Sequence record: NC_049340.1
Reading direction: 5' to 3' (one strand)
Length of the DNA: 64,000 bases
The notes beneath the pieces are model-generated. The model had not been told where the DNA came from and did not search any database. It saw only the letters and a list, made by a program, of their open reading frames with translations. Positions 1 through 64,000 of the stretch are shown piece after piece. The translations under genes and the position numbers were made by a program. Position 1 is the first letter of the stretch, and each line of letters opens with the position of its first letter.

Positions 1-1
1 G

Positions 2-1021
2 GATATTTCGACAAAAGCAACTGAATTAAATACTAAATTAGAAGAGGCTAAGAAAACTGTTATTGATGGTGTTAAGTCTAGTGAAAAGGTTAAGACTGCT
101 GTTAATGCATTTAAAACCGAGCAGGAAAAGATACCAACATTAGAAAGTGAATTATCTGAGTTAAATACAAAGTTAACAACAGAGAATAGTGTACTAACTG
201 GTATTCGTAATGAGTTAAGTGTTGCATCTGATATTGAGGATAAATTAACCAAACAGAAAGAAGACCTACAAGAAATTAAAGATGGTATTCAGAAACTAGA
301 AAATACTTTGGAAAATCACAAAGGCGATTTAAAGAAGTCTAGATTTAATGTTGAACATAGAAAAGAAATTGATGATAAGCGTGAGTTAAGGAGGATTCAG
401 AAAGAAGATTTAGATAAACTTAATAACCAAATTGAAGCTAGTGGTAGAGAGTTATTATTGGTTGAAAATAGTATTCAGAATACGGATAAGGCAATCAATT
501 CCGCAAGAAATTATAAGTTGGTTGATGGTTCGTTGAAGCTATATAAGAGGATGCTTGGTACAAATGGATTACCACAGTACATTTTCGCACACATAATTCC
601 TATATTTAACAAGAACCTAAATGAATTATTAGAGGATGTTGATTTTAGATTAGAATTTAATGTGGATGATTTAGTATTATATTTCCATGACCTAAAGAAA
701 AAGAGTGTACGTCCTGTAATGTTTATTAGTGGTATGGAATCATCCTTTGCAGGTCTTGCATTAATTGATGTGATGAGGCGATTAAATAACGCTAAAACAA
801 CAAAGGAAATATTCATTGATGAGATTAGTGGACAGATTAATAGCGGTAAGGATGTTACATATGAAGCCAAGAACTACCAACAACTATTAATAAAGTTCTT
901 GAATAAGATTTCTAGACACTCGAATGTTTATATCATTGACCATGTATTAACATTTCCTAATGCTAGAATATTAGAAGTTCAACCAACATCAAAAGGTTCG
1001 GTAGTAAAAATCTTAGATTAG
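2..1021 (+). CDS. SbcC/Rad50/T4 gp46-like recombination exonuclease ATPase subunit (5'-truncated by the window edge)
   Basis: Frame is open from base 2. A coiled coil is followed by an ABC signature-like ISGME, Walker B IFIDE, D-loop and H-loop YIIDH. Confidence 0.85.
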   Translation, partial: DISTKATELNTKLEEAKKTVIDGVKSSEKVKTAVNAFKTEQEKIPTLESELSELNTKLTTENSVLTGIRNELSVASDIEDKLTKQKEDLQEIKDGIQKLENTLENHKGDLKKSRFNVEHRKEIDDKRELRRIQKEDLDKLNNQIEASGRELLLVENSIQNTDKAINSARNYKLVDGSLKLYKRMLGTNGLPQYIFAHIIPIFNKNLNELLEDVDFRLEFNVDDLVLYFHDLKKKSVRPVMFISGMESSFAGLALIDVMRRLNNAKTTKEIFIDEISGQINSGKDVTYEAKNYQQLLIKFLNKISRHSNVYIIDHVLTFPNARILEVQPTSKGSVVKILD

Positions 1022-1031
1022 TTTTGTATAA

Positions 1032-1058
1032 GTGCGCAAGGTTTTATATCTTGCGCAC
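1032..1058. other. Intergenic inverted repeat (hairpin)
   Basis: gtgcgcaag-N9-cttgcgcac directly after the SbcC stop codon; no U-tract. Confidence 0.6.
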
Positions 1059-1074
1059 ATTAAACAGCATTAAT

Positions 1075-1257
1075 ATGAAATTAAGTTATATAATAAATCT
1101 AGGTCGATACGAAAATAAAGAAACTGGTAAGGCTTATAACATCAAAAAAGGTAAGAATAAGTTACGTGGTACTGACCACATTTTCTATTTATATAGAGGT
1201 TCTAGGATTTTTATTAATGATTCCGATTTTTATACAAACTATAAAAAGTTAAATTAA
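1075..1257 (+). CDS. Hypothetical protein
   Basis: ORF track; ATG at 1075 preferred as start. Confidence 0.6.
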   Translation: MKLSYIINLGRYENKETGKAYNIKKGKNKLRGTDHIFYLYRGSRIFINDSDFYTNYKKLN

Positions 1258-1258
1258 T

Positions 1259-1516
1259 ATGGCACGTAGAAAGTGGATAGGAACAATAACAAGGGATTTA
1301 AGGTCTGCTGGTAATGCAATTAGTGACTTACCACCTGAATTTATTAAAGGACAAACAGTAACTGTTTGGAAGAAACGAAGATATGAAACTGACATACATG
1401 ATAAATTATCATGGACAGGTGGGTATGAATATCATTACTCGGATGAGAATGGTAAGGGTCTTGTGAGAACACGAGATTTTCTATTAGAAGAATTTGATGA
1501 ACCTAATTTAAGATAA
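1259..1516 (+). CDS. Hypothetical protein
   Basis: 85-aa ORF tightly packed with its neighbours. Confidence 0.65.
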   Translation: MARRKWIGTITRDLRSAGNAISDLPPEFIKGQTVTVWKKRRYETDIHDKLSWTGGYEYHYSDENGKGLVRTRDFLLEEFDEPNLR

Positions 1517-1517
1517 T

Positions 1518-1994
1518 ATGGGATGTCACATATGGTTTAGTACACCGTTGGATAAACAACCAACATACGAAGAAGCAAAGGAGTTTGTTATTGGTGAATA
1601 TGCTACATTGATAGATTATACTAAGAACGAAATTGAACTATTTGGTGAAGATTTTAAACCTTATGGTATGCCTAATAGTGATGCAAAGTTTTTATTAAAA
1701 TTATTCGAACGCCAATTAAGAATGATAGAGGCTGGATACTGTAAAGAAGCTGTACTAAATAAATTTGCTGAATTTTCAGATGGTGTTTATAAGATAGAAA
1801 ATATATTATACAAAACATTAGATGGTATTCACGATGTATTTAGAGTTGGTGGATACCCATCAGATATTCTAAGAGATTATGAGCAAGTATTAACCTTTTG
1901 TAAAGGTCGTTCGGTTGACCTAACAGCAGAACAAAGAGAAACTTTAAAACAATTTTACAAAGATTACCCAAGTGGTATAATAACATTTGAATAA
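1518..1994 (+). CDS. Hypothetical protein
   Basis: 158-aa ORF with phage-typical codon usage. Confidence 0.75.
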   Translation: MGCHIWFSTPLDKQPTYEEAKEFVIGEYATLIDYTKNEIELFGEDFKPYGMPNSDAKFLLKLFERQLRMIEAGYCKEAVLNKFAEFSDGVYKIENILYKTLDGIHDVFRVGGYPSDILRDYEQVLTFCKGRSVDLTAEQRETLKQFYKDYPSGIITFE

Positions 1995-1995
1995 T

Positions 1996-2496
1996 ATGAA
2001 ACAATTACAAGAGATATTAACACATAGTGATACTGAACGTTTAAAAATGGTGTTTGGTAAAAGAACCAAAGATGTTACTGATTGGTTATTTAAAAATGAT
2101 GAGGTTGTAACAATAGTACCTACAAATAAATCAGGTGTTATTGGATATGATTGCTTTATCAAAGAAATTAACCTAAGACCAAATTCAATAGAAATTAACT
2201 ATGATATTTTAGATTCAATATTATCAGGTGATGAATTAAAATTTGGATATAACACAACAAATCAATCAACACATAACCTATCAATTGGATATAATGCATG
2301 TACAATTATGTTACCTGATAGTATTCCATTATATAAACCATATATTAATTTGGCTTGGTGTCCAATGAAAGATATAACCACATATGAACTAGCTAGATGT
2401 ATGACATTCATAAACGTACCTGTTTTTAAAACTAGTTTTGATGAACTATCTGAGGAATGTAAAAGGCACTTTAAAATTGTTGGTGATGGAAATTAA
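1996..2496 (+). CDS. Hypothetical protein
   Basis: ORF track 1987..2496; ATG at 1996. Confidence 0.7.
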   Translation: MKQLQEILTHSDTERLKMVFGKRTKDVTDWLFKNDEVVTIVPTNKSGVIGYDCFIKEINLRPNSIEINYDILDSILSGDELKFGYNTTNQSTHNLSIGYNACTIMLPDSIPLYKPYINLAWCPMKDITTYELARCMTFINVPVFKTSFDELSEECKRHFKIVGDGN

Positions 2497-2956
2497 GAAA
2501 TATACTATATTAGGTATGATGATTAAGTACCTAAACGAAAATGATTTTGTGATTAGACAGGAGTTAATTTATTACATCAAACACAATCACGATTGTAACA
2601 TCACAGGAACAATAGACAATTTCAGAAACTACTTCACACAAGCTGGATATTTGGAAAAGATTGGTAGAGGTAAATATAAAGTTATAAAGAAACCTAGTTA
2701 TGACTTAACAACAACACAACTTAGGAAAGAAGCATATCCTAACTATATTCCTTGGAAAGTGTTGAGTGAAATGGAAGATTTATTTACGGACTTTAGTATT
2801 GATTACACCCAAGATGTTATATTATTAAATGATTCTCATCTTAGTGTTATAATGAATCCAAAAACAAAACACAAAAGATTTTTAGGTTATAGTATAAGAA
2901 GTGTTGCAGAATCTTATGCAAGGAATAAAAATAAGACAATAAAATTTGCACAGTAA
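2486..2956 (+). CDS. Hypothetical protein
   Basis: ATG at 2486 overlaps the previous stop region. Confidence 0.7.
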   Translation: MEIKKYTILGMMIKYLNENDFVIRQELIYYIKHNHDCNITGTIDNFRNYFTQAGYLEKIGRGKYKVIKKPSYDLTTTQLRKEAYPNYIPWKVLSEMEDLFTDFSIDYTQDVILLNDSHLSVIMNPKTKHKRFLGYSIRSVAESYARNKNKTIKFAQ

Positions 2957-2976
2957 TTTTAATGTTTATATATTTG
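2945..2976 (+). promoter_or_regulatory. Bacteroidota-type sigma-A promoter
   Basis: TTTG (2945-2948), 20-nt spacer, TATATTTG (2969-2976). Confidence 0.75.
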
Positions 2977-2999
2977 TCAAACAAAAAAGAGACAGAGAT

Positions 3000-3161
3000 A
3001 TGAGCAATGAAATTTATGAATTAGCAAATCAACTAAGTGACAAAGAGGTTCAAGAAAAGTACAACAACCTACCAAACTATCAGAAACAACAAGTAGATAC
3101 TTTATTTAGGTTGGGAGATAGTTTACAACTAGCATATGTTACTGTAATAGAAATGAGTTAA
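3000..3161 (+). CDS. Small hypothetical protein
   Basis: ATG at 3000 just downstream of the promoter. Confidence 0.6.
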   Translation: MSNEIYELANQLSDKEVQEKYNNLPNYQKQQVDTLFRLGDSLQLAYVTVIEMS

Positions 3162-3187
3162 AGCACCGTAGGTGCTTTTTCTTTTTT
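3161..3187 (+). terminator. Intrinsic terminator
   Basis: aagcacc-gta-ggtgctt followed by a T-tract. Confidence 0.8.
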
Positions 3188-3266
3188 ATAATACATAGAT
3201 AAAGCACAAGTAATGTGCATAGTCAAGTAAGTACTTAAATAAATTTATAAAAACAAACATTAACTC

Positions 3267-4457
3267 ATGGGATTATTAGACCACGTAAATGAAGCATTCG
3301 GAATTATATCTGATGCTAAGAAGCCACAAGAGGGCGATAGTAAAGAATATAAAGCGTTCTTTGCAAAAAAATTAAAGAAATATGGTGTTAAGTCACCTGA
3401 TGAATTACCAGCAGATAAGAAAGATGATTTCTTTGATGAGATTGATAGAGAATGGAAATCTGATGCTGAGGGTTCAAACGAAAATTTAAACGAGGGTATT
3501 AAAATGAATAATTTAGATTGGGGTAAAACCACTGCTGAGAGAAATGCGAACCAAGATAAATATAATTCATTAAAATCAGATGCAGAAAAAGAAGCATTTT
3601 TGAAAAAGTTAAAAGGTATGAATGAATCTTTAAACGAAGCTAAGTCACCAGTAAAGGTTGATATGAAAGCTGTTGAAAAGGAAGCTAAATTTTACTTCAA
3701 TGCATTAGAGGGTGATTATAACATTGTTGTTAGTTACTTCCCTGATTTCAAAGGAAAGAATGGTGGTTATATGGCTGACTTCTTTGACCCAAAAGATAAA
3801 GACGATAATAAATTAGGTTACCAAAAGAAAAACAATTACTGGAACGTTGCAATATTTTCTAAACAAGGTAAATTAATATCTAAATTAGATTCAGTAAACG
3901 AATCTAAACGTAACCTATTATCATTTGTTAGTGAGTCATTAGATTATAATGCACGCTTAGAAGCAATGAAAAAACGTAAAAGTGATATTCAATTATCTGA
4001 GGCTAAAGATTGGGGAACATTAGAAATTTCTGATGAAAATGATTTAATCAAATTAATCAAGAAGATTGCTAAGAAGTCTAAGACATTCTTAAAGAAAATT
4101 ACCAATGTTATAAAGGATTCTAAAGCTAATAAAGTTGTTGAAGAATTATCAAATGGTTATGTTATATTAAATAGATATGGTGAAGTTTATGAAGCTGTTT
4201 GGTATAATAATGCAGTTACAATATTAAAAGATTCTGTTGTTGTTGAATCATTATCAGAGGCTGTTTTTAAATCAAATTTAACAAATGAAAATTTTATTGT
4301 ATCTGATTTGGTTAATGAAAATAAAAATAGTAAATTTGTAATAGGTCAGCCATTAAGATATGGAGGTATGGAAACTGTTGTTTGTGGAATATCAGAAAGT
4401 GGATTAACACTTGATATTGATGGTGAGAAAGTAAATATTAACCAAAAAGAATTATAG
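3267..4457 (+). CDS. Putative head-internal/prohead core-like protein
   Basis: EYKAFFAKKLKKYGVKSPDEL..KKDDFFDEID motif and many NE/ES/EA junctions typical of protease-processed head proteins. Confidence 0.5.
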   Translation: MGLLDHVNEAFGIISDAKKPQEGDSKEYKAFFAKKLKKYGVKSPDELPADKKDDFFDEIDREWKSDAEGSNENLNEGIKMNNLDWGKTTAERNANQDKYNSLKSDAEKEAFLKKLKGMNESLNEAKSPVKVDMKAVEKEAKFYFNALEGDYNIVVSYFPDFKGKNGGYMADFFDPKDKDDNKLGYQKKNNYWNVAIFSKQGKLISKLDSVNESKRNLLSFVSESLDYNARLEAMKKRKSDIQLSEAKDWGTLEISDENDLIKLIKKIAKKSKTFLKKITNVIKDSKANKVVEELSNGYVILNRYGEVYEAVWYNNAVTILKDSVVVESLSEAVFKSNLTNENFIVSDLVNENKNSKFVIGQPLRYGGMETVVCGISESGLTLDIDGEKVNINQKEL

Positions 4458-4461
4458 AGAT

Positions 4462-5571
4462 ATGTTTAAGCCAAGTAAAGAAGTTTTAGAATTAGCAAGT
4501 AAGACAAAAAAGTCTGTTGAAAATGCTAAGAATGCTGATAACATAAAAAAACAATTATTAAAAGAACGTGAAGACGTAATTGATATTTATGTTAATGATG
4601 TTGCACGACAAATAAAATCACTAGGATTTAATACTAGTGTAGAATCAGATATACCACAAGAGTATAAAAGACTAGATATATCATTCCCAAAATCAGAATT
4701 TGGTGGTGTAGTTACCTTTAAATACGAAGATGATGTAAATGCTGTGGTAAATATTGCGTTTAGTGCATATGCCAAACATAAAGTTGATTCAGAAATAGAT
4801 TTTGATTTTTTTACACAACAATCAAAATCAAATAAAGATATGGCAAAGATTGTTGAAAATTTTGCTGATGTTGTACTTAATGTATCAAAAATTTATGGCA
4901 TTGTTGACACAACATTCAATGATAAATCTTCTGTAATTTCAAAAAAACTTAAAGAAATTGACTCAGAAATTGACACACTACGTGGTGGACTTATGGATGA
5001 TGGTATTTATATTATGCAACGTGAATTGATGGAACGTGTTGCATTAGAAGTTTATAGTCATATAAAGAAAACTAAAACATTTATATTCAATCCGAAAAAA
5101 GGTACTGAATTGATGGGTGATGTTAATTCAAATAAAGGTTTTTATTTTTCAATGGATGGTCAAGCAGATACATTCGGTGAAAGATTTAGATTTGTTCAAT
5201 ATGGTGCAACTGATAGAGCATATTTAAGTGTTGTTGAAGATTTTGCAAATATTGATGGTATTCATCGTGCAGGAACGGATAAAAAATATCAACCATTATT
5301 TATTGAACGTGGTGGGTATAGTGCATCACCAATGGAAAAATTTACTGTACAGAAATTGGGTAAAAATTTCAAGGGTGTTGCTGTTGGTTCTAGTTCTGAT
5401 GATGTCGTTTCTAGTGAAATTAGTATGATTACACCAAAAAAGACAGTATCAATGAATATAACAGATGAACCAATTGATAATGTATTTATAGCTAAAGGTG
5501 GTTTACTAGGTATTCTAGCACTTTGGACTAATGAATTAGATTCATATAAAAAGTTATTTGTTAATAATTAA
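4462..5571 (+). CDS. Hypothetical protein (possibly virion-associated)
   Basis: 369-aa ORF probably co-transcribed with 3267..4457. Confidence 0.75.
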   Translation: MFKPSKEVLELASKTKKSVENAKNADNIKKQLLKEREDVIDIYVNDVARQIKSLGFNTSVESDIPQEYKRLDISFPKSEFGGVVTFKYEDDVNAVVNIAFSAYAKHKVDSEIDFDFFTQQSKSNKDMAKIVENFADVVLNVSKIYGIVDTTFNDKSSVISKKLKEIDSEIDTLRGGLMDDGIYIMQRELMERVALEVYSHIKKTKTFIFNPKKGTELMGDVNSNKGFYFSMDGQADTFGERFRFVQYGATDRAYLSVVEDFANIDGIHRAGTDKKYQPLFIERGGYSASPMEKFTVQKLGKNFKGVAVGSSSDDVVSSEISMITPKKTVSMNITDEPIDNVFIAKGGLLGILALWTNELDSYKKLFVNN

Positions 5572-5632
5572 ACAAAAAATCCGAGGAAATTCCTCGGATT
5601 TTTTGTTGTTTTAAAATAAAGTTGTATATTTG
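5571..5632 (+). promoter_or_regulatory. 37-bp palindrome (terminator-like) fused to a sigma-A promoter
   Basis: aacaaaaaatccgaggaa-a-ttcctcggattttttgtt (5571-5607); TTTG 5602-5605, 19-nt spacer, TATATTTG 5625-5632. Confidence 0.8.
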
Positions 5633-5653
5633 AACTATTAAATAGAAACAGTT

Positions 5654-5869
5654 ATGGCAAGTATTATTAAAATAAACGGCAGAAAGATAGTTGATAATCC
5701 TGATTACATTGAAGTAGATGGTGTAAGGTATGATAAGCCATGTAATGGTAGTGTTAGTATCAATAATGATAGTATATCAGTTGGTAAATTTGATTTAATA
5801 AATGGTGAATGGGTTAATCAATCGTTATTCACTAAAGCTAAGAAATATTTAAAAATAATAAAATGGTAA
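5654..5869 (+). CDS. Hypothetical protein
   Basis: 71-aa ORF after the promoter. Confidence 0.65.
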   Translation: MASIIKINGRKIVDNPDYIEVDGVRYDKPCNGSVSINNDSISVGKFDLINGEWVNQSLFTKAKKYLKIIKW

Positions 5870-6069
5870 ACGAGGCGTTAAAACAATCATTATATAATCA
5901 AGTTGTACAGATTATGAACAAAGAATGGTCTATAACAAACAACGGTGTACAAAAACAATTCGAGAAGTTTGTGGTACATTTAGAAAAAATAATGACACAT
6001 CCTAGAATTATTAATCAATTTACGCTATCTTTACAGAAGTTTAAAAAAAGATACTGGTACAGAAACTGA
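5863..6069 (+). CDS. Hypothetical protein
   Basis: 68-aa ORF with overlapping start. Confidence 0.55.
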   Translation: MVNEALKQSLYNQVVQIMNKEWSITNNGVQKQFEKFVVHLEKIMTHPRIINQFTLSLQKFKKRYWYRN

Positions 6070-6125
6070 GCATCACTTAACGAGAATTGATGAGTGATTG
6101 AAAAACAACCTAAAAACTATTAAGA

Positions 6126-6527
6126 ATGAATAAGCTAATTGCTGTATTAGAAACAACATCACCATCATATTTACATAAAATTATTGGTACTAATGGTGAT
6201 AGTGATTTATTAAGATGTTCTACAGAACCTGAACGTTTGTTTGGTGTGGCAACATCAATACCTATTCAATCATATCATGTTTATATTGTTTCTGATTGTG
6301 AAATAAAGGTTGGTGATTTATATATTAATTTTGAAGATTATTATACAGAATCAACACGAATTAAAACAGCCACACAAAAACCATCAGGACAGTATTGTTA
6401 TAAACTGTATGCAACATCAGACATTTCTGTAAAGGGTGTTAAGCAATTAGACCATTCATTCTTTGAAAAGAAGATAAACATGGATGAAGTTCGACAATGT
6501 ATGACTTCACATAACCAATTAAAATAA
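6126..6527 (+). CDS. Hypothetical protein
   Basis: 133-aa ORF. Confidence 0.7.
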   Translation: MNKLIAVLETTSPSYLHKIIGTNGDSDLLRCSTEPERLFGVATSIPIQSYHVYIVSDCEIKVGDLYINFEDYYTESTRIKTATQKPSGQYCYKLYATSDISVKGVKQLDHSFFEKKINMDEVRQCMTSHNQLK

Positions 6528-6532
6528 TAAAA

Positions 6533-6892
6533 ATGACAAGAGATTTAGAAAAACCGTACACAGAGGAAATTAATTACGAAAAAGTAAAAGGTTTTGAAAA
6601 GTGGTTAAAGGATTCATATGGAATGTCCATTAGTGGTGTTTTTAAGTTTAGTATTCAACGATTATGTAGACAAACCATACTACAGAGATTCTTTAGAGAA
6701 GTTCATAAAATACATGTTGATGTTTATAGAAGTGCTATGGGTTGGCAATGTAATTTAGAAAAGGCTGAGTGTGGTACACACATGCATATAGTATCTGATT
6801 CAAATGATGATTTGGATGGTATTGAGTACGAAGATGCACAACAACAAGGATTATTAAATATAATTGGATTAAAATGCTTGTATATTAAATAA
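6533..6892 (+). CDS. Hypothetical protein
   Basis: 119-aa ORF. Confidence 0.7.
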   Translation: MTRDLEKPYTEEINYEKVKGFEKWLKDSYGMSISGVFKFSIQRLCRQTILQRFFREVHKIHVDVYRSAMGWQCNLEKAECGTHMHIVSDSNDDLDGIEYEDAQQQGLLNIIGLKCLYIK

Positions 6893-6944
6893 GTTTTGTA
6901 TATTTGTTGTATAAATGAGAATCATTAACGATGGCGAAGCCATC
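6877..6944 (+). promoter_or_regulatory. Sigma-A promoter plus conserved GATGG..CCATC leader hairpin (copy 1)
   Basis: TATATTTG 6899-6906; gatggc-gaa-gccatc 6930-6944. Confidence 0.7.
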
Positions 6945-6962
6945 TAGTTAAAAACATTAGAC

Positions 6963-7205
6963 ATGAGTAAGACAAAAATAGTAGTAGCAAACGAGAACAC
7001 ATTATGTTATATAATTCCTCAATTACCTAATAGTTTACAGGTTTTATCACCAAGCATTATAAGGGGTTCAACAATGCAAGATTTTGGGTCATATCCAATC
7101 GAAAATTACGAAGTTCGCTTGGCTACCAGCAAAGATTTTGAAACTTACAGAGTATGTGAAAATGGTTATAGAGAAGATGTTGAAAATTACGAATATAACA
7201 GATAA
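6963..7205 (+). CDS. Hypothetical protein, paralog of 7971..8228
   Basis: Shared K(I/L)VV..E(N/H)TL.YI.P..P and (V/I)RLA...DF motifs. Confidence 0.7.
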   Translation: MSKTKIVVANENTLCYIIPQLPNSLQVLSPSIIRGSTMQDFGSYPIENYEVRLATSKDFETYRVCENGYREDVENYEYNR

Positions 7206-7410
7206 TGTACATACTTATATCAATTAGTGGTAATGACTATAGAAGAGAAGTCCTAGTAAGGTATCTAAAAGAAAATCTAAACTGGTAGACCATATTAAAG
7301 AGAATGGTTATTATTTCAGTAAGAAACTTAACCGATACATAGATGATAAAAACACTAAAGATGGTGGTAGTGGTGTTGACTATGTAATAGAACAAATAGA
7401 AGAAATTTAA
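7205..7410 (+). CDS. Hypothetical protein (apparent 1-nt deletion near 7248)
   Basis: Adding one A in the aa run joins MYILISISGNDYRRE to SPSKVSKRKSKLVDHIKENG...EEI*. Confidence 0.45.
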
Positions 7411-7437
7411 ACAATTATTAATTATAAATACATACAA

Positions 7438-7704
7438 ATGAAAAAACGTTTATTAGTTATTTTTGCAATTATTGCAATGTCATTAACATCATGTACCGAT
7501 GCTACTCGTGCTAAATGGGGTGGTTATGGTTCTGAGTTCAAAGTTGAGTTAGTTAACTGTGATGGTACAATTACACACTCATGGATTAGTAGTGGTAAAG
7601 TATTAAGTGAGCAATCAAGTGATGGTTATTACTTCAATGATAAAGAAACTGGTAGGATTATTGAAGTTACTGGAACATTAATCATATCAAAATATAAAGA
7701 CTAA
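7438..7704 (+). CDS. Predicted lipoprotein
   Basis: Signal MKKRLLVIFAIIAMSLTS followed by a lipobox Cys. Confidence 0.7.
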   Translation: MKKRLLVIFAIIAMSLTSCTDATRAKWGGYGSEFKVELVNCDGTITHSWISSGKVLSEQSSDGYYFNDKETGRIIEVTGTLIISKYKD

Positions 7705-7708
7705 ATAA

Positions 7709-7882
7709 ATATTCCCGAAATGTCCGTGAGCAATCGAAGTACAAGATTGTGAATTAACCGACAGTAGCCTAGTGCGCAATAGGTGTGTAGTAAATGTAAG
7801 GAATATATAATAACACATGCTAGTGTAGTACTTAATTATCCAAGTACTTTCGAATGCACTATTGGAATAGAATAGGTGTTAT
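7709..7882 (+). ncRNA. Candidate structured non-coding RNA (two multi-stem domains)
   Basis: Nested stems: 7709-15/7800-06, 7721-24/7760-63, 7731-35/7745-49, 7768-71/7780-83; 7810-16/7876-82, 7821-27/7855-61, 7828-33/7842-47. Confidence 0.45.
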
Positions 7883-7885
7883 TTT

Positions 7886-7946
7886 AAAAAATCCTGAACA
7901 TTTTTTGTTCAGGATTTTTCTATTTAAAATATAAGTGTTATATTTG
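7886..7946 (+). promoter_or_regulatory. Terminator-like inverted repeat plus sigma-A -7 box
   Basis: aaaaatcctgaaca-ttttt-tgttcaggattttt; TATATTTG 7939-7946. Confidence 0.7.
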
Positions 7947-8288
7947 AATAGTCAAACAAAAAGAGATAACATGAACAACAATAAAGATTTCGATTTCCGT
8001 ATTAAATTAGTAGTAATAGATGAACATACTTTAGGTTATATCTTCCCTGAATATCCTGATGAATTTCATATACTAAGTAAGAATTGTGAATCACCATATA
8101 GAAGTGGTGATAAGTATGTTATAACTCACGAAAATATTAGATTGGCATGTGAACAAGATTTCGAAAATTTCTATACAGTTTTCGATGGTTACAATAATCC
8201 TGCTAGATATATTTACGATAACAAGTAAATAAATTTGCGTGGGAACTTTAAAAGTGTTATATTTGAATAGTCAAACAAAAAGAGATAA
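7933..8288 (+). repeat. 37-bp perfect direct repeat containing promoter and leader (7933-7969 and 8252-8288)
   Basis: aagtgttatatttgaatagtcaaacaaaaagagataa occurs twice, flanking one gene. Confidence 0.9.
7971..8228 (+). CDS. Hypothetical protein, paralog of 6963..7205
   Basis: ATG at 7971 after the leader; motifs shared with 6963. Confidence 0.7.
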   Translation: MNNNKDFDFRIKLVVIDEHTLGYIFPEYPDEFHILSKNCESPYRSGDKYVITHENIRLACEQDFENFYTVFDGYNNPARYIYDNK

Positions 8289-8291
8289 ATT

Positions 8292-8519
8292 ATGTTAACA
8301 GTTGAATTAGGTAATATAGGTTGCGAAAAACAAGCAAAGAAAATCAAAGAAAAATTACAAGGTAAAACTTACTTCAATTTTGAGGTTGATTATTGTGCAT
8401 ACATGGGTAATTATCCTGTATCAGTTTCTAGTGACATTAACAATAATAATAGTGGTAACGAATACACTTTAGAAGAATTTAAATATATGTTAATGTTCGT
8501 TATGGCATGTGAAATGTAA
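8292..8519 (+). CDS. Hypothetical protein
   Basis: 75-aa ORF after the repeated promoter. Confidence 0.65.
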   Translation: MLTVELGNIGCEKQAKKIKEKLQGKTYFNFEVDYCAYMGNYPVSVSSDINNNNSGNEYTLEEFKYMLMFVMACEM

Positions 8520-8539
8520 GAATAAATAAAAAATAATTA

Positions 8540-8579
8540 AAAAATCCCATTGTTATGTCAATGGGATTTTTTATATTTG
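8540..8579 (+). promoter_or_regulatory. Inverted repeat overlapping a sigma-A promoter
   Basis: aaaaatcccattg-N6-caatgggattttt; TATATTTG 8572-8579. Confidence 0.7.
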
Positions 8580-8602
8580 TAGAGTCAAAAGATAAGAACA
8601 TT

Positions 8603-11600
8603 ATGTTATATAAAAACAGTAATCAAGTAATACCACAAGAGGCAAGAAAAGATATCAATAATAAAATTCTTCACTTAATTGAGACAGGTGATTTGCAAGG
8701 GTTGAGTCGAGAAGATATTTATAATGCATATACAGGTGATGGTGGTTTACATGGGTTAGAGTTCAAAAATTACAATTCATTCTACGATTATACAGAGGCT
8801 AAGAAACAGGTTGAGAATGGTCAATTTTTTACGCCAGCAACTACTGCACAAGATGTAGTTGATACTTTAATGGTTCAACCAAGTGATTTAGTTGCAGACC
8901 TTACGTGTGGTCATGGTTCATTCTTCAATTACCTACCAACTCAATCAAATATTTACGGTAGTGATTTAGATAATAAAGCTGTAAGAGTTGCTAGATTTCT
9001 TTACCCAAAAGCAAATATAAAGAACCAAGACATTAGAGAATATGAACCAAATGTAAAGTTTGATTCAATCATAATCAACCCACCATTAATTTAAAGTTTG
9101 GTGATATGAGTTCTCAAATGTATGTTTGTCAAAAGTCTGCTGAGTTAATGAAACCACTTTCTTTGATGGCTTTAATTGTTCCTAAATCATTTTTGAATGA
9201 TGAAATGATTAATAAAAAGACATTGAGCGAATGAATGAGTATTTCAATTTCGTTGGTCAGTATGCGTTAAATCCGAAAGAATTTAAACAAATGGGTGTTG
9301 ATTATTTCGAGACAAAAGTAATGTTCTTCCAAAGAAAATCAGAATTTGTTGATGATGTTCCTTTTATTAATATCTACAATGAACGTGATTATATTAAGGC
9401 TAGTATAGGCGATTTAAGAGCAGTTAAATCAACTTTAAAGGCTAAGACCCTTTCAGAGATTAAAAGCGATGATTCTGACTTCTCATATAGAGTTAAGAAG
9501 TATTTATATGAGTTTAAAACACACAAAAACTTACAATACTATTCTTCAAAGGCTGAGGCGTTAATTGAAAAATTCAATACTCAAAATAAACCTGAGGGGA
9601 TGGAGTATAAAGAATGGGATAATATTAAATTAACCGAGGCTAAAGTATTAGCAACATTTAAGCGAGTTATGAAAAACGCTTATATAGTTGACCGTGATGT
9701 TATCCGAGTTGTTAAGCAGAACCATACGTTCAAAATCAAGCCATATAGCGGTAAAATGAAGCACGTAATTTCAAAAAAGGTATCAAACCCTCATATGAAT
9801 ATTTCACAGCTTGTAGCGTATCGTGGTGAGTTTGAAAAGTTCCTAACCGCATGTAAAGTTTTAAACTTAGATACTACAGAATTAACAAAGGTTGTTAACC
9901 GAAAGTATAAAGATTATTTACTACACAACGCAAGCATTAAGGATATACAACCTAGTAAAGAAATTAAACGTTTTGTAAATAGCTTTAAGTTTATTTCCAA
10001 AGGTAAAGTTTGTAAACTAACCAAAATTCAAAAAGAAGATATCGGTAAAGTTTTAACTAGAAAACACACACTACTTGGTTGGAGTATGGGTGGTGGTAAA
10101 AGCGTTGCTTTGTTGTGTATGATTAAATATATAAATAAACACAAATTATCTAAAAATGTTTTTGTGACTGCACCAGCAATTGCATTGGATTTAACATTAA
10201 AGAATTTTTTATCTCATAATGGTGTTGATTTTATAGAAATAAAAAACGCTAACCAACTTAAAAATATTAAAGATGGTAAAGTAGTTTTAATGACTTTGGG
10301 AAGACTTAGTATGTCTAAGGATTCTGTTAAAGAGTTTGTTAAATCAAAGAGTAACAAAGTTAGTATTTTGTTTGATGAGGTGGATGAAATAAAAAACAGA
10401 TTATCTAAACGTTCACGAGCAGTTATTAATGCTTTTCGTAGATGTCACCGAACATTTTGTTTTACTGGAACACCAACAAGAAACAACATAAATGAGATAT
10501 ATGCTATTTTAGAATTAATGTATAATAATTCACATAATATGATGTGTGAAGTGTCTTCTATTTATACACAAGACAAGAAGAGTAAAGAAATAAAAAACAA
10601 ACCAAATAATAAAAAACAATTACCGTTTGATGCATACTATGGGTTTGGTTTATTCAAGTCTTGTTTTTCACCATCAAAAACAACAGTATTTGGTATAAAG
10701 AAAGACACCCAAAATATATTTAATACTGATGAGTTAAAACGAATTGTAGAACGCACAGTTATTATTAGAAGTTCTGAGGAACTAATGGGTGATAAGAAAA
10801 TTATTAAATCACACTTTGTTCAACCAAATTTAGCGGAACGTGAATTACAGGAGACTATAATGAAAGAATTTCATCAAATATGTTATACATACTTTAGGTC
10901 AACTGGAAATAGTAGAAAGGAATCATATCTAAGAATCATCAGAATGATTAATTTATTGATTAAGAGTTGTACAGCACCACATTTAATGAATGATTGGAAC
11001 GGTCAAGGATTACCAACTAAATATTCAAAGGTTCTTAAAATGATTGGCGAAAGACCAAATGAACCAATTATGATTGGGTGTGTAGGTATACCAAGTACAC
11101 AAAGTTATTATGATGAAATAAAAAATAAGTATCCAAACAGACGTGTGTATTATGTTGATGGTACAATACCTTTTAAAAAAAGAAAACAAATAGTAGATGA
11201 ATTTAACAACTCAGATAATGCAATATTAGTAAGCAACCAAGCATCATTAAAATCAAGTGTTTCTATAGAGAAATGTAATACTGTTATAATACCATCTTTG
11301 CCATGGAATTATGCTTCGCTTTCACAATACTTCTATCGTGCAATTAGATTTGATTCTGAACATAAAACAGAGGTTCATTTAATTACATATACTGATAGTA
11401 TTGACTTAAATGTATTACAACTATTATTAAATAAAGAGAAGATTAATAATTTCATTAAAACTGGTGATGAATCAACAGATGAAGAAGTAAATGAAGAGTT
11501 TGGTGTTGATGGTGATGTATTAGGTAGTGTTATTGAAAAATATTACGATGAAGAGGGTGGTATGAGATTTATGTTAGGTTCTGAATCAAAAAGAGTGAGT

Positions 11601-11603
11601 TAA
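8603..11603 (+). CDS. N6-adenine DNA methyltransferase fused to an SNF2-like SF2 helicase (about 1000 aa; two apparent 1-nt deletions at 9086-87 and 9214-18)
   Basis: GQFFTP, DLTCGHG (motif I) and NPP(F); helicase GWSMGGGKS, LFDEVD, TGTP, QYFYRAIRF. Restoring one T and one A fuses ORFs 8555..9094 and 9231..11603. Confidence 0.8.
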
Positions 11604-11604
11604 T

Positions 11605-12371
11605 ATGAAAAATGATTTTATAATAGATAGGGTTGGTGAAAGATATTACACAAATCAAGGATATGAAATAGAAATAATAAGATATAATGGGTATTATGAT
11701 ATATCGGTTAAGTTTCTATCAAGTGGACATGTTGTTGAAACAACATATACATCAATAAAAAATGGAACTATAAAAAATTTGTTACATAAAACGGTAAAGG
11801 GTGTTGGTTGTTTTGGATATGGTGAATATAAATCTAGGAATAAAATATATGATACATGGTTTCATATATTAACTAGGTGTTATTGTGAAAAAACTCATAT
11901 AAAACAACAACATATATTGGATGTAGTGTTGATGATTATTGGCACAATTATCAAAAATTTGCTGAATGGGTGGATGTAGAATATACAAAAAAATGTATCA
12001 AAATTGATAATAAAATGTACCTTGATAAAGATTTGTTGGTTAAAAATAATAAGATTTATTCAAAAGATACATGTGTTTTTATACCAAATGATGTTAATGT
12101 TTTAATAACAAATAGACGTAACTTTAGAGGCTGTTTACCTATAGGTGTAACTACATCAAAAAATAGGAATAAATATAGAAGTCAGATAAATATATACGGA
12201 AAACGTATTGGTTTAGGGTATTTCGATACACCATTTGATGCATTTAATGCATATAAAGAAGCAAAAGAGAATCATATAAAAGACATTGCTAATAAATATA
12301 AAAATGAACCGTGGATGTTAGATAAATTGTATAATGCTCTTATGACATACGAGGTTGAAATAACGGATTAA
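11605..12371 (+). mobile_element. Free-standing HNH-type homing endonuclease with C-terminal AP2-like domain (apparent 1-nt deletion near 11908)
   Basis: Joined frame reads KQPTYIGCSVDDYWHNYQKFAEW; DKDLL..NKIYSKDTCVFIP..VN; AP2-like YRSQINIYGKRIGLGYFDTP..AF.AYK.AK. Confidence 0.75.
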
Positions 12372-12373
12372 TT

Positions 12374-12404
12374 TTTGTAGTTTAAAATATAAGTGTTATA
12401 TTTG
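12374..12404 (+). promoter_or_regulatory. Sigma-A promoter
   Basis: TTTG 12374-77, 19-nt spacer, TATATTTG 12397-12404. Confidence 0.75.
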
Positions 12405-12425
12405 TAGAGTAAAAATCGAAACAAT

Positions 12426-12707
12426 ATGCAAGTAGATATAAAAAATAGTAACGGTATGTACACATACATTTTAGAATGTTCAACAGGCACATGCGCTAAA
12501 TCACATTCAGAATGGATTGAAGTTATAGAAACACCATTAACGAAAGATGATATTGAATTTATGATTCTAGAGTCTAAAGATGATTGTGGTGATTATAAAG
12601 TATTTGGGTCTTATTTTAACTATTATCAATTATTCACACTACATGGTTGGTTATTAAAAAGAAAGCGTTCAATAACAGATATAAATCAGTTAAGAAATGA
12701 AGATTAA
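12426..12707 (+). CDS. Hypothetical protein
   Basis: 93-aa ORF after the promoter. Confidence 0.65.
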   Translation: MQVDIKNSNGMYTYILECSTGTCAKSHSEWIEVIETPLTKDDIEFMILESKDDCGDYKVFGSYFNYYQLFTLHGWLLKRKRSITDINQLRNED

Positions 12708-12873
12708 AAATATCAAATCAAATAAAAGATATTCAGCCTTGGGTACATGTGGTATGAGTAACGGTATTTTATTTGAGGGTGAATTAACAAGTATTGATAG
12801 TTGGGGTGCGTATCTTAAATGTGATAGGGTATTATACACCTATGTAATAAAGACAAACTAAAAGAAATTTAAT

Positions 12874-13710
12874 ATGGACATACTAAGTAAATTAAATTCA
12901 ATAAAAGTAGAAAACTCTTCAAGGATTCCAGTTGATTTATATGATAAACTAACAACATTTAGTGATGTTATGTTGAATGGAATTGACAATGTACAAAAGC
13001 ATTTAGATTACCTTAATGTATATGACCAATGTTCAGAAAAGTATTTTGATAAAACAATTAGTGACCTTGAATATAAAATAAAGTCCTTTAAGATAAACTT
13101 CATAACAGACTGTATTAATTCAATCGAAGCTAGATATTTTATCATGGTTAAGCGATTACACCATAGATATTCTTCATATTCTACTGATTTATTAAAGCAA
13201 TTTAAAAACGAGACACCAACCATTGAAAGTATCTTAGATATTGTATTTGAATATACAGAGGGTGTATCATTGGAAGAGTTCGAAAAGAAAAGAGCAAAAG
13301 AAAAGTTCTTTAATGAACTTGATGACCGTTGGCAAAAACCATTAGCAACATTTACAAAGAGTGGTGTTGTAACATTACCTGAGTATATATACATTCATAA
13401 TGATGGGTATATTCATTCTAATGGTCGTTTTAGAAGTTGTGATGTATATGATATAAAATTACTATATCGTGTATTAAATCTGTTCGAGAATGATTCCATT
13501 GAATTATGGGATGATAAACAAAATATAAATGAATTTGAATATGATAACTATGTTAATCCACTTGCTGGTAAAACAGTAATTGAGAATGATACGTTATTAT
13601 CCGAGTTCAACATAAGTAAAAAAGGAACAATTAAATTAAGATTCAAAGAAAAGGAAAATGCTAATAAGTTTTTTCACTTCTTTAACCTACACAAAACCAC
13701 AAATAGATAA
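12874..13710 (+). CDS. Hypothetical protein, paralog of 14009..14935
   Basis: N-terminal ILSKLNSIKVENSSR and C-terminal ISKKGTIKLRFK..NANKF match the paralog. Confidence 0.75.
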   Translation: MDILSKLNSIKVENSSRIPVDLYDKLTTFSDVMLNGIDNVQKHLDYLNVYDQCSEKYFDKTISDLEYKIKSFKINFITDCINSIEARYFIMVKRLHHRYSSYSTDLLKQFKNETPTIESILDIVFEYTEGVSLEEFEKKRAKEKFFNELDDRWQKPLATFTKSGVVTLPEYIYIHNDGYIHSNGRFRSCDVYDIKLLYRVLNLFENDSIELWDDKQNINEFEYDNYVNPLAGKTVIENDTLLSEFNISKKGTIKLRFKEKENANKFFHFFNLHKTTNR

Positions 13711-13711
13711 C

Positions 13712-13928
13712 ATGAAAAAAATTAGTATTACTTATCACATTATTAGTATTATCAACAGCATGTGACCCAATTACAGAGCATGGCAAAGAAATGCAAAAAA
13801 TGGAATTAAAGGAACGTCAACTGGAATACTTAGAAAAGTTATATCGTATAAAAAGTGACATAAACCACAAACTATTAATGAAAGAATTGGATAGTTTGGA
13901 AAATGATATTCTAAAAAAGTATAAATAA
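13712..13928 (+). CDS. Predicted lipoprotein (apparent extra A in run 13715-13721)
   Basis: Corrected frame: MKKLVLLITLLVLSTA-C-DPITEHGKEMQK...KKYK*. Confidence 0.55.
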
Positions 13929-13930
13929 TA

Positions 13931-13990
13931 TTGTGTATTAAAAATTCATTTCTTATATTTGTAGGGTAAAACGGTGATGGTTAAACCATC
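13931..13990 (+). promoter_or_regulatory. Sigma-A promoter plus GATGG..CCATC leader hairpin (copy 2)
   Basis: TTG 13931-33, 20-nt spacer, TATATTTG 13954-61; gatggt-taa-accatc 13976-13990. Confidence 0.7.
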
Positions 13991-14008
13991 CATTAAAAAC
14001 AAAATAAA

Positions 14009-14935
14009 ATGAGTTTATTAGACAAATTTAGTGCAGTTGAAGTAAAGAATGTTAATAGATTAAATGAAGAAGATTTAGAGTATGTTAACAAAAAAAGTTC
14101 TGAATATAAAAGAATCCTAGAATATAACAACAAATTACATTCAGCATTAAAGACCGTTCTTGATTCAAATATTGATGAATATAAAGAAATTTCATTCCAC
14201 ACAAAACCTTATCACACTTATGTACATAACAGCAATGATAGTTTAGGTTTAATTAGAAAAGATATATCGAACTTACATTACCATTATATTGGTGATATTG
14301 TTGGTTACTTTACTAAGAAGTATAATATTACTTGTGATGCTGAAAATTTCGAAATCATACCAAACTATAAGAGAAGCGATTTATATAACCACAAAGCGTA
14401 TCCTGAGTATTCTTATCACGGTTCAGAAAAGAGGTTCGAGAATATAGAAAATGTTGTTGTTGATTATAATGATATTATTGATTATTTATTCAAACACACA
14501 GACATGGTAAGTTTCGACCAACACAAAAAAGAGTCAAGTGTTGCATTATTAAAAGATATGTACCGTGCAGATTCACACCGTGCAGATATTAAGGTAGCAA
14601 AGAATGGTAGTGTACAAATGCCAACATTTATGTCATGTCCTGAGTATCGTAAATTCGAGAGTGAGAATACAAATAAAGTAACATCACTTAGTGTGGTACT
14701 TGAACAAGTTTATTATGAATGTGGTTCTATGTTCAACGATAAGCTATCACCAAGCGCATTTAAAGACACTTTTTGTGTTGGTAAACCATATAGCCCAAAT
14801 ATTTCTGAACAGCACTCAAAACACGTTGTTGGTGATGATATAGTAGAGTATTACCACTTAAACCAAAGCGGTGCTTTAAAAATCAAGTTCAGAAACGCTC
14901 AAATTAGTTCAAAGTTCATTAATAAAATTAAATAA
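14009..14935 (+). CDS. Hypothetical protein, paralog of 12874..13710
   Basis: N-terminal MSLLDKFSAVEVKNVNR and C-terminal LNQSGALKIKFRN..ISSKF. Confidence 0.75.
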   Translation: MSLLDKFSAVEVKNVNRLNEEDLEYVNKKSSEYKRILEYNNKLHSALKTVLDSNIDEYKEISFHTKPYHTYVHNSNDSLGLIRKDISNLHYHYIGDIVGYFTKKYNITCDAENFEIIPNYKRSDLYNHKAYPEYSYHGSEKRFENIENVVVDYNDIIDYLFKHTDMVSFDQHKKESSVALLKDMYRADSHRADIKVAKNGSVQMPTFMSCPEYRKFESENTNKVTSLSVVLEQVYYECGSMFNDKLSPSAFKDTFCVGKPYSPNISEQHSKHVVGDDIVEYYHLNQSGALKIKFRNAQISSKFINKIK

Positions 14936-14974
14936 CGCGATACATAATTAAAATAAAATTTGTATATTTGCTTT

Positions 14975-15699
14975 ATGAAAGATAATAATTCACACAAAAT
15001 ACCATTTAAAGATTTACCAAAAAAAGCTGTAAATGGTACTGTTGTTTTTAATAATGTTTTTTACACAATAACCGCAGTAAATTCTGTTGAGTTCGTTGCT
15101 AGAAGGGTAAAGATGTTTTCACCAATTTAACAAAACATTTACACCCATATGGTAAAACTGGAATGATTGATAAGTTTGGTAAGGATGTACCTTTCTTTAT
15201 TTTCAAAAAAGATACACCGAGAAAGGATACACCAAAAGAACAAATAGAAGGAACGCCATTTAATGAGGTTGTTACCACAAGTGTTGAATCAATCAGAAAA
15301 GCTAACCTAACAAACCACATTGTACAAATTGGTGATTCTAAAGAGGGTGGTTTTGTTACTGCTGATAATGGTACTGAGGTTATTGTTAAGTTAAAGAATG
15401 GATTATTAAGAAGAATTAATAAAAGTTACCTACACTATCAAAAGGTGTGGTATACAAAAAAGAATTACAAAAGGTTGTGGTTTAAGTATATTTCTAACCA
15501 AGAGTTACCATACAACGAACCAAAACTACAAACAAAGGGCAATCCATTTAAAGAATATAAAGAACTATTATCAAGGTTTGATAAAGATTATATTATGACT
15601 GATGACCCACGTGTTAGAAAGTATCAAGAACAAATACATGACCAAATGAATGTTCTTTGGAATAAGTTAACACCAAAACAAAAACAAAAATTAAGTTAA
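14975..15699 (+). CDS. Hypothetical protein (apparent 1-nt deletion near 15122)
   Basis: MKDNNSHKIP...KMFS joins the 15163 ORF when one base is restored. Confidence 0.55.
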
Positions 15700-15714
15700 C
15701 ACCATCAACATATT

Positions 15715-15843
15715 ATGAAAGAAAATACTTTACATATAAACAAACCTTCTAAGGCATTATTGTCTTTTCTAGATAAGCTTAAGGAAGATAAAAGAAAGAC
15801 TAAAGAAGATTTAAGAAATAATAAACATCTTTATTTTAAATAA
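15715..15843 (+). CDS. Small hypothetical protein (42 aa)
   Basis: MKENTLHINKPSKALLSFLDKLKEDKRK...YFK*; below the ORF-track length cutoff. Confidence 0.45.
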   Translation: MKENTLHINKPSKALLSFLDKLKEDKRKTKEDLRNNKHLYFK

Positions 15844-15861
15844 AACTTCTTTTCTTTTTTA

Positions 15862-16136
15862 ATGGATAAAATTTTCCCTTTACCTCATCTAAGGTTAATA
15901 AATATCTGATTAAATTCAGTGTTTTTGTAGGAAATCACTCATCAAACATTCAAGTAATTGATTTAGTTTTTGAGCTTGTAGAACAGAAAGAAGAAAATAT
16001 TTCTTTTGTTGATTTGTTTAAAATTTCTAAGTTGATATTGAACTATCTATTGACACATGATGTCGTTCTTTATTATTATTGTGATACAGAATTAGGGTTT
16101 CCAAAACAATTATACAAATGGAAAATCTATTATTAG
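15862..16136 (+). CDS. Hypothetical protein (apparent 1-nt deletion near 15880)
   Basis: Corrected frame: MDKIFPFTSSKVNKYLIKF...VVLYYYCDTELG...YY*. Confidence 0.4.
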
Positions 16137-16372
16137 GAGTAGTTATTATTTTTATTTCTGAGTATTTATATTCAGTATACCAAAAGAAACAAAATGATAA
16201 GCGTGATGAGGCGTTAGTTAGTATTATTGAAAATATTATGACTGATGAAACGCTTGACCTTGATACAAAAATCTCAAAATCTTTTGAGTTATGTATACAA
16301 AAAGGTGAAGTATCTTCTATGGCTTATGAAATGATTGATATATTTAGTAAAACCGTTAACCAAAACAAATGA
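16118..16372 (+). CDS. Hypothetical protein with N-terminal transmembrane segment
   Basis: Hydrophobic N-terminus LLLGVVIIFISEYLY. Confidence 0.6.
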   Translation: MENLLLGVVIIFISEYLYSVYQKKQNDKRDEALVSIIENIMTDETLDLDTKISKSFELCIQKGEVSSMAYEMIDIFSKTVNQNK

Positions 16373-16659
16373 CAGAAGTAACAAACTTCAATGATGAAGT
16401 AAAAAACAATGAGAAGCCAGTATTAGTTGATTTTTATGCTAATTGGTGTATGCCATGTAGAATGTTAATGCCAGTTCTTAGTACAATTGATTCTGATGAA
16501 TTTGATGTTAAGAAAGTAAACATTGAAGACCATGCAGATGTTGCACGAGAGTATAATGTACGTTCAATTCCTTCTTTAATTTATATTAAAGATGGTGTGT
16601 CATATCCTATTCGTAGCAGAACCAAACAAACAATATTAGAAGAAATCGAAATGTTATAA
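16369..16659 (+). CDS. trxA: Thioredoxin
   Basis: PVLVDFYANWCMPC active site and YNVRSIP. Confidence 0.9.
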   Translation: MTEVTNFNDEVKNNEKPVLVDFYANWCMPCRMLMPVLSTIDSDEFDVKKVNIEDHADVAREYNVRSIPSLIYIKDGVSYPIRSRTKQTILEEIEML

Positions 16660-16718
16660 AAAATTGCACCCATGGGTGCAATTTTTTTTGTTTATCTGAA
16701 ATACTTTCATTATATTTG
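16658..16718 (+). promoter_or_regulatory. 30-bp perfect palindrome abutting a sigma-A promoter
   Basis: aaaaaattgcacccatgggtgcaatttttt (16658-16687); TTTG 16687-90, 20-nt spacer, TATATTTG 16711-18. Confidence 0.8.
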
Positions 16719-16880
16719 TCATATAAATAAAAGATATGGTAACAATTTATAACGTAGAAGTAGTTTCTGATTGGGTAAATAACCCAATAGAGGTTATGCA
16801 AAAATTCTTGATAACGCAATCAAGGAAGTAAATAAAAAAAGTAACAATACAATTAGATTAACCGTAAAAGATATAAAGTA

Positions 16881-17365
16881 ATGAGTGTAGATACAAACTT
16901 ATATGTAAGAGTAACCGAAGAATCAAAACTAAAGGTATTACAAACAGTTAATAAAGCCGTTAAGGATGGTATTTAGCTGGAAAGCGTAAAGCACATAAAG
17001 AATCTAAATATAGCGACAAATCAATGTTATGTTGGATGTTCCGTGATGAAGTAAAACCACTATGGAAAGGTGTGGAAACATACACATATAACTTTGAAAC
17101 ATTCACCATCAACTATAAATTTAATGGCGAACATAGGTCTATATTTTTATGTTTTTCACATTCATATAAAGATGAAATTGGTGATTTTGAAAAGTTATAT
17201 GTTAGTTTGGGTATGTCAGGTAATACAAGACTTCCAGTATTTGGTGCAATTATTGAGGCACTAAGAGAAGCTAAATACGAACAATGGTTCATCAATAATG
17301 ATTGTGATGATAACACACCACCACATTTCGTAGATGATAACTTTAAAATTTCTGATTATGAATAG
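16881..17365 (+). CDS. Hypothetical protein (apparent 1-nt deletion at 16972-74)
   Basis: MSVDTNLYVRV...KDGI joins the 17024 ORF when one T is restored. Confidence 0.55.
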
Positions 17366-17726
17366 ATGGTTCAAAGACTTCCAAACAAATAATACATTTG
17401 ATAAAATATTCACATGGGTTGTTGTATTAATAATAATGGTTGTTGGTTTAGTTGTAATTACATTCTTTAAAAAGGATGATTTATACTACGAGAACACTTT
17501 TATATTTGAAATACAATATACTGATGGTATGGTAGGTACTGATACAATAAAAACGGTAACAGTATATAGGAATGGAATGCACCACTTTTATAATGGATGT
17601 CTATATGTAGAGGAATCATATGCAGGTGGTCAAGGGAATAAACCAACATCTAAAATATGTGGTGTTAGGCGATATAAATTAGTTAGACGAAATTCAAAAA
17701 TAATACAAAATGTTACAAAAGATTAA
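17358..17726 (+). CDS. Hypothetical membrane-anchored protein
   Basis: Transmembrane segment IFTWVVVLIIMVVGLVVITFF. Confidence 0.65.
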   Translation: MNRWFKDFQTNNTFDKIFTWVVVLIIMVVGLVVITFFKKDDLYYENTFIFEIQYTDGMVGTDTIKTVTVYRNGMHHFYNGCLYVEESYAGGQGNKPTSKICGVRRYKLVRRNSKIIQNVTKD

Positions 17727-18150
17727 AAAGTTCTTTAGGCAGTTATTTATGACTGATATTGAGCGAATGTTTGATGACCGTAGATATGTTGTTAAACTTG
17801 TGAGCAAGTTAATTAAGGATAAATTCATTATTTTAGGCACACTATATAAGATGGATGATAACTTTAATTTAACAATTGATAATTTATTACTTGATGAAAT
17901 TAGGGTTACTTTTATTAACAAAGATGGTGTTGAAATTACATTAAGATGGTACTATAATTCATTTGGATTTGTTGGATACTTCTTTGAGCAACCAAAATCA
18001 CATGAAGTACTAAGACAAATTGATAATATGGAAACATTGAGGTTCTTGGTTGATTCATTATATAACACCGTTACAAAACATACGGAAGAGTATCTAAAAA
18101 AGGAAGTTGGTAATTGGGCAAAGTCAGGGTTATTAAGTAATAAAATATAG
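17710..18150 (+). CDS. Hypothetical protein
   Basis: 146-aa ORF. Confidence 0.7.
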   Translation: MLQKIKKFFRQLFMTDIERMFDDRRYVVKLVSKLIKDKFIILGTLYKMDDNFNLTIDNLLLDEIRVTFINKDGVEITLRWYYNSFGFVGYFFEQPKSHEVLRQIDNMETLRFLVDSLYNTVTKHTEEYLKKEVGNWAKSGLLSNKI

Positions 18151-18154
18151 TTAT

Positions 18155-18181
18155 GGCGCACTTCGTGCGCCTCTATACATA
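18155..18181 (+). promoter_or_regulatory. GC-rich triloop hairpin followed by an ATACATA motif
   Basis: ggcgcac-ttc-gtgcgcc (18155-71) with no U-tract; ATACATA 18175-81. Confidence 0.5.
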
Positions 18182-18209
18182 TACAAAGACATTTAATGCA
18201 CTATAGACA

Positions 18210-19703
18210 ATGATAAGACTTTCACAAGTAACGGCATTTGAGATAAATAATTCGGAGGATTTCGCAAGGGATTTAGATTCTCAACCAAAGTTATATTTAT
18301 ATGAACAGAATGTAAATACTGGTAGGGTTGATAAATTATTCATACAAGATGATTCCAGTACAACATCAACTAAAAGAAAATATTCATATGCACCATTTTG
18401 GCGTAATACTTTATTAGGAACAACAAATTTCTTTCCTGAGCAAAGTACAATGAATGTAACAAATTATCACACCAATGCATTATTACAAACAGTATTGGGT
18501 AAGGCTACATTACCAAACATGGAATATAAAGTATGTTATTTATATTTCAGTAGAGGTTTTTTAGCGGATGCATCAATAATTGGTAATGCTATTAGGTTGT
18601 TTGTTAGATTATCTAACGGTACTGAGGTTACTTTAGCATCTATTGCTGATTTTAAAAATGATAGTTTAGTATCGGCAGTTCCGAATAAATTATTTGAGAA
18701 TCAGATATTCGCTGAGGCATTAAAATTTGAGATACCTGATGTTGATTTTATTCTTAATTCAAACAACGTTGATATTGTTGCATTAAGGACACGTTTGTTT
18801 GGTACTGAACGACCATCAAAAATACACATTGAATATTCTGCATTTACTAACGACACACAGGATGTTTATATTGATAATTCAAAGAACTTTACAAGGTTAA
18901 ACTTTTCTGCTATAAATCAACAGACCATTGATATAGGATTATCTAATGAGGCATTATTCGCAAAGGTTGAGTATGGTACTGATAATTCGTTTTTACAATC
19001 ATCAATAGCACATCAAAAGTATTTGGTAGAACTATATTTAAATACGTTAAAGGAAAGTGGTGCATCATATAAGGTTGAACATGTATATAGTATTAATGTT
19101 TATAATAGTTCAAATGCTGTAATCGAAACTAAGCAGGTTGTTTTACGTGACCCAGTTAATAAGTTTAATACTGTTCAATATAGACCAGTTGTTAGTCCAA
19201 CGGCTGACCACATGAATGTTGAATTAACGGTTAGGATAGAGAATGAACAAACAGGTGTTGTTATTAGAAGAAGTACATCAATGGTTGTAACATCTTCTAA
19301 TATTTCAAAATTCAAAACGGCATCAACATTTACGTTAAGTAATTTGAGTGTTGATAGTGTAACCAACAAAACGACAAAAGAGGTTAAACAAATTGTTCAG
19401 AGTTCGGAAGTTCCTAATTTCGTACAATTAACAAAGAATGTATATGTACAGGTTCAAAGTACATCTGACAATCTTAATTTATTGAATGCTGAATTTACTG
19501 CTAAAATTAATGTTACGTTAAATGTTACAGCACAGTCAAGAACATTCTTAAAGATTGATAACTTGGTTATTCAGAATGAGGGTTCTGATTTAACTACTTA
19601 TAAAATACCAGCAATAGCATATCAAACTAAATCAACATCATATTTGATATTGGATGCTAACGGAAATGTAATAACACAAGGAAAATTAACAAAAACAATT
19701 TAA
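18210..19703 (+). CDS. Putative virion structural protein (tail/baseplate-like)
   Basis: 497 aa, S/T/N/V-rich and beta-strand-like; preceded by ATACATA rather than a host-type promoter. Confidence 0.45.
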   Translation: MIRLSQVTAFEINNSEDFARDLDSQPKLYLYEQNVNTGRVDKLFIQDDSSTTSTKRKYSYAPFWRNTLLGTTNFFPEQSTMNVTNYHTNALLQTVLGKATLPNMEYKVCYLYFSRGFLADASIIGNAIRLFVRLSNGTEVTLASIADFKNDSLVSAVPNKLFENQIFAEALKFEIPDVDFILNSNNVDIVALRTRLFGTERPSKIHIEYSAFTNDTQDVYIDNSKNFTRLNFSAINQQTIDIGLSNEALFAKVEYGTDNSFLQSSIAHQKYLVELYLNTLKESGASYKVEHVYSINVYNSSNAVIETKQVVLRDPVNKFNTVQYRPVVSPTADHMNVELTVRIENEQTGVVIRRSTSMVVTSSNISKFKTASTFTLSNLSVDSVTNKTTKEVKQIVQSSEVPNFVQLTKNVYVQVQSTSDNLNLLNAEFTAKINVTLNVTAQSRTFLKIDNLVIQNEGSDLTTYKIPAIAYQTKSTSYLILDANGNVITQGKLTKTI

Positions 19704-19707
19704 AGAT

Positions 19708-20109
19708 ATGAAACCATTATACGAATCAATAACAGAAATTTTTTCAATCAATAATGATTTATTATTGATTGAGTGCGCATTATCTTCTGTATCATCTACT
19801 ACACAAGTAAATGAAAGTTATAATGTTGAACTAACTGTTGAGCAAATTGTGGAAATTCTTGAAAGTGCTGAACCAACATTGGTTTATGAGAATATTAAAG
19901 CACGTGCTCCAAAATTAAAAGGCAAGGCTGAAAAGGCTAGAAAAAATAAGGCAAAATTAATGTCTGCTGTTATGAAGAACAAAGAGGTTCAAAATGCAGT
20001 AACAAAATTAAGAACATTAATTGGTAGAGTTGCAAAGAGTATGAGTTCTGAAACAGGTGTTTCAGCAAAACAAGTAACCAAGGCATTAGACTCAAAATTA
20101 AAAATTTAG
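19708..20109 (+). CDS. Putative head-internal protein
   Basis: N-terminal MKPLYESITE, internal VNES, basic C-terminus. Confidence 0.45.
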   Translation: MKPLYESITEIFSINNDLLLIECALSSVSSTTQVNESYNVELTVEQIVEILESAEPTLVYENIKARAPKLKGKAEKARKNKAKLMSAVMKNKEVQNAVTKLRTLIGRVAKSMSSETGVSAKQVTKALDSKLKI

Positions 20110-20127
20110 TAACACATTGTTATATAC

Positions 20128-20157
20128 AAAGGCAATCGGAATATTCCGATTGCCTTT
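20128..20157. terminator. 30-bp perfect palindrome, probable terminator
   Basis: aaaggcaatcggaatattccgattgccttt followed by AT-rich sequence. Confidence 0.7.
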
Positions 20158-20173
20158 TAATTATTTATATAGT

Positions 20174-21225
20174 ATGAAGAAACGTTTATTAGTTAGTTTT
20201 AGTGGTGGTGAAACATCAGCACATATGGCACAATGGCTAAAGAAAATAAATCAGATGAATATGAAATGGTTTTTGTTTTTGCTAACACAGGTCAAGAAAA
20301 TGAAGAAACACTAGAATTTGTTAATAAATGTGATGAAGAGTATAATTTAAATGTTGTTTGGATTGAGGCAAAGACAATATGGGGTGTTCGTGCATATGGA
20401 AAGAAATACTACTTTAATGAATTAATGGATTATGAAAGATTCTTGAATAATTTTTATATCCATGAATTTGATTCTGTTGAGTTCTATAAGAATAAAATTT
20501 GTAAGGAAACCAAACAAAAGATTCCACAATATAGGAAATGTATTGAAGCAATACGAGCAGGAACAAGACATACCGTAGTTGATTATAAAACAGCAGATAG
20601 GGGTGGTGGTGTTTTTGAAAGAATGATACAAAAATACATGATTCCTAATAAACAAAATATGATTTGTACTAGGGAATTAAAAGAACGTCCTATACGTTCA
20701 TATGCTAGGTCAATTGGATGGTTAAATGGAACTTATGAAACTGCAATAGGTATAAGAGTTGATGAAATAGATAGGATTAGTTCAGAAAGATTAAAGAATA
20801 AACTTATATATCCATTGGTTAACATGAAACCAATGACAAAGAAAAATGTAAATTATTTTTGGTCATTACAGAATTTTAGATTAAATTTGAAAGGTTACCA
20901 AGGGAACTGTAAAACCTGTTGGAAGAAGTCTTTTAGAAAGTTAGGAACAATAGCTAAAGAGACACCAAAATTTTATGATTTCTTTGGTGAAATGGAACGG
21001 AAATATGGACACTTTGTATCTGAGGGTAGAAAGAGTGCAAAAACATTAGAAGTTCCTTTAAGATTCTTTAGAAGTGGTTATACAGTAGATATGGTTCTTG
21101 ATATACCTAATGACACAAACTTCAAAGATGCATTTGATGATAGTGTAGAATATGATGAAACGCTAACGGATGGTACTTTACTTGATATAAGTAATGGTTG
21201 TTCCGAAAGTTGTGAAGTCTTTTAA
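20174..21225 (+). CDS. PAPS-reductase-family (PP-loop) protein (apparent 1-nt deletion at 20239-41)
   Basis: VSFSGGETS PP-loop, FANTGQE, C-terminal GNCKTCWKK and CSESC cysteines. Confidence 0.8.
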
Positions 21226-21236
21226 ATAAATAATAT

Positions 21237-21614
21237 ATGTTAAAAAGCAAAAACGAAAACGAAAATGTTGTTGAGGTAACAACATTTTATGCAAATATAT
21301 ATGTTGGTTTGCGTGAACAATATACAGAAAATATATACAATATAAATGATGTTAATAATGTTGTTGATTTTTATATTAAAGCAATTGGTGGTGATTGTGT
21401 AACAATCACACCAACACAATATAGGTATTTAGATGGGTTTGATGATGGTGTTATTGTTGGATTTATTAACTATCCAAGATTTGAAAGGTCGAATGAAGAA
21501 ATAACACAAAGAGCATTAAAACTTGGTGAATTACTTATGAAAACATTAAAGCAAAATAGAGTAAGTGTAGTAACACCGACAAAAACATTTATGTTAACCA
21601 ACAAAGAATTATAA
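21237..21614 (+). CDS. Hypothetical protein
   Basis: 125-aa ORF. Confidence 0.7.
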   Translation: MLKSKNENENVVEVTTFYANIYVGLREQYTENIYNINDVNNVVDFYIKAIGGDCVTITPTQYRYLDGFDDGVIVGFINYPRFERSNEEITQRALKLGELLMKTLKQNRVSVVTPTKTFMLTNKEL

Positions 21615-21617
21615 AAC

Positions 21618-21833
21618 ATGGCAATACATTTAATAGAAGAACCAGCAGAATTACATGAACAATTTCGTGTTTATGAGAAGTGTTTCTTTGGTTGTGGAAA
21701 CTCAACCAAATATTGGCATGCTGGAACAAATCAACCTGTATGTAAATCGTGTGCAAAGGTTAGGAAAACATCTGAGTTACCTAAATGTACACCTGATTAC
21801 AAACCTAAGACAAAAAAAGAGTATACAAAATGA
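21618..21833 (+). CDS. Small Cys-rich (Zn-binding-like) protein
   Basis: CFFGC ... CKSC. Confidence 0.6.
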   Translation: MAIHLIEEPAELHEQFRVYEKCFFGCGNSTKYWHAGTNQPVCKSCAKVRKTSELPKCTPDYKPKTKKEYTK

Positions 21834-22110
21834 TAACACTAGTAGTAAACAATAAAAAACGAATCATACGTGATAAGTTATATCATATCACACCGAGAAT
21901 GATTTACATTGCACGTATAAGAACTATAACATAGAAATAAATGCACAAGAAACTGGTGGTTATTATATTCGTGTTGTTGATTTGGGTGCAGAACACTTTG
22001 CAACAGTTGTAGATGGTTATTTTAACGACTTTAATTCAACAAGGGATAATAAGTATCAGACAATAGAAGATTGTCTACGAGAAGCGATAGAAAACATAGA
22101 AATTAAATAA
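21830..22110 (+). CDS. Hypothetical protein (apparent 1-nt deletion at 21893-94)
   Basis: Restoring one C gives a continuous ORF to TAA at 22110. Confidence 0.45.
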
Positions 22111-22120
22111 ACATAATAAG

Positions 22121-22441
22121 ATGAGTGAAGAATTTTTAAGTGCATTAAAACATGTATCAAAAACAGTAAGACCACGTACTAAAACATCAGTAGTTTTAAA
22201 GATGGTTGAAGAAGTTGGTGAATTAAGTACAGAAGTTGCAATTAGTGATGGATTATCATATAAAGAACGTGGTAAAGATGGTGTAGTTGGTGAAGCTGTT
22301 GATGTTATTTTATGTGCAATGGATTTGATTGTTATGGAACAGCCTAACATAACACAAGACGAATTAATGGAAGTAATGTACAGAAAGGCTAATAAATGGC
22401 AAAGGTCGTGTACAGATAACCACAAAATTGATAAAAACTAA
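22121..22441 (+). CDS. MazG-like nucleotide pyrophosphohydrolase
   Basis: KMVEEVGEL ... GEAVDVILCAMD acidic motif. Confidence 0.8.
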   Translation: MSEEFLSALKHVSKTVRPRTKTSVVLKMVEEVGELSTEVAISDGLSYKERGKDGVVGEAVDVILCAMDLIVMEQPNITQDELMEVMYRKANKWQRSCTDNHKIDKN

Positions 22442-22445
22442 TATT

Positions 22446-23086
22446 ATGGAATATATAAAAATAACTCAATTTAATGAGTGTGATTTATTCACTACAAAAG
22501 GTGATTCAATAAAAATTGAATCACATATAACACGAAACCAATTAAAAGAGTTATCAATTATCGGAATTGAGTATCCTAAACAAACAATATATAATTCTAT
22601 TCAGAATGAATCTTTTTTAGTAAGTATAAAGGAATTATTAGAAAACGCCATTGTTAGTGATGAATTTCAATGGACTAAGGATTTAAATGGATTGAAGATA
22701 TTAACCATGTTTGGTATTGATAATAATAGGAAAAATGTTATTGCTAGTAGTGGTTTTGGTTGCTGGATTAGTGAGTTCTTAGATAAAAATCCACAATCTA
22801 CGATTAGGTTAACAAATGATTTTAAAAAATCTACAAAATTAGAATTTCAGCCACTATATAAGTTTGGTGTTTTAGAGTGGGGTGATAGAAAAATAAACAT
22901 TTATATTAATGCATATATGAAATTTAATGATAATGAGTTATATTTCACCGACAAAATAAATGTTTCTGAAGTTGTGGATTGTTGGTTGATGATGATTCAA
23001 AAAACAATAGCAAGATTATAAAAACTACTGGAAGATTTATTTCTAGACCAAAAGGTGATATAATTCAGGTTGATTGTGCGGAATAG
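22446..23086 (+). CDS. Hypothetical protein (apparent 1-nt deletion at 22984-85)
   Basis: ORF 22428..23021 extends to TAG at 23086 when one G is restored. Confidence 0.6.
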
Positions 23087-23108
23087 ATAACACATACATA
23101 CTAGACTA

Positions 23109-23132
23109 AAAGTGCGGATTTATCCGCACTTT
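23109..23132. terminator. Intergenic hairpin
   Basis: aaagtgcggat-tt-atccgcacttt. Confidence 0.65.
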
Positions 23133-23161
23133 GTTTTATTACACAAAATTAAAAACAGGAT

Positions 23162-26100
23162 ATGAGCGAAGACCGCAAAATACTTTTACCATCGGCATTA
23201 TCTACATACGAAAAAGAGCAACAACAGCAGTTAAATTTTGAGGATTTAGCACGTACTGATATGCACTTTAGATTGCGAACAGGTGCTGATATTCTTATTG
23301 AGGAAAACGGCATACACATACAAAATCCATTTAAGTTTTCACACACGGATATTTATAAATGGTCAGAGTCTCAGAATGAAAATATTGATGTTGTATTACA
23401 AAATTACAGTTCATATTTCGAAAAGGTAAAGGCTAGATATGATGTTGAAAAACGTCTTACTTATAGACCATATATCACTACAGATGGGTTTACAAATAAT
23501 TTAGATGTTAGTGGATTAACACAAGGTCAGAAAATAGATAAGATTTATCAATTCAATAAGGATAGAATTGATTTACTTAGAAAGACTGATGATAGTTTGG
23601 ATGCACAAGCAGAAATTGACCACCGTAGAAACAATATTTTCGAACTTCTATACCATAAACACGGAAAGGATTTAGATAACTTGTTATTGAAGTTATATGG
23701 TGATGATTTAGCAATTAGTAATCGTGTTACCATTCTACAGAATTATCGTGAGCGTGATGCTAAACCAAATCCAAAGAACCCTAGTGAGATTTTACCAGCT
23801 AACTATTCACATGCACAAAGAACATACACCATTGGTGAAATGATTGAAATATTACAATCACCAAAGTTAAATGAGCTTGATAAATCGGATAGGTTATTAG
23901 TTATACCTAACATAACAGGTAATCGTGTGGTTGGTGATATTGCATATGTTAATTGGAGTGGTATGCAGGTGTTTGATATTGACTTGAAATTTTCACCAAC
24001 ATTTATAGCAAATGGTTCTAGTGCTGGTGAAATTCGTGATATATTATTCGAGAAGTTAAAACACTATCCATGGTTTATGGGTATTACATTATCTTCGAGT
24101 GGTCGTGCATTGCACTTATATACCAAAGTATCAAAACCACATAACATATTTAAAACACCTGAGCATAATATTGATATTTCTAAGTATTGGTACAGAATGT
24201 CATATGTACAGAAGTATTGTGCAATATGTTACGTTTTATTTCATCATTGTGATATTGATGTTTATGATGAGAATGAGCGTAAAGAAAAGGTGGTTGATAC
24301 GGCAATGGCAAGGGTTCAACAAGGTATTGCAATGAACCATGACCCTAATGGAAAATGGAACAATAATTTTATTGATTTACCACCTCAATTATTTTACCAC
24401 TTACCACCTGAACAGGGTTTGAAAGATTCTGATTGGTTGGATTTACCACACGTAACAAATGCATTTAAGAATTGGTTTTATGATAATGCTGTTAATGATG
24501 AGGAAAATGAGGAAGTAACTCAGAGGGTTGGTAGTATGAAAATTATTGCTGATGATTCATATAAATTGGGTGATATTTCACAAATTGATATGGATTCTTT
24601 GGGCAAGGGTGAGAAGTATAGTACTCGTTGGCGTGTATGTAACACTCTTATTGCATCATATGGAGATACACCACAAGCAAAGGAATTAGCATATCATATT
24701 TTACAGGTTGGTAAAAGTTCATCTGAGTCTCAGGTTGATGCCTTTTTACGTTCTGCTGTAATGAACCGAAAGGAAGCTGATGTTTATATGATTAAACAAC
24801 TTAGAAAGTTAGGTTTACAGATTGCATTAGATGAGGAAACAACACAACAATTATCTGATGATAATATGGAACGTGTTCGATTTATGGTTGAGAAGTCAAA
24901 CTATGCATTTAGGCAACACATGCCTAATCATTTAGTTAATTTGGCTGATGGTGAGTATTTGGGTATGCGAATGAATCAGATTGTTAATTCATTCGACCAA
25001 TTTAAAGTTAATGTAATTGAATCTGCACCGAATACTGGAAAGACTGAATTTTTCAAAGCACTTGCACGTAAGAAAGCTGTTTGTTTAGTTATTCCATTTA
25101 CGTCTGTAATTGAATCTAAGGTTATTTCTGATGAGTCAATTTGTGAATTGTTTGATGCTTATTATGGTGATATTTCGGTATATGATATTAAGAAAGGGCG
25201 TAGTGCGGTAATGACGATTGATAAGTTTAGTAAGCTACCTAAGAGTAAGTATAAAATGTTTGATTACATTGCAATTGATGAATCACATTTATTATTTACA
25301 TCCACATATAGACTTCCAGTAGTATCAATGACAGTTGAGAATATTAGAACCAACTTACTAAAGGATGTTTCAATGGTTAAGAACTCAATGTCAAGTGTTA
25401 TGAGTGTTCAGAGTTTGTTGAATTTTGTTGAGCAAGAGGAAACAACAATTGAACTACCTAAGATAATTTTAATGACAGGTACTATTACTGCTGAGTTGGA
25501 TTATTTTAAACACTATGATATACTTAACTATATTAAGGTACAAAAGAAACACCCACACCATAAGAAAGCTGAATTTGTTTTATCTAAATCAGCACAAACT
25601 AGGGATTTATTAATTTTTAAGGAAATTTCTGAGGTTCTTGGTAGAGGTGGTAAAGTAATACATCCAACAAATAATGGTGATGGTTATGCAAATAAAGTTG
25701 TTGAATGTGTACAACACATACTAGGTAGAAAAGTTAAGTGGGAATATTATAAACGTGCAAATACTGATGAAACATTTTTAGAGCGTATTAACACAGATAC
25801 CACAGTAGATGATTTAGAACTATTATTTTGTTCTGATTATTTATCGGTTGGTATTGATATTAAAGATGTAGATGATTTTGAGTTTATATACTCTTCTGAT
25901 TTTACTGCTGAAAGTATTGAGCAGTTTAATAATAGACTACGTTCAACTAATATTAACAGTAAGATATTCTTTGATGTATTAGATGCTGATGGTCAACAAA
26001 AGCCTAATATTATGAACCTACAGCAAATTGAATATAAGGCGAATGCTGAATTTCAGAATATGATATCTGATGAGGAAACAATTGCCAAGATTCAACAACA

Positions 26101-27172
26101 TGTTGGTGCTAAGTCACAATACTATGCAGTAATTGGCGAAATGTTCTCAAAGTATTTTGTTCAGGATATGTTTGGTAATATTAAATATGTTAAATCAGCA
26201 TTCGAGATTGAACAATTTGAAAACGCATACAAGAACATTGCTAGGTCATTACTTTACATAAAGACTAGTATGGAATTGAAATATCAATATGAAGTAAGTG
26301 TATCATTCAAAGAAGAACTTTCCGAAAACGAAATTGAGAAGTTTAAAGAAATACAAAAGGTAGCTAAATCTGAATATGATTTACAGAAATCTAATAGTAT
26401 GTTACAGATTATTGACTTTGTTTCATCTGATTCTGTTTATGATGTAATTTCAAAAAGGGATTATAAATTATTAAAGATAAATGATGAACTTGAAGAAGAT
26501 GAAATAGGTTTACATTTGGGGTATAATTCTGATGAGGATTCATTTACAATATCATATAACAGAAAACATAAAGTTATGTTAGAAGAAAGTATGAAGATTG
26601 CGAGTAAGTTAAGGAAATTGTATTCACATAACACAGTAAAAGCAATTTTGGTTAGTTGTACATCACAGACTAGTGGCATTATTAGACGAATTGATGTATA
26701 CCGATATATGGATTTAATGAAGTTAATGTTTGTTGATAAAAAGCAAACGCTATCAATGAATACTGCTGAGTTATTATCAACTGCATACACATTTATATTT
26801 CCTAGTGAGGGTAAACAAAAAATTGAACGTTGGGAATATGAAGAAATGAAAATGCAAATGAAACATAAAATTGATGAAAGTGTTTTTAATATTGCTGAGA
26901 CTGAATTTAAATCAACTAGACGAAAGGAAAATGTTGATGGATTAATTAATAAGTTTGTTGATACATTATTCATTAAAAGAGTTGGTAGAGAAAATGTTAA
27001 TATTGAATTTAGAAAGATATTTCCATTTGATTCAGAAACAATAAATGAGCGTGTAAAACAGGACACAATATTCAATCAATTATTAAAAGATGATTATACT
27101 GAAATTGACCCTAATGAGGTGCATGATGTTTCATCAAATCACATAAATGATGATATACAATTTATGGTTTAA
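23162..27172 (+). CDS. Primase-like (VirE-N/BT4734-type) domain fused to an SF2 helicase
   Basis: WSGMQVFDIDLK..LSSSGRALHLY; Walker A SAPNTGKT, IAIDESH, LMTGT, LSVGIDI; 1336 aa. Confidence 0.65.
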   Translation: MSEDRKILLPSALSTYEKEQQQQLNFEDLARTDMHFRLRTGADILIEENGIHIQNPFKFSHTDIYKWSESQNENIDVVLQNYSSYFEKVKARYDVEKRLTYRPYITTDGFTNNLDVSGLTQGQKIDKIYQFNKDRIDLLRKTDDSLDAQAEIDHRRNNIFELLYHKHGKDLDNLLLKLYGDDLAISNRVTILQNYRERDAKPNPKNPSEILPANYSHAQRTYTIGEMIEILQSPKLNELDKSDRLLVIPNITGNRVVGDIAYVNWSGMQVFDIDLKFSPTFIANGSSAGEIRDILFEKLKHYPWFMGITLSSSGRALHLYTKVSKPHNIFKTPEHNIDISKYWYRMSYVQKYCAICYVLFHHCDIDVYDENERKEKVVDTAMARVQQGIAMNHDPNGKWNNNFIDLPPQLFYHLPPEQGLKDSDWLDLPHVTNAFKNWFYDNAVNDEENEEVTQRVGSMKIIADDSYKLGDISQIDMDSLGKGEKYSTRWRVCNTLIASYGDTPQAKELAYHILQVGKSSSESQVDAFLRSAVMNRKEADVYMIKQLRKLGLQIALDEETTQQLSDDNMERVRFMVEKSNYAFRQHMPNHLVNLADGEYLGMRMNQIVNSFDQFKVNVIESAPNTGKTEFFKALARKKAVCLVIPFTSVIESKVISDESICELFDAYYGDISVYDIKKGRSAVMTIDKFSKLPKSKYKMFDYIAIDESHLLFTSTYRLPVVSMTVENIRTNLLKDVSMVKNSMSSVMSVQSLLNFVEQEETTIELPKIILMTGTITAELDYFKHYDILNYIKVQKKHPHHKKAEFVLSKSAQTRDLLIFKEISEVLGRGGKVIHPTNNGDGYANKVVECVQHILGRKVKWEYYKRANTDETFLERINTDTTVDDLELLFCSDYLSVGIDIKDVDDFEFIYSSDFTAESIEQFNNRLRSTNINSKIFFDVLDADGQQKPNIMNLQQIEYKANAEFQNMISDEETIAKIQQHVGAKSQYYAVIGEMFSKYFVQDMFGNIKYVKSAFEIEQFENAYKNIARSLLYIKTSMELKYQYEVSVSFKEELSENEIEKFKEIQKVAKSEYDLQKSNSMLQIIDFVSSDSVYDVISKRDYKLLKINDELEEDEIGLHLGYNSDEDSFTISYNRKHKVMLEESMKIASKLRKLYSHNTVKAILVSCTSQTSGIIRRIDVYRYMDLMKLMFVDKKQTLSMNTAELLSTAYTFIFPSEGKQKIERWEYEEMKMQMKHKIDESVFNIAETEFKSTRRKENVDGLINKFVDTLFIKRVGRENVNIEFRKIFPFDSETINERVKQDTIFNQLLKDDYTEIDPNEVHDVSSNHINDDIQFMV

Positions 27173-27204
27173 TATACATATAAAGAACCTAAACTTATAC
27201 AGTT

Positions 27205-27402
27205 ATGACTAAAATTAGGATATTTTTAGTTGTATTATTATCAACCTTTTTATTCGCTTCGGTAATACCTAAGCAAGATGGCAAAGTTATCCAAACTATA
27301 GGAGGCGTTGAGTTCACTAAATGTGACTTGGAACGCATTGCAACAAAAGTAACTACTGCATCTATATACTACCACAACGACATAAATAGGGTTAAGAAAT
27401 AA
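27205..27402 (+). CDS. Small secreted/membrane protein
   Basis: Signal-peptide-like N-terminus MTKIRIFLVVLLSTFLFA. Confidence 0.55.
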   Translation: MTKIRIFLVVLLSTFLFASVIPKQDGKVIQTIGGVEFTKCDLERIATKVTTASIYYHNDINRVKK

Positions 27403-27405
27403 TAC

Positions 27406-27433
27406 AAAGAGTGGCGCAATTGCGCCACTCTTT
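27406..27433. terminator. 28-bp perfect palindrome, probable terminator
   Basis: aaagagtggcgcaattgcgccactcttt. Confidence 0.7.
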
Positions 27434-27478
27434 CCGTTTCATACAATACATTGTTTTATACAAAAAATTATTAACTGA

Positions 27479-29059
27479 ATGCAACCAATATTATACTACA
27501 TACAACAAAGGCATCGTGATAAGGCTATTATGGATATATCATCCATTGATGGTTTAGAAATTAGAACATTAGATGAGTATCTAATGAGGTTTCCAATATG
27601 CAAAAAACTTGTATATGAGTATTTAAAGAAAACACCAGTTTCGGTAAATATTTCATACTTACATAATTTATTTAAAAATCAGGAGTCCTTTGATTGGTAT
27701 TTATCCGAGGCTATACAAAATGATAGTGTAGCCAAAAGGGTGGTTGATAAAATAGTATATGACCCATACACATGGGATTATGGTATTAGGGATATTCAAA
27801 ATACCATATTTGATAGTAAATACTTATTATTGGATATACATCGAAAGAGAGCGAAGAAGTGTGTTGATATTTATTTAAGGGCGCAAGCTACACACTATTC
27901 AGCACATATAACAAAACTTAGAGGATTTGATACTAAACAAAGGCATGATGAGTTTTTCAAAAAGCGAATGGATATAACAAGGGATATGTTTGAAAATTAT
28001 ATCTTAAAGGATGTTGATTTGCCTGAAAATTTATATGTAAATTATATGTTTGATTTTATTGAAATCTATGATTCAAAAACTCGAATTACATTTAGACATA
28101 CAATAAAGTATGATATGGATAATGATATTAAATTGATTTATCATTTAAATTTAAAGGGTCAAAAAGATTCTGATGGTATGGTTCGTGCAAACCCAACAAA
28201 GAAATCAACAACCAAGGTTCGTGATGTCTTGAAGTTTATTAGAAGATATCCAGCAATATTTAAGATGTTAGATAATATTGATAATTACGGTAACAGGATT
28301 CTTAAATATCATTTGGATTTAAAACAGTTGAAAAAAGATTATGAATCAACATATGAACAGGCAGTTGCCAGCTTAACATCAATATTAGAGGAATTTAAGG
28401 GTGATGTTGGGTATTTAAATAAGTATTATTTGGGCATGTTATTTGTACACCCAAATTCCGTAGAGGCTAATTGGTTTAGAATTGGTAATAATGATTCATT
28501 AACATTAGTTAAGAAAACATATTATCAAGGTAAAGATGATGCAACCGATAATATAAAAGATTGGATACCATCATTTATAAGAACTCAAAACTATAAATGT
28601 AAGTCTTTAGATGATATGGCAAGATACTTGATAGATTTAGGTTTTATGAATGTATATTACTTAGACCGTGAACCTGAAATGAATGAATACTTTTTACTAT
28701 CCATGGGTAAAATAGACCATAGATATACAATGTTATTCCTAATGTCAACATGTAAAGAGGGTACTAGGATTCTAGAACCATATTTAAATAACCGTTCACA
28801 AAAAAGAGTTATAAAGGATTATGAGTCTATGTTGACTACTAATTCACCAGTTCCATACATAAAACCAAATGATGAGGACTTAAATAAAGGTAAATTTATG
28901 TCACGTATTGAATATGAATATAAGCAACATTGGCAACATGATTTTAAATTAAATAGAAATAGAAATCTAACATTAATTAAAAAATTAATGTTAGATTTTT
29001 CTAAGAAATATAACAAAGTATTGAACTTAGATAAAACTAAACAGAATGAAAAGAATTGA
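27479..29059 (+). CDS. Hypothetical protein
   Basis: 526-aa ORF; no motif recognised. Confidence 0.8.
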   Translation: MQPILYYIQQRHRDKAIMDISSIDGLEIRTLDEYLMRFPICKKLVYEYLKKTPVSVNISYLHNLFKNQESFDWYLSEAIQNDSVAKRVVDKIVYDPYTWDYGIRDIQNTIFDSKYLLLDIHRKRAKKCVDIYLRAQATHYSAHITKLRGFDTKQRHDEFFKKRMDITRDMFENYILKDVDLPENLYVNYMFDFIEIYDSKTRITFRHTIKYDMDNDIKLIYHLNLKGQKDSDGMVRANPTKKSTTKVRDVLKFIRRYPAIFKMLDNIDNYGNRILKYHLDLKQLKKDYESTYEQAVASLTSILEEFKGDVGYLNKYYLGMLFVHPNSVEANWFRIGNNDSLTLVKKTYYQGKDDATDNIKDWIPSFIRTQNYKCKSLDDMARYLIDLGFMNVYYLDREPEMNEYFLLSMGKIDHRYTMLFLMSTCKEGTRILEPYLNNRSQKRVIKDYESMLTTNSPVPYIKPNDEDLNKGKFMSRIEYEYKQHWQHDFKLNRNRNLTLIKKLMLDFSKKYNKVLNLDKTKQNEKN

Positions 29060-29404
29060 AAAATAATAAATAAATTTCCATCACTTACAGAATCAGAAAT
29101 TTATTTAATCCGATGCAATTCACATAAGTATTGTAAACCAAAAGAATTGGAAGCAATATTACACTATTATACTGTATTAGATATTAGTGGAAAAATCTGT
29201 AACATGGATGATGACTTGGTTAACAATATATTTATTGCTTGTGAACAATCCTTTAATGATTGTGAAGATGAAGTAAAACACGATACATTATTAACAAATG
29301 AAATTAAGACATGGTTAATAACTAACGGATATGATAATATTGTTTTAAATGTTGGTATGTTACATTGGTTAACTGATTTGATAAATTCTAATATAGATTG
29401 TTAA
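29046..29404 (+). CDS. Hypothetical protein (apparent 1-nt deletion at 29059-63)
   Basis: MKRIEK joins IINKFPSL...EAILHY when one A is restored. Confidence 0.55.
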
Positions 29405-29435
29405 ATACTAAAAACAATTATACAAATATTAAACT

Positions 29436-30079
29436 ATGGCAGGAGGTCGCTCAATAACAGAAACACAAACAAATATACTTGGTCAATTTCAAAAAGTTCT
29501 AAGGTCACAAGTACATGATGACATTATAACACAATCAATAAGTCGTGGTAAGAAGAACATAAAACCTAAACAAGAGTCTGATGCTAGAACATTCGAAAGA
29601 ATACAAACAAAACAAGCGTTAGAGGCTACAAAAAGACAAATGATTATAGACCAAACAGCAATGGATAGAAATAGACATTCTCTATTAAATTCTGTACTTG
29701 ATATTTTTGGTATTGAGTGGTTAAAAAACCAAACAATTGATGCTGAATTGATGGAAGAGTTTAAAGGAAAAACTTACACCATATATAATTCGGATAAATT
29801 GAAAGTTTATTTTGAAATTAAACAAATTTTAAAATACAATGTTAAGTGTTTTATTCATATTGAACAAAACAAAGAGATATTCGTAAAGGCTGATGACTTC
29901 GAAACAACTAGAAGAACCATAAAAGCTAATAAGGTAATTAATGATAGTTTAGAACTTAAACCAGCATTGGGTGATATTTTTGAGTTCAGAAAACCTTACT
30001 AAAACCATTTAATGAATTAATTAGTTCGTATGGTATTGAAGATGATAATGCACAGAAAGAAGATATTTGGAAATTTTAA
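29436..30079 (+). CDS. Hypothetical protein (apparent 1-nt deletion at 29994-95)
   Basis: ORF 29436..30002 extends to ...EDIWKF* at 30079. Confidence 0.65.
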
Positions 30080-30089
30080 CATTTTTATG

Positions 30090-30120
30090 TTTGTAGTTAA
30101 AAAATAAGTTTTTATATTTG
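30090..30120 (+). promoter_or_regulatory. Sigma-A promoter
   Basis: TTTG 30090-93, 19-nt spacer, TATATTTG 30113-20. Confidence 0.7.
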
Positions 30121-30344
30121 TATCGTGATTTACAGGGGAGTTAATCATGTTAATAAAATTAATAACATAAAAGGGGTATAAAATTAAAACGATTAAATTA
30201 TTTTAAAAAAGTTGGTGAGTTTTTAGCTGAATGTGGTAAAGGTGCTTTTTACGCACTTAGAAAATAAGTTAAAAATTACATAACAAAGATTAGAGCGCAC
30301 CTTATACGGTGCGAATTTTTACACAGTAATATATTATTTATAAA

Positions 30345-32348
30345 ATGAAAGAAGATAACCACCCAAACACAGCATCCGATATGGAAACTATGACCAATGA
30401 ATTTGGTGTTCCTGAACAGGATGAAAAACTTGGAAAATTGAAAACCGATGTTTCGGAATCAAGAACTGTTAGTTCATATTCTCGTGAAGAGTTTATAACA
30501 GCATTTAAGAAGACTGTTGCATTTTTTAAAAATATCGAGGGTATTGATATTAATAGGATGCGAACACAATTCGAATATGTTAAAAGAACCGTAGATGCAT
30601 TTGGTGATGGTAGAGAAAGTGTAATTTTCATAGCACCAACTGGATTTGGTAAGTCTTTCTATGCGTATGCAATAACAAAGTTATTTGAGTTTTTAGATTC
30701 AGGTAATAGTTCATATATACTTACACCAAATAAGTTCCTACAGGAGCAATATGAAAAGGATATAAAAGGATTTGACCTAAGTACATACAAAATGTTAAAG
30801 GGTCAAGCAAACTATACATGTACGGTAAATAAAAAACCGTTTACAGAACGTGAGTGTGGTGATGATTCAGTTTCCAATGTTATTAATAGTGGGAAGTGGA
30901 AAGGTTGTGTAGGAATATGCCCATACATCCAAGAAAGAATTAAAGCAATTAGAGCAAAGACAACTGTATTTAACTATAACTATTGGTTAACAACATTAAA
31001 TAACGTATATCCAATATTAGGTGATAGTTCGCCATTTAAACCAAGGACATTAACAATATTTGATGAAACACATACATTAGGTAACATTGTTCAGGATATG
31101 TTTGCTGTTGAGTTTAGTTTGAATAGTATCATTAGACGTTCACGTGCATTCTCACAAATGTTAATTAACCAAAGTGGATGTGAACTAAATATTGTTGATG
31201 AACTGAATATGATTGTTGATGCATTCGAAAGTATTAATTCAAACATTGATGCTAATGAATATGTGTATGAAAAATTAATGCAATTATATAAAGGACTTAC
31301 ATCACTATTTAAAAAGTATGATACTGAATTGGGTAGACTTTTAGATAAGTTACCAACGGATTTAGATGATAAACCTATACTACAAGACGTACACAAAGAC
31401 TTAATTAAGTTTAATGAAACTATTATAGAGTGGAATGATAAACTTGGACAGTTAATTGATGTTTATGCTAAATTTGGTAAAGAAACCATTGTAGCATCAA
31501 TTGAAGAAATTACAGATGATAAAGTTAAAGTGATACCTGAGTTTGGTTCTATATCTAAGACTAGATTAAAGTTACAATGTACTAATGAAAGTGAGTTATG
31601 TAAAATGGCTGTACACGAAAAATCAGACTATAAAGTTTTCATGTCCGCTACATTAGGTGATATGGATGCATATGCTGAACAAACAGGTATTAAAAACTAT
31701 GCTAAATTAGAAGTGCCACAGATATTCAATTACGACAAATCACCAATATATAGTGTTACACCAATGCTATCTATGAACTATAGAAATAAGGCACAGAACA
31801 AACCTGCTATGGTTCAAAGAATCCTCAAAATTATTGACCATCACGAGGGTCAACGTGGATTAATCCACACAGGCAATTTTGAGTTGATGAGGGCGTTACA
31901 AGAAACTGGACACCCTAGAATAATTACATACACCAATTCGGATGAGAAATCAAAGATTTTAGATATCTTAAAGAATAGTGAAGATTGTGTAATTGCCGGG
32001 CCAAGTCTCGTAGAAGGTGTTGACCTTAAAGATGACCTATGTAGATTCATGGTGTTTATGAAAGTTCCGTTCCTTTCAATGGGTGATAGACTTACTAAAA
32101 AGAAAATGGAAATTTATCGTAAGTGGTATGGGTGGAATGCGATGTCAAATGTATTACAAGGACTTGGACGTGGTATTCGTAATGATAAAGATTGGTGTGT
32201 TTCATATTTACTAGACTCATCATTTCAATCATTTTTCCATAATAACCCAGCACCTAAATGGGTTGAGGATAGATTTAAATTAATGGAATCAACAAATATT
32301 GGTGTTGAGTATGACCCTGATGCAGAATTTGATAATATAGAATGGTAA
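30345..32348 (+). CDS. DinG/XPD-family SF2 helicase
   Basis: APTGFGKS, DETH, MSAT, EGVDL..DLCRFMVFMKVPF, QGLGRGIR; Fe-S-like Cys pattern. Confidence 0.85.
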   Translation: MKEDNHPNTASDMETMTNEFGVPEQDEKLGKLKTDVSESRTVSSYSREEFITAFKKTVAFFKNIEGIDINRMRTQFEYVKRTVDAFGDGRESVIFIAPTGFGKSFYAYAITKLFEFLDSGNSSYILTPNKFLQEQYEKDIKGFDLSTYKMLKGQANYTCTVNKKPFTERECGDDSVSNVINSGKWKGCVGICPYIQERIKAIRAKTTVFNYNYWLTTLNNVYPILGDSSPFKPRTLTIFDETHTLGNIVQDMFAVEFSLNSIIRRSRAFSQMLINQSGCELNIVDELNMIVDAFESINSNIDANEYVYEKLMQLYKGLTSLFKKYDTELGRLLDKLPTDLDDKPILQDVHKDLIKFNETIIEWNDKLGQLIDVYAKFGKETIVASIEEITDDKVKVIPEFGSISKTRLKLQCTNESELCKMAVHEKSDYKVFMSATLGDMDAYAEQTGIKNYAKLEVPQIFNYDKSPIYSVTPMLSMNYRNKAQNKPAMVQRILKIIDHHEGQRGLIHTGNFELMRALQETGHPRIITYTNSDEKSKILDILKNSEDCVIAGPSLVEGVDLKDDLCRFMVFMKVPFLSMGDRLTKKKMEIYRKWYGWNAMSNVLQGLGRGIRNDKDWCVSYLLDSSFQSFFHNNPAPKWVEDRFKLMESTNIGVEYDPDAEFDNIEW

Positions 32349-32394
32349 AAAATCGGAAACACGTTTTGTGTTTCCAATTTTTTGTTTATATTTG
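32347..32394 (+). promoter_or_regulatory. Palindromic promoter element (near-identical to 61850-61897)
   Basis: aaaaaatcggaaacac-gtttt-gtgtttccaatttttt; TTTG 32365-68, 18-nt spacer, TATATTTG 32387-94. Confidence 0.75.
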
Positions 32395-32411
32395 CAATAA
32401 ATAATCCTATT

Positions 32412-32600
32412 ATGAAGAAAAAAATATACAGAATAATAAAATTAGGTGACTGCTGGCACTTACAGGAAAGTAATTTCAGAAAACCATTTTATAAGAAGCG
32501 TAAGTGGTTAACAGTCTTCCCATATTCACGTAACCGTGATGATGTTGTTGATTTATTTTCAGATATATTAAAGATTAATAAAAATTCAATTTTAATATAA
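32412..32600 (+). CDS. Small hypothetical protein
   Basis: ATG at 32412 after the promoter. Confidence 0.6.
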   Translation: MKKKIYRIIKLGDCWHLQESNFRKPFYKKRKWLTVFPYSRNRDDVVDLFSDILKINKNSILI

Positions 32601-32890
32601 TGGAAGATAATAAATATTACTATCAATACTTTACGTTAGACTTTGATAAAATATCAAAGGCTGAACTAGGACATTGTATTAGTATTTTATTTTATAGTGA
32701 AGAACACTCAGAGTTATATGCCCAAGAAATTTCATATCATATTCTTGGTAACTATATAATGTGGTCTGATGGTTCAACAACATTATATTTCACTAAAAAA
32801 TATTTAAGAATAAATGGTCATAATTTTTTCTCTAATAGTGATATTGGATTAATGTTTTCAAAAATTAAAAATTATATATATGCGAAATAA
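32600..32890 (+). CDS. Hypothetical protein
   Basis: 96-aa ORF with coupled start and stop. Confidence 0.6.
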   Translation: MEDNKYYYQYFTLDFDKISKAELGHCISILFYSEEHSELYAQEISYHILGNYIMWSDGSTTLYFTKKYLRINGHNFFSNSDIGLMFSKIKNYIYAK

Positions 32891-33512
32891 AAAATACAGA
32901 CGTAAATCATACATCTTATTCCCACACAAAGATGCTAAATTTAAGCAACGAAAATTCAATAAACTAACAGACCTAAAGAAATACTTATTCAAGCAAGGTT
33001 TCGATGCACTAGGTGCTGAAATTTCAATATCTAAGAAAGACTATTCATCATCTTGTTTTGGTGGTGTTGATATGTACTGTTGGGTTGACCGTATTGGTAA
33101 ACTAAAACTATTCAAAGCCAATGGTAGAGGTTCTAAAATGAAAAAGTTTGGTAAGGTCAGTAAAGCAGATAAGAAGTATTATGCATTCTTTGATAAGTTT
33201 ATGAAAATTATGTGTAAACCTGATGAAGAGGTTGCCACGGATAGAAATTTACTTAAATTACTTGTTTGTATGAAACGAATGGGGTTTGTATCAAAAGAAA
33301 TCAATTCTGATGATGATATGTTCGATTATTATACAAACGTAATGGATTCATACACAATTGATGAATTAGCTGTAGAAAACTTCGGTTATTGGTCAGACCG
33401 TTGTGGATATTTTAGAAAACAGATTATAGTTGATATGATTGTTCGTGATAGACCTCACATAGTTGAGCAATTTAATGAAGTTGTTAATAGTAAACGTAGG
33501 TTTAGGTTATAA
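32880..33512 (+). CDS. Hypothetical protein
   Basis: 210-aa ORF. Confidence 0.7.
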   Translation: MRNKKYRRKSYILFPHKDAKFKQRKFNKLTDLKKYLFKQGFDALGAEISISKKDYSSSCFGGVDMYCWVDRIGKLKLFKANGRGSKMKKFGKVSKADKKYYAFFDKFMKIMCKPDEEVATDRNLLKLLVCMKRMGFVSKEINSDDDMFDYYTNVMDSYTIDELAVENFGYWSDRCGYFRKQIIVDMIVRDRPHIVEQFNEVVNSKRRFRL

Positions 33513-33529
33513 GGGTGCTACGCACCCTT
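33511..33529. terminator. Triloop hairpin
   Basis: aagggtgc-tac-gcaccctt. Confidence 0.6.
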
Positions 33530-33706
33530 TATGAGTGTTCAGGTACGATATTTAAGACACTTTTATTATAAAAAGGTATTAGGAGTCCAATTGAATATTT
33601 TAAAAGCTAATAATCACACACATATGTTAAATTAATGTTAACATGAAAATTTATTTTGCATATTAAAAATAATGTTGTATATTTACAAAGTAAAAATGAT
33701 TAAGCA

Positions 33707-34058
33707 ATGGCAACAATTAAAAGACATTAGAATTTAACAATTTAGAAGAGTTCAAAAACATAGTTCAGAACATAGAAATTAATGAGGGTGATATAATCAC
33801 TTGTAAGTTACCTAAAGGTTGTTACTATGAGCAACTAATATTAGAACATGAACACCAACACAATTTAATGCTAGTGATGATGGTTATTGTTGGTCATTAA
33901 AAGATAACTGGCATAGAACACGTAGTGTACACACGAATTACCCAATGAAAGATACTAACTATGTTAAGATGTTCAAAACAAAAGGTGGTGCTATAAGAAG
34001 ACTGTTTAAATTTCTTTCATGGCATGAAAACAATAATGTAAACAAATTCATAATTTAA
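33707..34058 (+). CDS. Hypothetical protein (two apparent 1-nt deletions)
   Basis: Reconstructed as MATIKKTLEFNNLEEF...YVKMFKTKGGAIRRL...; missed by the ORF track. Confidence 0.4.
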
Positions 34059-34063
34059 TTAAG

Positions 34064-34699
34064 ATGAAAACATATATTTTAGTAAAAAATAAGAAATCAG
34101 GGTTATTAGGTATTTTTGAGAAAACTACCGTTGATATTTCAAACAATGATTTTGAAGTATTTGGTGAGGTAACCAAAGATAATTTTACAATCTATTCTGC
34201 ATATCTAGACATTGATTCAGTATTAGGTAATAAGATTAAAAGTCAATCATACCTTAGGGAACTGTGTTCCGAAATTGAAGAACAAAAAAATATTGAAGAA
34301 TGTCATAGATTGTTCAAGTTAACAGAAAAATATACACCACTAGTTGATGCTATATTTAAGAATGTTAATAATACTGATGATGGTAATTACCGAATTGGGT
34401 TAAATGAAGTTGACTGTGATTCTAAATATGGTATTAGATTTGATATTTGCGTTGGTACGGAAAATACAACACCAATATCATTTATTTACTCGGTTGAATT
34501 AAAAAATGGTCATGTAACAAAGCATCCATTTTATCTTTGTGATGATTACCATTTTGAAATTATTGATGGGTTATTAGGTATAAATACTGTTGAGCCAGCA
34601 GATGATAACTTCAATAACTGTATAAAGTCTTTGATTAAAAACAAAAACAAGATAAAGGATTTGCTATCTAGTGCAGTAAAAGAGTTTTTCAATGGATAA
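34064..34699 (+). CDS. Hypothetical protein
   Basis: 211-aa ORF. Confidence 0.7.
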   Translation: MKTYILVKNKKSGLLGIFEKTTVDISNNDFEVFGEVTKDNFTIYSAYLDIDSVLGNKIKSQSYLRELCSEIEEQKNIEECHRLFKLTEKYTPLVDAIFKNVNNTDDGNYRIGLNEVDCDSKYGIRFDICVGTENTTPISFIYSVELKNGHVTKHPFYLCDDYHFEIIDGLLGINTVEPADDNFNNCIKSLIKNKNKIKDLLSSAVKEFFNG

Positions 34700-35021
34700 G
34701 AAAATATACGATACAATTAGAAGAGAATTAAAACGAAATAATCCTGATTTATTATTGCGTGATGTTCCATCAGCAGATGATATTTCAATTGATGAGATTG
34801 CTCAGAAGTTCCAAACACATTTAATTAATGTTGGTGATACACTTAGTATTGTTAGTGATGCTAGTCTTTATATTTCAAAATCATATGCAAATGGGATAAT
34901 AACACTTAGTAAGTATGTTAGTGTTATTCGTAGTTTCTTCAATGATGTAACAAAAGCTAGAAATAGTGATGATATATATGATGCATGTATTAGACATTTA
35001 ATTTTAGCAACATATCATTAA
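34692..35021 (+). CDS. Hypothetical protein
   Basis: 109-aa ORF. Confidence 0.7.
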   Translation: MDKKIYDTIRRELKRNNPDLLLRDVPSADDISIDEIAQKFQTHLINVGDTLSIVSDASLYISKSYANGIITLSKYVSVIRSFFNDVTKARNSDDIYDACIRHLILATYH

Positions 35022-35022
35022 A

Positions 35023-35070
35023 AATAAATTGGAAATCCTTTGTGGTTTCCAATTTATTATTTTATATTTG
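35023..35070 (+). promoter_or_regulatory. Palindrome-embedded sigma-A promoter
   Basis: aataaattggaaa-N10-tttccaatttatt; TTTG 35039-42, 20-nt spacer, TATATTTG 35063-70. Confidence 0.75.
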
Positions 35071-35074
35071 CAGT

Positions 35075-35311
35075 ATGAAAAACAGAACTAAAAGAATTAT
35101 ATTATTCATCGTACTATTAATCACATACCTATCAGGTGTGTGGTTTGGTAACGATAATAGGTACTATTACTTATTAATGTTACCTCTACCGATATTCGCA
35201 ATATTCCTTAGATATGTTGATACATTAAAAGGAACTTTAACGGAATTTGATATTTTAAAAATGTCATGGAAAGATAGATTAAAAATTTGGTTAATAAAGG
35301 TATTAGGATGA
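35075..35311 (+). CDS. Small membrane protein (two transmembrane segments)
   Basis: IILFIVLLITYLSGVWF and YYYLLMLPLPIFAIF. Confidence 0.65.
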   Translation: MKNRTKRIILFIVLLITYLSGVWFGNDNRYYYLLMLPLPIFAIFLRYVDTLKGTLTEFDILKMSWKDRLKIWLIKVLG

Positions 35312-35682
35312 TAGATTTATATAAAAAGACATTAAAGGCTTATGATAGCCATGGAACTATTATTGTTGGTGTTGAATTTGATGATACGGTATTCCCATAC
35401 ACACCATCAACAAAGGAACGATGTGAAATTGTCGTTGAACAGTTAAAGAAACTAAAAAATAACTATAATGTTACTTTATGTTTGTTTACCGTTTCGGACA
35501 AATCTTCGTTAAAGTATAAGGAACATATAATGGACTTATACGGTATTAAACCTGATTTTATTAATGAATCACCTATAAAAAATTGGGTTATTTGTCCATC
35601 AACATACTTTAATATCTATATTGATGATAAGAGTGGTATAGACGAAATGATTCACCTTTTAAAAATGTTAAATAACAAATAA
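35308..35682 (+). CDS. HAD-superfamily hydrolase-like protein
   Basis: IIVGVEFDDTV (motif I with E in place of D) and IYIDDK (motif IV). Confidence 0.7.
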   Translation: MIDLYKKTLKAYDSHGTIIVGVEFDDTVFPYTPSTKERCEIVVEQLKKLKNNYNVTLCLFTVSDKSSLKYKEHIMDLYGIKPDFINESPIKNWVICPSTYFNIYIDDKSGIDEMIHLLKMLNNK

Positions 35683-35685
35683 ATT

Positions 35686-37203
35686 ATGCAGAAATTAGAC
35701 AAAGCATTTAGATTAAATTCAGCTTATTATTCAGATGGATATAAGATTGGACATAAACAAATGTTAGCACCAAACACAGACTTTTTATATGGAACATGGA
35801 TTCCACGTTCTGTTAAATATGCACCAAAGGGTGTTAGTAAAGTTGTATCAGCAGGACATCAGTTTGCATGGCGTTGGTTACACTCAGAGTATCAAGAAAA
35901 CTTCTTTAATACACCAGTAGAGGATGCAATTAAATTTGTTGAAGATTTAAACATGTACTTAAACTTACCTTATAATGGTGAACACTTTATTGAGTTACAT
36001 AAATTAGGGTACTTACCAATTAGAGTAAAGGCATTAAAAGAGGGTGTTGAGACAAATCCAAACATCCCACACCAAACATTTGTTAATACAAAGGCTGGTT
36101 TTGCATGGTTAACTTTATACTTAGAAACAATTGTATCAGCATTATCATGGAGATTTTCAACATCAGCTACTATTGCATTACAATATAAAAGAAATGCATT
36201 AAAAGCGTTCAACGAAACTTGTAAAGAGGCGTTACCAGTATTACCATATCATTGTCACGATTTTTCAGCAAGAGGTTTAGACCCATTTACAATGATGGCA
36301 AGTGGTTTAGGTTTTGCAACATCATTTAGAGGTTCTGATACATTAGCTGTTATACCAAGTGCTAGATACTTCTATGATGAACCTGAAAATGAAGTTGTAA
36401 TTAATTCTGTAAATGCATCAGAGCATAGTGTATCAACAACAAAAATCTTTACTGTTGGTGAAAAGCAAATGATTATTGATTGGTGTAAAGAGTTTCCTAC
36501 AGGAATCTTATCAATTGTAGCAGATACTTTTGATTTATTCAAATTAATTACAGAGTACTTAACAGACCCTGTTGTTAAACAAGCTATTTTATACCGTGAT
36601 GGAACAGTTGTAATTCGTCCTGATAGTGGTGACCCTGTTGATATTGTATGTGGTAAGAATACTGGTAGATTAGCAGGAATGTATGGTGAAGCACAAAGAG
36701 ATTTCCCTGATTTAAAAGGTGTTGTTGAATTACTTGGTGACATCTTTGGAACAACTACAAACGAACAAGGTTATAAAGTATTAAATCCTAAAATTGGTTG
36801 TATCTACGGTAATACTATCACCGTAGATAGACAAACAGCAATCTACGAAAGATTAAAATCTAAAGGGTATGCATCTTGTAATATTGTTTTCGGTGTTGGT
36901 TCTTTCACATTAGGATACCAAACTAGAGATAGTTTAGGGTTTGCTTGCAAAGGTTCATGGTTTGAGTGTGATGGTAAAGGTCATAGTATTTACAAAGACC
37001 CAGCTACCGATGATGGTACTAAAAAATCATTAAAGGGTAAAGTTGCTGTTCATTATTCATATGCTGATGGATATGTTGTACAAACAGAATGTACAGATGC
37101 GGAAGAACAAAAAGGTGAATTACAAGTTATTTACGAGGATGGTAAATTCTTCAACCAAACAACTTTAACAGAAATTAGAGAAAATATTGATAATATTTTA
37201 TAA
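35686..37203 (+). CDS. nadV: Nicotinamide phosphoribosyltransferase (NAMPT)
   Basis: SDGYKIGH, HDFSARG, ASEHS, SIVADT, VIRPDSGDP, GVGSF, KDPATDDGTKKSLKG. Confidence 0.92.
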   Translation: MQKLDKAFRLNSAYYSDGYKIGHKQMLAPNTDFLYGTWIPRSVKYAPKGVSKVVSAGHQFAWRWLHSEYQENFFNTPVEDAIKFVEDLNMYLNLPYNGEHFIELHKLGYLPIRVKALKEGVETNPNIPHQTFVNTKAGFAWLTLYLETIVSALSWRFSTSATIALQYKRNALKAFNETCKEALPVLPYHCHDFSARGLDPFTMMASGLGFATSFRGSDTLAVIPSARYFYDEPENEVVINSVNASEHSVSTTKIFTVGEKQMIIDWCKEFPTGILSIVADTFDLFKLITEYLTDPVVKQAILYRDGTVVIRPDSGDPVDIVCGKNTGRLAGMYGEAQRDFPDLKGVVELLGDIFGTTTNEQGYKVLNPKIGCIYGNTITVDRQTAIYERLKSKGYASCNIVFGVGSFTLGYQTRDSLGFACKGSWFECDGKGHSIYKDPATDDGTKKSLKGKVAVHYSYADGYVVQTECTDAEEQKGELQVIYEDGKFFNQTTLTEIRENIDNIL

Positions 37204-37209
37204 AATATT

Positions 37210-37347
37210 TTTGTAATTCAAAAACTATTTGTATATTTGAACTCAATAGTTAAATAATTAAAAACACAAGTATTATGAAATAGTTTTTAAAGTTACATAA
37301 AAAATGAAAAAAACCTTTGACATGTCGCAAAGGTTTTTTTATATTTG
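37210..37347 (+). promoter_or_regulatory. Two tandem sigma-A promoters; the second -33 box lies inside a palindrome
   Basis: TTTG 37210-13/TATATTTG 37232-39; aaaaaaacctttg-N8-caaaggttttttt with TTTG 37316-19, 20-nt spacer, TATATTTG 37340-47. Confidence 0.7.
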
Positions 37348-37366
37348 TCGTATAAAAGAGATAATC

Positions 37367-37519
37367 ATGTTAAGTAAACTATTCAAATTATTTTATCCAA
37401 CTAAGTTACGTAATCGAGAACAACAAATAATGTACTACGCTAGTAAAGAAATTGAAGCTGACTTAAATGGTAAAAAGAAAGAATCTAAGCACTACGAAAA
37501 CAAACTAAAGACTATCTAA
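37367..37519 (+). CDS. Small hypothetical protein
   Basis: ATG at 37367 downstream of the promoter. Confidence 0.5.
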   Translation: MLSKLFKLFYPTKLRNREQQIMYYASKEIEADLNGKKKESKHYENKLKTI

Positions 37520-37520
37520 T

Positions 37521-39449
37521 ATGAAACAAGAGTTAGTAAATAAGTTAAAAGATTATATTGACCTAACATCTAATATTGTTGGGTTTGACTTCTATGGTAC
37601 ATTAGATAAGACTGAACGTAGAATAAATCTAGCAACATATTCAGTAGAAAAAGAGTTAACCAAAGCATATAAGAGGTTTGAAGAGTCTCAATATGAACTT
37701 ACAGCACATCATTTAAAATTAGCTATACAAGAGGCTGGTGATTTTAGATTAAATGCACACTTAGGTTCATTGGAAGAAATTAACCAACTAGAGGAACTGT
37801 TACAAACAACCAAAGATGTTTTGTATGGTTCATTATCAGAAGTTATTAATAATACTAGAAAGTCCATAGCTAAACACTACTACGATGAATCACAATTCAA
37901 TATTACCTTAGATGAATTAAGTGATAAGGTTAACATATCAATGGTAAGTGAATTGATTGATGAATTAATGTCAGGTAATCTTATCAAGACATATGTTATT
38001 AAAGGTTCTGAAAATATCAATGCAGATAACGTACAATGGCTTAATAATATATTGGTGACTGAAAACCTAACCAATACATTAGATAGTCTTAAATTGATGC
38101 ATACAGAGCCAAATTTAGCACGTATTATACCGATTCTATCATATAACACTAGAATAGAATTATATTCGTTCTTTTCTATTGCAGTAGTTAGTGAAAACGG
38201 TGTTGTATTATTATCAGATAATACAGAATTTGATAACCCACATACTGCAACAGCATCTAGGAATCCATATCGAAGACGTGAAGAGAATTTTGAAAGATTA
38301 TCATTTCCTTACGACATTATATGGGATAAGAAATTAGGTGAGTATCAAAAGTTACCAATGACAAATGGAAATAACTTTGCGACTTGGCAAATACCATTAA
38401 ACACCATTTATTGGGATTCAATGATATTTATGAAAATGTTAGTTCAATGCTATGTTAATATGTCCAAGGATAAAACTGTTGGTAATATAAAACACGTAGG
38501 TACGTTTGAGCAACAATTAAATACATTGTCACTACCACCATCAACAAAATTAACTGATGATGGTCATTATAAAAAATTGAACTCTAAATGGAGTGGTGCG
38601 GAACAACACATAAAGGATATTGAAGAGTATTTAGAGTTATTTTCATCAGAACCAAGTGGTGCATTGGTTGAGGTTAATACAACCTTGGTTACATCAACAA
38701 AGGATTATAACCCAAATATGTTGGTAACAAAACAAAAAGCACATGAATTAGTTGAGTATTATTCGAGAGAAAAGAAACGTTCAGAAGTACAAAATGTGTA
38801 TGATGAGAGTAAGAAAAACCCAAGTAATCAAAGGTGGTATAGTCAATATTCATTAGATATAAAGAATTGGTTAATGGATGGTTTGCGAGATAATTTAGAT
38901 ACAATATTAAAGTTAGTCTATAGTGGTAATAAAGTTTTTATGGAATTACCATCAACAATTGATACACATTGTAATTTTGGTGGTGGTGTGCCTCAATATA
39001 CTAAAAAATATGTTGAGTTAACATCATATTCTAGTTATGCTGATGCTTGGTTAAATGAGGATATGTACTGGTGTATTTATAATGATGAACAAACAGCTAA
39101 GAGGTCTGTTATGTTCAGTATTAAACACTACTGGCAGATGATGGAGTTAACCAACACACCAAATAGAAAAGATTTACCTAAATCTTTAGCGATGTATAAG
39201 TGTAGTAATTTAATACCTTATGTTGGTAATACTATATTAAGAGACACCGACCCATTAATGCGTTTATATGACCCAGCATCAAAGGCATTTTCAAACGGTA
39301 TTGATGTTATGTTTAAGGTTAGTGGACGTTCGGATAATAAACTAAAGAAAAAATACTTTAAGTATGATAAGTGTATTAAAATGTTAGATGGTACATTTAT
39401 GAATATGGAAGAGTTTATCACAAAATATAAAATAAAAAATGAAAAATAA
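37521..39449 (+). CDS. Hypothetical protein
   Basis: 642-aa ORF; no motif recognised. Confidence 0.8.
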   Translation: MKQELVNKLKDYIDLTSNIVGFDFYGTLDKTERRINLATYSVEKELTKAYKRFEESQYELTAHHLKLAIQEAGDFRLNAHLGSLEEINQLEELLQTTKDVLYGSLSEVINNTRKSIAKHYYDESQFNITLDELSDKVNISMVSELIDELMSGNLIKTYVIKGSENINADNVQWLNNILVTENLTNTLDSLKLMHTEPNLARIIPILSYNTRIELYSFFSIAVVSENGVVLLSDNTEFDNPHTATASRNPYRRREENFERLSFPYDIIWDKKLGEYQKLPMTNGNNFATWQIPLNTIYWDSMIFMKMLVQCYVNMSKDKTVGNIKHVGTFEQQLNTLSLPPSTKLTDDGHYKKLNSKWSGAEQHIKDIEEYLELFSSEPSGALVEVNTTLVTSTKDYNPNMLVTKQKAHELVEYYSREKKRSEVQNVYDESKKNPSNQRWYSQYSLDIKNWLMDGLRDNLDTILKLVYSGNKVFMELPSTIDTHCNFGGGVPQYTKKYVELTSYSSYADAWLNEDMYWCIYNDEQTAKRSVMFSIKHYWQMMELTNTPNRKDLPKSLAMYKCSNLIPYVGNTILRDTDPLMRLYDPASKAFSNGIDVMFKVSGRSDNKLKKKYFKYDKCIKMLDGTFMNMEEFITKYKIKNEK

Positions 39450-40008
39450 ATTAGAATTAGAATTAGTTAGCAAGTGTTGGGAACTTAACTTGGATAAGAT
39501 TCTACACGGTGACCACTACAATATTGGTGATTTTACTGTACATACGGATGTTAAAAATGAGAACCGAAACGATGCAAAAACAAAAATTATGAAAGATATT
39601 CATTGGCTTTGTGGACTTAATTTAAATGATAATGATGAGACAGAAGTTACATACTTAAATATTCCTATAAAGAGGTGTAAAGTTGGTGATAAGTTTTTAT
39701 TTGAGGGTGAACCTAAATCAAAATATCAAATAGAAGAAATTCTAAAGGAACGTAAGCGAATTGATGAGTTGAAAAAGTTTGCTGAGGACAACAAAGGTAA
39801 GTTCTGCTACATACAAAAATACGACTACTATAAACCAAATAGAAGTGGTTATACACAATATAGAACAAAGGCTGGTGTTTATGAAGTAGCTGATGCGGTT
39901 GATTCTGCAATTAAATGTAGAGATTTATCATTAGTTCTTATTGATATAGATGAACACAATAAGAATATACTTGAAGAAATTGAAGACCTTAAAACAAGAT
40001 TATTATGA
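39439..40008 (+). CDS. Hypothetical protein
   Basis: 189-aa ORF. Confidence 0.7.
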   Translation: MKNKLELELVSKCWELNLDKILHGDHYNIGDFTVHTDVKNENRNDAKTKIMKDIHWLCGLNLNDNDETEVTYLNIPIKRCKVGDKFLFEGEPKSKYQIEEILKERKRIDELKKFAEDNKGKFCYIQKYDYYKPNRSGYTQYRTKAGVYEVADAVDSAIKCRDLSLVLIDIDEHNKNILEEIEDLKTRLL

Positions 40009-40323
40009 GAACGGTAACAATAGTACAAGTTTGGAATGAATTTGACATGAGTAAAAATGATACGTACCCAAAATCTGCTGGTAAGTATCTAGTTGATATA
40101 TTTCACAGCGTTATATACAGAAATGTATAAAAACGTTATTACAAATTTCAATGGCATAAAACATTATTTATTATGTCATTTACTACATCAGAAAACCCAG
40201 TTCAATTACATACCTTAGAGAAAGGTACGCGTTTTGTTAAATCATTTAGGGGGTTTTTGCGTCTTTTTCATTTTAAACATTTTAAATATCTTTTATTTTT
40301 TCTTTATTGCTGTGTCTTCTTTG

Positions 40324-40713
40324 CTACTCATTTTCTTCTTTTATTATATTCGAACTTCCTAGTACTTCCATTGCTTCTTCATCTGATATGCAGTGCGCTA
40401 TTCCTATTACTTCCCCATCTTCGTCAACTTCTATATATGTATAAGTTTCTTTTATTTCGTATGTATATACATCTTCTTCAATTATTTTCATCCCTTCCTC
40501 TAGGTCTTCCTTTTCTATTATATATTCTTCTCTAGATATATCATATATTCCTCCTTCTATTTCCACGTATTCATCCCCGTGTTTTCCCTCGTGAAACTCG
40601 TTAAACATTATTTTTGTGAATGTTTTTCTTGCTTCTTTGTAGTTTTCTTCTTCTATCGTGTTTATTAACTTAGGTTCTTGCCCCTCTCTTTTTTTGTAAA
40701 TGTTGTAAATCAT
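40324..40713 (-). CDS. Highly acidic hypothetical protein; the only credible minus-strand gene
   Basis: 129 aa with about 30 Glu and 7 Asp versus 14 Lys/Arg; has its own promoter; atypical codons (GGG/GGA, ATA). Confidence 0.8.
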   Translation of the reverse strand: MIYNIYKKREGQEPKLINTIEEENYKEARKTFTKIMFNEFHEGKHGDEYVEIEGGIYDISREEYIIEKEDLEEGMKIIEEDVYTYEIKETYTYIEVDEDGEVIGIAHCISDEEAMEVLGSSNIIKEENE

Positions 40714-40738
40714 CTTTGTTTATTTTTTGTTTCTTCTA

Positions 40739-40769
40739 CAAATATAGTTCTTTTATTGCATATATGCAA
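40739..40769 (-). promoter_or_regulatory. Minus-strand sigma-A promoter
   Basis: Reverse strand: TTG, 20-nt spacer, TATATTTG (top strand caaatata 40739-46); palindrome ttgcatatatgcaa spans the -33 box. Confidence 0.75.
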
Positions 40770-40881
40770 CTTTTATTTGTTAAATATTGCTTAAATGCTT
40801 GTTTTTCTTTTTTTAAGGTGTTTTTTGTAAATTTGTTAAATATGAAATATGGTAAGGTACATACAGACAGTATTATAATGG

Positions 40882-40923
40882 TTAGTTCTAAAACACGGTG
40901 GTACCACCGTGTTTTAGAACTAA
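40882..40923. repeat. 42-bp perfect palindrome
   Basis: ttagttctaaaacacggtggt|accaccgtgttttagaactaa. Confidence 0.9.
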
Positions 40924-41162
40924 AAAGGTCGTAATATTAACAATCTTGTTAACTGGTTTTCAAAATTGTCTTATTATAAATGGTTGAAAATTTTTGAATT
41001 TGAAAAAGGGAATGTTGGTAAAAAATATTTTTATCATACTTCTACAGGGTCTTATGGTTTTTGTTGATTTAAAAAATCTTATGAAGATAAGATGAATAGT
41101 GTTCCTGAGAAACACAAAGGATTTTTGCGAAATCAATTTAAACGATTATATGGTAATTAGGA

Positions 41163-41231
41163 TTTGTGTATGCAAATCATTTTTCTTATATTTGAATAAT
41201 CAAATTTTGAACAACCATACATATATAAATA
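41163..41231 (+). promoter_or_regulatory. Sigma-A promoter followed by ATACATA and TATAAATA
   Basis: TTTG 41163-66, 20-nt spacer, TATATTTG 41187-94; ATACATA 41217-23; TATAAATA 41224-31. Confidence 0.65.
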
Positions 41232-41240
41232 AAGAACACT

Positions 41241-41549
41241 ATGAGCAACGTAAGATATAAATCATTAATGGAGTCTGTAAAAAATTCTTTCTTTAAGGAA
41301 GAAATTAAAGATTTTTATCCGTATTTATGGGAAGATATGGAAACTTTAATTAAGCCATTATTAGATACTAGATATAAAGTAACTTATGATAAGAAAAATG
41401 ATATATTTTTTATTTATAAGGGTGGTAAAGAAGTTATCAGATATGATAGATATGATATGATTTTATATACTGATATTCCAAAGGCTGATATTTTTATGGA
41501 TGTTCAGTATAACAAGAAATTAGATAAACTTAAAAAACATTTCAAATAA
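41241..41549 (+). CDS. Hypothetical protein (possible head-packaged protein)
   Basis: N-terminal MSNVRYKSLMESVK. Confidence 0.65.
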   Translation: MSNVRYKSLMESVKNSFFKEEIKDFYPYLWEDMETLIKPLLDTRYKVTYDKKNDIFFIYKGGKEVIRYDRYDMILYTDIPKADIFMDVQYNKKLDKLKKHFK

Positions 41550-41552
41550 GAT

Positions 41553-42110
41553 ATGAAGTCAAAGACATTACGTGAGTTTGCTAGTGATGAAATCAAAGCA
41601 ACGTTAAAGGAAGAGGGTGTTATTAAGAGAATTAAGAAAGGTTCATCAAGATTAAAGAAAGCTGGTAGTAAAGCTGTAAAAGGTGTTAAGTGGTTAACAT
41701 CCGAGAACATTAACGAGGCTGTTGTGTTTAGTATTAAAGGTATTGGTGAATACTCTTTTATGGTATTTGATGCTGATGATGTTAAGACCGCAGAGGCACA
41801 GGAAGTTGCTCAAATGTTAAGTGTTTCTGTTGCTGATGTGGTTGGTGTTAGTTCAAAAGATAATCCAACACAATACACAAAGATAAGTAAGTTAATTACC
41901 AGCGCACAATTTAAAGAGGCACAACGTTCAGAATTGTATGAGGATTTAACTTGTAGTGGTATTCTTACATGTTTCCGTACAGGTGTTAAGATTCCTGTAG
42001 TATTTTCATTCTATGATAATGGAAACAATGTACCTACTGCTATTGTATTTTGTGCAGTTAATGATAAGCAAAGTTTAAAACAAATATTAAATAACACACC
42101 ATACGTGTAA
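41553..42110 (+). CDS. Hypothetical protein (possible head-packaged protein)
   Basis: N-terminal MKSKTLREFASDE and internal ENINEAV. Confidence 0.7.
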   Translation: MKSKTLREFASDEIKATLKEEGVIKRIKKGSSRLKKAGSKAVKGVKWLTSENINEAVVFSIKGIGEYSFMVFDADDVKTAEAQEVAQMLSVSVADVVGVSSKDNPTQYTKISKLITSAQFKEAQRSELYEDLTCSGILTCFRTGVKIPVVFSFYDNGNNVPTAIVFCAVNDKQSLKQILNNTPYV

Positions 42111-42167
42111 CAAGTTCACCGAAATCTGCCGTTTACTGGGATTTTTGGTTTTTACTCGACAAGGTGG

Positions 42168-42196
42168 AAAGGGATGGCATTAGCCATCTCTTTCTT
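42168..42196 (+). terminator. Intrinsic terminator
   Basis: aaagggatggc-atta-gccatctcttt then cttaattt. Confidence 0.6.
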
Positions 42197-42255
42197 AATT
42201 TACATATACATTGTTTAATACATATAATATAAACTTAAATAAAATTATACAAATT

Positions 42256-42528
42256 ATGGCAAAATCAAAAACACGTAAAGGACACCGTAAAAGAGTTGCT
42301 AAAAGAAATACACAAGTAAAGGCAAACACGAATAGATTATTCAAAGAGTTTGAGAAAAATATGGAACTTGCAAAGACTCAAAGAAATTTAGAGCGTGAGT
42401 ATACAAAAGAAATTGCCAAGGAAAATACTGCTGGTGAATCAGCAGATGCTTTAAAAACAACCGCACCTGATATTGGATTAGATACTACTAGTGCAATGTT
42501 AAACGCTATGAAAACAACAATAGACTAA
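42256..42528 (+). CDS. Hypothetical protein with basic N-terminus
   Basis: MAKSKTRKGHRKRVAKR. Confidence 0.7.
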   Translation: MAKSKTRKGHRKRVAKRNTQVKANTNRLFKEFEKNMELAKTQRNLEREYTKEIAKENTAGESADALKTTAPDIGLDTTSAMLNAMKTTID

Positions 42529-43305
42529 ATGGATACACAAGACTTACTTAAACAAATAAAAAAAAAGTCTTGGATAATACATACCGAATTAAAAAACGAG
42601 GGTCGAACAACTTTATCAACGTATAAGATGTTCGACCTTTTAAGTAAACCAAAGGATTGGGAAGATATCGCTAAATGCGTATCAGAAAATCCAAACCATG
42701 AACATTTCGGTAAATCAGTTCAAGATATTTTGGATACATGGCAATCCAAATCAAAGAAAGGTGCAGACCGTGGAATGACATTAGATAGGTATATAATAGC
42801 TAAGATTAATGGTATTACATTGAATGTTTCAACAATGGATGAAGCAGAACAAAAGAAATGTAAGCAATTTGATTTGTGTTATGATAGTATGTTATCAAAG
42901 ATTCCTATTATTGGTCAAGAGATTTGGTTAAATTCACGACTTGGGTTAAAGGTTAGATTAGATGCTTTATTCACAATACCAAACTCAAAGAATCAACCAA
43001 GCGCATTAATTATTGATTGGAAGAACAACGAGAACATTTCAATGACAAATAAGTGGCAGATGATGCAAGGAACACTTAAAGGTATTGAAGAATGTGACAT
43101 CAACAAAATGACCCTACAAACACACATATACAGATATATTTTAGATGAGTATGGAATTTTTAATGATATTAGAACACGAGTATTCCAATTCACAACCGAA
43201 GAATATAAAATACATAAAGAATCATTTATGTATGATAAGGACTTAATCGAAAGGACTGTTAAATATTGTTTTAAAGAATTAGAAAGACGTGAGAACAAAG
43301 GTTAA
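42529..43305 (+). CDS. PD-(D/E)XK (Cas4/RecB-like) exonuclease
   Basis: QEIWL...VRLDALF...IIDWK...QTHIYRYIL. Confidence 0.8.
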   Translation: MDTQDLLKQIKKKSWIIHTELKNEGRTTLSTYKMFDLLSKPKDWEDIAKCVSENPNHEHFGKSVQDILDTWQSKSKKGADRGMTLDRYIIAKINGITLNVSTMDEAEQKKCKQFDLCYDSMLSKIPIIGQEIWLNSRLGLKVRLDALFTIPNSKNQPSALIIDWKNNENISMTNKWQMMQGTLKGIEECDINKMTLQTHIYRYILDEYGIFNDIRTRVFQFTTEEYKIHKESFMYDKDLIERTVKYCFKELERRENKG

Positions 43306-43629
43306 TCACATTAGAAATGTATATGATGTTTATATAGGTCGTGCGAGATATTGTGACCGACTAAATAATGACCCAATCACATACGATACTGATTTAAATT
43401 ATCTATCAAAAATTGGATACTTCTCTAATCCATATAAACTAGAACCAAACGCACCCTTGGTGCTACACTTCCGCAATTCAGAAAGTATTTTTATCATAGG
43501 TTGAAAACTGATGATGTATTTAAACATCATATATACCAACTAAAAGGAAAACAACTAGGGTGTTTTTGTTCACCTAGTACATGTCATGGCTCAATAATAT
43601 GTGAATATTTGAATAAAATTTATAAGTAG
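43289..43629 (+). CDS. DUF4326-like protein (apparent 1-nt deletion at 43454-56)
   Basis: DVYIGR..FSNPY; corrected C-terminus LKGKQLGCFCSPSTCHG. Confidence 0.7.
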
Positions 43630-43631
43630 TA

Positions 43632-43655
43632 AATCCGCACCAGTTGGTGCGGATT
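43632..43655. terminator. Intergenic hairpin
   Basis: aatccgcacca-gt-tggtgcggatt then ctttattt. Confidence 0.65.
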
Positions 43656-43704
43656 CTTTATTTGATACTACATTGTTTAATACTTAAAAATAATATTTAT
43701 ATAA

Positions 43705-44679
43705 ATGATAGATTTACCAAAAGATGAAAAACTAGTAGTTATTATCAATGGTCGTCCAACAGCAGGAAAAGACAAATTTGTTGAGTATGTGAGTTCTAAT
43801 TCAGATATGATAAACAAAAAAGTCGGTAATTATAGCTCTGTTGGCAACGTAAAGGCATCTGCATCAATTTTAGGATGGGATGGTACAAAGACTGATGATA
43901 ATAGAAATGCACTTTCCGAACTTAAAGTAATTAGTGAATCGTTATGGAACGGAACTACCAATTATATGTTAAATATGATTGAGAATAATAACAACCACAT
44001 TACATTCTTACATATTCGTGAGATTGAAAGTATTAATAAGATGGTTGGTGTATGTAATGAAAACGGATATAAAGTTATTACATTATATGTTGACCGTGAT
44101 GTTGAAGTAACTGCCGATAATGAGGGTGACTGTGATGCATTATATCCTGAGTTATATCCATATGCACATATTATTGATAACAATAATACATTATATGACT
44201 TAGAAAACAAAGCAAAGAATTTCTTATTATTTGTTAGTGATTTAAGTAAGATTCCAACACAAACAAAGATTGAATTAAAAGACCCTAAAGAATTAGATGT
44301 TGTTTATGTGTCTTTGAGTGGTACATTTGATACTTATGGTGAGTTATTAAATGCGTGTGGTAATATTAATGTAATTAAAGAGAATTTAGCTAGATTTTCA
44401 GGTGCTAAGATTATCAGCGAACATTGCGACAACAGACACGAAATTATGCAACGTGAATGGAAGTTTCCAGTAGATTTTCCACACAATGAATTACCTAGAT
44501 TCGGTTCAGTTGGTGTATTTGATTATGACTCTAACTGGAATAGTTTAGTAGGATTGTTGAGACTTTCTGAATATGATGGGACAGTTTATCTAAATGACCG
44601 ACAAAAGACCTTTGAATGTGTTGCATTACACATACACAACACAAAGGATATTGAAGATATTGACTTACCAAATATGTAA
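43705..44679 (+). CDS. P-loop nucleotide kinase-like domain plus unknown C-terminal domain
   Basis: VVIINGRPTAGKD; FLHIRE; IIDNNNTL.DL, as in phage dNMP-kinase-like proteins. Confidence 0.65.
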   Translation: MIDLPKDEKLVVIINGRPTAGKDKFVEYVSSNSDMINKKVGNYSSVGNVKASASILGWDGTKTDDNRNALSELKVISESLWNGTTNYMLNMIENNNNHITFLHIREIESINKMVGVCNENGYKVITLYVDRDVEVTADNEGDCDALYPELYPYAHIIDNNNTLYDLENKAKNFLLFVSDLSKIPTQTKIELKDPKELDVVYVSLSGTFDTYGELLNACGNINVIKENLARFSGAKIISEHCDNRHEIMQREWKFPVDFPHNELPRFGSVGVFDYDSNWNSLVGLLRLSEYDGTVYLNDRQKTFECVALHIHNTKDIEDIDLPNM

Positions 44680-44683
44680 TAAA

Positions 44684-45154
44684 ATGAAACAAACAAAAAT
44701 TATTTGTGGTTTCCCTGGCGTGGGTAAATCACACCTTTATCGAAACCAAATGAAATATGGTTTAAAGATTCTAGATAGTGATAGTTCAACATTTGATAAG
44801 ACAGAATTTCCTGATAACTATATCAAACACATCAAAGAAAATATTGGTAAAGCTGATGTTATTTTAGTATCATCACACAAAGAAGTTCGTGATGCATTGG
44901 TTGCCGAGAAATTACCACATTACTTTGTACATCCTTGTATTTCTATGAATATGGTTTATAAAAAACGCTATGAGGATAGAGGAAGTGATGAAAAATTCAT
45001 CAATCTTATAATGAATAATTGGGATACTTGGATTCGTGAAATACTTGATGAAGAACCATCAATATATAGAACTAATATTAAAATTGTCTATGATACAATG
45101 ACAAATGTTGTTACTAGTTTATTTAATATTGAAACCCCAAATGATATTGAGTGA
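44684..45154 (+). CDS. Small P-loop kinase/ATP-binding protein
   Basis: IICGFPGVGKS ... LDSDSS. Confidence 0.75.
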   Translation: MKQTKIICGFPGVGKSHLYRNQMKYGLKILDSDSSTFDKTEFPDNYIKHIKENIGKADVILVSSHKEVRDALVAEKLPHYFVHPCISMNMVYKKRYEDRGSDEKFINLIMNNWDTWIREILDEEPSIYRTNIKIVYDTMTNVVTSLFNIETPNDIE

Positions 45155-45428
45155 AGACCACATTAAACAACATGGTTTTGAATCAGCACTAAAGGCATAT
45201 AATGAAGATGAACTATTAGAACTTTTAAAGAAATCAGTATATGATTTAAATCTAACATTACATGAGGTTAATAATAGAGGTATGTTTGTTACAGTAGCAC
45301 AAACCACACAACATTCAGAAAGTCCTAAATACCGACACGATATAACAGAAATTAGAAATATTAAATTAGTATCACTTGATAAAAATTTATACAGAAAATC
45401 ACCACTAAACAAATCAAATGAAAAATAA
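45141..45428 (+). CDS. Hypothetical protein
   Basis: ATG at 45141. Confidence 0.6.
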   Translation: MILSEDHIKQHGFESALKAYNEDELLELLKKSVYDLNLTLHEVNNRGMFVTVAQTTQHSESPKYRHDITEIRNIKLVSLDKNLYRKSPLNKSNEK

Positions 45429-45870
45429 TAAATTAAAACATTTTACGGATGCTGTAACAGCATTCCACACAGCATTTAACGCACCAGTATCACACGAACC
45501 AACATTAATTACAAAAGACCGTTCGGATTTACGTTTTGAATTAATGCGTGAAGAGAATCAAGAATATGCGGATGCGGTAAAGGATGGTAATTTAATTGAA
45601 GTTGGTGATGCCCTTGGTGATATGTTATACATTCTTTGTGGTACTATTATCGAACATGGAATGCAACATAAAATTACTGAGGTGTTTGATGAGATACAAG
45701 CATCTAATATGTCTAAGTTGGGTGAGGATGGTAAACCAATCTTACGAGAAGATGGTAAGATTTTAAAGGGTAAGAATTACTTTAAACCAAACATTGCACA
45801 ATTCTTTGAGAGTATATATGTAAAGGAACTTAGATATTTATTAGATGGTAGGATTGCAGATAACAAATAA
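45418..45870 (+). CDS. MazG-like/PRA-PH-like nucleotide pyrophosphohydrolase
   Basis: LMREENQEY..EVGDALGDMLY..EIQASNMSK..REDGKILKG. Confidence 0.85.
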   Translation: MKNNKLKHFTDAVTAFHTAFNAPVSHEPTLITKDRSDLRFELMREENQEYADAVKDGNLIEVGDALGDMLYILCGTIIEHGMQHKITEVFDEIQASNMSKLGEDGKPILREDGKILKGKNYFKPNIAQFFESIYVKELRYLLDGRIADNK

Positions 45871-45921
45871 TTCACTATATTTGTCATGTAAATGTGAAAC
45901 ATTAGTGATGGCTACGCCATC
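45853..45921 (+). promoter_or_regulatory. Sigma-A promoter plus GATGG..CCATC leader hairpin (copy 3)
   Basis: TATATTTG 45876-83; gtaaatgtgaaacattag, then gatggc-tac-gccatc 45907-21. Confidence 0.7.
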
Positions 45922-45942
45922 TAATAATTAAAACACCGAGTT

Positions 45943-46218
45943 ATGGCAAGCGACAAATTAATAACAATAAGAAACAAAGAGTACGTTATTTTAGCAGAGA
46001 AACCAAATAAGTATGAGAATCTTTATAAAGGTTGTGATACTGAGGTTTTGTTAGGTATACGTGGTAAGCGTGGTAATTTATTAAAAACCCTTTACACTTC
46101 TGCATATGATGCTAAAACTGGCAAAACGTACATTCCGCTTGCATATCCATTTGCAACACTTCAAGAAATAATAAATTCTGAAAATAGTTGCGGTTGGAAT
46201 ATTTTAACAAAAAACTAG
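45943..46218 (+). CDS. Hypothetical protein
   Basis: 91-aa ORF after the leader. Confidence 0.7.
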   Translation: MASDKLITIRNKEYVILAEKPNKYENLYKGCDTEVLLGIRGKRGNLLKTLYTSAYDAKTGKTYIPLAYPFATLQEIINSENSCGWNILTKN

Positions 46219-46286
46219 AAATTCTTTTGGATTTCTAGTTTTTATTATTTATATTTGTAAGGTAAATGAGTGATGGTTAACCCATC
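46210..46286 (+). promoter_or_regulatory. Palindrome-embedded promoter plus leader hairpin (copy 4)
   Basis: aaaaactagaaat..atttctagttttt; TTTG 46226-29, 20-nt spacer, TATATTTG 46250-57; gatgg-ttaac-ccatc 46272-86. Confidence 0.7.
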
Positions 46287-46303
46287 CATTAAAAATAAAA
46301 CAG

Positions 46304-46630
46304 ATGAAAAATTTATTAGTATTAAACGTAGTTAATGTTGCAGAAGAAACAAACATAGCTAACATGTTAAGATTAGATGTTAGTTATAATAATGTTAATT
46401 TAGGTTCTGTGGTTTTGTTTGATTTTAGTAAAGATTTTGATAGATTAGAATCATCATTAAAAGACTTATTAACACTTAGTGATAACGAGATTCAAGAACT
46501 TTCATACATAAATTGTGAGAATACTTTATCTATTGAACAAGGTGTATTGACCATTGATGATGACAATACAGGTGATATAAATAAGGTAACACTAAAAGAC
46601 GTAACCACAATATTTATAAACAAAAACTAA
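46304..46630 (+). CDS. Hypothetical protein
   Basis: 108-aa ORF. Confidence 0.7.
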   Translation: MKNLLVLNVVNVAEETNIANMLRLDVSYNNVNLGSVVLFDFSKDFDRLESSLKDLLTLSDNEIQELSYINCENTLSIEQGVLTIDDDNTGDINKVTLKDVTTIFINKN

Positions 46631-47061
46631 TGAAAAAGTTCACCAATTATGCTAAGTTAATCGTTGAAGATTTACGTGAATTATCAAAGATAAAGACTAA
46701 ATTAACTGTAAATACTATTGTTTATAGTTCTGCTCATGGTGATGAGCGAAAGTCTAGAGATTTAAAGAATTTGATTGATGATTCAGAAATTATAAAATCA
46801 ATTCAACGTGCATTTCCAAAATTACATGATTCTATATTGAATGGTATTTTAAGGGTTGATAGAAATCCACCAAAAACAAAAGGTAAATACAATCCACCAA
46901 CGGATACTATTTTCGGAATCACAGATACAAAGAATGATTTAAATATTGTGGCAACCTTAGCAAAGAGTGAGGATTATAAAACAATTAATGCGGTTATCAT
47001 TACCGTAATTAAAAAGAAAGGTTTTGTATTTAAAAATTTAGCCGTACAAATAGAAGTTTAA
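46630..47061 (+). CDS. Hypothetical protein
   Basis: 143-aa ORF; N-terminal MKKFTNYAKLIVE, SAHGDER, C-terminal ITVIKK. Confidence 0.7.
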   Translation: MKKFTNYAKLIVEDLRELSKIKTKLTVNTIVYSSAHGDERKSRDLKNLIDDSEIIKSIQRAFPKLHDSILNGILRVDRNPPKTKGKYNPPTDTIFGITDTKNDLNIVATLAKSEDYKTINAVIITVIKKKGFVFKNLAVQIEV

Positions 47062-47080
47062 CGTAAATAATTTATTCAGA

Positions 47081-47509
47081 ATGGAAATTACTATAAAAAA
47101 TTTAAAATTAGTTGATTCAATAATTACACAAAAACTAACAGAAGACCACATAAAAAACACAGTATCTACTGTACTATTACAGGGTATTAAAAATTTACAA
47201 TTCACATACGAAAATGAATTAGGCGAAACATATTTAGAAAGTGTTGTGTTAAATTTCGAAGTTGTTCGAGATAATGATGGTGATTTTAGAGTTGTTTTTG
47301 ATGATAATTTATATTTATTTGATGATACAAATAGAAGAAGTCTAAATGGCATTTATGTAGTACCAGTTATTGACTCAACATTCAGTAAACTAATGAAATA
47401 TTCTTTTGTTGATGGTGCTGAAATTAGATTTTATGAAATATTCCATTCAAATCTTAGTGAATTTATTAATGGTATGGTTGGGGTTAAAGTTACAAACGAT
47501 GACATCTAA
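47081..47509 (+). CDS. Hypothetical protein
   Basis: 142-aa ORF. Confidence 0.7.
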   Translation: MEITIKNLKLVDSIITQKLTEDHIKNTVSTVLLQGIKNLQFTYENELGETYLESVVLNFEVVRDNDGDFRVVFDDNLYLFDDTNRRSLNGIYVVPVIDSTFSKLMKYSFVDGAEIRFYEIFHSNLSEFINGMVGVKVTNDDI

Positions 47510-48101
47510 ATACACCGAGGTTAGATTATTCTTTGAAATACCTACAGAATTTAATAAGGTAGAAACCCATCGTGTTTTATTAAAACTAAATGTAGTTTTA
47601 GAATCTAATTCGGATGCAGATAACCACCTTTCTGATATAAATAAAAAATGGATTATTGATGAGTTAAATTTCTATGATGGTATAAATAATTGGGATGTTT
47701 ATTCAACAAAGGTTGTTGATGGTCACCTAGAGGAAGAAAGTGCCTCATTTATCATACGCAAGACCAAAAAACAGATGTTAGCAGAGAAGTTATTAGCAGA
47801 GAAGAGAAAAGAACATTCTACTGTATTAAAAACCAAGCCTAATTTTGATGGTGAGTATGTTATATTTGGTTCATATAAGTATGATTTATACACTTTATCA
47901 TATCTTTGGGGTCGATATACTAGAAACGAAAAATATAACGATAATGGGTTGTATTTGGGTAAGCGTGATCGAACAGAAGTTATTGAAGAACCAAAACTAA
48001 CTGCTGGTATATTTATATTCTGTTATGATGGGTATAGATACGAAGTTAAAATAAATAGATATATTGCACATTCGGTATATAAAGTCGAAGAGCAATATTA
48101 A
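47499..48101 (+). CDS. Hypothetical protein
   Basis: ATG at 47499 overlaps the previous stop region. Confidence 0.65.
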   Translation: MTSKYTEVRLFFEIPTEFNKVETHRVLLKLNVVLESNSDADNHLSDINKKWIIDELNFYDGINNWDVYSTKVVDGHLEEESASFIIRKTKKQMLAEKLLAEKRKEHSTVLKTKPNFDGEYVIFGSYKYDLYTLSYLWGRYTRNEKYNDNGLYLGKRDRTEVIEEPKLTAGIFIFCYDGYRYEVKINRYIAHSVYKVEEQY

Positions 48102-48110
48102 AAATAATTT

Positions 48111-48188
48111 AAAAAGCATTTGGAATATCCAAATGCTTTTTGTATTTTGTATAGTAAATGTGAAACATTAACTATGGTGAAAGCCATC
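48111..48188 (+). promoter_or_regulatory. Palindromic promoter plus leader hairpin (copy 5)
   Basis: aaaaagcatttgga-ata-tccaaatgcttttt (48111-41); gtaaatgtgaaacattaac, then atggt-gaaa-gccat. Confidence 0.65.
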
Positions 48189-48207
48189 TAATAATTAAAC
48201 AGACGAT

Positions 48208-48936
48208 ATGTTAAATATAGGTTTTTCTAATAAGTATTTTACCCTGTGGGATGTTTGTGAATCAACCGAATATAATTCTAATGGGTTACCATATAAAACT
48301 ACAAGTTATATGTATATCCAAAACTTATCCATTGATAAAGATTCTGCTTTAAATAAAGCATATAATTTAGGATGTAAATCTAAAATTGTTGACTATTCAT
48401 TAAAGGGTACTAAGGGATGGATTACAAAAGAAAAATTATATTCAGATATACCAAAACATTTAGCACCATTTTTTATGTTTGGTAAATACTGTGATGAGAA
48501 TATTTTTGATTGTACAGACTACAAGTATTTATATTGGTACTATTCGGAAACTAATAACATTCCAGCTAAAAAAGTTCTATTGAATAATGGATATTTTGAA
48601 CATAATGGGGATTTATTATCTGAATCTGAATATAATAAAATCAATAAACTAAATAAAATTATATCAAATATTGGTGATACTATCATAATAACGTGTGATA
48701 GAAATTTAAAAGTTGATGATGATTATAACGCATATGGATATTTTGAAGTATCAGATGATATAAAATTACCATTTTACTTTAATGATTTCAAAGTATATGA
48801 TTATCGTGGTATTGAGTATGCATTACCAACAATAAACGGTGCTGGAAAGAGGATAAAAAACAAACAATTAGAAATTAAAGTATCGGAAGTAACTTCTGAT
48901 GTTGATATAATTGTTGAATCATTTAAAATATTTTAA
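48208..48936 (+). CDS. Hypothetical protein with FGKY-type domain
   Basis: FMFGKY...DYKYLYWY motif. Confidence 0.65.
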   Translation: MLNIGFSNKYFTLWDVCESTEYNSNGLPYKTTSYMYIQNLSIDKDSALNKAYNLGCKSKIVDYSLKGTKGWITKEKLYSDIPKHLAPFFMFGKYCDENIFDCTDYKYLYWYYSETNNIPAKKVLLNNGYFEHNGDLLSESEYNKINKLNKIISNIGDTIIITCDRNLKVDDDYNAYGYFEVSDDIKLPFYFNDFKVYDYRGIEYALPTINGAGKRIKNKQLEIKVSEVTSDVDIIVESFKIF

Positions 48937-48943
48937 GAAATAA

Positions 48944-48975
48944 TTTGGATATTCCAAATACTTTTTGTATTTTTG
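48944..48975 (+). promoter_or_regulatory. Sigma-A promoter with TTGGA-N3-TCCAA palindrome
   Basis: TTTG 48944-47, 20-nt spacer, TATTTTTG 48968-75. Confidence 0.7.
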
Positions 48976-49007
48976 TATAGTAATAATTAAACAATAAATA
49001 AAATCTT

Positions 49008-49799
49008 ATGAATACGTACAATTACTTAAAAGATATGCCTATTTCAGAGGTGTATAATCGAGTGGCTAAAATTGATTTTAGCCACTTCACAAAACAATGT
49101 TCAAATAGACCAAAAGAACTTGGATACACTAGTGTAAACGAGTATAACGATGAACTTAAATACTTGGTTAAATTGTCTTGGTGTCTAGTTTATGAAGCAC
49201 TAGGGCTACCATGGGGTAACAACATCAATATTAAATCACATGGCAGATTTGGTGACACAAATTTCAAAACACGAATAGAACCATCTGTAAGTGGTGAGTT
49301 AGTTAATGTTGCTGTAGTTGATTATTATTTGATGAACTTATATTCAATGTTATTAATTAATGCATATGGTATTGAGTATGGTATACCACATTTTGGTGAA
49401 GTTTATGAGTTGATGGTTAAATTACGTAAATATTCTAAAAAGATTGAATATTTAGGTGAAACTGGCAGAAACTTAACATATGATTTGAAGTGTTTAATTA
49501 ACGCATCATATCTATACATCACACATCATAAATTTCAAATTGAAAGGTATGGTAAAACAACAAATAACATATTTAACGACTTATATAATGAGGTTATTGG
49601 TGATGTTTTGAAGAAATATAAGAATGATGTTTTGATAATGGATATTGACCATATTGTTTTAGTTAATGGTAGTGAGGGTCATATGAAGTTAAAGCAGATT
49701 ATAAAGGATAACAAAATAAAGTATCGTAAGAAAGTTTATAGAGCGTTCGAATATATTGTATACAATAAAATAGATAGGTTTAATAACAAAAAGAAATAA
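49008..49799 (+). CDS. Stand-alone divergent family-B DNA polymerase palm/fingers-like protein
   Basis: EPSVSGELVNVAVVD..MNLYS (motif A), KCLINASY (motif B) and IMDID (motif C) in correct order. Confidence 0.5.
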   Translation: MNTYNYLKDMPISEVYNRVAKIDFSHFTKQCSNRPKELGYTSVNEYNDELKYLVKLSWCLVYEALGLPWGNNINIKSHGRFGDTNFKTRIEPSVSGELVNVAVVDYYLMNLYSMLLINAYGIEYGIPHFGEVYELMVKLRKYSKKIEYLGETGRNLTYDLKCLINASYLYITHHKFQIERYGKTTNNIFNDLYNEVIGDVLKKYKNDVLIMDIDHIVLVNGSEGHMKLKQIIKDNKIKYRKKVYRAFEYIVYNKIDRFNNKKK

Positions 49800-49801
49800 T
49801 C

Positions 49802-50920
49802 ATGTCACACGAAAACGACCCATTTAAAATAAAAAATTATAAAGTAGTAAGAGGTCATAGAGAGTTTGATATTTTATTCGAAACTGTTGTTGGTTCTGTA
49901 GCATATGGAACAAACGTTGATGGTTCAGATATTGATATCAAAGGAGTGTTTTTACAACCACTTTCAGACCAATTATTATATGGTAAAATCCAACAAATTG
50001 TTGTTGATAAGGATACTGTTTATTATGAACTTAGTAGAGTTATTGAATTAATTTCAGTAGGTAATCCAACAATGTTAGAGATGCTGTTCATGCCGAATAG
50101 ATGTATTAGATACATGACCAAAGAATTTAGAGAAGTGATGTATAATGATGATACAAGACGTTCATTTATTACTATGAATTGTCGTAAAAGTTTCTGTGGT
50201 TATGCATACCAACAAATAAAAAAGGCTAGTGGATTAAATAAGTTGATGAACTTCGAAAAGGATGGATACTTTTCTGAACCTAAGGATGTTCTTGATTTTT
50301 GTTATGTATTTAACGATAGATTAGGTATTACAGAACCTGTAAAGGACTTATTATACAGAAGAAATCCACACGCAAGAAAGCAGGAAAATTATGGTCTTGT
50401 TAAGTGTAACCATACCATTAACACATTCTTTGTGTATTATTTCAATGAGTCAATGGAAAAGCGACCTAGTGGATTTATTGGAAGTGATTCTAATGAATTA
50501 AGAACATCATTAGTACCTAAGGGTATGCAGGTTGATTTTATTGTTCAATTTAATCATGGTGCATATAAAGAACACAAAAAGAAACACAAACAATATAAAA
50601 CATGGATAAAGGAAAGAAATACACAGAGGTATGTTGATTCTAAAACCCATGGACAAAAGATTGATGGTAAGAATTTATTACATTGTGTTAGATTGATTGA
50701 AATGGGTCGAGAACTAGCAGAACAAAGATGGATGAACGTTGAACGCCCAAATGCAAAAGAGTTAATTAAAATTAGAAAGGGTGAGGTTAATTTGAGTGAA
50801 TTATTAGATAAGTCTGAGAAACAATTGAGAGAGGTTGAAGATGTTTTCAGGGAATCTAAATTACCAAAAAACGTTTCACCAAAGTTAGTAAGAGATATTA
50901 AAACAAAATTTTATTTATAA
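49802..50920 (+). CDS. Pol-beta superfamily nucleotidyltransferase (phage Nuc-transf type)
   Basis: VGSVAYGTNVDGSDIDIKGVF; GNPTMLEML; KNLLHCVRL. Confidence 0.85.
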   Translation: MSHENDPFKIKNYKVVRGHREFDILFETVVGSVAYGTNVDGSDIDIKGVFLQPLSDQLLYGKIQQIVVDKDTVYYELSRVIELISVGNPTMLEMLFMPNRCIRYMTKEFREVMYNDDTRRSFITMNCRKSFCGYAYQQIKKASGLNKLMNFEKDGYFSEPKDVLDFCYVFNDRLGITEPVKDLLYRRNPHARKQENYGLVKCNHTINTFFVYYFNESMEKRPSGFIGSDSNELRTSLVPKGMQVDFIVQFNHGAYKEHKKKHKQYKTWIKERNTQRYVDSKTHGQKIDGKNLLHCVRLIEMGRELAEQRWMNVERPNAKELIKIRKGEVNLSELLDKSEKQLREVEDVFRESKLPKNVSPKLVRDIKTKFYL

Positions 50921-50922
50921 TC

Positions 50923-51578
50923 ATGCCAAAAGTAGGAGTAGTTAAATTAGATGAATTTGGCGAGTACACAGGTCAATCAACTTTTAGTGGTACAGCATCA
51001 ATACCTATTCATTACAGTTTTCAAAAAATAAATTTTATTTCAATAGTGATGATTTAACTAAGATAGGTATTGACCCAATAACATCAACAACATCAGCTAA
51101 ATCACGTGATGGTGCAATTGCTTTACTAGAGTTTGAGTTAGGTAGAGCATCAAACAAAGAAAAGTATTTATGGTTTAATGTTGTATTTAATCTTGATAGT
51201 AAACTAGAAACCAATGAAGTTTCTAAGAAAATAACGGATTATGCTTATGGTAGTCGTGTAAACTCTTCAATAATTGAGTTTTCTTATGGTAAGTGTTTAA
51301 AGGCTATCACACCACATGCAAATGAACTTATATACATTAAAACCGATGATAATTTCGTTGAACTTAAACGAAAGTCAACTATTTATCAACAACGTAATGT
51401 GTTCATAAAATACACCCAACAAAGAGAAGAGTTCCTAAAAAGCATTGTTGATGGAATCCAAACAATAAATGATAAGTTATTAACGTTTTTTGTTGATTGT
51501 GAAAGTGAAGAGCGTGTTGCAGAACAAATAGACATTATAGAAAATTCAAAAAACTTATTAGGTGCAGGAAGTAAGTAA
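50923..51578 (+). CDS. Hypothetical protein (apparent 1-nt deletion at 51023-28)
   Basis: Restoring one A gives a continuous ORF of about 218 aa, missed by the track. Confidence 0.55.
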
Positions 51579-52407
51579 CATACTAAATAAAACATTAGAT
51601 GAGGTTATTGAATGGTATATATCAAGCGATATCTATACCGATGATATTTCAGAACTAAGAGATAACAAACCAAAAATAACCTCATCTAAACAAAAACCAT
51701 ATGGTAGCTATAATCGAAGAAAACAATTAATAACAATTTGTAGTGATTTTCTTTCAGTTGTTATTAAAAAACCACAGGTTGATATTGACTTACACTCATA
51801 TTATTTACCTAAATTGGGTAGGTATATAGAACATGCATATATTTCAAATAAATCTGCTTTATTTGTTATTGTGTTACATGAAGTTGGACACCACATACAA
51901 AACCTTAGAAGAAAGTCAATATACCAACAATACATTCACAGAGTATCGTGGCTTAATGATAGAACATATTCGAATGGTAAAAGTATTAAAACTATAGAAT
52001 GTGAAACAACATATAATGAACTTGTTTGGTTTGAGTTATCAGGTAATGTTATTTACATTCAAGAAATATCAAACGATAGAGATAAAGTAAGAGAAATATT
52101 CAAAAACAGTTCTTTGAAAATTGAACCATATGTTTGGAGTGGTACTAAATCACCTAGAACAAAAACTAAGTGGTGTTTAGAATACTATTGTTTACATCAT
52201 AGTAATCTAGAACTTTTATCCAAAGGTTTTATAAAGTATAAGGATGAAGTATGTGAATGTAAGATTTACAAGAACAATAGTAAATCAAACAGTTCATATG
52301 TATTTCACATGCCAGCAAAGAGTATTGTTATAAAAAACATTAGGTATAAAAATATGTCAATAAATAAAACTATAGGAAGTGTGATAAAAAATTTGCACAC
52401 CAATTAA
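51562..52407 (+). CDS. Hypothetical protein with HEXXH zinc-metalloprotease-like motif
   Basis: IVLHEVGHHIQ. Confidence 0.55.
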   Translation: MQEVSNILNKTLDEVIEWYISSDIYTDDISELRDNKPKITSSKQKPYGSYNRRKQLITICSDFLSVVIKKPQVDIDLHSYYLPKLGRYIEHAYISNKSALFVIVLHEVGHHIQNLRRKSIYQQYIHRVSWLNDRTYSNGKSIKTIECETTYNELVWFELSGNVIYIQEISNDRDKVREIFKNSSLKIEPYVWSGTKSPRTKTKWCLEYYCLHHSNLELLSKGFIKYKDEVCECKIYKNNSKSNSSYVFHMPAKSIVIKNIRYKNMSINKTIGSVIKNLHTN

Positions 52408-52423
52408 ATTAGTTTTATATTTG
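52392..52423 (+). promoter_or_regulatory. Sigma-A promoter
   Basis: TTTG 52392-95, 20-nt spacer, TATATTTG 52416-23. Confidence 0.75.
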
Positions 52424-52432
52424 CATATAATT

Positions 52433-52783
52433 ATGAAAGAAATGAAAACTATTTGTCATAAAGCAGAGTTAGAGTGGGGTGATGTATACACATTCGTTGA
52501 GGTTAACGGAACAGCATCAGCTAGAGCATATACATTTAAGGATGGTGATGATGCAATATATCTAGAAGCATTATATGTTAATGATTCCGTTAGGCGAAAT
52601 GGTTATGGTAAGAAGTTACAAGAACTTCGAGAGGAACTTGGAAGAACCTTAGATAAAAGTAAAAGTATCTTATGGGTTGTTAAGGGAACATGGCAGGAGG
52701 AATGGTATAAGCGAAGAGGTTATACATTACTTGCAGAGCGTGTTGAAGATTCCAATACAATTTGGATGAGTAAGAAAATATAA
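52433..52783 (+). CDS. GNAT-family acetyltransferase
   Basis: LEALYVNDSVRRNGYGKKL (acetyl-CoA-binding motif A); WYKRRGY. Confidence 0.8.
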   Translation: MKEMKTICHKAELEWGDVYTFVEVNGTASARAYTFKDGDDAIYLEALYVNDSVRRNGYGKKLQELREELGRTLDKSKSILWVVKGTWQEEWYKRRGYTLLAERVEDSNTIWMSKKI

Positions 52784-53147
52784 TATAACATTGTTAAATA
52801 CATAAAAATTCCAGTAATTTATTTAAGAACACAGGATGGTAACAACATAATTGAAACCTCGGTAACAAAAAATTCGGATGGTATTGTTGACTTATAAACA
52901 GCACCATATATACAAAATTATTCATTCTTTTTATTAGGTTGTGTAGTTGGTGTAGAGAACCAAACAGCGTTCATTACATATATTGAAAATCTATCAGAAA
53001 TTCGTGGATGGTTATGGGAAGATTATTATATGAGAAATAAAGATGCTAAGACCAATAAGGAGGTTGTAACACAAAAAATCATTGAACAATATGAAATTGT
53101 TGCAAAGAGATTCAATTTATGTGTGGTAACTGATTAATAAAATACTA

Positions 53148-53403
53148 TGGAATTAGAAATAAACGGTGTTAGATATGAAGAAATTCAAATAGAGCCTAAA
53201 AAAGAATGATTTCTTCTATGTATAAGGTTTTGATGATGGCTGCAATGTTTGTTGGTATGGCAGGTTATGGTAATAGTAAAACACTAAATGTAAACATCAT
53301 TAATGAATTTTAACTAATACAACAAAAGAAAAGTAAATTATCACGTAATGAGCGTGATTGGGTTGTTGACCAATTCAACAAAAGATTTAAGCGAGTATCA
53401 TAA
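53148..53403 (+). pseudogene. Hypothetical gene with an apparent frameshift and an in-frame TAA (probably sequence errors)
   Basis: MELEINGVRYEEIQIEPKK / RMISSMYKV...NEF*LIQQKKSKLSRNERDWVV. Confidence 0.4.
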
Positions 53404-53437
53404 ACATTTATTATTAACATTTAAACATTTATTAAAC

Positions 53438-53971
53438 ATGCAAAAAGCAATTATTATCATTTTATTTACATTAGTAACCGCATTAGGTATTGGTTATGTA
53501 GTAATGAACATTAGTTATGGAAACCAAGAACAACGCCTAAGAAACTCTATTGAGAATAAAATTGAGGCAAACCAATCACATTTTTCAAAGATGCAAAATA
53601 TCATTTTCGGAAATGCTGAGGTTGCTAAGAAGTATGCTGAGGATTTCAAAAAGATTTATCCTGATTTAATTGCAGGTAGATATTCAAAGCACCAAGGAAA
53701 AATGATGCAATGGGTTCAAGAATCTAATCCGAATTATTCTACTAAACTATTAGAGAATGTACAAGTACAAATAACAGCACAACGTGAATCATTCCATACT
53801 ACACAAACACAATTATTAGATTTAAAACGTGTACATGATGACTTACTAACCACATTTCCTGGTTCATTCTTCTTATCTGATAAAGAGCAAATCAACGTAC
53901 CAATCATTAAGAATGCTGGTGTAGAGAAAGTATTTGAGACAGAAACCGAACAACCTAAATCATTATTTTAA
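53438..53971 (+). CDS. LemA-like membrane-anchored protein
   Basis: N-terminal transmembrane segment, SYGNQEQRL, helical body, ending ...LTTFPGSFF. Confidence 0.6.
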   Translation: MQKAIIIILFTLVTALGIGYVVMNISYGNQEQRLRNSIENKIEANQSHFSKMQNIIFGNAEVAKKYAEDFKKIYPDLIAGRYSKHQGKMMQWVQESNPNYSTKLLENVQVQITAQRESFHTTQTQLLDLKRVHDDLLTTFPGSFFLSDKEQINVPIIKNAGVEKVFETETEQPKSLF

Positions 53972-55068
53972 TGGAGTGGGGTTCATTATTGCTACCGATT
54001 TTTTTATCAGTAGCTTGTTTTTTTCTATACAAACATAAACTTGTTTGGTTTGAAGTTGTACTACCTATATTAGCTAGTTTAATAACCATGTTAATATTTA
54101 AGTGGGTTGCTGTGGGTAAGTTGACAGAAGATGTTGAGTTCTACACAAACTATCCAACAGAAGTTAGATATTATGAAAGATGGAATGAGTATATACACGT
54201 AACATGTACACGTACAATATCATGTGGTAAGGATTGTACAACAACCGTAACATATGATTGTTCATATGTGAGGAATTATAGTGAATATTGGGGAGTATAT
54301 CTTAATGATGGTTCTAGCTATTATATTTCACAATCAACATATAATTACTATGTTAGATTATGGAAAGCAACACCAAAATTTGTTAATATGCATCGTGATT
54401 ATCATTCTATTGATGGTGATATGTACAAAGCTAAATGGAATGGTGATTTCAATACAATTGACCCATGGGTTCGTAAACACACCTACGAAAATAAAGTACA
54501 GGCGGTTAATTCTGTAATGAAATTTAGTGAACTATCTGAGGAACAAAAGAAAGGTTTATATGATTACCCACCAGTTAAGAACAATGAGCAGGATGCGTGT
54601 TTAGGTTGTAATATTTCTGATAATGATTTTCTAAATAAATTGAATGCTGTTTATGGTAGGTCAAAGGAAATTAGAGTTTTAGTATTGGTATTTGATAATC
54701 CTGATATAAGTATAGCTGAGTTACAGCAATCATTTTGGAAAGGTGGTAATAAGAATGAGTTAGTTGTTTGTTTCGATAAGAATAATAAATGGGCAAAGGC
54801 GTTCTCATGGTCTGATGATAAGCTATTAGAAACTGAATTGAATATTTTATTCCGTGATAGTTCATTGACAACAAAACAAAAGATAGCAAAGATGTATAAA
54901 TTAATCCCAACTAAATGGAAGCGTAAAAACTTCTCGGATTTTGATTATATAAAAATTGATTTAACACCTAAACAATTGATATATCTATACATCATAACAT
55001 TTATTATTAGTCTTGGTTTTTTGTTATGGGGAATCCATAATGATATTGATGAAGATACATTTTATTAG
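53971..55068 (+). CDS. Membrane protein with a TPM-like extracytoplasmic domain
   Basis: Two N-terminal and one C-terminal transmembrane segments; VLVLVF..AELQQSFWKGGNKNELVV. Confidence 0.55.
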   Translation: MEWGSLLLPIFLSVACFFLYKHKLVWFEVVLPILASLITMLIFKWVAVGKLTEDVEFYTNYPTEVRYYERWNEYIHVTCTRTISCGKDCTTTVTYDCSYVRNYSEYWGVYLNDGSSYYISQSTYNYYVRLWKATPKFVNMHRDYHSIDGDMYKAKWNGDFNTIDPWVRKHTYENKVQAVNSVMKFSELSEEQKKGLYDYPPVKNNEQDACLGCNISDNDFLNKLNAVYGRSKEIRVLVLVFDNPDISIAELQQSFWKGGNKNELVVCFDKNNKWAKAFSWSDDKLLETELNILFRDSSLTTKQKIAKMYKLIPTKWKRKNFSDFDYIKIDLTPKQLIYLYIITFIISLGFLLWGIHNDIDEDTFY

Positions 55069-55070
55069 AT

Positions 55071-55376
55071 ATGAATAACAGAATATACCCAAAATTTAAA
55101 GCAACAAATGAATTACTTGATAAATTACCTAACAAGTATGGTGAACTTGGTCACCCTAATAGAAATACTATAGATTTATCTAAAGTAACTCATATAATTA
55201 AAAGTGTAAGTAAAAAGAAAAATAAGCTACCTAGAAAGAAAAAGAAAGCATTTATCAAAAAGTATGGTATATATGAATATAGACTTAAATTCAAACCATC
55301 TATTGCATATGATATTGAGTTCTTTGATACTAAACATGGCAAACTTGCAAGAGAACTTTATAATAAAAAGAAATAG
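55071..55376 (+). CDS. Hypothetical basic protein
   Basis: 101-aa ORF; YGELGHP motif. Confidence 0.6.
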   Translation: MNNRIYPKFKATNELLDKLPNKYGELGHPNRNTIDLSKVTHIIKSVSKKKNKLPRKKKKAFIKKYGIYEYRLKFKPSIAYDIEFFDTKHGKLARELYNKKK

Positions 55377-55486
55377 GTTGTTCAATACGAAGTTTTGGAC
55401 ATTTATCGGAAGATAATAAAACCATAAAAGATTGTCATATTATATCGGTTGATTTATTACCAATATCTGAATTATAAAATAATTAA

Positions 55487-55526
55487 AAAAAGCATTTGGA
55501 TAATTCAAATGCTTTTTGTAGTTTTG
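55487..55526 (+). promoter_or_regulatory. Palindromic promoter (near copy of 48111-48149)
   Basis: aaaaagcatttgga-taa-ttcaaatgcttttt; TTTG 55495-98, 20-nt spacer, TAGTTTTG 55519-26. Confidence 0.75.
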
Positions 55527-55550
55527 TCTAGTAATTAAAATAGATTAAAA

Positions 55551-55799
55551 ATGAGTAATAACCCTGAATATAATTTAACATTCATTGAAGCCTTTGAAAA
55601 GGTTATCTATAATGGTACATGTGTGCGTGGTGAGAACTTCAAAAAAGGTGTATATTTAAAATGTTCTGATAGAGGTGAATTAGTAACAGTAGATGCTAAA
55701 CATTTTTATAAAGCCACACCACACCCTTGGATTGATTCATTAAAGAATCAGAAGTATAGAGAATTGAGCGTAATGACATTAAAAGAATTAAGTAAATAA
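55551..55799 (+). CDS. Hypothetical protein
   Basis: 82-aa ORF after the promoter. Confidence 0.65.
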   Translation: MSNNPEYNLTFIEAFEKVIYNGTCVRGENFKKGVYLKCSDRGELVTVDAKHFYKATPHPWIDSLKNQKYRELSVMTLKELSK

Positions 55800-55801
55800 A
55801 G

Positions 55802-56914
55802 ATGAATATACAAGAAGTATTAAATAAGTCTCTTGAAGAGCGTAAAGAAATTTTCAACAATGCTAAAGTAGCATATTATGAAACAGACTCACCAATAATG
55901 TCTGATTCTGATTATGATTTGTTAGAAGAGTCTATCATTACAGATTCACATGATGATATGTTTATTGGTGTTAATTCAAGACACAATAAAGCCGAACACA
56001 GAAATAAAATGTTATCATTAAAAAAGCATAACATTAATATTGATGGGTCTGATACAGATTCTGTATTACTTGAAGCATTCAATAAATTGGGTGGTGGTAG
56101 ATACACATTAGGTTTATCAATGAAGTATGATGGATTGGCTGTTGATGTAGATTTTGAAAACCGAACACTAAAACAAATTGCAACTCGTGGTGATGGTAGT
56201 ATGGGAGTTAATAGAACAAATAAACTAAGACATATTATTGATAACGACCCATCTTGGCAAATGTTATTTGATAAGTTTGTTACAGGTAATGTTCGTTGTG
56301 AGTGTATAGTTGATTACCCAACATTTGAAGAACATTATATAGATAGTGGTAAGAAACATCCACGTAATGTAGCAAGTGGATTAGTTGGTGATGAGAATCT
56401 TGAAGCTGGTGTAGGTCATTTAAGATTGGTTGCGTTAGAGGGTATTGATTCTAGTGGCTTAATTATCACATCAAGAACATTAGACATGTATTTGACTGAT
56501 GTTAGAAATGAAATTAACAATATTGAAACATATGAAGACCTAAAACAAGTGTTCCAATCATTTAAAGAACGTAGACAGGACTTCATAGAACCAACAGATG
56601 GTTTAGTACTTTCAAAGTCATCAACCAATATGGAATTTAAACATGATGGTAAGTATCCTGAACATGCATTGTGTATTAAGTTCAGTTCACCAAACTTTAA
56701 AGCTACTGTTACTGATATTGAATGGAATTTACAAAAGACAGGTAGATATGTACCTAAGGTATATTTCACACCAATTACCGTTGATGGTAGAGATATTGTA
56801 AAGGCTAGTGGACACAACCTAGATTGGTTAGTTAGAAATAACATCAAGGTTGGTAAAGAAATTACTATACAATTATCAGGTGACATCATACCATATATTT
56901 TGACAGATGTATAA
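55802..56914 (+). CDS. ligA: NAD+-dependent DNA ligase, minimal (Ia + adenylation + OB domains)
   Basis: YYETDSPIMSDSDYDLL, MLSL, KYDG, TRGDG..G, PTDGLV, ASGHN, GDIIP; ends after the OB fold. Confidence 0.88.
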   Translation: MNIQEVLNKSLEERKEIFNNAKVAYYETDSPIMSDSDYDLLEESIITDSHDDMFIGVNSRHNKAEHRNKMLSLKKHNINIDGSDTDSVLLEAFNKLGGGRYTLGLSMKYDGLAVDVDFENRTLKQIATRGDGSMGVNRTNKLRHIIDNDPSWQMLFDKFVTGNVRCECIVDYPTFEEHYIDSGKKHPRNVASGLVGDENLEAGVGHLRLVALEGIDSSGLIITSRTLDMYLTDVRNEINNIETYEDLKQVFQSFKERRQDFIEPTDGLVLSKSSTNMEFKHDGKYPEHALCIKFSSPNFKATVTDIEWNLQKTGRYVPKVYFTPITVDGRDIVKASGHNLDWLVRNNIKVGKEITIQLSGDIIPYILTDV

Positions 56915-57248
56915 CGATAAGCAACAATGGTATTTAAATAGCAGAGGACTCTTTACACTTGAACTAGGTAAAGAGTACTTTGTTACTCATAAGGCATCAC
57001 CAAATATGGTAGTTCGTCTTAGATTAGTAAAGGTAACACCAAAAGGTTTTAATTTACTAAATGTACTAACAGGTAAGTGTGTATTATATCCACATATTTA
57101 CCCATATAAAAAGAATGATTCGTTTAATGGTTATGATAACCCTATGAAGTTTTGGTTAAATAAAAATTGGCAATTTGTCAAAGTTACTGAAAAGAACGAA
57201 CATATAGTAGTAACAACAAGTAAATATATAAGTAACAACTATGTTTAA
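56907..57248 (+). CDS. Hypothetical protein
   Basis: 113-aa ORF overlapping the ligase stop. Confidence 0.7.
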   Translation: MYNDKQQWYLNSRGLFTLELGKEYFVTHKASPNMVVRLRLVKVTPKGFNLLNVLTGKCVLYPHIYPYKKNDSFNGYDNPMKFWLNKNWQFVKVTEKNEHIVVTTSKYISNNYV

Positions 57249-57663
57249 TTTATTCAAACGAAATAAGACAAAGGGTTTAAAAACTAACCTACTTAGAAAA
57301 ATAAGGTCACATAAATTTAAATACTATCCTGAGGATAGATTGATTATTATATCTGATAAAAATTACAATGAGGTTTTTAGATTAGAGAAAATAACCATAC
57401 CAACAAACAAAAGAAACTATAGTTTCTCAGGACAATTACATGGTATTATCATTTATTTTGATGATTATTATGATTTTATGAAATATATTTACTATTATAT
57501 TTTATGTCCTAATACTGATATATTCGATATAGCAACCAGCTATTCTAGTACTAAAAAGTTACATAATGTTGTACATAGATTATATCATTATAATAAGTAC
57601 TATAAAAGGGTTAAGAAAGCATCAATAATAAATAATGAAACACCTAAGCGTTTATGGAAATAA
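57241..57663 (+). CDS. Hypothetical protein
   Basis: 140-aa ORF. Confidence 0.65.
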   Translation: MFNLFKRNKTKGLKTNLLRKIRSHKFKYYPEDRLIIISDKNYNEVFRLEKITIPTNKRNYSFSGQLHGIIIYFDDYYDFMKYIYYYILCPNTDIFDIATSYSSTKKLHNVVHRLYHYNKYYKRVKKASIINNETPKRLWK

Positions 57664-58693
57664 GTGCTAAAGAAATTAAATTGAGTGGTAGTGTTTTATA
57701 CATACCAATATACTCTATGCGTGATAAAAAAACTGGGCAATATATTCCATCAATGGATGGTAATATAAACAGTATGCTACATAGATTATATAATAATAGA
57801 CATGATGTAAATGAGGTGATGATTGCTATACCAAATATTAAGAAATTAAATATTGGTGAACTTGAAAAACTCAGAAAATCTATTAAGTCTATTGGTATAA
57901 ATAATGTTGATTATTTGCCGTTATCATGGTTATATGGTTCTAGTGTAGGTAATACAAGATTAAAGGCATTAGCATTTGAAGATAAATTCGATACGGAATA
58001 TATAGAGCCTACCGTTACTGTTTGTGAATTACCAATTGATATTAAATCTAATACCAAGGTTTTTTATAATTATAATTGGAATGCTGTTGACAACACAAAT
58101 GATTTATTAAATCTTAGTTTCAACGTGAGGTTGAGTTATCGAAGAAACATGATACATTTTTATTCTCAGATATTCAATATAGATATTGGGCTAGTAGGAT
58201 TAGTCAAATAAAGGACATTAAAAGTAAATTTTGGAGGTCTATCGACATTTATTCTAGTGAATTATTTGAAGAAATATCACAAACAGAAATTGATAATTTC
58301 ATGGATGGGATATCAAAAAAAGAACTTAACTTCTTTAATAATATATTACCGAAAGAAGATATTGTATTTTATCCGATGAGGGTTGATGACCCTAGATATG
58401 ACTTCAAATGCATATTGGATTATGTTGAAGAGAGTAATAAACTAATGGTTATAACAAACCCAACAAATATTGAAATAGAGTATAATCATCATATCATTGA
58501 TTTATCTGATAGTGTTAATAAAAGAGGTTTATACTTTAAGATATTATCCAAGTTAAAATCATCTGATAGAATCATACATGCGTGTGATGATGTACACATA
58601 TCATTATTTGAACAATTATCTTTAAGTGAGGCTGATGTTACATTTAACGACACTATGCACATTTTAGATATTGATACATATATAAAATCCTAG
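57654..58693 (+). CDS. Putative DNA glycosyltransferase (GT-B-like; apparent 1-nt deletion at 58118-20 joins two track ORFs)
   Basis: Joined ORF of about 346 aa: VLYIPIYSMRD..G.Y....DGN and IVFYPMRVDDPRY; cluster context. The fold call is an inference. Confidence 0.45.
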
Positions 58694-58699
58694 ACCAAA

Positions 58700-58830
58700 C
58701 TCTACTTAAATCCACGATACGAACCCCCGAAATAATGGATAAGTTTTAACCTTAAATATTAGCATATGATTAGTTTATGGGGGTTTACTAAATCTATGCA
58801 AATTTGTTCCACAACCTACTACGGGGAACT
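58700..58830. ncRNA. Candidate structured RNA (loop-loop/pseudoknot)
   Basis: Stems 58710-14/58736-40, 58762-74/58787-99 and 58806-10/58825-29; loop aaccccc (58722-28) is complementary to loop gggggtt (58779-85). Confidence 0.4.
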
Positions 58831-58832
58831 TC

Positions 58833-58892
58833 AAAACACACCGAATTTTTTCGGTGTGTTTCTTGTTTATATAATATTTTTGTTTATATTTG
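58833..58892 (+). promoter_or_regulatory. Hairpin plus sigma-A promoter
   Basis: aaacacaccgaa-tttt-ttcggtgtgttt; TTG 58863-65, 19-nt spacer, TATATTTG 58885-92. Confidence 0.7.
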
Positions 58893-58912
58893 CAGTATCA
58901 AAATAATAACAG

Positions 58913-60478
58913 ATGAAGAAACCACACATTATTATATTAGCTTGCGGTAAGGCAACAAGACTATTACCGATACACAATAATAACTACCCAAAGTTATTAT
59001 GTAATGCAGGTACTAAAACAATAATGGAACGTATTTTAGAATCACAACCAATTTATAGAAAAAGAACTATTGTTGTAAATAATAAACAATATTATATGCA
59101 ATTATTAACTTATTTAAAGTTGATTGGTATTGATGATGTGAATGTTGTTTGTTTAAAAGATGGTGGTACAAGTACACACGATGACTTGAAGTTATTCATC
59201 CAAGGTGAATCCGAACATGATTTTGATGATGTAATTCTTACATGGTCTGATATAATGCCAAAAAAGATATATGATTTGCGTGGTGTGAACTTTAAAAATA
59301 ATGTTATATTCACAGACACTAATCCAAGACATAGATACAATGCATCAAACAATACAATAGAGCATAGACCTTTACAAGATGGTAATGTTGTTGGGTTATA
59401 TTTTATAAAGAACTTATTAGATTTTATAAATCCTAATGATTATCCATATGGGTTGGATGTTATTGATATTTTCAAAGACCGTGATTTTGATACAATTGAA
59501 GTTCCTTTCCATGACCTTGGTGATGTTGATAAGTATACCGAATTTATATCACATGAGGACATTTCAGCACGTTTCTTTAATAAATTGACCATATACCCTA
59601 ATGAAGTGTTAAAGTGCGCTAAAAATGATATGGGTAAGTCTATAATCAACCGTGAGGGTGATTATTATGAGCATATAAAAGGTACGCAAGCAGGTGAAGT
59701 ATTCCCTGAACTAATTGAACGTGATTCGGATTATGCAATAATGTTAAAGCGTGTATTAGGTCATACTATTTATGATTATATTTTATGGTATGGTGATGTT
59801 AATCACAAAGATTATGAACTAGCGCATAGGTTAATTGGTATGTTTAAAAATAACATTGATAAACTACACAACAGTAGTTCACATTCATTAACAAAAGAAG
59901 AAATAACATCAGCAACAGGTATTGAATATTATGCTAGTGTTATTGAGAGGTTAAAAAAGGTTAATAATTTAATACCAAATGTTACAAATGTTAATGGTAT
60001 TGATGTTAGTTTTGCGGAAGTTGTTTACCATATTCTACCTGAATTAAGAACTAGATTATGTGATGAGTTCAAATTCATTCATGGTGATACAAACACAACA
60101 AATGTGATGATAACTGATAACAAAGAAATTAAATTGATTGACCCACGTGGACATTTTGGTGGTGTTCCGTATTATGGTGACCCTAACTACGACCATGCAA
60201 AGTTTTTATATGGTTTGAGTGGTTATGATGTATTTAATTTAACGGCTGATGTTCGTTATACATACTCGAACGGTGAAATATGGTTTGAAGATAACTTCGG
60301 ATATGATTTAGATAAGTTAACAAATGACACCAAACTAAAATACTTAGTTGGTATATGCTGGTTAAAGCTACCATTATATACAATAAATAATTTAAACAAA
60401 GCTACTATTGCATACGCTAAAGGTATGCAGATGGTTACAAAATACGGAAAACAATTATTAATAGAATTAAATAACTAG
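58913..60478 (+). CDS. NTP-transferase (sugar nucleotidyltransferase-like) fused to an APH/choline-kinase-like phosphotransferase
   Basis: IIILACGKATRLLP..PKLL, ILTWSD, DLGDVDKY; kinase IHGD....NV, LIDPRG, YDHAK. Confidence 0.8.
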   Translation: MKKPHIIILACGKATRLLPIHNNNYPKLLCNAGTKTIMERILESQPIYRKRTIVVNNKQYYMQLLTYLKLIGIDDVNVVCLKDGGTSTHDDLKLFIQGESEHDFDDVILTWSDIMPKKIYDLRGVNFKNNVIFTDTNPRHRYNASNNTIEHRPLQDGNVVGLYFIKNLLDFINPNDYPYGLDVIDIFKDRDFDTIEVPFHDLGDVDKYTEFISHEDISARFFNKLTIYPNEVLKCAKNDMGKSIINREGDYYEHIKGTQAGEVFPELIERDSDYAIMLKRVLGHTIYDYILWYGDVNHKDYELAHRLIGMFKNNIDKLHNSSSHSLTKEEITSATGIEYYASVIERLKKVNNLIPNVTNVNGIDVSFAEVVYHILPELRTRLCDEFKFIHGDTNTTNVMITDNKEIKLIDPRGHFGGVPYYGDPNYDHAKFLYGLSGYDVFNLTADVRYTYSNGEIWFEDNFGYDLDKLTNDTKLKYLVGICWLKLPLYTINNLNKATIAYAKGMQMVTKYGKQLLIELNN

Positions 60479-60482
60479 ACAT

Positions 60483-61187
60483 ATGACACAACAGATGATT
60501 GAAACCTATAAGGAGTTTGTAGGTTTATTTAAATACTTTCCAACAGATGCTAGATTAACATTTGTTAGACATGGTGAGACTGATAATAATTTGAATAATA
60601 TTATTCAGGGTGGTGCAAAAACAAACGATACTAAATTAAATAGAAAGGGTATTATCCAATCACATGATTTAGGTAAGAAAATGGATATGGAAGTTTTTGA
60701 TTTTACATTTACTTCACCATCTGTTAGAACCAAAGAAACTTTTGAAATTTTACGAAAGTATTTCTTATCACAAAACGAACAACAATTCGAATTACCTACA
60801 TTAACTGAGTTTGATTTTGGTGATATGGATGGTAAATTAAAAGATGATACTGAATATTATACTTTAATTGATTCGATGTTTGCTAATAAGAAAACAAATT
60901 TATCAATTGATGGTTCAGAAACATTAGAGCATATGTTTGAACGTTGTGCAAAATCAATTAGAGCAATGGTTAAAATTATTGCGGAACAATTCGAACAAAA
61001 GAAAGCAGAGTTACCAAAAGATAGACCATTGAACATTTTGATTACAGGTCATGGTATGTTTATTGGATTCCTTTTAAATATTTTAATAAAGAGGTCAATA
61101 GGTATGGAATATAAACCAAATAATGGTGATGCTTACACCTTAATTATTGGTGAAAGTGGTAAACATAAATTAGATGCTTATGTTTAA
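60483..61187 (+). CDS. Histidine phosphatase (phosphoglycerate-mutase family)
   Basis: FVRHGET, TSPSVRTKET, LTEFDFG, ITGHG. Confidence 0.88.
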   Translation: MTQQMIETYKEFVGLFKYFPTDARLTFVRHGETDNNLNNIIQGGAKTNDTKLNRKGIIQSHDLGKKMDMEVFDFTFTSPSVRTKETFEILRKYFLSQNEQQFELPTLTEFDFGDMDGKLKDDTEYYTLIDSMFANKKTNLSIDGSETLEHMFERCAKSIRAMVKIIAEQFEQKKAELPKDRPLNILITGHGMFIGFLLNILIKRSIGMEYKPNNGDAYTLIIGESGKHKLDAYV

Positions 61188-61851
61188 TTATAGGTCATTT
61201 AATGATGCCTATCATGGAATAAAACACTATATAAAAACACGGTATGAATATGAATATGATGGCAGAAATGGTAAAGTATATGAAGTTATTGGATTATCAT
61301 ATCGTGTAGATACTGTTTGTACATTTCCATTAATTAAACATAATACATCAATAACACGTGAGTACTGCCGTGACTTCTATTCTAAGTTATTCATAAACGC
61401 ACCAAGTGATACTGATATTAAATGGTTCAAGGAAACTTATAAGGATAATGTAAAAACATTTTTAGATAATCCTAAGGGTCTTTCTGATGGATTTAATACA
61501 ATTTATGGTAATAGGATTAGTAGACAATTACCAATTGTTAAGCGTGAGTTATTAAACGAGAAAGGTTCACGTAGAGCAGTAATAAAAATATTATCCGAAA
61601 CTGATAATGTTTTATTGGGAACTGATGAGGTTATTGAATATCCATGCATAGATAGTATATCTTTGTTTGTTCGTGATGGTAAATTAAATGTACATACACA
61701 TATGCGCTCAAATAATATGGGTACTGTTGCAGTATTAGATATGTACTTAATAGGTAGATTACAATCCCAATTGGCTAATGAGTTAAATTTAAAAACTGGT
61801 GTATTTTCATGTTCGATTGCATCAGCACATATTTTTGAAAAAGATTTATAA
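61174..61851 (+). CDS. Thymidylate-synthase homolog, predicted dCMP-specific (dCMP hydroxymethylase/hydroxylase-like)
   Basis: SRRAV, EYPC, VRDGKL..HMRSNN, SAHIF; Asp at +11 from the RS motif, as in T4 gp42 (canonical TS has Asn). Confidence 0.75.
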   Translation: MLMFNYRSFNDAYHGIKHYIKTRYEYEYDGRNGKVYEVIGLSYRVDTVCTFPLIKHNTSITREYCRDFYSKLFINAPSDTDIKWFKETYKDNVKTFLDNPKGLSDGFNTIYGNRISRQLPIVKRELLNEKGSRRAVIKILSETDNVLLGTDEVIEYPCIDSISLFVRDGKLNVHTHMRSNNMGTVAVLDMYLIGRLQSQLANELNLKTGVFSCSIASAHIFEKDL

Positions 61852-61897
61852 AAATTGGAAACACTTTTTTGTGTTTCCAATTTTTTGTTTATTTTTG
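61850..61897 (+). promoter_or_regulatory. Palindromic promoter upstream of the phage sigma gene
   Basis: aaaaattggaaacac-N6-gtgtttccaattttt; TTTG 61868-71, 18-nt spacer, TATTTTTG 61890-97. Confidence 0.7.
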
Positions 61898-61925
61898 CAT
61901 CATACAAAATTAAAGACGGAATCAT

Positions 61926-62768
61926 ATGTTAAGAAGAACCAAGAGTAATGTTTTATTAAGCAAAGAATTTAGAAAATTACAAAGAACACCTAAACACGAA
62001 TCTGATAGAATCAAATACAAAAATAAATCATATATACCTAGTGATGTTGTAAAATTATATTCAACAAATACAGATGATTTTGAACCAACCGAAGAAAACA
62101 GAGAACATTTATTAATTACATTATTTCCTTTGATTAATGATATTTCTTTTAGAATATGTAAAAGACATGGGTTTAGAATAGAGTATGAAGATTGTATTAA
62201 TCAAGGTATGATTGGTGCTTCAATAGCTACTGATAGATACATCAAAAAGTCTAAAGTTAAGAAACAAGTTGCCAAGTTATCATCTTATGCATATCCATAT
62301 ATTGATAAGTATATTAATGAGTTTTGTAGAGAGCATTCAAATCCATTATCATACGGAACAACTCAATGGATTGAAGCCAATGAAACAACAAATGTTAATA
62401 GTGGTGATGCACCTATAAGTACAGATGATAGTGTTTCTTCTTACTTTGATGTAGCACCTACTAAATTACTTCAAGATGTACAAGATTCTGAATATACAGA
62501 AAGAATAGATAAAGCGATTAAATACGCTCGCATGTTATTTGGTGGATTAACACCAGTCCAAAAACAAATAGTATCAATTAATTTCGGCATTACCGAAGAC
62601 TCAAAGACACCAAAAGAAATTGCTAAACAACTTAGTATGCGTATTAAGGATGTTGAGTATGAACTTGAATGTTCAGTAGAACAAATGAAAGAAGTTTTCA
62701 CAGACCCTGATGAAATTATTGAAGTAATTAACACTATTAAGAACACTAACATTTCTAAATTCATATAG
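61926..62768 (+). CDS. Sigma-70-family RNA polymerase sigma factor (regions 2 and 4)
   Basis: YEDCINQGMIG..A.DRY..KLSSYAYPYI; LTPVQKQIVSINFG..TPKEIAKQL helix-turn-helix. Confidence 0.82.
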   Translation: MLRRTKSNVLLSKEFRKLQRTPKHESDRIKYKNKSYIPSDVVKLYSTNTDDFEPTEENREHLLITLFPLINDISFRICKRHGFRIEYEDCINQGMIGASIATDRYIKKSKVKKQVAKLSSYAYPYIDKYINEFCREHSNPLSYGTTQWIEANETTNVNSGDAPISTDDSVSSYFDVAPTKLLQDVQDSEYTERIDKAIKYARMLFGGLTPVQKQIVSINFGITEDSKTPKEIAKQLSMRIKDVEYELECSVEQMKEVFTDPDEIIEVINTIKNTNISKFI

Positions 62769-62769
62769 T

Positions 62770-63071
62770 ATGAGATATTTTATTACTGAGGCTGATATAC
62801 TACATATACAACCAACAACGGCACGAAACATAATTAAAGTACATGATGAATATTTAATTGACCTAGACAATATTCATTCTATGTCGATGGATTATGATGA
62901 ATCAACATCAGTAAAAATAATAATAAAAGGTTATATACTTTTATTAAAATATTCCACAAAAGAGGTGTTGAGAGAACATTAATACCTTGTAATGATATGG
63001 AGCATTTAAAACAGACATTTGATAAGCTACATAATGCGTGGATATACAATAATTTAGAGGACATCAATTAA
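62770..63071 (+). CDS. Hypothetical protein (apparent 1-nt deletion near 62945)
   Basis: ORF 62770..62982 extends to TAA at 63071 when one A is restored. Confidence 0.5.
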
Positions 63072-63112
63072 AAATCCGAGGCAACGCCTCGGATTTTTCT
63101 TTTAAATACATA
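63071..63112 (+). terminator. Intrinsic terminator followed by ATACATA
   Basis: aaaatccgaggc-aac-gcctcggatttt plus T-tract; ATACATA 63106-12. Confidence 0.75.
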
Positions 63113-63128
63113 CAATAAAGACTATATT

Positions 63129-63665
63129 ATGCCAATAACAATAACACTACCTACTGGTACAATCACATTAAAGCGTGGTAAGGTATCAGAAGACCAAGCA
63201 TCATTAATACAGAACCATAATTTAAATGCTGAGGAAATTGAAAAGTGGTTAAGAGATATTAAAGTAGCATTAGAGAAGATTGCTAATGAAGCGAATACAG
63301 GTACAACAACATCTAGTTCAATAACTAAATTTGAGATACATATACCAGTAAATTTAACGGATGGTCAAGAGGTTACGGATTCTAATGGATTTAAGGTTCG
63401 TAGGTTTGGTGTTCCTAGTGGTGGTACATCTGATTCACTAGAATATATTATAACTGATACAAACACTACAAGAAACACAAACTTTCAAAAGGCTATTGGA
63501 TTAACTACACGTTTATTAAACGGTAGGATAGTATATCCAACATTAATACCTAATTTAACTAATTTAAGGGTTGTTTTTGCACACAAATCTGAAATGGCTA
63601 GTACACCAACACATACAGGTTCAGCAACAACAGACCCTAACGTAAAAGTAATTTCATTCATATAA
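63129..63665 (+). CDS. Putative virion structural protein
   Basis: T-rich 178-aa ORF after the ATACATA motif. Confidence 0.5.
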   Translation: MPITITLPTGTITLKRGKVSEDQASLIQNHNLNAEEIEKWLRDIKVALEKIANEANTGTTTSSSITKFEIHIPVNLTDGQEVTDSNGFKVRRFGVPSGGTSDSLEYIITDTNTTRNTNFQKAIGLTTRLLNGRIVYPTLIPNLTNLRVVFAHKSEMASTPTHTGSATTDPNVKVISFI

Positions 63666-63668
63666 GAC

Positions 63669-64000
63669 ATGGCAAAGGCGACAGTACCTATTTTAAAAGG
63701 ATTAAGGACAGAGGGTGGTACAATGTACACTCTTTCATCATCAATGAATGATGCAATATTATTATTCTCTAACACAAACATACAAATGAACTTTTCGAAG
63801 TTTGCTTGTTTAAAATTACCTCAATGGGCAAATGTTACAACACAGAGGATATATCGTGACCCAAATGATTTAAAATCAACAAACGATACACCAGCATCAG
63901 ATGACCCAAATACGTTTTTTCCAAAGGCGTATATTCAGAATTATATGGAAAATTTCTTATCACATGTTGATGAGGTTAGAACCGACAATGATTTTTCTAA
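63669..64000 (+). CDS. Putative virion structural protein (3'-truncated by the window edge)
   Basis: MAKATVPILKGLRTEGGTMYTLSS...FSKFACLKLP; open to the window end. Confidence 0.55.
   Translation, partial: MAKATVPILKGLRTEGGTMYTLSSSMNDAILLFSNTNIQMNFSKFACLKLPQWANVTTQRIYRDPNDLKSTNDTPASDDPNTFFPKAYIQNYMENFLSHVDEVRTDNDFS

Follow-up and report, generated by a model that had tools for sequence, protein, structure and literature searches.

A small hairpin repeated in five early leaders of Tenacibaculum phage PTm1 and its possible role in messenger RNA control

Tenacibaculum phage PTm1 is a jumbo phage of 224,680 bp that infects a fish pathogen; its annotated core genes make it T4-like. The window considered here, a stretch of 64,000 nucleotides, covers positions 62001–126000 of the PTm1 record (NC_049340.1). 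A sequence-only reading of the window had named five places (6930, 13976, 45907, 46272 and 48173, here s1 to s5) at which the same small hairpin follows an early promoter, and the hairpin, (G/T)ATGG-N5/6-CCATC, is indeed present at all five. The features of these sites, together with a sixth copy of the hairpin core, are as follows:

6899..6906, + strand: s1 -7 box, TATATTTG; predicted transcription start A6911
6914..6926, + strand: s1 first hairpin, AATGA-GAA-TCATT; closed by A-T as against T-A in s3 and s5, and weak
6930..6944, + strand: s1 core hairpin, GATGGC-GAA-GCCATC; +20 to +34, 18 nt 5' of the ORF-087 ATG (6963)
13954..13961, + strand: s2 -7 box, TATATTTG; predicted start G13966
13976..13990, + strand: s2 core hairpin, GATGGT-TAA-ACCATC; +11 to +25, 18 nt 5' of the ORF-100 ATG (14009)
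42166..42195, + strand: sixth core copy, GATGGC-ATTA-GCCATC, capping a 13-bp hairpin that is located between ORF-136 and ORF-137
45876..45883, + strand: s3 -7 box, TATATTTG; predicted start G45888
45891..45903, + strand: s3 first hairpin, AATGT-GAA-ACATT, read directly from the sequence
45907..45921, + strand: s3 core hairpin, GATGGC-TAC-GCCATC; +20 to +34, 21 nt 5' of the ORF-143 ATG (45943)
46210..46243, + strand: intrinsic-terminator-like hairpin closing the ORF-143 unit, with the s4 promoter directly after it
46250..46257, + strand: s4 -7 box, TATATTTG; predicted start G46262
46265..46290, + strand: s4 compound hairpin, AATG-agt-GATGG-TTAAC-CCATC-CATT; core 46272–46286, 17 nt 5' of ATG 46304
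48110..48142, + strand: terminator hairpin of a repeated terminator–promoter cassette, found also at ~48931 and ~55480 without the module
48143..48149, + strand: s5 -7 box, TATTTTG, one T short; predicted start G48154
48157..48169, + strand: s5 first hairpin, AATGT-GAA-ACATT
48173..48188, + strand: s5 core hairpin, TATGGT-GAAA-GCCATC; +20 to +35, 19 nt 5' of the ORF-148 ATG (48208)

Each of the five hairpins follows a -7 box of the Bacteroidota type (TAnnTTTG). The s5 box, which departs from this in PTm1, reads TATTTTTG in a near-identical public sample. In a flavobacterium with mapped transcription starts the -7 box lies at -12 to -5 (PMC9723704), so that at four of the five sites +1 is predicted to be the G of a GUAA sequence, with A6911 taking its place at s1; the same placement puts the +1 of ordinary early leaders on the equivalent G. 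On these predicted starts, all five hairpins are downstream of +1, in one of two architectures. The gap from the G of the -7 box to the hairpin, originally given as 14–25 nt, is either 14 nt (s2, s4) or 23 nt (s1, s3, s5), with no continuum between the two, and the hairpin-to-ATG gap, put at about 20 nt, is 17–21 nt throughout when s4 is counted from ATG 46304, the start used here (the GenBank annotation has 46364). Both of the flank subtypes that had been described are borne out: subtype A (s1, s3, s5) has a weak first hairpin ahead of the core, and in subtype B (s2, s4) the same AAUG and CAUU words flank the core instead. The constant part of the module is the 5–6-bp hairpin (G)AUGGY-loop-RCCAUC, of which eight to ten stem letters are identical across both architectures; the flanks have diverged, as have the loops, which differ in every copy (GAA, UAC, GAAA, UAA, UAAC). 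The proteins encoded downstream are not paralogues, so the similarity of the hairpins does not come from gene duplication.

The sequence TATATTTG is found 57 times on the plus strand and 18 times on the minus strand, and some 40 of the copies stand in intergenic stretches ahead of small genes whose function is unknown, where they would act as early promoters. The leaders behind these ~40 putative promoters are 17–36 nt long with a folding energy of 0; the five module leaders measure 42–55 nt, with folding energies of -5.6 to -9.7 kcal/mol. The module itself, about 22–34 nt in length, begins at about +4 of the predicted transcript, after GUAA, and the rest is a standard short A-rich leader. This anatomy is insert-like: the terminator–promoter cassette of s5 is common to two further copies that have no module.

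The leader hairpin is a real, non-random element that is confined to the PTm1 lineage. The window contains five exact matches to GATGG-N3-8-CCATC where 0.13 are expected, and none of 100 shuffles reaches five. Four of these matches are sites named in the earlier reading; the remaining one, at 42173, is in a different context, with no early promoter in front. The core of s5 is not an exact match, having an outer T.C mismatch and a spacer longer by one base, and its closing pair is U.G. A covariance-model scan of the whole 224,680-bp genome, of the kind proposed with the original claim, returned exactly five copies at 36–43 bits, the next best scoring 19 bits, and a regular-expression scan of the same 224,680 bp places the promoter-proximal motif at these five places only. 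The window gives no Rfam match at gathering thresholds, and nothing overlaps the leaders at E-values up to 5. No copy is found by the covariance model in the related jumbo phage pT24, and when IMG/VR, the JGI metagenomes and the GTDB genomes were scanned by pattern, PTm1 itself and chance matches were all that came back. Three of the genes have orthologues in pT24, and one has an orthologue in an IMG/VR contig, in which the hairpin is absent; on an evolutionary timescale those genes can thus do without it.

What might such an element do? The reading we prefer, tentatively and with rather less than even confidence, is that of an RNA-level 5'-UTR element through which five unrelated early mRNAs come under common control of translation or stability; that the element acts on the mRNA at all we regard as probable. 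The sixth stem pair varies as first reported (C-G twice, U-A, U.G and one mismatch), which is the pattern that selection on base pairing would give, and three relatives restore the lone mismatch: C46281 in s4, a T.C mismatch found solely in PTm1/PTm5, reads A in three related public samples, which makes the pair T-A. In the first hairpin, a double change takes T-A (s3, s5) to A-T (s1). Overall, 88% of pairing cells are paired, a count that takes in four weakly supported lower-stem pairs, compared with 24–58% when the controls are slid, and at three pairs both partners change; taken one by one, the lower stems do not reach significance (p 0.05–0.2). The covariation amounts to two or three independent events in a set of copies that share ancestry, with shuffle controls at only 23 of 500. 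The hairpins are weak, with stabilities of -4 to -10 kcal/mol, shuffled sequences fold as well as three of the five do (z -0.6 to -0.9), and the leader hairpins fold equally well on the plus and minus strands. Invariant stem letters around a free loop are also the signature of a dyad operator in double-stranded DNA, and RNA-binding proteins usually read loops.

Such an operator is a possible but doubtful alternative. GATGGY-N3-RCCATC would here be a 15-bp dyad at which a dimeric phage protein shuts off the five early promoters, sitting just past the start (centre at ~+18 or ~+27) as a roadblock or a block to clearance, and a further operator site would lie at 42173, where the sixth copy precedes a promoter of a different type. 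As both strands fold equally well, nothing marks a sense strand. The half-sites are invariant and the central bases vary; the spacing is equal in four of the five copies, with one extra base and one half-site mismatch in s5; a TTTACA-18-TATAAT-like site follows the sixth exact dyad after a few bases; and the base that restores the mismatched pair in relatives restores the dyad just as well as the stem. However, every one of the five copies falls inside the predicted transcript, at one of two distances from its promoter, and never overlaps the -7/-33 elements. The longer spacer of s5, with its GAAA loop, would be tolerable for a hairpin, not for a dimer site, and symmetric double changes, in the sixth pair and in the first hairpin of subtype A, are unexpected at positions that a protein ignores. 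The sixth copy, for its part, forms the tip of a 13-bp hairpin that includes a G.U pair and is more stable on the plus strand. Nor did the proteins scanned include a suitable regulator, the only two to be noted being ORF-095, with a sub-threshold AP2 match (24 bits, cut-off 33), and ORF-278, an HTH_3 protein adjoining a restriction endonuclease gene, a neighbourhood consistent with a controller protein.

The structure might instead need no factor at all. A passive stabiliser, in which structure near the 5' end slows 5'-end-dependent decay and the shared sequence reflects common descent, is in our view improbable, although it fits a module that starts at +4 of the predicted transcript (as a hairpin from +4 in subtype A; in s4, through pairing of the 5' AAUG with the CAUU behind the core), and it fits too with loops that are free to vary and with the absence of structure from every other early leader. 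Against it, the predicted pairing of nt 4–8 is weak and uneven (probability unpaired 0.14–0.90, s2 being essentially open), the robust hairpin is 11–20 nt from the predicted 5' end with a stability in the weak range given above, and eight to ten stem letters stay the same in both architectures despite the divergence of flanks and loops.

A similarly low probability attaches to the proposal that the hairpin has no regulatory role and is the remnant of a recombination cassette. On this account, promoter cassettes resembling the PeSLs of T4-type phages would have spread and been partly homogenised by homologous recombination, conservation reflecting copying among the intergenic repeats of the early region, not functional selection. 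PTm1 is T4-like, its early region is full of repeated terminator–promoter–leader cassettes, and pT24 has orthologous genes without the module. Two copies of one cassette enclose ORF-148, for which relatives X2–X4 show zero depth; their contigs break at the repeats and do not show the joined form, and a separate X2 contig carries an s3-like promoter and leader at another locus. Copying, however, should have homogenised loops and flanks as well, yet only the stem is constant, and it has been kept in two different architectures; the mismatch, moreover, is present in PTm1/PTm5 only and is paired in three relatives. PeSL stem-loops are also terminators located upstream of the start, whereas the PTm1 hairpin is downstream and has no U tract.

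The original interpretation had likened the hairpin to a boxB-like protein-binding site and offered antitermination as one of two possible functions. In processive antitermination of the boxB/nut or put type, the hairpin would modify RNA polymerase directly or via an N-like protein, and a small 5-bp hairpin close behind early promoters, a GAAA loop in one copy and two adjacent hairpins in subtype A, as in put RNAs, are all reminiscent of this. Recognition of boxB is loop-based, however, and here five different loops surmount a stem that alone is conserved. There is no boxA-like word in the five leaders (the best CGCUCUUA-like match has 3–4 mismatches in eight), the stems are far smaller than those of put RNAs, and no candidate for an arginine-rich N-like protein emerged. 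Each unit is short and bounded by terminators: that of ORF-143 is monocistronic and closed by the terminator at 46210–46243, the s4 unit is closed by that at 48110–48142, and a new promoter follows each. With variable loops, no boxA and short terminator-bounded units, the antitermination reading is not supported, and we consider it highly improbable.

Returning to the RNA-level 5'-UTR element, we envisage that the five early units, with their host-sigma-type promoters (TAnnTTTG), carry the module inserted behind GUAA, and that the hairpin would form in the mRNA at +11 to +25 or +20 to +35. The last 17–21 A-rich nucleotides would be left free for Shine-Dalgarno-independent ribosome loading, which is typical of Bacteroidota; the stretch between hairpin and AUG is predicted to be mostly open (0.66–0.78 unpaired). 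Five unrelated early messages would thereby acquire one common handle, and its most likely use would be the binding of a single trans-acting protein, of phage or host, that times translation and/or message lifetime. Such a factor is putative. Among ~19 nearby or candidate proteins none belongs to an RNA-binding family in Pfam (nine likewise gave none in PHROGs), and the ESM Atlas gave no RNA-binding family for three candidates. A more specific version, in which one protein recognises the (G)AUGGY/RCCAUC hairpin on five early mRNAs and, at the transition from early to middle expression, switches how they are translated or degraded as a dedicated post-transcriptional regulon, we think possible but on the unlikely side. 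A translational-control regulon is plausible, but with five members it would be small, and an operator in double-stranded DNA accounts for the greater part of these observations as well.

How phages of Bacteroidota regulate their genes has hardly been studied, and the hosts initiate translation without Shine-Dalgarno pairing. Should the post-transcriptional regulon prove to be real, it would be the first translational-operator system for these phages, none having been described to our knowledge. The cis element is compact and sharply bounded, and as five early genes have it and ~35 otherwise similar ones do not, it offers a clean natural experiment: one and the same promoter cassette is found with the module (s5) and without it (ORF-149, ORF-159), so that the effect of the module on mRNA level, stability and translation is directly measurable. 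PTm1 is a lytic phage isolated on the fish pathogen T. maritimum, and knowledge of its early programme is of some applied value, although the reach of the finding is limited to five copies, in one phage lineage, on genes without known function.

Several known systems invite comparison. Like operators of the Cro/CI type, the PTm1 element forms, outside s5, a perfect dyad of 15 bp that adjoins promoters, its half-sites conserved and its centre variable; unlike them, its copies are all downstream of the start, at two spacings and with one copy altered, and have no cognate regulator among the proteins scanned. As with stabilisers of the E. coli ompA type, certain mRNAs would gain structure close to their 5' ends, the other early leaders of PTm1 being open, but in PTm1 the 5'-proximal pairing is weak, the stable hairpin is set back by 10–19 nt from the predicted 5' end, and stem sequence is conserved beyond structural need. 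With lambda nut sites and HK022 put RNAs the element shares short hairpins transcribed just past early promoters, but it is without a conserved GNRA-like loop, a boxA or a long operon with internal terminators, and its stems are much smaller than those of put.

The translational operators of phages, such as those of T4 gene 43 and the MS2/Q-beta coat proteins, extend over the ribosome-binding site or the start codon, and bases in their loops or bulges are conserved. They too are small hairpins in the 5' region of an mRNA, with stems of 5–7 bp, and the PTm1 hairpin might similarly be a protein handle that times translation, but it ends 17–21 nt before the AUG, its loops are variable, its host does not rely on Shine-Dalgarno-led initiation and its binding protein is only putative. 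A protein bound to the PTm1 hairpin could still hinder ribosome loading sterically. Finally, in the promoter-early stem-loop (PeSL) cassettes of T4-type phages, the stem-loop is upstream of or overlaps the promoter, lies at the latest just before the start and works as a terminator (PMC2839356, PMC4122927). The PTm1 hairpin, by contrast, is 5–6 bp long, has no U tract and lies inside the transcribed leader (+11 to +35), the terminator role being filled by separate upstream terminators. In both cases, nevertheless, a cassette recurs between genes in which a conserved stem-loop accompanies a strong early promoter of host type (predicted in PTm1), and the copies gather ahead of orphan genes in the variable early part of a T4-like genome. 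Genes that are present in one close relative and absent from another are associated with PeSLs, and may be so with the PTm1 cassettes.

The window matches Tenacibaculum phage PTm1 (AP019524.1, 224,680 bp) at 100% identity, and adding 62,000 to a window position converts it to the position in the record. PTm1, a lytic myovirus and jumbo phage, infects the flavobacterial fish pathogen T. maritimum. Its annotated T4-like core genes include those for a DNA end protector, a prohead core scaffold and protease, a baseplate wedge, a clamp loader and RNase H. Genome-wide statements were checked on the complete genomes of PTm1 and its distant jumbo-phage relative pT24. A sequence-only reading had placed a short hairpin at five sites in early leaders, and all five are confirmed with matching sequences, as are, on the aligned copies, its two flank subtypes (A and B) and its states of the sixth base pair:

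s1, window 6930: core hairpin before ORF-087, subtype A
s2, window 13976: core hairpin before ORF-100, subtype B
s3, window 45907: core hairpin before ORF-143, subtype A
s4, window 46272: core hairpin before ORF-144, subtype B
s5, window 48173: core hairpin before ORF-148, subtype A

The window contains five exact matches to GATGG-N3-8-CCATC where 0.13 are expected, and none of the shuffles gave as many. Four of the matches belong to the reported set, whose remaining member (48173) is imperfect, TATGGT-GAAA-GCCATC; the other exact match, at 42173, was missing from the earlier list and has a different context. There, a 13-bp hairpin (42166–42195, −20 kcal/mol, z −6) carrying the same GATGGC-loop-GCCATC core at its tip lies between ORF-136 and ORF-137. 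It is not preceded by an early promoter, and 4 nt separate its end from a TTTACA-18-TATAAT-like site containing CATTGTTTAATAC. A restriction-site effect can be set aside, as GATGG and CCATC both occur at their expected frequencies. Both a genome-wide scan and a covariance model had been proposed in the sequence-only reading. A relaxed regular expression applied to all 224,680 bp returns the promoter-proximal form at these five sites only, whilst a covariance model derived from the five copies gives them 36–43 bits, the best other candidate in PTm1 or pT24 reaching no more than 19 bits (E ~0.5). As neither scan gives further members, the family has exactly five, spanning at most 41 kb of the early region.

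Mapped transcription starts in Flavobacterium psychrophilum place the sigma-A box TAnnTTTG at −12 to −5 (PMC9723704). Applying this spacing to PTm1, transcription is predicted to start at the G of GUAA(A) in s2–s5 and at A6911 in s1; in ordinary early leaders the predicted +1 is the corresponding G, that of GUAA or GUCAAAC. With the box so placed, the first base of the conserved leader sequence coincides with the predicted start. The hairpin starts 14 nt after the G of the box in s2 and s4 and 23 nt after it in s1, s3 and s5, the core occupying predicted positions +11 to +25 (subtype B) or +20 to +35 (subtype A), and it ends 17–21 nt before the ATG at all five sites. GenBank starts ORF-144 at 46364, but an ATG at 46304, 17 nt past the hairpin and in an A-rich context like that of the other four genes, appears the likelier start, giving 108 aa. 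In s5 the box (48143–48149) reads TATTTTG, one T short of TAnnTTTG. Sequences from four public DNA runs containing PTm1 relatives (X1–X4) were compared with PTm1 over 45400–49400, and the near-identical X1 has an extra T that makes this box canonical; the short form reflects either a miscalled homopolymer or a weakening of the promoter.

What sets these leaders apart is best seen against the ordinary ones. In PTm1, ~40 promoters of the TATATTTG type are intergenic (the word itself is present 57 times on the plus strand of the genome and 18 times on the minus strand). Their ordinary leaders, A-rich and 17–36 nt long, are predicted to fold with an energy of 0, and several form repeated families such as TATATTTGaatagTCAAACAAAAAGAGATAAC; pT24 presents the same picture. 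The five hairpin leaders are 42–55 nt long, with folding energies of −5.6 to −9.7 kcal/mol. Moreover, the s5 terminator–promoter cassette, AAAAAGCATTTGGA..TCCAAATGCTTTTTGTAnTTTTGTnTAGTAA, is also found upstream of ORF-149 and ORF-159, where GTAA is followed directly by a TAATTAAAC-type leader; at this point s5 has 34 extra nt. Leader lengths, folding and the cassette comparison together identify the hairpin element as a discrete module added at about +4 of a standard leader, and the final 17–21 nt of the hairpin leaders approximate the length of a minimal ordinary one. Repeated elements and promoter-like words in PTm1 are as follows:

Window 48103–48150: terminator–promoter cassette resembling the PeSL cassette of T4-type phages, first of three copies
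Window 48931–48980: the same, second copy
Window 55480–55530: the same, third copy
Window 7939–7970: copy of the GTCAAACAAAAAGAGATA-family leader
Window 8258–8291: copy of the GTCAAACAAAAAGAGATA-family leader
PTm1 genome piece L005, 4955: copy of the GTCAAACAAAAAGAGATA-family leader
PTm1 genome piece L005, 7206: copy of the GTCAAACAAAAAGAGATA-family leader
Window 42209, 43671 and 52789: examples of promoter-like words, classes searched in the whole PTm1 genome

The GTCAAACAAAAAGAGATA family, TATATTTG(a/t)a(t/g)(a/t)GTCAAACAAAAAGAGATA..ATG, comprises at least four near-identical leaders before unrelated small genes. Only one other early leader in the PTm1 genome is strongly structured, that of ORF-076 (window 1032–1058), with an 11-bp hairpin GTGCGCAAGG..CTTGCGCAC (−18 kcal/mol) behind TAGTTTTG; it lacks a U tract and is unrelated in sequence to the five. 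Promoter-like words fall into three classes, TATATTTG before small early genes, CATTGTT[TA][TA]ATAC (10 copies, all intergenic and on the plus strand) and ATACATA before structural genes (capsid, portal, scaffold), which suggests early, middle and late promoters.

Within the module, AUGG/CCAU is invariant in all five cores and the outer G-C pair is present in four. The sixth pair is C-G in s1 and s3, U.G in s5, U-A in s2 and U/C in s4. In X1, X2 and X3 the mismatched C of s4 (46281) is an A, giving GAUGGU-UAA-ACCAUC with a perfect six-pair stem, so the mismatch is a private change of PTm1 and PTm5. Subtype A carries a weak first hairpin, AAUGN-GAA-N'CAUU, ahead of the core, closed by U-A in s3 and s5 and by A-U in s1; subtype B has the core without it, and in s4 AAUG 5' of the core pairs with CAUU 3' of it as a lower stem. 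Lower stems of four bases are possible in four or five copies, but a comparison with shuffled flanks shows no significance (p 0.05–0.2). Over ten pairs, four of them these weakly supported lower-stem pairs, 88% of alignment cells are paired against 24–58% with the partners slid, and both-sided changes occur at three pairs, as they do in 23 of 500 shuffles.

We tentatively favour a common protein handle that would set the translation and/or lifetime of the five early mRNAs, the module acting in RNA and not in DNA. Action in RNA is favoured because every one of the five copies, whichever of the two architectures it has, is found 3' of the predicted start with no promoter overlap (0/5); because the sixth pair varies along C-G, U.G, U-A, as a paired RNA position should; because one copy keeps its stem despite an additional base in the loop; because relatives repair the sole mismatch; and because the first hairpin shows a symmetric double change. 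This reading has real weaknesses. It draws on two or three independent evolutionary events, and the hairpins are weak, three of the five folding no better than shuffles and plus and minus strands folding alike at the five sites. Conserved stem letters combined with free loops are also exactly what a dyad operator recognised as double-stranded DNA would show; such an operator, the main rival, we consider rather unlikely. For the protein handle, the free A-rich stretch of 17–21 nt would suit ribosome loading without a Shine-Dalgarno sequence, and a hairpin-bound protein would be positioned at the upstream edge of that stretch. Searches of nearby and candidate proteins with Pfam and PHROGs found no trans-acting factor for the five mRNAs.

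A passive 5' stabiliser is improbable, pairing being poorly predicted at the very 5' end. The sequence-only reading had likened the hairpin to boxB and suggested antitermination; this we regard as very doubtful indeed, since loops vary among the copies, the leaders contain no boxA-like word and the units are short and terminator-bounded, with fresh promoters beyond. No U tract follows the hairpin, and a terminator scan flags s3 on the minus strand only, which excludes an intrinsic terminator or attenuator. The ATG in the stem opens mini-ORFs (MAKPSS, MATPSNN, MVKPSIKNKIK...), but the palindrome by itself produces the shared M-[AV]-x-P-S, and s5 goes out of frame (MVKAI), excluding a conserved upstream peptide; at the 5'-proximal AUG, s3 and s5 read AUG-UGA and s1 opens 10 codons, whilst s2 has no such AUG.

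The hairpin is real, sharply delimited and confined to the PTm1 lineage. The pT24 orthologues of ORF-087, ORF-100 and ORF-148 (32–49% identity) have no such hairpin before them, nor does an IMG/VR homologue of ORF-148. Leader BLAST against 50,697 phage records finds PTm1 and PTm5 only, and Rfam gives no match to the leaders even at E up to 5. Pattern scans returned only PTm1 itself and chance matches in IMG/VR, none and four chance hits in two scans of JGI metagenomes and one chance match, inside coding sequence, in GTDB genomes. One IMG/VR match, on a 30% GC viral contig (L122, IMGVR_UViG_3300014203_000014; minus strand, ~636 in reversed coordinates), reads TATATTTG-N18-GATGGatattCCATC-N10-ATG before a 303-aa ORF; it is probably a coincidence, since its flanks are unlike those of PTm1 and about two dozen chance hits are expected for the pattern. 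In pT24 (genome piece L101, record ~37128, minus strand) one early leader has, immediately downstream of the promoter, a 6-bp hairpin of another sequence, TGTTAC-GGGG-GTAACA; the ATTAAAAATAAAAA behind it recalls the CATTAAAAA flank in subtype B of PTm1.

The five downstream proteins share no mutual similarity, which excludes gene duplication as the origin of the leader similarity. Pfam finds nothing in them, PHROGs gives function-unknown families and the ESM Atlas a DUF4942-like lead for ORF-100 alone; protein searches with ORF-100 and ORF-087 returned just the query, and exact look-up of ORF-143 PTm1/PTm5 alone. The reach of the finding is thus limited to five copies in one lineage, before genes without assigned function. 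The effect of the hairpin should nevertheless be easily testable, as the same cassette occurs with and without the module.

Intergenic cassettes in these phages show signs of mosaicism. ORF-148 has zero depth in X2–X4 and lies between the first two of the three cassette copies, which suggests gain or loss through the cassette. In X1, 35 nt just 5' of the s3 promoter (window 45817–45853) are replaced by 211 other letters, a further sign of such mosaicism, and X2 has a separate 2,292-nt contig matching 45876–45925 only (promoter and leader) with five differences. This contig represents one more leader of the s3 type, at a different place in the X2 relative.

Among described systems, the PeSL cassette of T4-type phages (PMC2839356, PMC4122927) comes closest, and the repeated terminator–promoter cassettes of PTm1 fit its description well. 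The PeSL stem-loop, however, by definition lies upstream of the transcription start and terminates upstream transcription, whereas the PTm1 hairpin is inside the leader, has 5–6 bp and lacks a U tract; it is thus an extra component, and we give little credence to a PeSL-like recombination remnant. In action it may be likened to phage translational operators and 5' stabilisers whilst probably falling outside both classes, a previously undescribed addition to the early leaders of a Bacteroidota jumbo phage.

Follow-up and report, generated by a model that had tools for sequence, protein, structure and literature searches.

A DarB-like methylase-helicase gene, broken in Tenacibaculum phage PTm1, and its conserved neighbour protein

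DarB-like methylase-helicase dyads are among the commonest predicted counter-restriction devices in phages and plasmids. The concept of DarB and of the "DNA methylase-helicase dyad" of polyvalent proteins comes from Iyer et al. 2017 (PMC5512222); the criteria of this class include an N-terminal LPD36 domain with a GXGU motif, and packaging in the virion or transfer along with the DNA, which the protein would protect in cis. In the DarB proteins of P1 and P7, a short helical GxGG N-terminus is followed by an EcoKI/TaqI-like N6-adenine methylase, with a TP cap and an NPPF motif, and then by a SWI2/SNF2-clade ATPase. The same parts in the same order were found in a gene of the window analyzed here, a 64,000-nucleotide stretch of Tenacibaculum phage PTm1 (bases 62001-126000), and both kinds of dyad are carried by phages as well as plasmids. 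The present dyad differs from DarB in size, with about 1000 aa and no further effector domains against 2255 aa, and in company, since its presumed dedicated partner, of about 300 aa, does not belong to the P1 Dar accessory proteins. P1 DarB was not retrieved by the 1000-aa protein (tblastn at 1e-10 matched 12 of 50,697 phage records, none of them P1), and the DarB-like PHROG matches the dyad only at E 9e-4 over 55 residues, with other PHROG matches to DarB-sized families being weak, so it is the domain architecture that carries the functional analogy. Type I and type III restriction-modification systems likewise join a methylase to an SF2 motor, and specificity could in principle come from a separate small subunit, but those systems have a nuclease, whereas the dyad is without a nuclease domain and its motor is of the SNF2 clade. 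The partner showed no similarity to HsdS or TRD folds in fold, Pfam, PADLOC and NCBIfam searches. The locus is of a known type, to which it adds a conserved accessory protein not described before.

The locus occupies positions 8603-14935, and a check of the sequence upheld the coordinates and gene content that a sequence-only reading had assigned to it; all features described below are on the plus strand. A gene family of such fusions of roughly 1000 aa, as proposed there, does exist, but phages PTm1 and PTm5 have three ORFs in its place and no single ORF of that length. Fragment 1 (8603..9094, 163 aa) has an LPD36-like N-terminus with GDGG, the FFTP cap, the SAM-binding motif and NPP, and ends prematurely with NPPLI and a stop, so that the methylase is cut inside its NPPF motif. 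Fragment 2 (9088..9234, 48 aa) lies in the middle frame and is collinear with residues about 163-210 of the protein of phage pT24, and fragment 3 (9231..11603), a remaining ORF of 790 aa with its own ATG, holds the linker domain and a SWI2/SNF2-type helicase (GGGKS, DEVDE, Helicase_C). The three pieces are joined by tblastn and together match phrog_24008 ("helicase") end to end, with fragment 1 corresponding to positions 1-162 of 1006.

Read-through of the PTm1 gene requires two -1 shifts, at two 1-nt deletions: T3 to T2 after 9085 (9086..9088, TT against TTT in relatives, inside the NPPF codons) and A6 to A5 after 9213 (9214..9218, A5 against A6 in relatives). The gene of pT24 is intact, with 1001 aa, and near-identical phage contigs from three independent public runs (X1, X2 and X3; 98-99% identity) have the extra T and A and an intact frame; when the T and A of these relatives are restored in PTm1, an ORF of exactly 1000 aa results. 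Programmed -1 frameshifting was considered and rejected: in the relatives both sites lie in an uninterrupted reading frame, and of the two PTm1 sites the first (CCA TTA ATT) is not slippery and the second (T AAA AAG) is so weakly at best. As the cut falls inside a catalytic motif, the PTm1 module as deposited is unlikely to methylate DNA, and judging from its sequence the methylase fragment of PTm1 and PTm5 should be inactive. The proposal of an active DNA-methylating module was therefore not borne out in these two phages, where the fusion is broken while that of their relatives is intact.

Methylase and helicase, which the frameshifts separate in PTm1, form one protein in pT24 and in 141 homologues, the dyad family comprising 141 matches of 985-1050 aa at 35-63% identity. 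GxGGLHG, QFFTP, DLTCGxG, NPPF, GSGKT and DESDE are conserved in the family, those of the methylase across 70 homologues, and the GDGG or GxGGLHG motif at residues 45-51, a possible counterpart of the GXGU motif of LPD36, is nearly invariant. The PTm1 gene has the features of a gamma-class N6A methylase (FFTP, DLTCGHG, NPP, with matches to N6_Mtase and MTS), and TaqI and StySJI M are among the PDB matches of this part. The helicase part matches SNF2-rel_dom, Helicase_C and ResIII, its best PDB matches being SsoRad54-like, Snf2, Ino80 and ISWI. The earlier view of the gene as a DarB-like fusion of methylase and helicase is supported by these methylase-SNF2 domains, which are of the "methylase-helicase dyad" type. 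Neither in the dyad nor in the partner was a nuclease or other effector domain found by Pfam, PADLOC and NCBIfam scans.

Two proteins of 278 and 308 aa do exist downstream, ORF-098 (12874..13710) and ORF-100 (14009..14935), and both contain the N-terminal and C-terminal motifs that had been attributed to them. ORF-098 is a true but distant paralogue of ORF-100: their similarity is above chance (BLASTP E 6e-4, and 7e-5 to the pT24 orthologue), one profile recovers both, and their clades match structurally in BFVD (E 9e-9, TM 0.56-0.62). At E<=1e-3 the partner family counts 200 representatives, and at E<=1e-10 it counts 22; it overlaps phrog_27491 and is defined by a length of about 270-340 aa, an N-terminal M.LL.KF..V.V.N..R, a C-terminal NG...I.F....F and a place next to a dyad, all of which ORF-100 has. 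Within the family, K6, R17, F101, Y105, N287, F294 and F303 are nearly invariant, and no conserved acidic, His or Cys set was found in the alignment.

ORF-100 adjoins the methylase-SNF2 family in 15 informative contexts, namely PTm1, pT24, L027, L018, L020, L022, L006, L028, L029, L030, L031, L032 and three gut-phage scaffolds. The pairing of dyad and partner extends over flavobacterial jumbo phages, gut phages, a Clostridium phage and plasmids of Bacillus, Lysinibacillus and Vescimonas, and the partner adjoins the dyad in every phage record with a complete dyad. The order of the two genes is inverted between lineages, their start and stop overlap in L020, a fused partner form of 808 aa lies upstream of one dyad, and plasmid pBsph has two tandem members of the partner family directly upstream of its dyad. 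One partner homologue (P0016, in L017) has no dyad within 8 kb. Anti-restriction-type neighbours of the pair include genes for SSB, DUF932, a zincin-like peptidase, toxin-antitoxin pairs and GmrSD_N. The co-occurrence with the fusion elsewhere that had been expected of both partner genes was thus found, in very distant phages and in plasmids, for ORF-100 but not for ORF-098. Because ORF-100, which is intact in PTm1, adjoins such genes in unrelated phages and plasmids, it is probably their working partner.

In the AF2 model of ORF-100 (pLDDT 91), the conserved peptide at the N-terminus is followed by a long helical hairpin and by an alpha/beta C-domain that ends in a conserved NG.IKIKF hairpin. 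ORF-100 matches the C-terminal 270 positions of phrog_27491 at E 1.6e-22; that PHROG models a longer form of 722 aa, whose additional N-terminal region is weakly primase-family-like and is missing from ORF-100. Pfam gave no match to ORF-100, PADLOC and NCBIfam have no model of the partner, an HMM search of the family against PDB sequences gave no match at E<=1, and Foldseek matched neither the whole model nor its C-domain in the PDB. In VIA-align wide, the helical hairpin gave generic coiled-coil matches only (Z<=7) and the last ~110 residues gave weak ACT/RRM-like ferredoxin-type matches (Z<=5.1), both uninformative on function. A word-index search with ORF-100 alone found only ORF-100 itself, a search for related loci with single proteins as query found none, and a pattern search of IMG/VR with the gut-phage scaffold gave no match. 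ORF-100 is most likely a dedicated accessory subunit, which would bind the dyad or its DNA substrate.

ORF-098, which matches no PHROG, keeps other company. In five of five other contexts its small clade lies directly 3' of a DinG/XPD-like helicase gene, often with a SprT-like gene next; the helicase of PTm1 itself (667 aa) lies at 30345..32348 and adjoins the ORF-098 orthologues in relatives, the pT24 orthologue having been seen as a partial locus only. ORF-098 is therefore probably no second fusion partner, which speaks against the suggestion that the two proteins are duplicated subunits of one fusion. Between the dyad and ORF-098, the inserted HNH gene of the earlier reading is present, but it is split in two (11605-11979 and 11970-12371). 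Both halves of this probable HNH-AP2 homing endonuclease gene (11605..12371) match HNH endonuclease PHROGs, with an AP2 match as well, and the frame breaks near 11907. The gene is an insertion relative to pT24 and L027, and in L018 the dyad is followed by an HNH_3-AP2 gene that looks intact. Relative to PTm1, run X1 gains one C after 11907 and two A after 11986 and loses one base at 12076, indels that do not sum to one clean frame.

Nor do the promoter-like elements point to one operon. The TATATTTG box, a Bacteroidota-type -7 element (TAnnTTTG), occurs in 22 copies on the plus strand of the window against 4 on the minus strand, mostly immediately 5' of ORFs; a sigma-70 consensus scan was uninformative here (46 found against 50 expected). 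A terminator-like hairpin of 15 pairs and a T-run (8538..8573) closes the upstream unit and abuts the box at 8572..8579, a candidate for the early promoter of the earlier reading, which lies 24 nt before the dyad ATG at 8603. Further boxes precede the unit of ORF-096, ORF-097 and ORF-098 (12397..12404) and ORF-100 (13954..13961). The dyad, ORF-098 and ORF-100 units, each with a promoter-like box of its own, do not form a single operon.

The proposal that PTm1 has an active early three-protein module, with ORF-098 and ORF-100 as duplicated specificity or adaptor subunits of one methylase-helicase, can appeal to the fact that both proteins belong to the family and lie no more than 3.3 kb downstream of the dyad, and to the tandem pair of pBsph, which demonstrates that duplicated partners do occur. 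It is nevertheless improbable in view of the broken dyad of PTm1 and PTm5, the separate boxes and the HNH insertion between the genes, and the constant association of the ORF-098 clade with the DinG/XPD-like helicase. More plausible, if still on the doubtful side, is that the two dyad frameshifts and the one in the HNH gene are errors of sequencing or assembly and that PTm1 encodes an intact, active dyad of 1000 aa. Each of the three is the loss of a single base, in two cases within a homopolymer (T3 and A6), the PTm1 and PTm5 sequences are 100% identical at the locus and both isolates come from one laboratory, and the frame is intact in the three independent runs; the homopolymers and the shared laboratory are the reasons why the dyad frameshifts could be deposit errors. 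However, other long ORFs within the same 50 kb run without a break (for example, of 3957, 4011 and 2004 nt), so that homopolymer errors at an overall rate of three per 2.8 kb are excluded; the breaks are concentrated in two dispensable genes, as real decay predicts, and T2 for T3 would be an unusual error on most platforms.

A different purpose has also to be weighed for the pair as a whole, namely that dyad and partner serve the mobile element for defence or exclusion, as a system resembling restriction-modification or DISARM/BREX, or provide an epigenetic mark for its own replication, packaging or transcription. In its favour, the methylase part most closely resembles the MAD2 methylase of MADS and type II or orphan methylases, weak matches connect the helicase with DrmD, ZorD and BrxH, and the module is found in islands rich in toxin-antitoxin pairs and GmrSD_N. 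Such a purpose seems unlikely, as neither protein has a recognized nuclease or other effector domain in the scans above, no PADLOC system model fits, lytic jumbo phages carry the module, and on plasmids it stands beside SSB, DUF932 and ArdC-like zincin genes, which are typical of anti-defence regions. The locus is probably best explained as a decayed copy of a two-component module of dyad and ORF-100, into which ORF-098 has moved and in which the HNH-AP2 gene is degenerate.

Under this explanation of a decayed two-component module, the first component would be the ~1000-aa protein, with its LPD36-like N-terminus, gamma-class N6-adenine methylase and SWI2/SNF2 motor arranged in the domain logic of P1 DarB, and the second would be ORF-100, which has no conserved residues of catalytic type and is found beside the dyad family almost everywhere the dyad occurs. 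In the intact relatives, the proteins would be made early, from host-type promoters; the motor would translocate along the DNA of the incoming element while the methylase marks adenines, and this marking may blunt host restriction, a role suggested by analogy with P1 DarB. The partner would load, target or regulate the motor, and might act as a specificity subunit. ORF-098 would normally serve the DinG/XPD-like helicase of the phage and may have been moved here by a rearrangement, and the HNH-AP2 gene would be a degenerate homing-endonuclease insertion.

Since members of the family are also paired with a DinG-like helicase, which lacks a methylase, the family may have to do with helicases as such and not with methylation. 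A broader and more tentative reading, rather less probable than the decayed module itself, is that the ~300-aa family is a general obligate companion of SF2 motors, which would load or target DarB-like dyads (and DinG-like helicases in the case of one clade) onto DNA as it enters, and which with the compact dyad would form a two-gene anti-restriction system. A possible link leads to DUF4942 (PF13708), whose members, such as ECs_1409 in SpLE1 of E. coli O157 Sakai, are of similar size (280-309 aa) and have a C-terminal "FK(N/K)G...I.F" hairpin motif resembling that of ORF-098 and ORF-100. The neighbourhood of ECs_1409 is of anti-restriction type (an antirestriction protein, RadC-like, CbtA/CbeA), some DUF4942 proteins are fused to MTS methylases, and the clusters of ORF-098 and ORF-100 look-alikes found by language model and by structure partly carry DUF4942, with scores of 0.90-0.97 and TM 0.5-0.7 that serve as leads only. 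E. coli K-12 has no DUF4942 protein, so Sakai and CFT073 served as the source of bona fide members. The DUF4942 Pfam model gave no match to ORF-098, ORF-100 or the PTm1 genome (E<=10), nor to three partner-carrying plasmids, and matched one of 128 partner-family members, at E 0.012, and hhalign of alignment A3 against ECs_1409 gave a probability of only 9% (E 0.0035) over 73 collinear C-terminal columns that include FKxG...I.F. The connection of the partner family with DUF4942 is accordingly only a lead.

The linked partner suggests that the dyad does not act alone, and a small accessory protein linked to it from marine jumbo phages to Bacillus plasmids makes for a simple system of two genes, open to cloning and testing. 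Since the dyad gene of PTm1 is probably dead, PTm1 and pT24 offer a natural pair, one broken and one intact, for comparison of methylome and host range. If the family were indeed a general companion of SF2 motors, this would define a widespread and so far undescribed system of phages and plasmids in Bacillota and Bacteroidota, and would provide the first functional handle on the DUF4942 proteins of enterobacterial islands.

The gene that the sequence-only reading had described as a single methylase-helicase fusion of about 1000 amino acids is not one open reading frame in Tenacibaculum phage PTm1 but lies in three pieces; an intact gene of 1000 amino acids does exist in relatives. PTm1 is a lytic jumbo phage that infects the fish pathogen T. 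maritimum; its genome of 225 kb has a G+C content of about 30% and nearly all genes on the + strand, and the window corresponds to its bases 62001-126000. The first piece (8603-9094, +) encodes 163 amino acids from the ATG chosen in that reading, matches N6_Mtase and MTS, and ends in ...IIINPPLI and a stop. The second (9088-9234, +; 48 amino acids) is in a second frame, and the third (9231-11603, +; 790 amino acids) in a third, with SNF2-related, DEAD, ResIII and Helicase_C matches. Together the pieces cover phrog_24008 over its whole length (1-162 and 215-1005 of its 1006 positions), and the 6.5 kb around the locus are 100% identical between PTm1 (AP019524 / NC_049340) and phage PTm5. The related phage pT24 has one gene of 1001 amino acids, BPT24_034, open across both break sites (...NPPFNLDFGG...NKQDIERMNEFFNF), and since its frame runs unbroken over both places, PTm1 can be described as carrying two -1 shifts. 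The frameshifts were checked by aligning Logan contigs from four public sequencing runs to 8500-12500 (4001 letters). A 45-kb contig of run X1 spans this whole stretch with 55 substitutions, and contigs of X2 and X3, the latter a seawater metagenome, also cover the critical part. All three have one additional T after 9085 and one additional A after 9213, and restoring both bases in silico gave an ORF of exactly 1000 amino acids in which NPPFNLKF was regained. Because the three runs carry both bases and the restored ORF has this length, the intact fusion is, as judged from these sequences, both ancestral and the usual state, from which PTm1 and PTm5 depart.

The breaks in PTm1 are probably real decay. 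Errors in the deposited sequence, with the PTm1 gene in truth intact, are a rather unlikely explanation, one favoured by the short homopolymers at both break sites and by the single laboratory of origin that the PTm1 and PTm5 isolates share; however, three nearby ORFs (3957, 4011 and 2004 nt) have no frame break, and the three frame-breaking single-base losses are clustered in 2.8 kb, all of them in two genes that are dispensable. The third of these losses is in the HNH-AP2 homing endonuclease gene (11605-12371, +), which is present as two ORFs split near 11907, exactly where the nearly identical X1 phage has one additional C. X1 also differs from PTm1 there by two more A after 11986 and one base fewer at 12076, indels that give no single clean frame. 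If the decay is real, the methylase fragment, which ends within catalytic motif IV, should be dead, and the 790-residue linker-helicase has an ATG of its own and may still be produced; the PTm1 methylase is probably inactive. A similar HNH_3-AP2 gene was seen downstream of the fusion gene on the metagenomic phage contig L018.

The fusion belongs to a known class. In the 'DNA methylase-helicase dyad' of Iyer et al. (2017, PMC5512222), whose archetype is phage P1 DarB, an LPD36 domain with a GXGU motif comes first, then an EcoKI/TaqI-like N6A methylase that carries a TP cap and NPP(Y/F), and then a SWI2/SNF2 ATPase. The PTm1-type protein has the same layout, with an N-terminus that is putatively LPD36-like. 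A search with P0214, an intact homologue of 1000 residues encoded on the contig of a related jumbo phage, returned at least 141 homologues of strikingly constant length (985-1050 amino acids; 35-63% identity over the full length), from flavobacterial phages, Bacillota (Niallia, Paenibacillus, Clostridium botulinum), Bacteroidota (Niabella, Chitinophaga) and many metagenomic phage-like contigs. GxGGLHG, QFFTP, DLTCGxG, NPPF, GSGKT and DESDE are nearly invariant in the alignment, which points to selection on both the methylase and the helicase activities. Among solved structures, the motor is related to SsoRad54-like proteins, Snf2, Ino80 and ISWI, and the methylase to TaqI and StySJI-M. For the methylase, the closest matches are the MADS MAD2 methylase and type II or orphan methylases, and for the motor there are weak matches to DrmD, ZorD and BrxH; no system among the PADLOC defence models fits the dyad. 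Orthology with P1 DarB itself, a protein that is packaged in the virion, was rejected, as P1 was not recovered at 1e-10 among 50,697 phage records and the match to the DarB-like PHROG was weak.

Two proteins encoded downstream, ORF-098 (278 amino acids; 12874-13710, +) and ORF-100 (308 amino acids; 14009-14935, +), had been proposed as paralogous partners of the fusion on the basis of shared N- and C-terminal motifs. These motifs were found in both, and the paralogy proved to be real though ancient: the two align collinearly (BLASTP E 6e-4, 19% identity), a profile built from three members and searched among 1.84 billion proteins recovers both, and in BFVD the AF2 model of ORF-100 (128 homologues; pLDDT 91, pTM 0.86) has no meaningful structural neighbour outside the family, the pT24 orthologue of ORF-098 being one of those within it (E 9e-9). 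The pT24 orthologues are 32% (ORF-100, E 2e-56) and 30% (ORF-098, E 2e-20) identical. The family has at least 200 representatives at E<=1e-3, 22 of them at E<=1e-10, most of 270-320 amino acids; by BLAST, 199 of 207 collected members group with ORF-100 and the other 8 with ORF-098. Four long forms (P0065, P0098, P0111 and P0148; 731-911 amino acids) have an N-terminal extension of about 450 residues, weakly similar to the phage 'primase' family phrog_19458 and to phrog_6744.

The sequence-only reading would have been refuted had its partner genes not co-occurred with the fusion elsewhere; the ORF-100 clade is in fact strongly linked to the dyad in other genomes. The partner directly precedes a methylase-SNF2 gene of about 1000 codons in four gut-phage scaffolds (MT837361, MT836551, MT837091 and MT836373), and it does so too in metagenomic contigs L018, L020 (with stop/start overlap) and L022, Clostridium phage D-1873, a 79-kb B. 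subtilis plasmid (NZ_CP123978) and the Vescimonas plasmid pMM35_02. In L. sphaericus pBsph (L029, NC_010381.1), two tandem partners (6941-7810 and 8006-8917) stand directly upstream of a 998-residue dyad, a genuine case of duplicated partners, and in L032 the upstream partner (8001-10427) is an 808-residue form with the N-terminal extension. It is downstream in L027, after one small gene, in pT24, as BPT24_030 after three genes including one for a GmrSD_N protein, and in PTm1, as ORF-100. One tblastn tabulation confirmed the linkage in 12 fetched loci, with two contigs too short to judge; for one partner homologue (P0016, locus L017) there was no dyad within 8 kb, and in the collection of 50,697 phage records a complete dyad is always accompanied by a partner beside it. 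Inherited synteny does not explain this linkage, since dyad-adjacent partners share just 18-35% identity and come from hosts of two phyla, and different lineages have the genes in inverted order. GmrSD_N (DUF262) proteins occur near the pair in pT24 (L002, 11895-12731) and in the unrelated contig L018 (3520-4641). Upstream in pT24 there are also ABC-ATPase genes, which Iyer et al. (2021) connect with a predicted DNA acyl-modification system. In L020 (8425-11023), the overlapping genes have PhdYeFM-ParE and RelB-Zeta toxin-antitoxin pairs a short way downstream, which suggests that this metagenomic element is a plasmid or phage-plasmid.

The ORF-098 clade, by contrast, adjoins a DinG/XPD-like helicase (700-736 amino acids, ResIII + Helicase_C_2). 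The ORF-098-type gene directly follows this helicase in five of five contexts (pT24, L023, L026, L034 and L035), which come from phages related to each other and are less independent for that. A SprT-like gene is often found 3' of it, directly so for a SprT-like metallopeptidase in L023 (9223-11050, with ART-PolyVal genes as well), L035 (3903-4715) and pT24 (L005, 5849-7735). In PTm1 the DinG/XPD-like helicase gene (30345-32348) is 17 kb from ORF-098, which therefore looks relocated. ORF-098 is probably not a second dyad subunit, and the partner family overall pairs with two different SF2 helicases. The very large helicase gene PTm1_ORF-117 (23162-27172; 1336 amino acids) is intact, and long ORFs here are not generally frameshifted.

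The partner gave no match in Pfam, NCBIfam or PADLOC and has no sequence relative in the PDB. In the model, ORF-100 begins with a short conserved peptide at the N-terminus, continues with a helical hairpin of 85 residues and closes with an alpha/beta domain, whose last elements are a conserved beta-hairpin and helix; the C-domain folded alone reached pLDDT 89. Fold searches with the whole model and the C-domain matched nothing but generic folds, namely coiled coils (Z<=7) and ACT/RRM-like ones (Z<=5.1). K6, R17, F101, Y105, N287, F294 and F303 are nearly invariant, no catalytic-looking residue set stands out from the conservation, and we read the partner as a putative non-enzymatic adaptor. 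In the ESM Atlas, ORF-100 (0.90) and ORF-098 (0.97) led to clusters with DUF4942 in 15-30% of members, and also to longer DUF4942 proteins, partly fused to MTS methylases. Neither the PTm1 genome nor the plasmid partners match the DUF4942 Pfam model. With hhalign, the partner aligned to a bona fide 280-residue DUF4942 protein of E. coli Sakai, ECs_1409, at only 9% probability over 73 C-terminal columns, in which the 'FKxG...I.F' motif aligns, and this protein is encoded among antirestriction, RadC and CbtA genes in element SpLE1. A relationship to DUF4942 is plausible but unproven. ECs_1409 closes the antirestriction / RadC / CbeA-CbtA row at the end of SpLE1 (L043, O157 Sakai 1451944-1456696) and is annotated as a 'restriction methylase', yet is without a methylase domain.

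A terminator-like hairpin of 15 bp (8538-8573) adjoins a TATATTTG box that lies 24 nt 5' of the ATG at 8603, and the box also stands ahead of 12426 and 14009. The window has 22 copies of it on the + strand (for example, at 2969, 5625, 6899, 8258, 8572, 12397, 13954, 30113, 37340 and 46250) and 4 on the - strand, a strong bias. The box is usually found 20-55 nt 5' of an ORF, sometimes directly after a hairpin, and usually has a TTTG some 20 nt ahead of it. In Bacteroidota, the sigma-A promoter consensus is TTTG at -33 and TAnnTTTG at -7, and the boxes look like the phage's set of such host-type promoters. A box ahead of each, together with the fit to the consensus, suggests that the dyad, the ORF-096 to ORF-098 unit and ORF-100 have separate predicted promoters. 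Early expression of the dyad and partner units is compatible with this arrangement, not proven by it.

The sequence-only reading of an early anti-restriction module is thereby partly confirmed in its observations and partly supported in its interpretation. While the dyad was already known, the conserved family of its companion is apparently undescribed in the literature searched. From the DarB precedent and the gene neighbourhoods, which include SSB, DUF932, an ArdC-like zincin, toxin-antitoxin pairs and GmrSD_N, we infer a role of the dyad and partner in restriction evasion. In the intact relatives, the SNF2 motor would translocate on the entering DNA while the methylase modifies adenines, so that restriction would be evaded, and the partner may load, target or regulate the dyad.

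Follow-up and report, generated by a model that had tools for sequence, protein, structure and literature searches.

Phage morons, described for lambdoid phages, are units of promoter, gene and terminator inserted between phage genes. In the acr-aca operons (Aca1-13, AcrIIA1-NTD), which reside on mobile elements, one or more small cargo genes immediately precede a small HTH_3 gene; the cargo varies in front of a conserved HTH, and an inverted repeat sits in the core promoter. Aca repressors bind such inverted repeats inside the core acr promoter (PMC9410906), and host copies of the AcrIIA1 HTH adjoin CRISPR-Cas loci, where they can act as “anti-anti-CRISPRs” (bioRxiv 10.1101/787200). The small and very acidic proteins Ocr (T7 gp0.3) and ArdA, and the AcrIIC families, are the other described systems with which the present locus can be compared. 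This locus lies in a window of 64,000 nt, by which is meant the whole stretch of DNA that was analysed (NC_049340.1). The window is part of Tenacibaculum phage PTm1 (AP019524.1; subtracting 62000 from a position in that record gives the window position), and the region is 100% identical to PTm1 and to PTm5, lytic jumbo phages whose host is the fish pathogen Tenacibaculum maritimum. The data presented here allow an island in this region to be traced to a prophage of that host, and they permit a tentative model for the acidic protein that the island encodes. The features on which the argument rests first are the following.

40255 to 40825, minus strand: island homologous to a T. maritimum prophage cassette (promoter, acidic gene and start of the HTH gene), from blastn and alignment
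40324 to 40713, minus strand: acidic protein gene PTm1_ORF-134, annotated as a hypothetical protein; examined through the ORF list, annotation, composition, homologues, dN/dS and AF2
40293 to 40331, minus strand: 5' stump of the Xre-HTH gene, 12 codons and then TAA, from its translation and its alignment to the intact 79-aa genes of loci L002 and L006
40739 to 40746, minus strand: -7 promoter box TATATTTG, of the Bacteroidota type TAnnTTTG, from reading of the sequence; the prophage alleles keep the box
40756 to 40769, either strand: perfect 14-bp palindrome TTGCATATATGCAA, between -33 and -7, the outer TTG of which is the -33 element

The product of ORF-134 has 129 aa, a pI of 4.34 and a net charge of -23, and per residue its net charge is roughly double the value for the most acidic plus-strand ORF of at least 80 aa in the window. 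The preliminary description of this DNA had counted 37 acidic and 14 basic residues by hand, and this count is exact (D+E = 37, K+R = 14). It had also proposed that the codons are foreign to their surroundings, on account of GGA/GGG, ATA and GAG, a proposal that holds for the first two and fails for the third. All nine glycine codons are GGA or GGG, whereas 71% of glycine codons in the phage are GGT, and 16 of the 19 isoleucine codons are ATA, against 35% in the phage; GAG, however, accounts for 17% of the glutamate codons of ORF-134 and for 31% of those of the phage. Third-position T stands at 17%, compared with 41% in the phage, and the codon likelihood of ORF-134 is the lowest among 64 genes. 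A chance ORF can be dismissed, because homologues exist and because dN/dS is 0.20 (0.117/0.591) between PTm1 and the distant L002 allele; a ratio of about 0.2 is also found between two T. maritimum alleles. ORF-134 is thus a real gene under purifying selection, and no second copy of it was found elsewhere in the PTm1 genome.

Counterparts of ORF-134 are annotated in T. maritimum genomes as proteins that are 96% and 77% identical to it. The 77% allele belongs to a prophage whose genes run from an integrase through small genes and an oppositely oriented lipoprotein gene to the acidic gene itself, followed by an HTH_3 gene, a cI-like repressor, a YqaJ exonuclease and an SSB. The donor cassette consists, in order, of a terminator, a host-type promoter with a candidate inverted-repeat operator, the acidic gene, a coupled Xre-HTH gene of the HTH_3 type (79 aa, overlapping the acidic gene by ATGA) and a second terminator, such that similar terminator hairpins flank the prophage cassette on both sides. 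This cassette is a moron. It has its own promoter, flanking terminators in the prophages and a foreign composition, it is present in some and absent from other related elements, and in PTm1 it occupies an intergenic gap in the opposite orientation; unlike the morons described, it has passed from a temperate phage to a jumbo phage that is lytic, and its regulator was lost in the process. Relative to the T. maritimum prophage cassette, the island is about 97% identical at aligned bases, or 92% with gaps, and the ORF 98.6%. A blastn alignment of 597 columns puts the island at 91.8% identity to L006/L007, with 16 mismatches as well as indels; the value for L002-L005 is 82.8%. ORF-134 differs from its L006 counterpart at 5 of 366 nt, four of these changes being non-synonymous and one synonymous. 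Promoter, candidate operator and acidic gene have been retained in PTm1, and of the HTH gene there is left the 12-codon stump, with remnant sequence recognisable to about position 40254. A PTm1-like contig of 45.5 kb, from another public run, carries the island at the same place and has the prophage residues R52 and E111. Because the prophage cassette is complete, the codons misfit PTm1 and this third contig has R52 and E111, the direction of transfer was from prophage to PTm1: the PTm1 lineage captured ORF-134 from a temperate phage infecting the same host, T. maritimum. The recent insertion that had been suggested earlier is therefore strongly supported by the identities given above, with the donor now known.

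The insert is a patchwork, and its borders involve four further features.

40094 to 40253, plus strand: segment A, a second foreign piece, with about 94% identity to another T. maritimum contig; it holds the start of the plus-strand ORF at 40173
40815 to 41084, either strand: right flank, about 90% identical to metagenome contig X2 record 5 (at 40815-40882 and 40954-41084)
40882 to 40923, either strand: 42-bp perfect palindrome, matching itself on the opposite strand, 57 bp past the promoter end of the island
40213 to 40230, minus strand: short hairpin downstream of the acidic gene, with a fold of -10.6 kcal/mol and a z of -3.2 on the minus strand

The matches to segment A (X4 record 6; X2 records 3 and 4), at about 94%, come from contigs of an isolate run and of a fish-gut metagenome. 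They end at 40253 and give way to unrelated sequence, and the match to the cassette-carrying contig begins at 40253; since the ends and the starts of the matches meet at this position, PTm1 joined two host-derived pieces there. As for the source of segment A, an exact-pattern scan of viral contigs gave no match, and low-complexity matches were all that a DNA-level search against 401 Flavobacteriaceae genomes brought up. The preliminary description had a plus-strand gene run from 40005 into the island, which proved mistaken, as that ORF stops at 40130 and the one that enters is 40173 to 40535. This latter ORF runs by chance through the stop-poor antisense of the Glu-rich acidic gene, which explains the appearance of a plus-strand gene entering the island. 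On the other side, the loose end of X2 record 5 agrees at 28 of 30 positions with L006 841-870, the terminator after the HTH gene, and this contig is an “empty” form of the locus, in which both flanks of the cassette are joined without the cassette. It has 70 other bases in place of the 42-bp palindrome, the RNA fold of which reaches -29.4 kcal/mol (z -8.2). The flanks of the island look host- or prophage-derived. Rfam and tRNA scans of 39900-41300 returned a sub-threshold hairpin match only. At the short hairpin downstream of the acidic gene, a run of T follows on the plus strand only. A very recent flow of genes from a temperate to a lytic jumbo phage can thus be followed here, with the donor, the junctions and the empty-site form all visible. 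Presence of the island could be compared between PTm1 and PTm5, which are identical at this locus. A comparison across related genomes had been put forward as a check. The acidic gene is sporadic in cellular genomes, being found in one or two of 401 Flavobacteriaceae species genomes. An island-less relative of PTm1, sought in IMG/VR through the flanking proteins ORF-133 and ORF-136, was not found, these proteins giving no match.

The promoter of ORF-134 can be read as it had been at first, that is, as TTG (40769-40767), a spacer of 20 nt and TATATTTG (40746-39), about 25 nt upstream of the ATG. PTm1's own plus-strand promoters carry TAnnTTTG as their -7 box too, and TTTG-N17-21-TAnnTTTG occurs 22 times in the window, where 5.5 would be expected, 20 of the 22 being on the plus strand. 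The palindrome TTGCATATATGCAA is found once in the window, at the island promoter, and it or a near-identical site recurs in the cassette promoters of L002, L006, L008, L047, L048, L052 and L089. Stated more generally, TTGCA-N4-TGCAA lies between -33 and -7 in the cassettes of T. maritimum, of L008, of L047/L052 and of L048/L089. TTGCATATATGCAA is presumed to be the operator of the HTH repressor that PTm1 has lost. A scan of IMG/VR for the operator together with the -7 pattern returned 29 viral contigs, none of them with the cassette HTH or the acidic family downstream, so the motif is also found away from the cassette.

The HTH partner belongs to a family of Xre proteins of 79-90 aa from Flavobacteriia and their phages, which comprises 62 clusters; the donor HTH matches generic HTH_3/HTH_26 only. 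It adjoins the acidic gene in 4 of the 35 family loci examined (T. maritimum alleles, L008 and L009), and with adjacency so limited, the pairing is a property of the subgroup that includes the donor of PTm1. A small cargo gene stands directly upstream of a same-strand HTH gene on a mobile element in L002-L007, L008 and L009. At least four unrelated cargos precede the HTH family, the types being the acidic family, a 66-aa protein (L047, L052, L092), an unrelated 135-aa acidic protein (L048, L089) and a 90-aa protein (L091), and solo copies of the HTH, with no cargo in front, are present in L049-51. In a Flavobacteriaceae genome, a type II-C locus has an 89-aa homologue of the HTH lodged between its cas9 and cas1 genes. 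Full-length comparison of this cas-embedded HTH with the phage HTH of L008 gives 43% identity, and the cas-embedded gene is flanked by a direct repeat of about 40 nt; the cas9 at the locus encodes a 1373-aa protein that has RuvC_III and HNH_4 domains, and after cas1 come cas2 and CRISPR repeats. In the 401 genomes there are ten HTH matches at E <= 1e-8, six of which were inspected and one of which was seen to be cas-linked; the weakest four of the ten are longer frames of 111-145 aa. A second sample, of 400 genomes, contained no further cas-linked HTH.

The acidic protein itself belongs to an uncharacterised and uniformly acidic family of Bacteroidota-phage proteins. Exhaustive HMMER searching together with a profile search gathered at least 159 clusters at E <= 1e-3, nearly all of them metagenomic, none with a Pfam domain and none named. 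All 124 aligned members are acidic, with pI values of 4.05-5.24 and a median of 4.29. The family core comprises residues 1-90, to which about one third of members add a C-terminal extension like that of PTm1, and the shared motifs are Y-x-I-Y-K-K-R-D-G-Q, E-A-K-K-x-F-A, G-x-Y-D and E-D-V-Y-T-W-E. G11, A28, G55, G74, D81 and V82 are invariant, about 20 residues are near-invariant overall and, despite the acidity of the family, the basic residues K7, K8, R9, K29/K30 and R88 are nearly invariant. In phage genomes the gene takes accessory sites, such as the interval between integrase and repressor, the position before the terminase, the interval between tail and integrase and the position after the lysis genes, and members are also found within long arrays of small acidic early genes (e.g., L016 and L021). 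Most members stand alone in arrays of small early genes, without an HTH gene, an observation that runs against an anti-defence reading of the family.

A model can be constructed from these data in which ORF-134 is an anti-defence protein, possibly directed against the type II-C Cas9 of the host. It is offered tentatively, at slightly less than an even chance of being correct. An anti-restriction or anti-CRISPR function had been suggested before the homologues were known, and the support it has since gained is circumstantial. The cassette shares with acr-aca operons its location on a mobile element, the placing of a small cargo before a small HTH_3 gene, the inverted repeat within the core promoter, the changing cargo ahead of a conserved HTH and the occurrence of a host HTH copy next to cas genes, here in a II-C operon. 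However, the cargo of the cassette has no homology to any known Acr, the PTm1 gene is an orphan from which the HTH has been lost, and most members of the family have no HTH neighbour. Strains of T. maritimum possess type II-C Cas9, RM, Mokosh and other systems, and strain 902, the assembly of which contains prophage cassette L003, has II-C Cas9, type II RM and Mokosh. The AcrIIC families are similar in size to ORF-134, and the target class that they bring to mind is present in the host; a sequence or structural relation between them and ORF-134, however, was sought and not found.

The model proposes that the HTH would serve as an Aca-like autorepressor of the cassette, with the gene in front of it as the anti-defence cargo, since a cassette working in the manner of an acr-aca operon would be expected to carry an anti-defence protein in that position. 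Upon entry of PTm1 DNA into the cell, the cargo would be made from the host-sigma promoter. No cis-encoded repressor would restrain its expression, although an HTH copy of a resident prophage or of the host could still repress it in trans. The protein may then bind a host immune protein and block it stoichiometrically, the likeliest target being the type II-C Cas9 of T. maritimum. The contact surface is possibly formed by the invariant KKR(D/E)GQ hairpin and the EDVYTW strand, and the acidic surface may imitate nucleic acid. The invariance of the basic hairpin argues for a specific contact site. However, anti-CRISPR families are not usually so broad, nor do they usually have about 20 near-invariant residues; a conserved target or ligand would suit these traits better. 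If true, the model supplies a named candidate inhibitor, together with its regulator and operator, against the defences of an important fish pathogen, and it bears on phage therapy of tenacibaculosis.

A bolder form of this model, which must be considered doubtful, sees in the acidic family a new fold and the first anti-CRISPR to act on the type II-C Cas9 of Bacteroidota, and in the 79-89-aa Xre partner a new Aca family with the operator TTGCA-N4-TGCAA. The repressor would have been co-opted in a Flavobacteriaceae cas9-cas1 operon as an “anti-anti-CRISPR”, and the lytic jumbo phage would escape control through keeping the cargo and the operator in the absence of the repressor. The locus may also be a source of an agent that inhibits the large type II-C Cas9 enzymes of Bacteroidota.

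As the family is wide, strongly conserved and mostly without an HTH, the main rival to an anti-defence role is that of a binder or inhibitor of a conserved host component, such as RNA polymerase, a nucleoid protein, a repair enzyme or a nucleotide signal for which the protein would act as a sponge, in the service of host takeover by many Bacteroidota phages. The number of clusters and the conservation of KKRDGQ, EAKKxFA and EDVYTW agree with this possibility, as does the fact that most members are placed in the long small-gene arrays exemplified by L016 and L021, and the conserved basic and aromatic residues could form a ligand or phosphate site. However, the closest relatives of ORF-134 occupy regulated accessory cassettes rather than core modules, and the gene is as sporadic among Flavobacteriaceae genomes as stated above. 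Further, its passage from one phage to an unrelated phage of the same host is behaviour typical of accessory genes involved in conflict, and a cas9 locus contains a member of the HTH family. A conserved host target is regarded as rather unlikely.

An alternate scenario, quite unlikely in our estimation, would make ORF-134 a classical DNA mimic like Ocr or ArdA, the rigid acidic surface of which fills the DNA groove of a type I RM, BREX or similar enzyme. DNA mimicry was also the expectation of the preliminary description, and nothing past the charge itself supports it. Like Ocr and ArdA, ORF-134 is small, very acidic, borne by a phage or mobile element and provided with early-type expression signals, here a host promoter, and the net charge of -23 over 129 aa belongs to a family that is acidic throughout. 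RM systems are present in T. maritimum genomes, and methyltransferase and ArdC-N genes lie near some family loci (L008, L009). Likeness to Ocr, ArdA or a solved Acr, in sequence or in fold, was not found, however. Searches of the protein against Pfam, PHROGs, NCBIfam, PADLOC and the sequences of the PDB gave no match, to Ocr and ArdA or otherwise. Structure prediction, which had been proposed as a check, yielded a confident model, although not one that matches the fold of a DNA mimic: AF2 with the family alignment gave a pLDDT of 93.5 and a pTM of 0.84 for a beta-rich fold with three helices, superseding a single-sequence model with a pLDDT of 57.8. With this model, Foldseek found nothing at E <= 1e-3 in the PDB or BFVD, and a search of the ESM Atlas gave no usable match. 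The top VIA-align score was for 9lkj_A (Z 5.5 over 52 residues), a 77-aa chain from an entry titled “Cas9-sgRNA-A27”, followed by PaaB (Z 4.9), AcrIF9 (Z 3.9) and Dmd (Z 3.5); all of these scores are inside the stated noise range of the tool and were therefore not used as evidence. The predicted fold of ORF-134 is accordingly one without a recognisable solved relative. It differs from Ocr and ArdA in being, according to the model, beta-rich with a conserved basic hairpin, and the invariant cluster of K7, K8, R9, K29/30 and R88 is unexpected in a pure mimic. What has been defined is a widespread protein family with a confident model and no solved structure alike.

It is also conceivable, but very unlikely, that the acidic protein and the HTH form a module of benefit to the prophage, either as a toxin-antitoxin-like or anti-repressor-like pair or as a means of superinfection exclusion, and that the orphan copy in PTm1 excludes competitors or interferes with resident prophages. 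The T. maritimum cassette lies between the integrase and the cI-like repressor, by the lipoprotein gene, a usual site of lysogenic conversion and exclusion functions, and the ATGA overlap of the two genes would suit such a pair. The HTH has weak HipB- and antidote-like matches, of which the acidic protein has none; these, however, fall well short of the curated thresholds (24 bits, where 79 would be needed). Nothing in the acidic protein resembles the signature of a toxin or of a catalytic site, most of its family have no partner, and the HTH follows unrelated cargos, which indicates a regulator rather than a dedicated partner. That the island is a neutral passenger, a recently acquired fragment that PTm1 does not express or has no use for, is extremely improbable: the island is pieced together from fragments and its HTH gene is broken, and the four non-synonymous changes and one synonymous change relative to L006 are too few to show constraint after transfer, but ORF, promoter and candidate operator are intact although the HTH gene has decayed, and the island has been kept in PTm1, PTm5 and the third PTm1-like contig. 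Its orientation sets ORF-134 apart from the rest of the window, in which it had been named the sole credible minus-strand gene. The annotation agrees: of the 97 annotated CDS in the window, those on the minus strand are ORF-134 and one doubtful ORF of 44 aa, at 53955-54089, where plus-strand ORFs overlap.

Host-type promoters seem to be used by PTm1 across the whole 64-kb region, in which the Bacteroidota promoter consensus TTTG-N17-21-TAnnTTTG was found 22 times against 5.5 expected; 20 of these lie on the plus strand, mainly in intergenic sequence and mainly with TATATTTG. A second conserved motif, GTGTCAATAA(C/T)TAATA, stands in the leader of several cassettes, directly ahead of the cargo or HTH genes, and may be an additional regulatory site; it is missing from the version of the cassette carried by T. 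maritimum and PTm1. Its sites are as follows.

2785-2800, acidic-family locus L008
~3700, HTH-family locus L047
~1935 and ~2412, HTH-family locus L048
~3965, HTH-family locus L049

In one T. maritimum prophage allele (L006, at 530-567, and L007), the acidic gene carries a 27-nt tandem duplication at its 3' end, giving it a different C-terminus and a shifted stop; the HTH gene here starts 20 nt later and does not overlap the acidic gene. A separate observation comes from a third PTm1-like phage, represented by a 45.5-kb contig from a public sequencing run, in which exactly 100 nt (window 40213-40312) are swapped for diverged sequence of equal length. The swapped stretch spans both the junction at 40253 and the HTH stump, and is flanked on either side by sequence 95-99% identical to PTm1. 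On the other side, 57 bp outside the island, lies a perfect 42-bp palindrome (window 40882-40923), which occurs once in the PTm1 genome, folds as RNA at -29.4 kcal/mol (z -8.2), and is replaced by 70 different bases in a related metagenome contig. Neither strand of this palindrome reads as a canonical terminator.

Three further features of the window concern its gene content.

35686-37203, ORF-130, nicotinamide phosphoribosyltransferase gene, 3 kb upstream
40005-40130, plus strand, unannotated ORF of 41 aa, its start in an ATGA overlap with the ORF-133 stop
53955-54089, minus strand, PTm1_ORF-156, 44 aa, the sole other annotated minus-strand CDS

NAD+ salvage genes of phages have been linked to counter-defence. 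PTm1_ORF-156 is probably not a real gene, as it overlaps the ends of plus-strand ORFs and is spanned by a longer one (53971-55068).

Among relatives elsewhere, the acidic-family member on a 194-kb metagenome contig (L009) lies near genes for an N6 methyltransferase, an ArdC-N-like protein and a SymE-like toxin on the opposite strand (7912-9295), in what looks like an anti-restriction-type neighbourhood. In a Flavobacteriaceae genome, an HTH homologue (L099, 7540-7995) is placed between cas9 and cas1, with a direct repeat of ~40 nt from the cas9-cas1 spacer region on both of its sides, an arrangement that reads as if the gene had arrived there as one discrete unit. Further downstream, two genes related to type IX secretion (CHU_C and PorP/SprF) interrupt the CRISPR array.

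Follow-up and report, generated by a model that had tools for sequence, protein, structure and literature searches.

In the jumbo phage PTm1, which infects the fish pathogen T. maritimum, an orphan gene (ORF1) lies immediately upstream of a gene for an RlaP-family nucleotidyltransferase, and its product probably folds as the palm and fingers of a family B DNA polymerase (PolB). The two genes are also adjacent in a second phage, in the opposite order, and the key residues of the motif-B- and motif-C-like elements of ORF1 are conserved there. We tentatively propose that ORF1 derives from PolB and, as a partner of RlaP in the repair of RNA ends, binds or transfers nucleotides. RlaP itself is a known RNA-end-repair enzyme; its pairing with a protein such as ORF1 is new.

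The gene pair and its surroundings

The window analysed here is a stretch of 64,000 nucleotides that corresponds to positions 62001–126000 of the 224,680-bp genome of Tenacibaculum phage PTm1 (AP019524.1; genus Shirahamavirus). Its GC content is about 29%, almost every gene is on the + strand, and the neighbours of the pair include genes for MazG, a dNMP-kinase-like protein and an NAD-dependent ligase, as well as a DNA-hypermodification cluster. The coordinates of the features are given in Table 1. GenBank places the start of ORF1 at 49035 (254 aa, PTm1_ORF-149, hypothetical), which agrees better than 49008 with the N terminus of the homologue P0002 described below.

Table 1. Features of the ORF1–RlaP region, in window coordinates
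Feature	Positions (nt)	Strand	ORF1 residues	Description
Promoter/operator-like intergenic motif	48945–48980	+		about 30–60 nt upstream of the ORF1 start
ORF1	49008–49799	+		263 aa; orphan, predicted standalone PolB-type palm and fingers
Motif-A-like VVDYYLMNLYS	49314–49346	+	103–113	strand and helix start; D105, N110, Y112
Motif-B-like KCLINASY	49488–49511	+	161–168	helix; K161, N165, Y168
Motif-C-like MDIDH	49638–49652	+	211–215	beta-hairpin turn; D212, D214
ORF2	49802–50920	+		372 aa; RlaP-family (PF10127) Pol-beta nucleotidyltransferase
Third gene (annotated ORF-151 + ORF-152)	50923–51578	+		frame-broken in the reference; no family match in family-profile searches

The stop codon of ORF1 (TAA, 49797–49799) is separated from the ATG of ORF2 at 49802 by the two nucleotides 'tc', and the junction between ORF2 and the third gene, TAAtcATG, is identical to it. 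Upstream of ORF1, the promoter-like motif consists of the palindrome TTGGATATTCCAA followed by the T-rich CTTTTTGTATTTTTGTAT, with a Bacteroidota-type TAnnTTTG box that reaches to 48980. This 26-nt motif has four copies in the window (zero are expected): three on the + strand, upstream of the starts of ORF-148, ORF1 and ORF-159, and a fourth that arises from reading that same palindrome on the − strand. The same stretch was found again on many contigs of related phages, and a scan of the window detected no copy between ORF1 and ORF2. The 2-nt junction, the presence of the promoter-like motif upstream of ORF1 only and the adjacency of the genes in a related phage support the interpretation of ORF1 and ORF2 as one transcription unit.

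The frame of the third gene is broken at a run of six A residues (51023–51028) in the reference, where the region annotated as ORF-151/ORF-152 is open in frame but lacks a start codon. The near-identical contig X1 carries one more A, inserted after 51022, and in X5, a diverged relative from seawater, a G is inserted after 51023; with either addition the third gene becomes a single reading frame of approximately 219 aa.

The sequence-only reading had named the ORF that begins 2 nt after the stop of ORF1 as a Pol-beta nucleotidyltransferase, and family searches bear this out. ORF2 scores well above the Pfam threshold for RlaP (PF10127; 63 bits with a gathering cut-off of 23, E = 4.4e-17) and matches phrog_388 over residues 23–366, near its full length, at 2e-43. 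Its GS...DxD...D signature comprises G31-S32 and D43-I-D45 (together nt 49892–49936) and D71, all of which are invariant in the RlaP of the related phage. ORF2 thus reads as a clear and ordinary RlaP, a protein unrelated to ORF1. RlaP adds one or two NMPs to the 3′-OH of damaged RNA, as reported for PfRlaP and PaRlaP; it requires three conserved Asp residues and is needed before ligation to restore the function of over-trimmed tRNA (bioRxiv 10.64898/2025.12.29.696909). Among the end-restoring nucleotidyltransferases of jumbo phages RlaP is the commonest, and its occurrence follows that of the RNA ligases (PMC7824862). The contexts given for it in the RlaP literature are ligase, RtcA and kinase genes, with no mention of an ORF1-like partner. 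The RlaP of PTm1 is instead coupled to ORF1 and does not lie beside an RNA ligase: RtcB (ORF-203) is encoded in the same genome, approximately 37 kb from ORF2. Because no tRNA genes were found in PTm1, repair in this phage would target host RNA or phage transcripts.

Motifs and predicted fold of ORF1

The three motif strings that the sequence-only reading had recognized in the 263-aa frame are all present and in the order expected of a family B polymerase. Written as a loose regular expression, the ordered triple arose in 1 of 20,000 shuffles of ORF1, and ORF1 alone carries it among the 194 PTm1 ORFs of at least 150 aa. The motif-A string, although present, had been transcribed with one residue dropped, as four residues rather than three separate D105 from N110. 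This bears on the claim that both metal-binding Asp residues are retained, which for motif A is not supported in that form. D105 sits seven residues before Y112, compared with five in the canonical DxxSLYPS, and the canonical position of the Asp is occupied by Y107. Compared with KxxxNSxYG, motif B has its Ser one position off and lacks the final Gly. D212-I-D214 is flanked by predicted hydrophobic strands (208–211 and 215–219). ORF1 ends 49 residues past motif C, and its motif-A-like element begins at residue 103; the length of the protein thus leaves no room for N-terminal, exonuclease or thumb domains, and the earlier description of a protein without exonuclease or thumb stands.

Searches with ORF1 returned no match in Pfam (hmmscan, E up to 1), PHROGs, NCBIfam or PADLOC, so that PADLOC assigned it to no defence or anti-defence family, and a profile search against the PDB was empty. 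PF00136 specifically was not matched by either ORF1 or P0002 in Pfam hmmscan at E values up to 1. We also compared a two-member profile by hhalign with three pseudo-contiguous PolBs built from split pieces (PTm1, LR745206 and Lak-C1, the last with one in-frame TAG read as Q for this comparison only). This gave one local match, in which KCLINASY is in register with the PolB motif B KLLCNSVY, at a non-significant P = 0.36.

Predicted structures lean towards PolB. The ESM Atlas model of ORF1 (pTM 0.64, pLDDT 0.69) matches at least five PF00136 clusters, which are independent of one another and of archaeal, bacterial and viral origin, with query-normalised TM scores of 0.54–0.60 over 199–222 aligned residues, and an unnamed viral cluster of 281 aa at 0.59/0.56. 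For P0002, the family-bearing Atlas clusters closest by features are PF00136 and PF03175, with scores at the level of leads. AF2 models of ORF1 are weak, both from the single sequence (pLDDT 38) and from a two-sequence alignment (pLDDT 40). The latter has a strand at 103–109, a helix at 111–120, long helices at 129–148 and 156–172, a further helix at 185–203, a hairpin at 208–211/215–219, a helix at 223–234 and a strand at 238–244. In this low-confidence model K161, N165 and Y168 lie on the helix 156–172 and D212-I-D214 lies at the hairpin turn; the predicted order of elements is that expected of a PolB palm and fingers, with the motifs in the places that they occupy in PolB.

When the pLDDT 40 model was searched against the PDB with Foldseek, approximately 45 of the top 50 matches were DNA polymerases, mostly of family B (best E = 0.027). 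In BFVD, most of the matches were to DNA polymerases of phages and to proteins labelled 'PolB-like' (best non-self E = 1.6e-4); others were to subunits of the UL8 type and to two viral proteins without a name, A0A2I7SB81 (266 aa) and A0A2I7RYN6 (290 aa). The top match in a VIA search was residues 859–1047 of Pol alpha. All of these fold-search scores fall under the usual thresholds. An all-helix single-sequence model of the same residues, used as a control, gave no polymerase match (best E = 2.8), so the signal in the fold searches comes from the predicted geometry. The sequence-only reading had called ORF1 PolB-palm-like and had suggested Foldseek or profile comparison with PolB as a check. 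The structural half of that comparison, with the Atlas TM scores, the lean of Foldseek and VIA towards PolB and the negative control, speaks for the call, but at sub-significant scores; the profile half did not detect PolB.

On this basis we infer that ORF1 is probably a PolB-type palm with fingers. The catalytic core of PolB (PF00136; RB69 gp43, Pol alpha and archaeal PolB) is what ORF1 most resembles: the order and spacing logic of its A-, B- and C-like elements agrees with that of PolB, as does the predicted order of secondary structure, and the predicted-structure matches extend over 200–220 residues. The two differ in that no sequence or profile similarity is significant, in size (at least 550 aa for PolB, 263 aa for ORF1), in the N-terminal, exonuclease and thumb domains that ORF1 does not have, in the spacing of the motif-A Asp and in the final Gly of motif B. 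We do not file ORF1 as a PolB, as it falls outside the family on both profile similarity and domain complement. An origin outside PolB, with ORF1 as a generic RRM-like palm of the kind found in reverse transcriptases, Y-family polymerases, cyclases and Thg1, or as some other fold with convergent or coincidental motifs, seems unlikely. The Atlas matches are to PolB families specifically and extend over 200–220 residues that include the helical fingers, PolB dominates the Foldseek rankings, and a K-x3-N-x2-Y helix placed between two Asp-bearing elements is an arrangement specific to PolB.

ORF1 was also considered as a piece of the phage replicase and rejected. PTm1 encodes a separate, full PolB in three pieces (ORF-236/239/241; record positions 165174–171501), 54 kb from ORF1, with the canonical motifs VDFSALYP, KLLCNSVYG and YADTDS. 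PF03104 matches only this real PolB in PTm1 (at 165.7 kb of the record), and BLASTP of ORF1 against its pieces was empty.

A distant relative beside RlaP

Relatives of ORF1 are rare. In a tblastn search of 50,697 phage records it was found in PTm1 and PTm5 only, and a word-indexed search of 5.8 billion proteins returned nothing beyond ORF1 itself. Exhaustive phmmer against 1.84 billion representatives recovered a single relative, P0002 (243 aa), which is 27% identical over ORF1 residues 87–259 (E = 4e-8). Word searches with ORF1 and P0002 and tblastn against phages gave no more members, and nothing was added by the A1 alignment against viral contigs or by an RlaP alignment against metagenome contigs. 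A 4.9-bit match of the A1 HMM to a Thg1 gene of a Vibrio phage was dismissed as noise.

The gene for P0002, found on a metagenome contig of 5.4 kb (L006), lies immediately 3′ of one for a 388-aa RlaP, which it overlaps by 8 nt; RlaP thus comes first and P0002 second, the reverse of the order in PTm1. With a GC content of 30%, a MazG 74% identical to that of PTm1, an RlaP 58.5% identical and a homologue of ORF-147 28% identical, L006 is a contig of a phage related to PTm1. The flanks differ: L006 has no ORF-148 and carries a different, 117-aa gene instead. Because the two phages are related, the pairing of ORF1 with RlaP may be in part inherited synteny. The swap in order, with the genes still end to end and a neighbour changed, argues for selection on their linkage.

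Of the 13 residues that the sequence-only reading had picked out beforehand, nine are unchanged in P0002 (E91, P92, N110, Y112, K161, N165, Y168, D212 and D214; hypergeometric P ~0.001). K161, N165 and Y168, on the predicted helix, are among these, and D212-I-D214 is identical throughout. D105 is not conserved: the motif A of P0002, DIKNFYA, has its Asp at the canonical spacing, two residues later than D105 of ORF1. Conservation of the motifs, and of the two Asp residues in particular, had been suggested as a check on the sequence-only reading, and the outcome is divided, with the residues of motifs B and C (D212 and D214 among them) kept and the motif-A Asp (D105) shifted. A loop insertion of two residues in ORF1 could provide an alternative alignment that keeps an Asp in both proteins.

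ORF1 diverges quickly. Among seawater relatives, nucleotide identity is 87–94% for ORF1 and 95–98% for RlaP, and the RlaP variants among those listed comprise 20 synonymous and 9 non-synonymous changes. Between PTm1 and L006 the protein identities are 27% and 58.5%, respectively, and by these comparisons ORF1 evolves approximately three times faster than RlaP.

Rapid divergence is one of several observations that would fit a scaffold or nucleic-acid-binding subunit that descends from PolB, has lost catalysis and recruits or regulates RlaP or another partner; the out-of-register motif-A Asp, the missing thumb and the UL8-type helicase-primase chains in the fold match lists are others. Inactivated PolB modules have been described (PMC7544198), and the herpesvirus UL8 and the C-terminal module of Pol epsilon would resemble ORF1 in placing a PolB-derived fold outside replication chemistry. 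However, these homologues are full-size and their catalytic motifs have decayed, whereas ORF1, a minimal core, retains most of them: Y112, K161, N165, Y168 and D212/D214 are all identical at only 27% overall identity, the Asp of P0002 is at the canonical spacing, and the alignment with a loop insertion retains it in both proteins. We therefore regard a dead scaffold as improbable.

Outside the PTm1-like phages, RlaP has other neighbours. No ORF1-like gene, by HMM or motif, adjoins RlaP at any of 33 other phage loci (6 GenBank phages and 27 from IMG/VR), where the abutting genes encode GIY-YIG, Acb3, metallophosphatase, UDG and radical-SAM proteins, and 5 of these RlaP-bearing genomes contain no ORF1-like gene anywhere. 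RlaP therefore does not need ORF1, a general RlaP accessory can be ruled out, and any partnership between the two appears to be specific to the PTm1-like lineage.

Possible role in RNA-end repair

We hypothesize that ORF1 is a standalone, miniature PolB catalytic core, reduced to a palm and short fingers by the absence of N-terminal, exonuclease and thumb domains, and that in PTm1-like jumbo phages of Bacteroidota it and RlaP make up a module coupled at the level of translation. In this module RlaP would extend damaged RNA 3′ ends by one or two nucleotides ahead of ligation; the phage also encodes RtcB. ORF1 would bind a nucleoside triphosphate through its conserved Lys/Asn/Tyr helix and D-x-D hairpin, probably also binding a nucleic-acid 3′ end, and would act together with RlaP to heal RNA ends that host nucleases have cut, either by a complementary nucleotidyl transfer or by presenting the substrate. 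This proposal, the likeliest of the readings considered though short of even odds, draws on the selective retention of the dNTP/NTP-contacting Lys-Asn-Tyr helix and the Asp pair and on the tight coupling to RlaP, and the identity of ORF2 as an RNA 3′-end-healing enzyme favours RNA repair among the functions that had been suggested for the pair. A functional link between ORF1 and RlaP is the side on which we come down, by a small measure; as to catalytic activity of ORF1 itself, we lean slightly against it.

Several observations speak against the reading of ORF1 as a PolB-derived partner. Sequence and profile methods do not detect PolB, the AF2 models are weak, the fold-search scores are sub-threshold, the motif-A Asp is displaced and the thumb, without which no PolB is known to work, is missing; moreover, RlaP has no such partner at the 33 other phage loci, the phages that share the pair are related, and ORF1 evolves fast.

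ORF1 might instead be palm-like but independent of RlaP, with their adjacency no more than inherited gene order. Its substrate might then be DNA or the dNTP pool, as in the handling of the modified cytosine nucleotides of the phage. The pair is known from two related phages only, the neighbours of RlaP elsewhere are unrelated, and the region is rich in genes for nucleotide metabolism and DNA modification. In addition, the conserved Tyr112 is at the position of the PolB sugar steric gate (RB69 and phi29), which would favour dNTPs. Against this, the gene order has been swapped, yet the genes abut or overlap while the flanks have changed (ORF-148 compared with the 117-aa gene), and the junctions are of the tight, coupling type in both phages. 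These features lead us to consider independence from RlaP rather unlikely.

At the other extreme, ORF1 would be an active polymerase of palm and fingers, the smallest of PolB type known, that forms with RlaP a new two-enzyme module for RNA-end repair and carries out a templated or substrate-specific addition beyond that of RlaP alone. We consider this unlikely. If it were true, a PolB core could function without thumb or exonuclease and act on RNA ends. Standalone, palm-only PolBs are not described in the surveys of the family cited here, in which fragments of fewer than 200 residues were discarded (PMC7544198, PMC12926913).

Should the fold and the partnership both hold, ORF1 would be a natural minimal PolB catalytic core, with a bearing on the evolution of the palm–fingers unit in replicative polymerases and on the extent to which it can be reduced. 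A further consequence would be a new accessory for the RlaP/RtcB arm of RNA repair with which jumbo phages counter host defences that cleave RNA. If ORF1 is inactive or unlinked to RlaP, it would be one more fast-evolving phage orphan.

A palm-domain enzyme of similar size that repairs RNA ends already exists in Thg1 and the Thg1-like proteins (TLPs), tRNA-end-repair enzymes of approximately 250 aa. Thg1 adds nucleotides in the 3′-to-5′ direction, and its palm resembles that of family A. ORF1 differs in having no family match (Pfam, E up to 1) and in a motif layout that is PolB-like. Thg1/TLP genes occur in the RNA-repair gene sets of jumbo phages (PMC7824862). The Atlas and BFVD matches of ORF1 to unnamed viral proteins of 260–290 aa hint at a wider, so far unrecognised class.

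The third gene of the locus and its upstream neighbours

The two annotated frames ORF-151 and ORF-152 are a single gene, the frame of which is broken because the PTm1 reference is 1 nt short. An ORF of approximately 219 amino acids is obtained in two public sequencing runs, through an extra A after 51022 in X1 (near-identical contig) and an extra G after 51023 in X5 (diverged seawater relative). Three origins are conceivable for the deficit at the A6 run: a sequencing error in the homopolymer, a genuine mutation, or a slippery site. The codon at 50923 is ATG in the PTm1 reference and CTG in X1.

Upstream, ORF-147 has a homologue (28% identical) in the same relative position in L006, the metagenome contig of a related phage. 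ORF-148 is missing from that contig, in which an unrelated 117-amino-acid gene takes its place.

Features of the locus and of the loci compared with it
Feature	Position	Description
ORF-147	window 47406-48101	orphan, upstream neighbour
ORF-148	window 48208-48936	orphan, upstream neighbour
TTGGAWATWCCAAATRCTTTTTGTAT	window 48120-48145, 48945-48970, 55496-55521	intergenic; palindrome, then Bacteroidota-like TAnnTTTG box
ORF-151 + ORF-152	window 50923-51578	third gene; frame break at A6 run 51023-51028
PTm1 replicative PolB	record 165174-171501, outside window	three ORFs; loci L002-L005
ORF-236		PTm1 PolB piece; exonuclease domain + motif A
ORF-239		PTm1 PolB piece; motifs B + C, then N-intein
ORF-241		PTm1 PolB piece; C-intein, then thumb
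Lak-C1 PolB middle piece	L016, record ~390995-391360	Prevotella phage; one in-frame TAG
Acb3 homologue	L022:3249-3941	CBASS inhibitor; PF25187, E 6e-36

A repeated intergenic motif

Three copies of TTGGAWATWCCAAATRCTTTTTGTAT in the window each lie about 60 nt upstream of a gene start; no copy would be expected by chance. The same short sequence is present on numerous related-phage contigs in four public runs. We consider it a candidate class of phage promoter or operator.

Replicative PolB in pieces

Homing-endonuclease-like ORFs are interspersed among the three PTm1 PolB pieces. Like that of PTm1, the PolB of Lak-C1 is broken after motif C (DTDS) and continues into intein-like sequence; in phage LR745206, the two PolB halves lie approximately 100 kb apart. 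The TAG within the Lak-C1 middle piece agrees with the recoding of stop codons in Lak megaphages.

RlaP neighbours and tRNA genes

In one IMG/VR phage (L022), the gene that overlaps the start of RlaP encodes an Acb3 homologue, and a counter-defence gene therefore directly adjoins RlaP. ARAGORN detected no tRNA or tmRNA gene in the whole 225-kb genome of PTm1, which nevertheless encodes the RNA ligase RtcB as well as RlaP.
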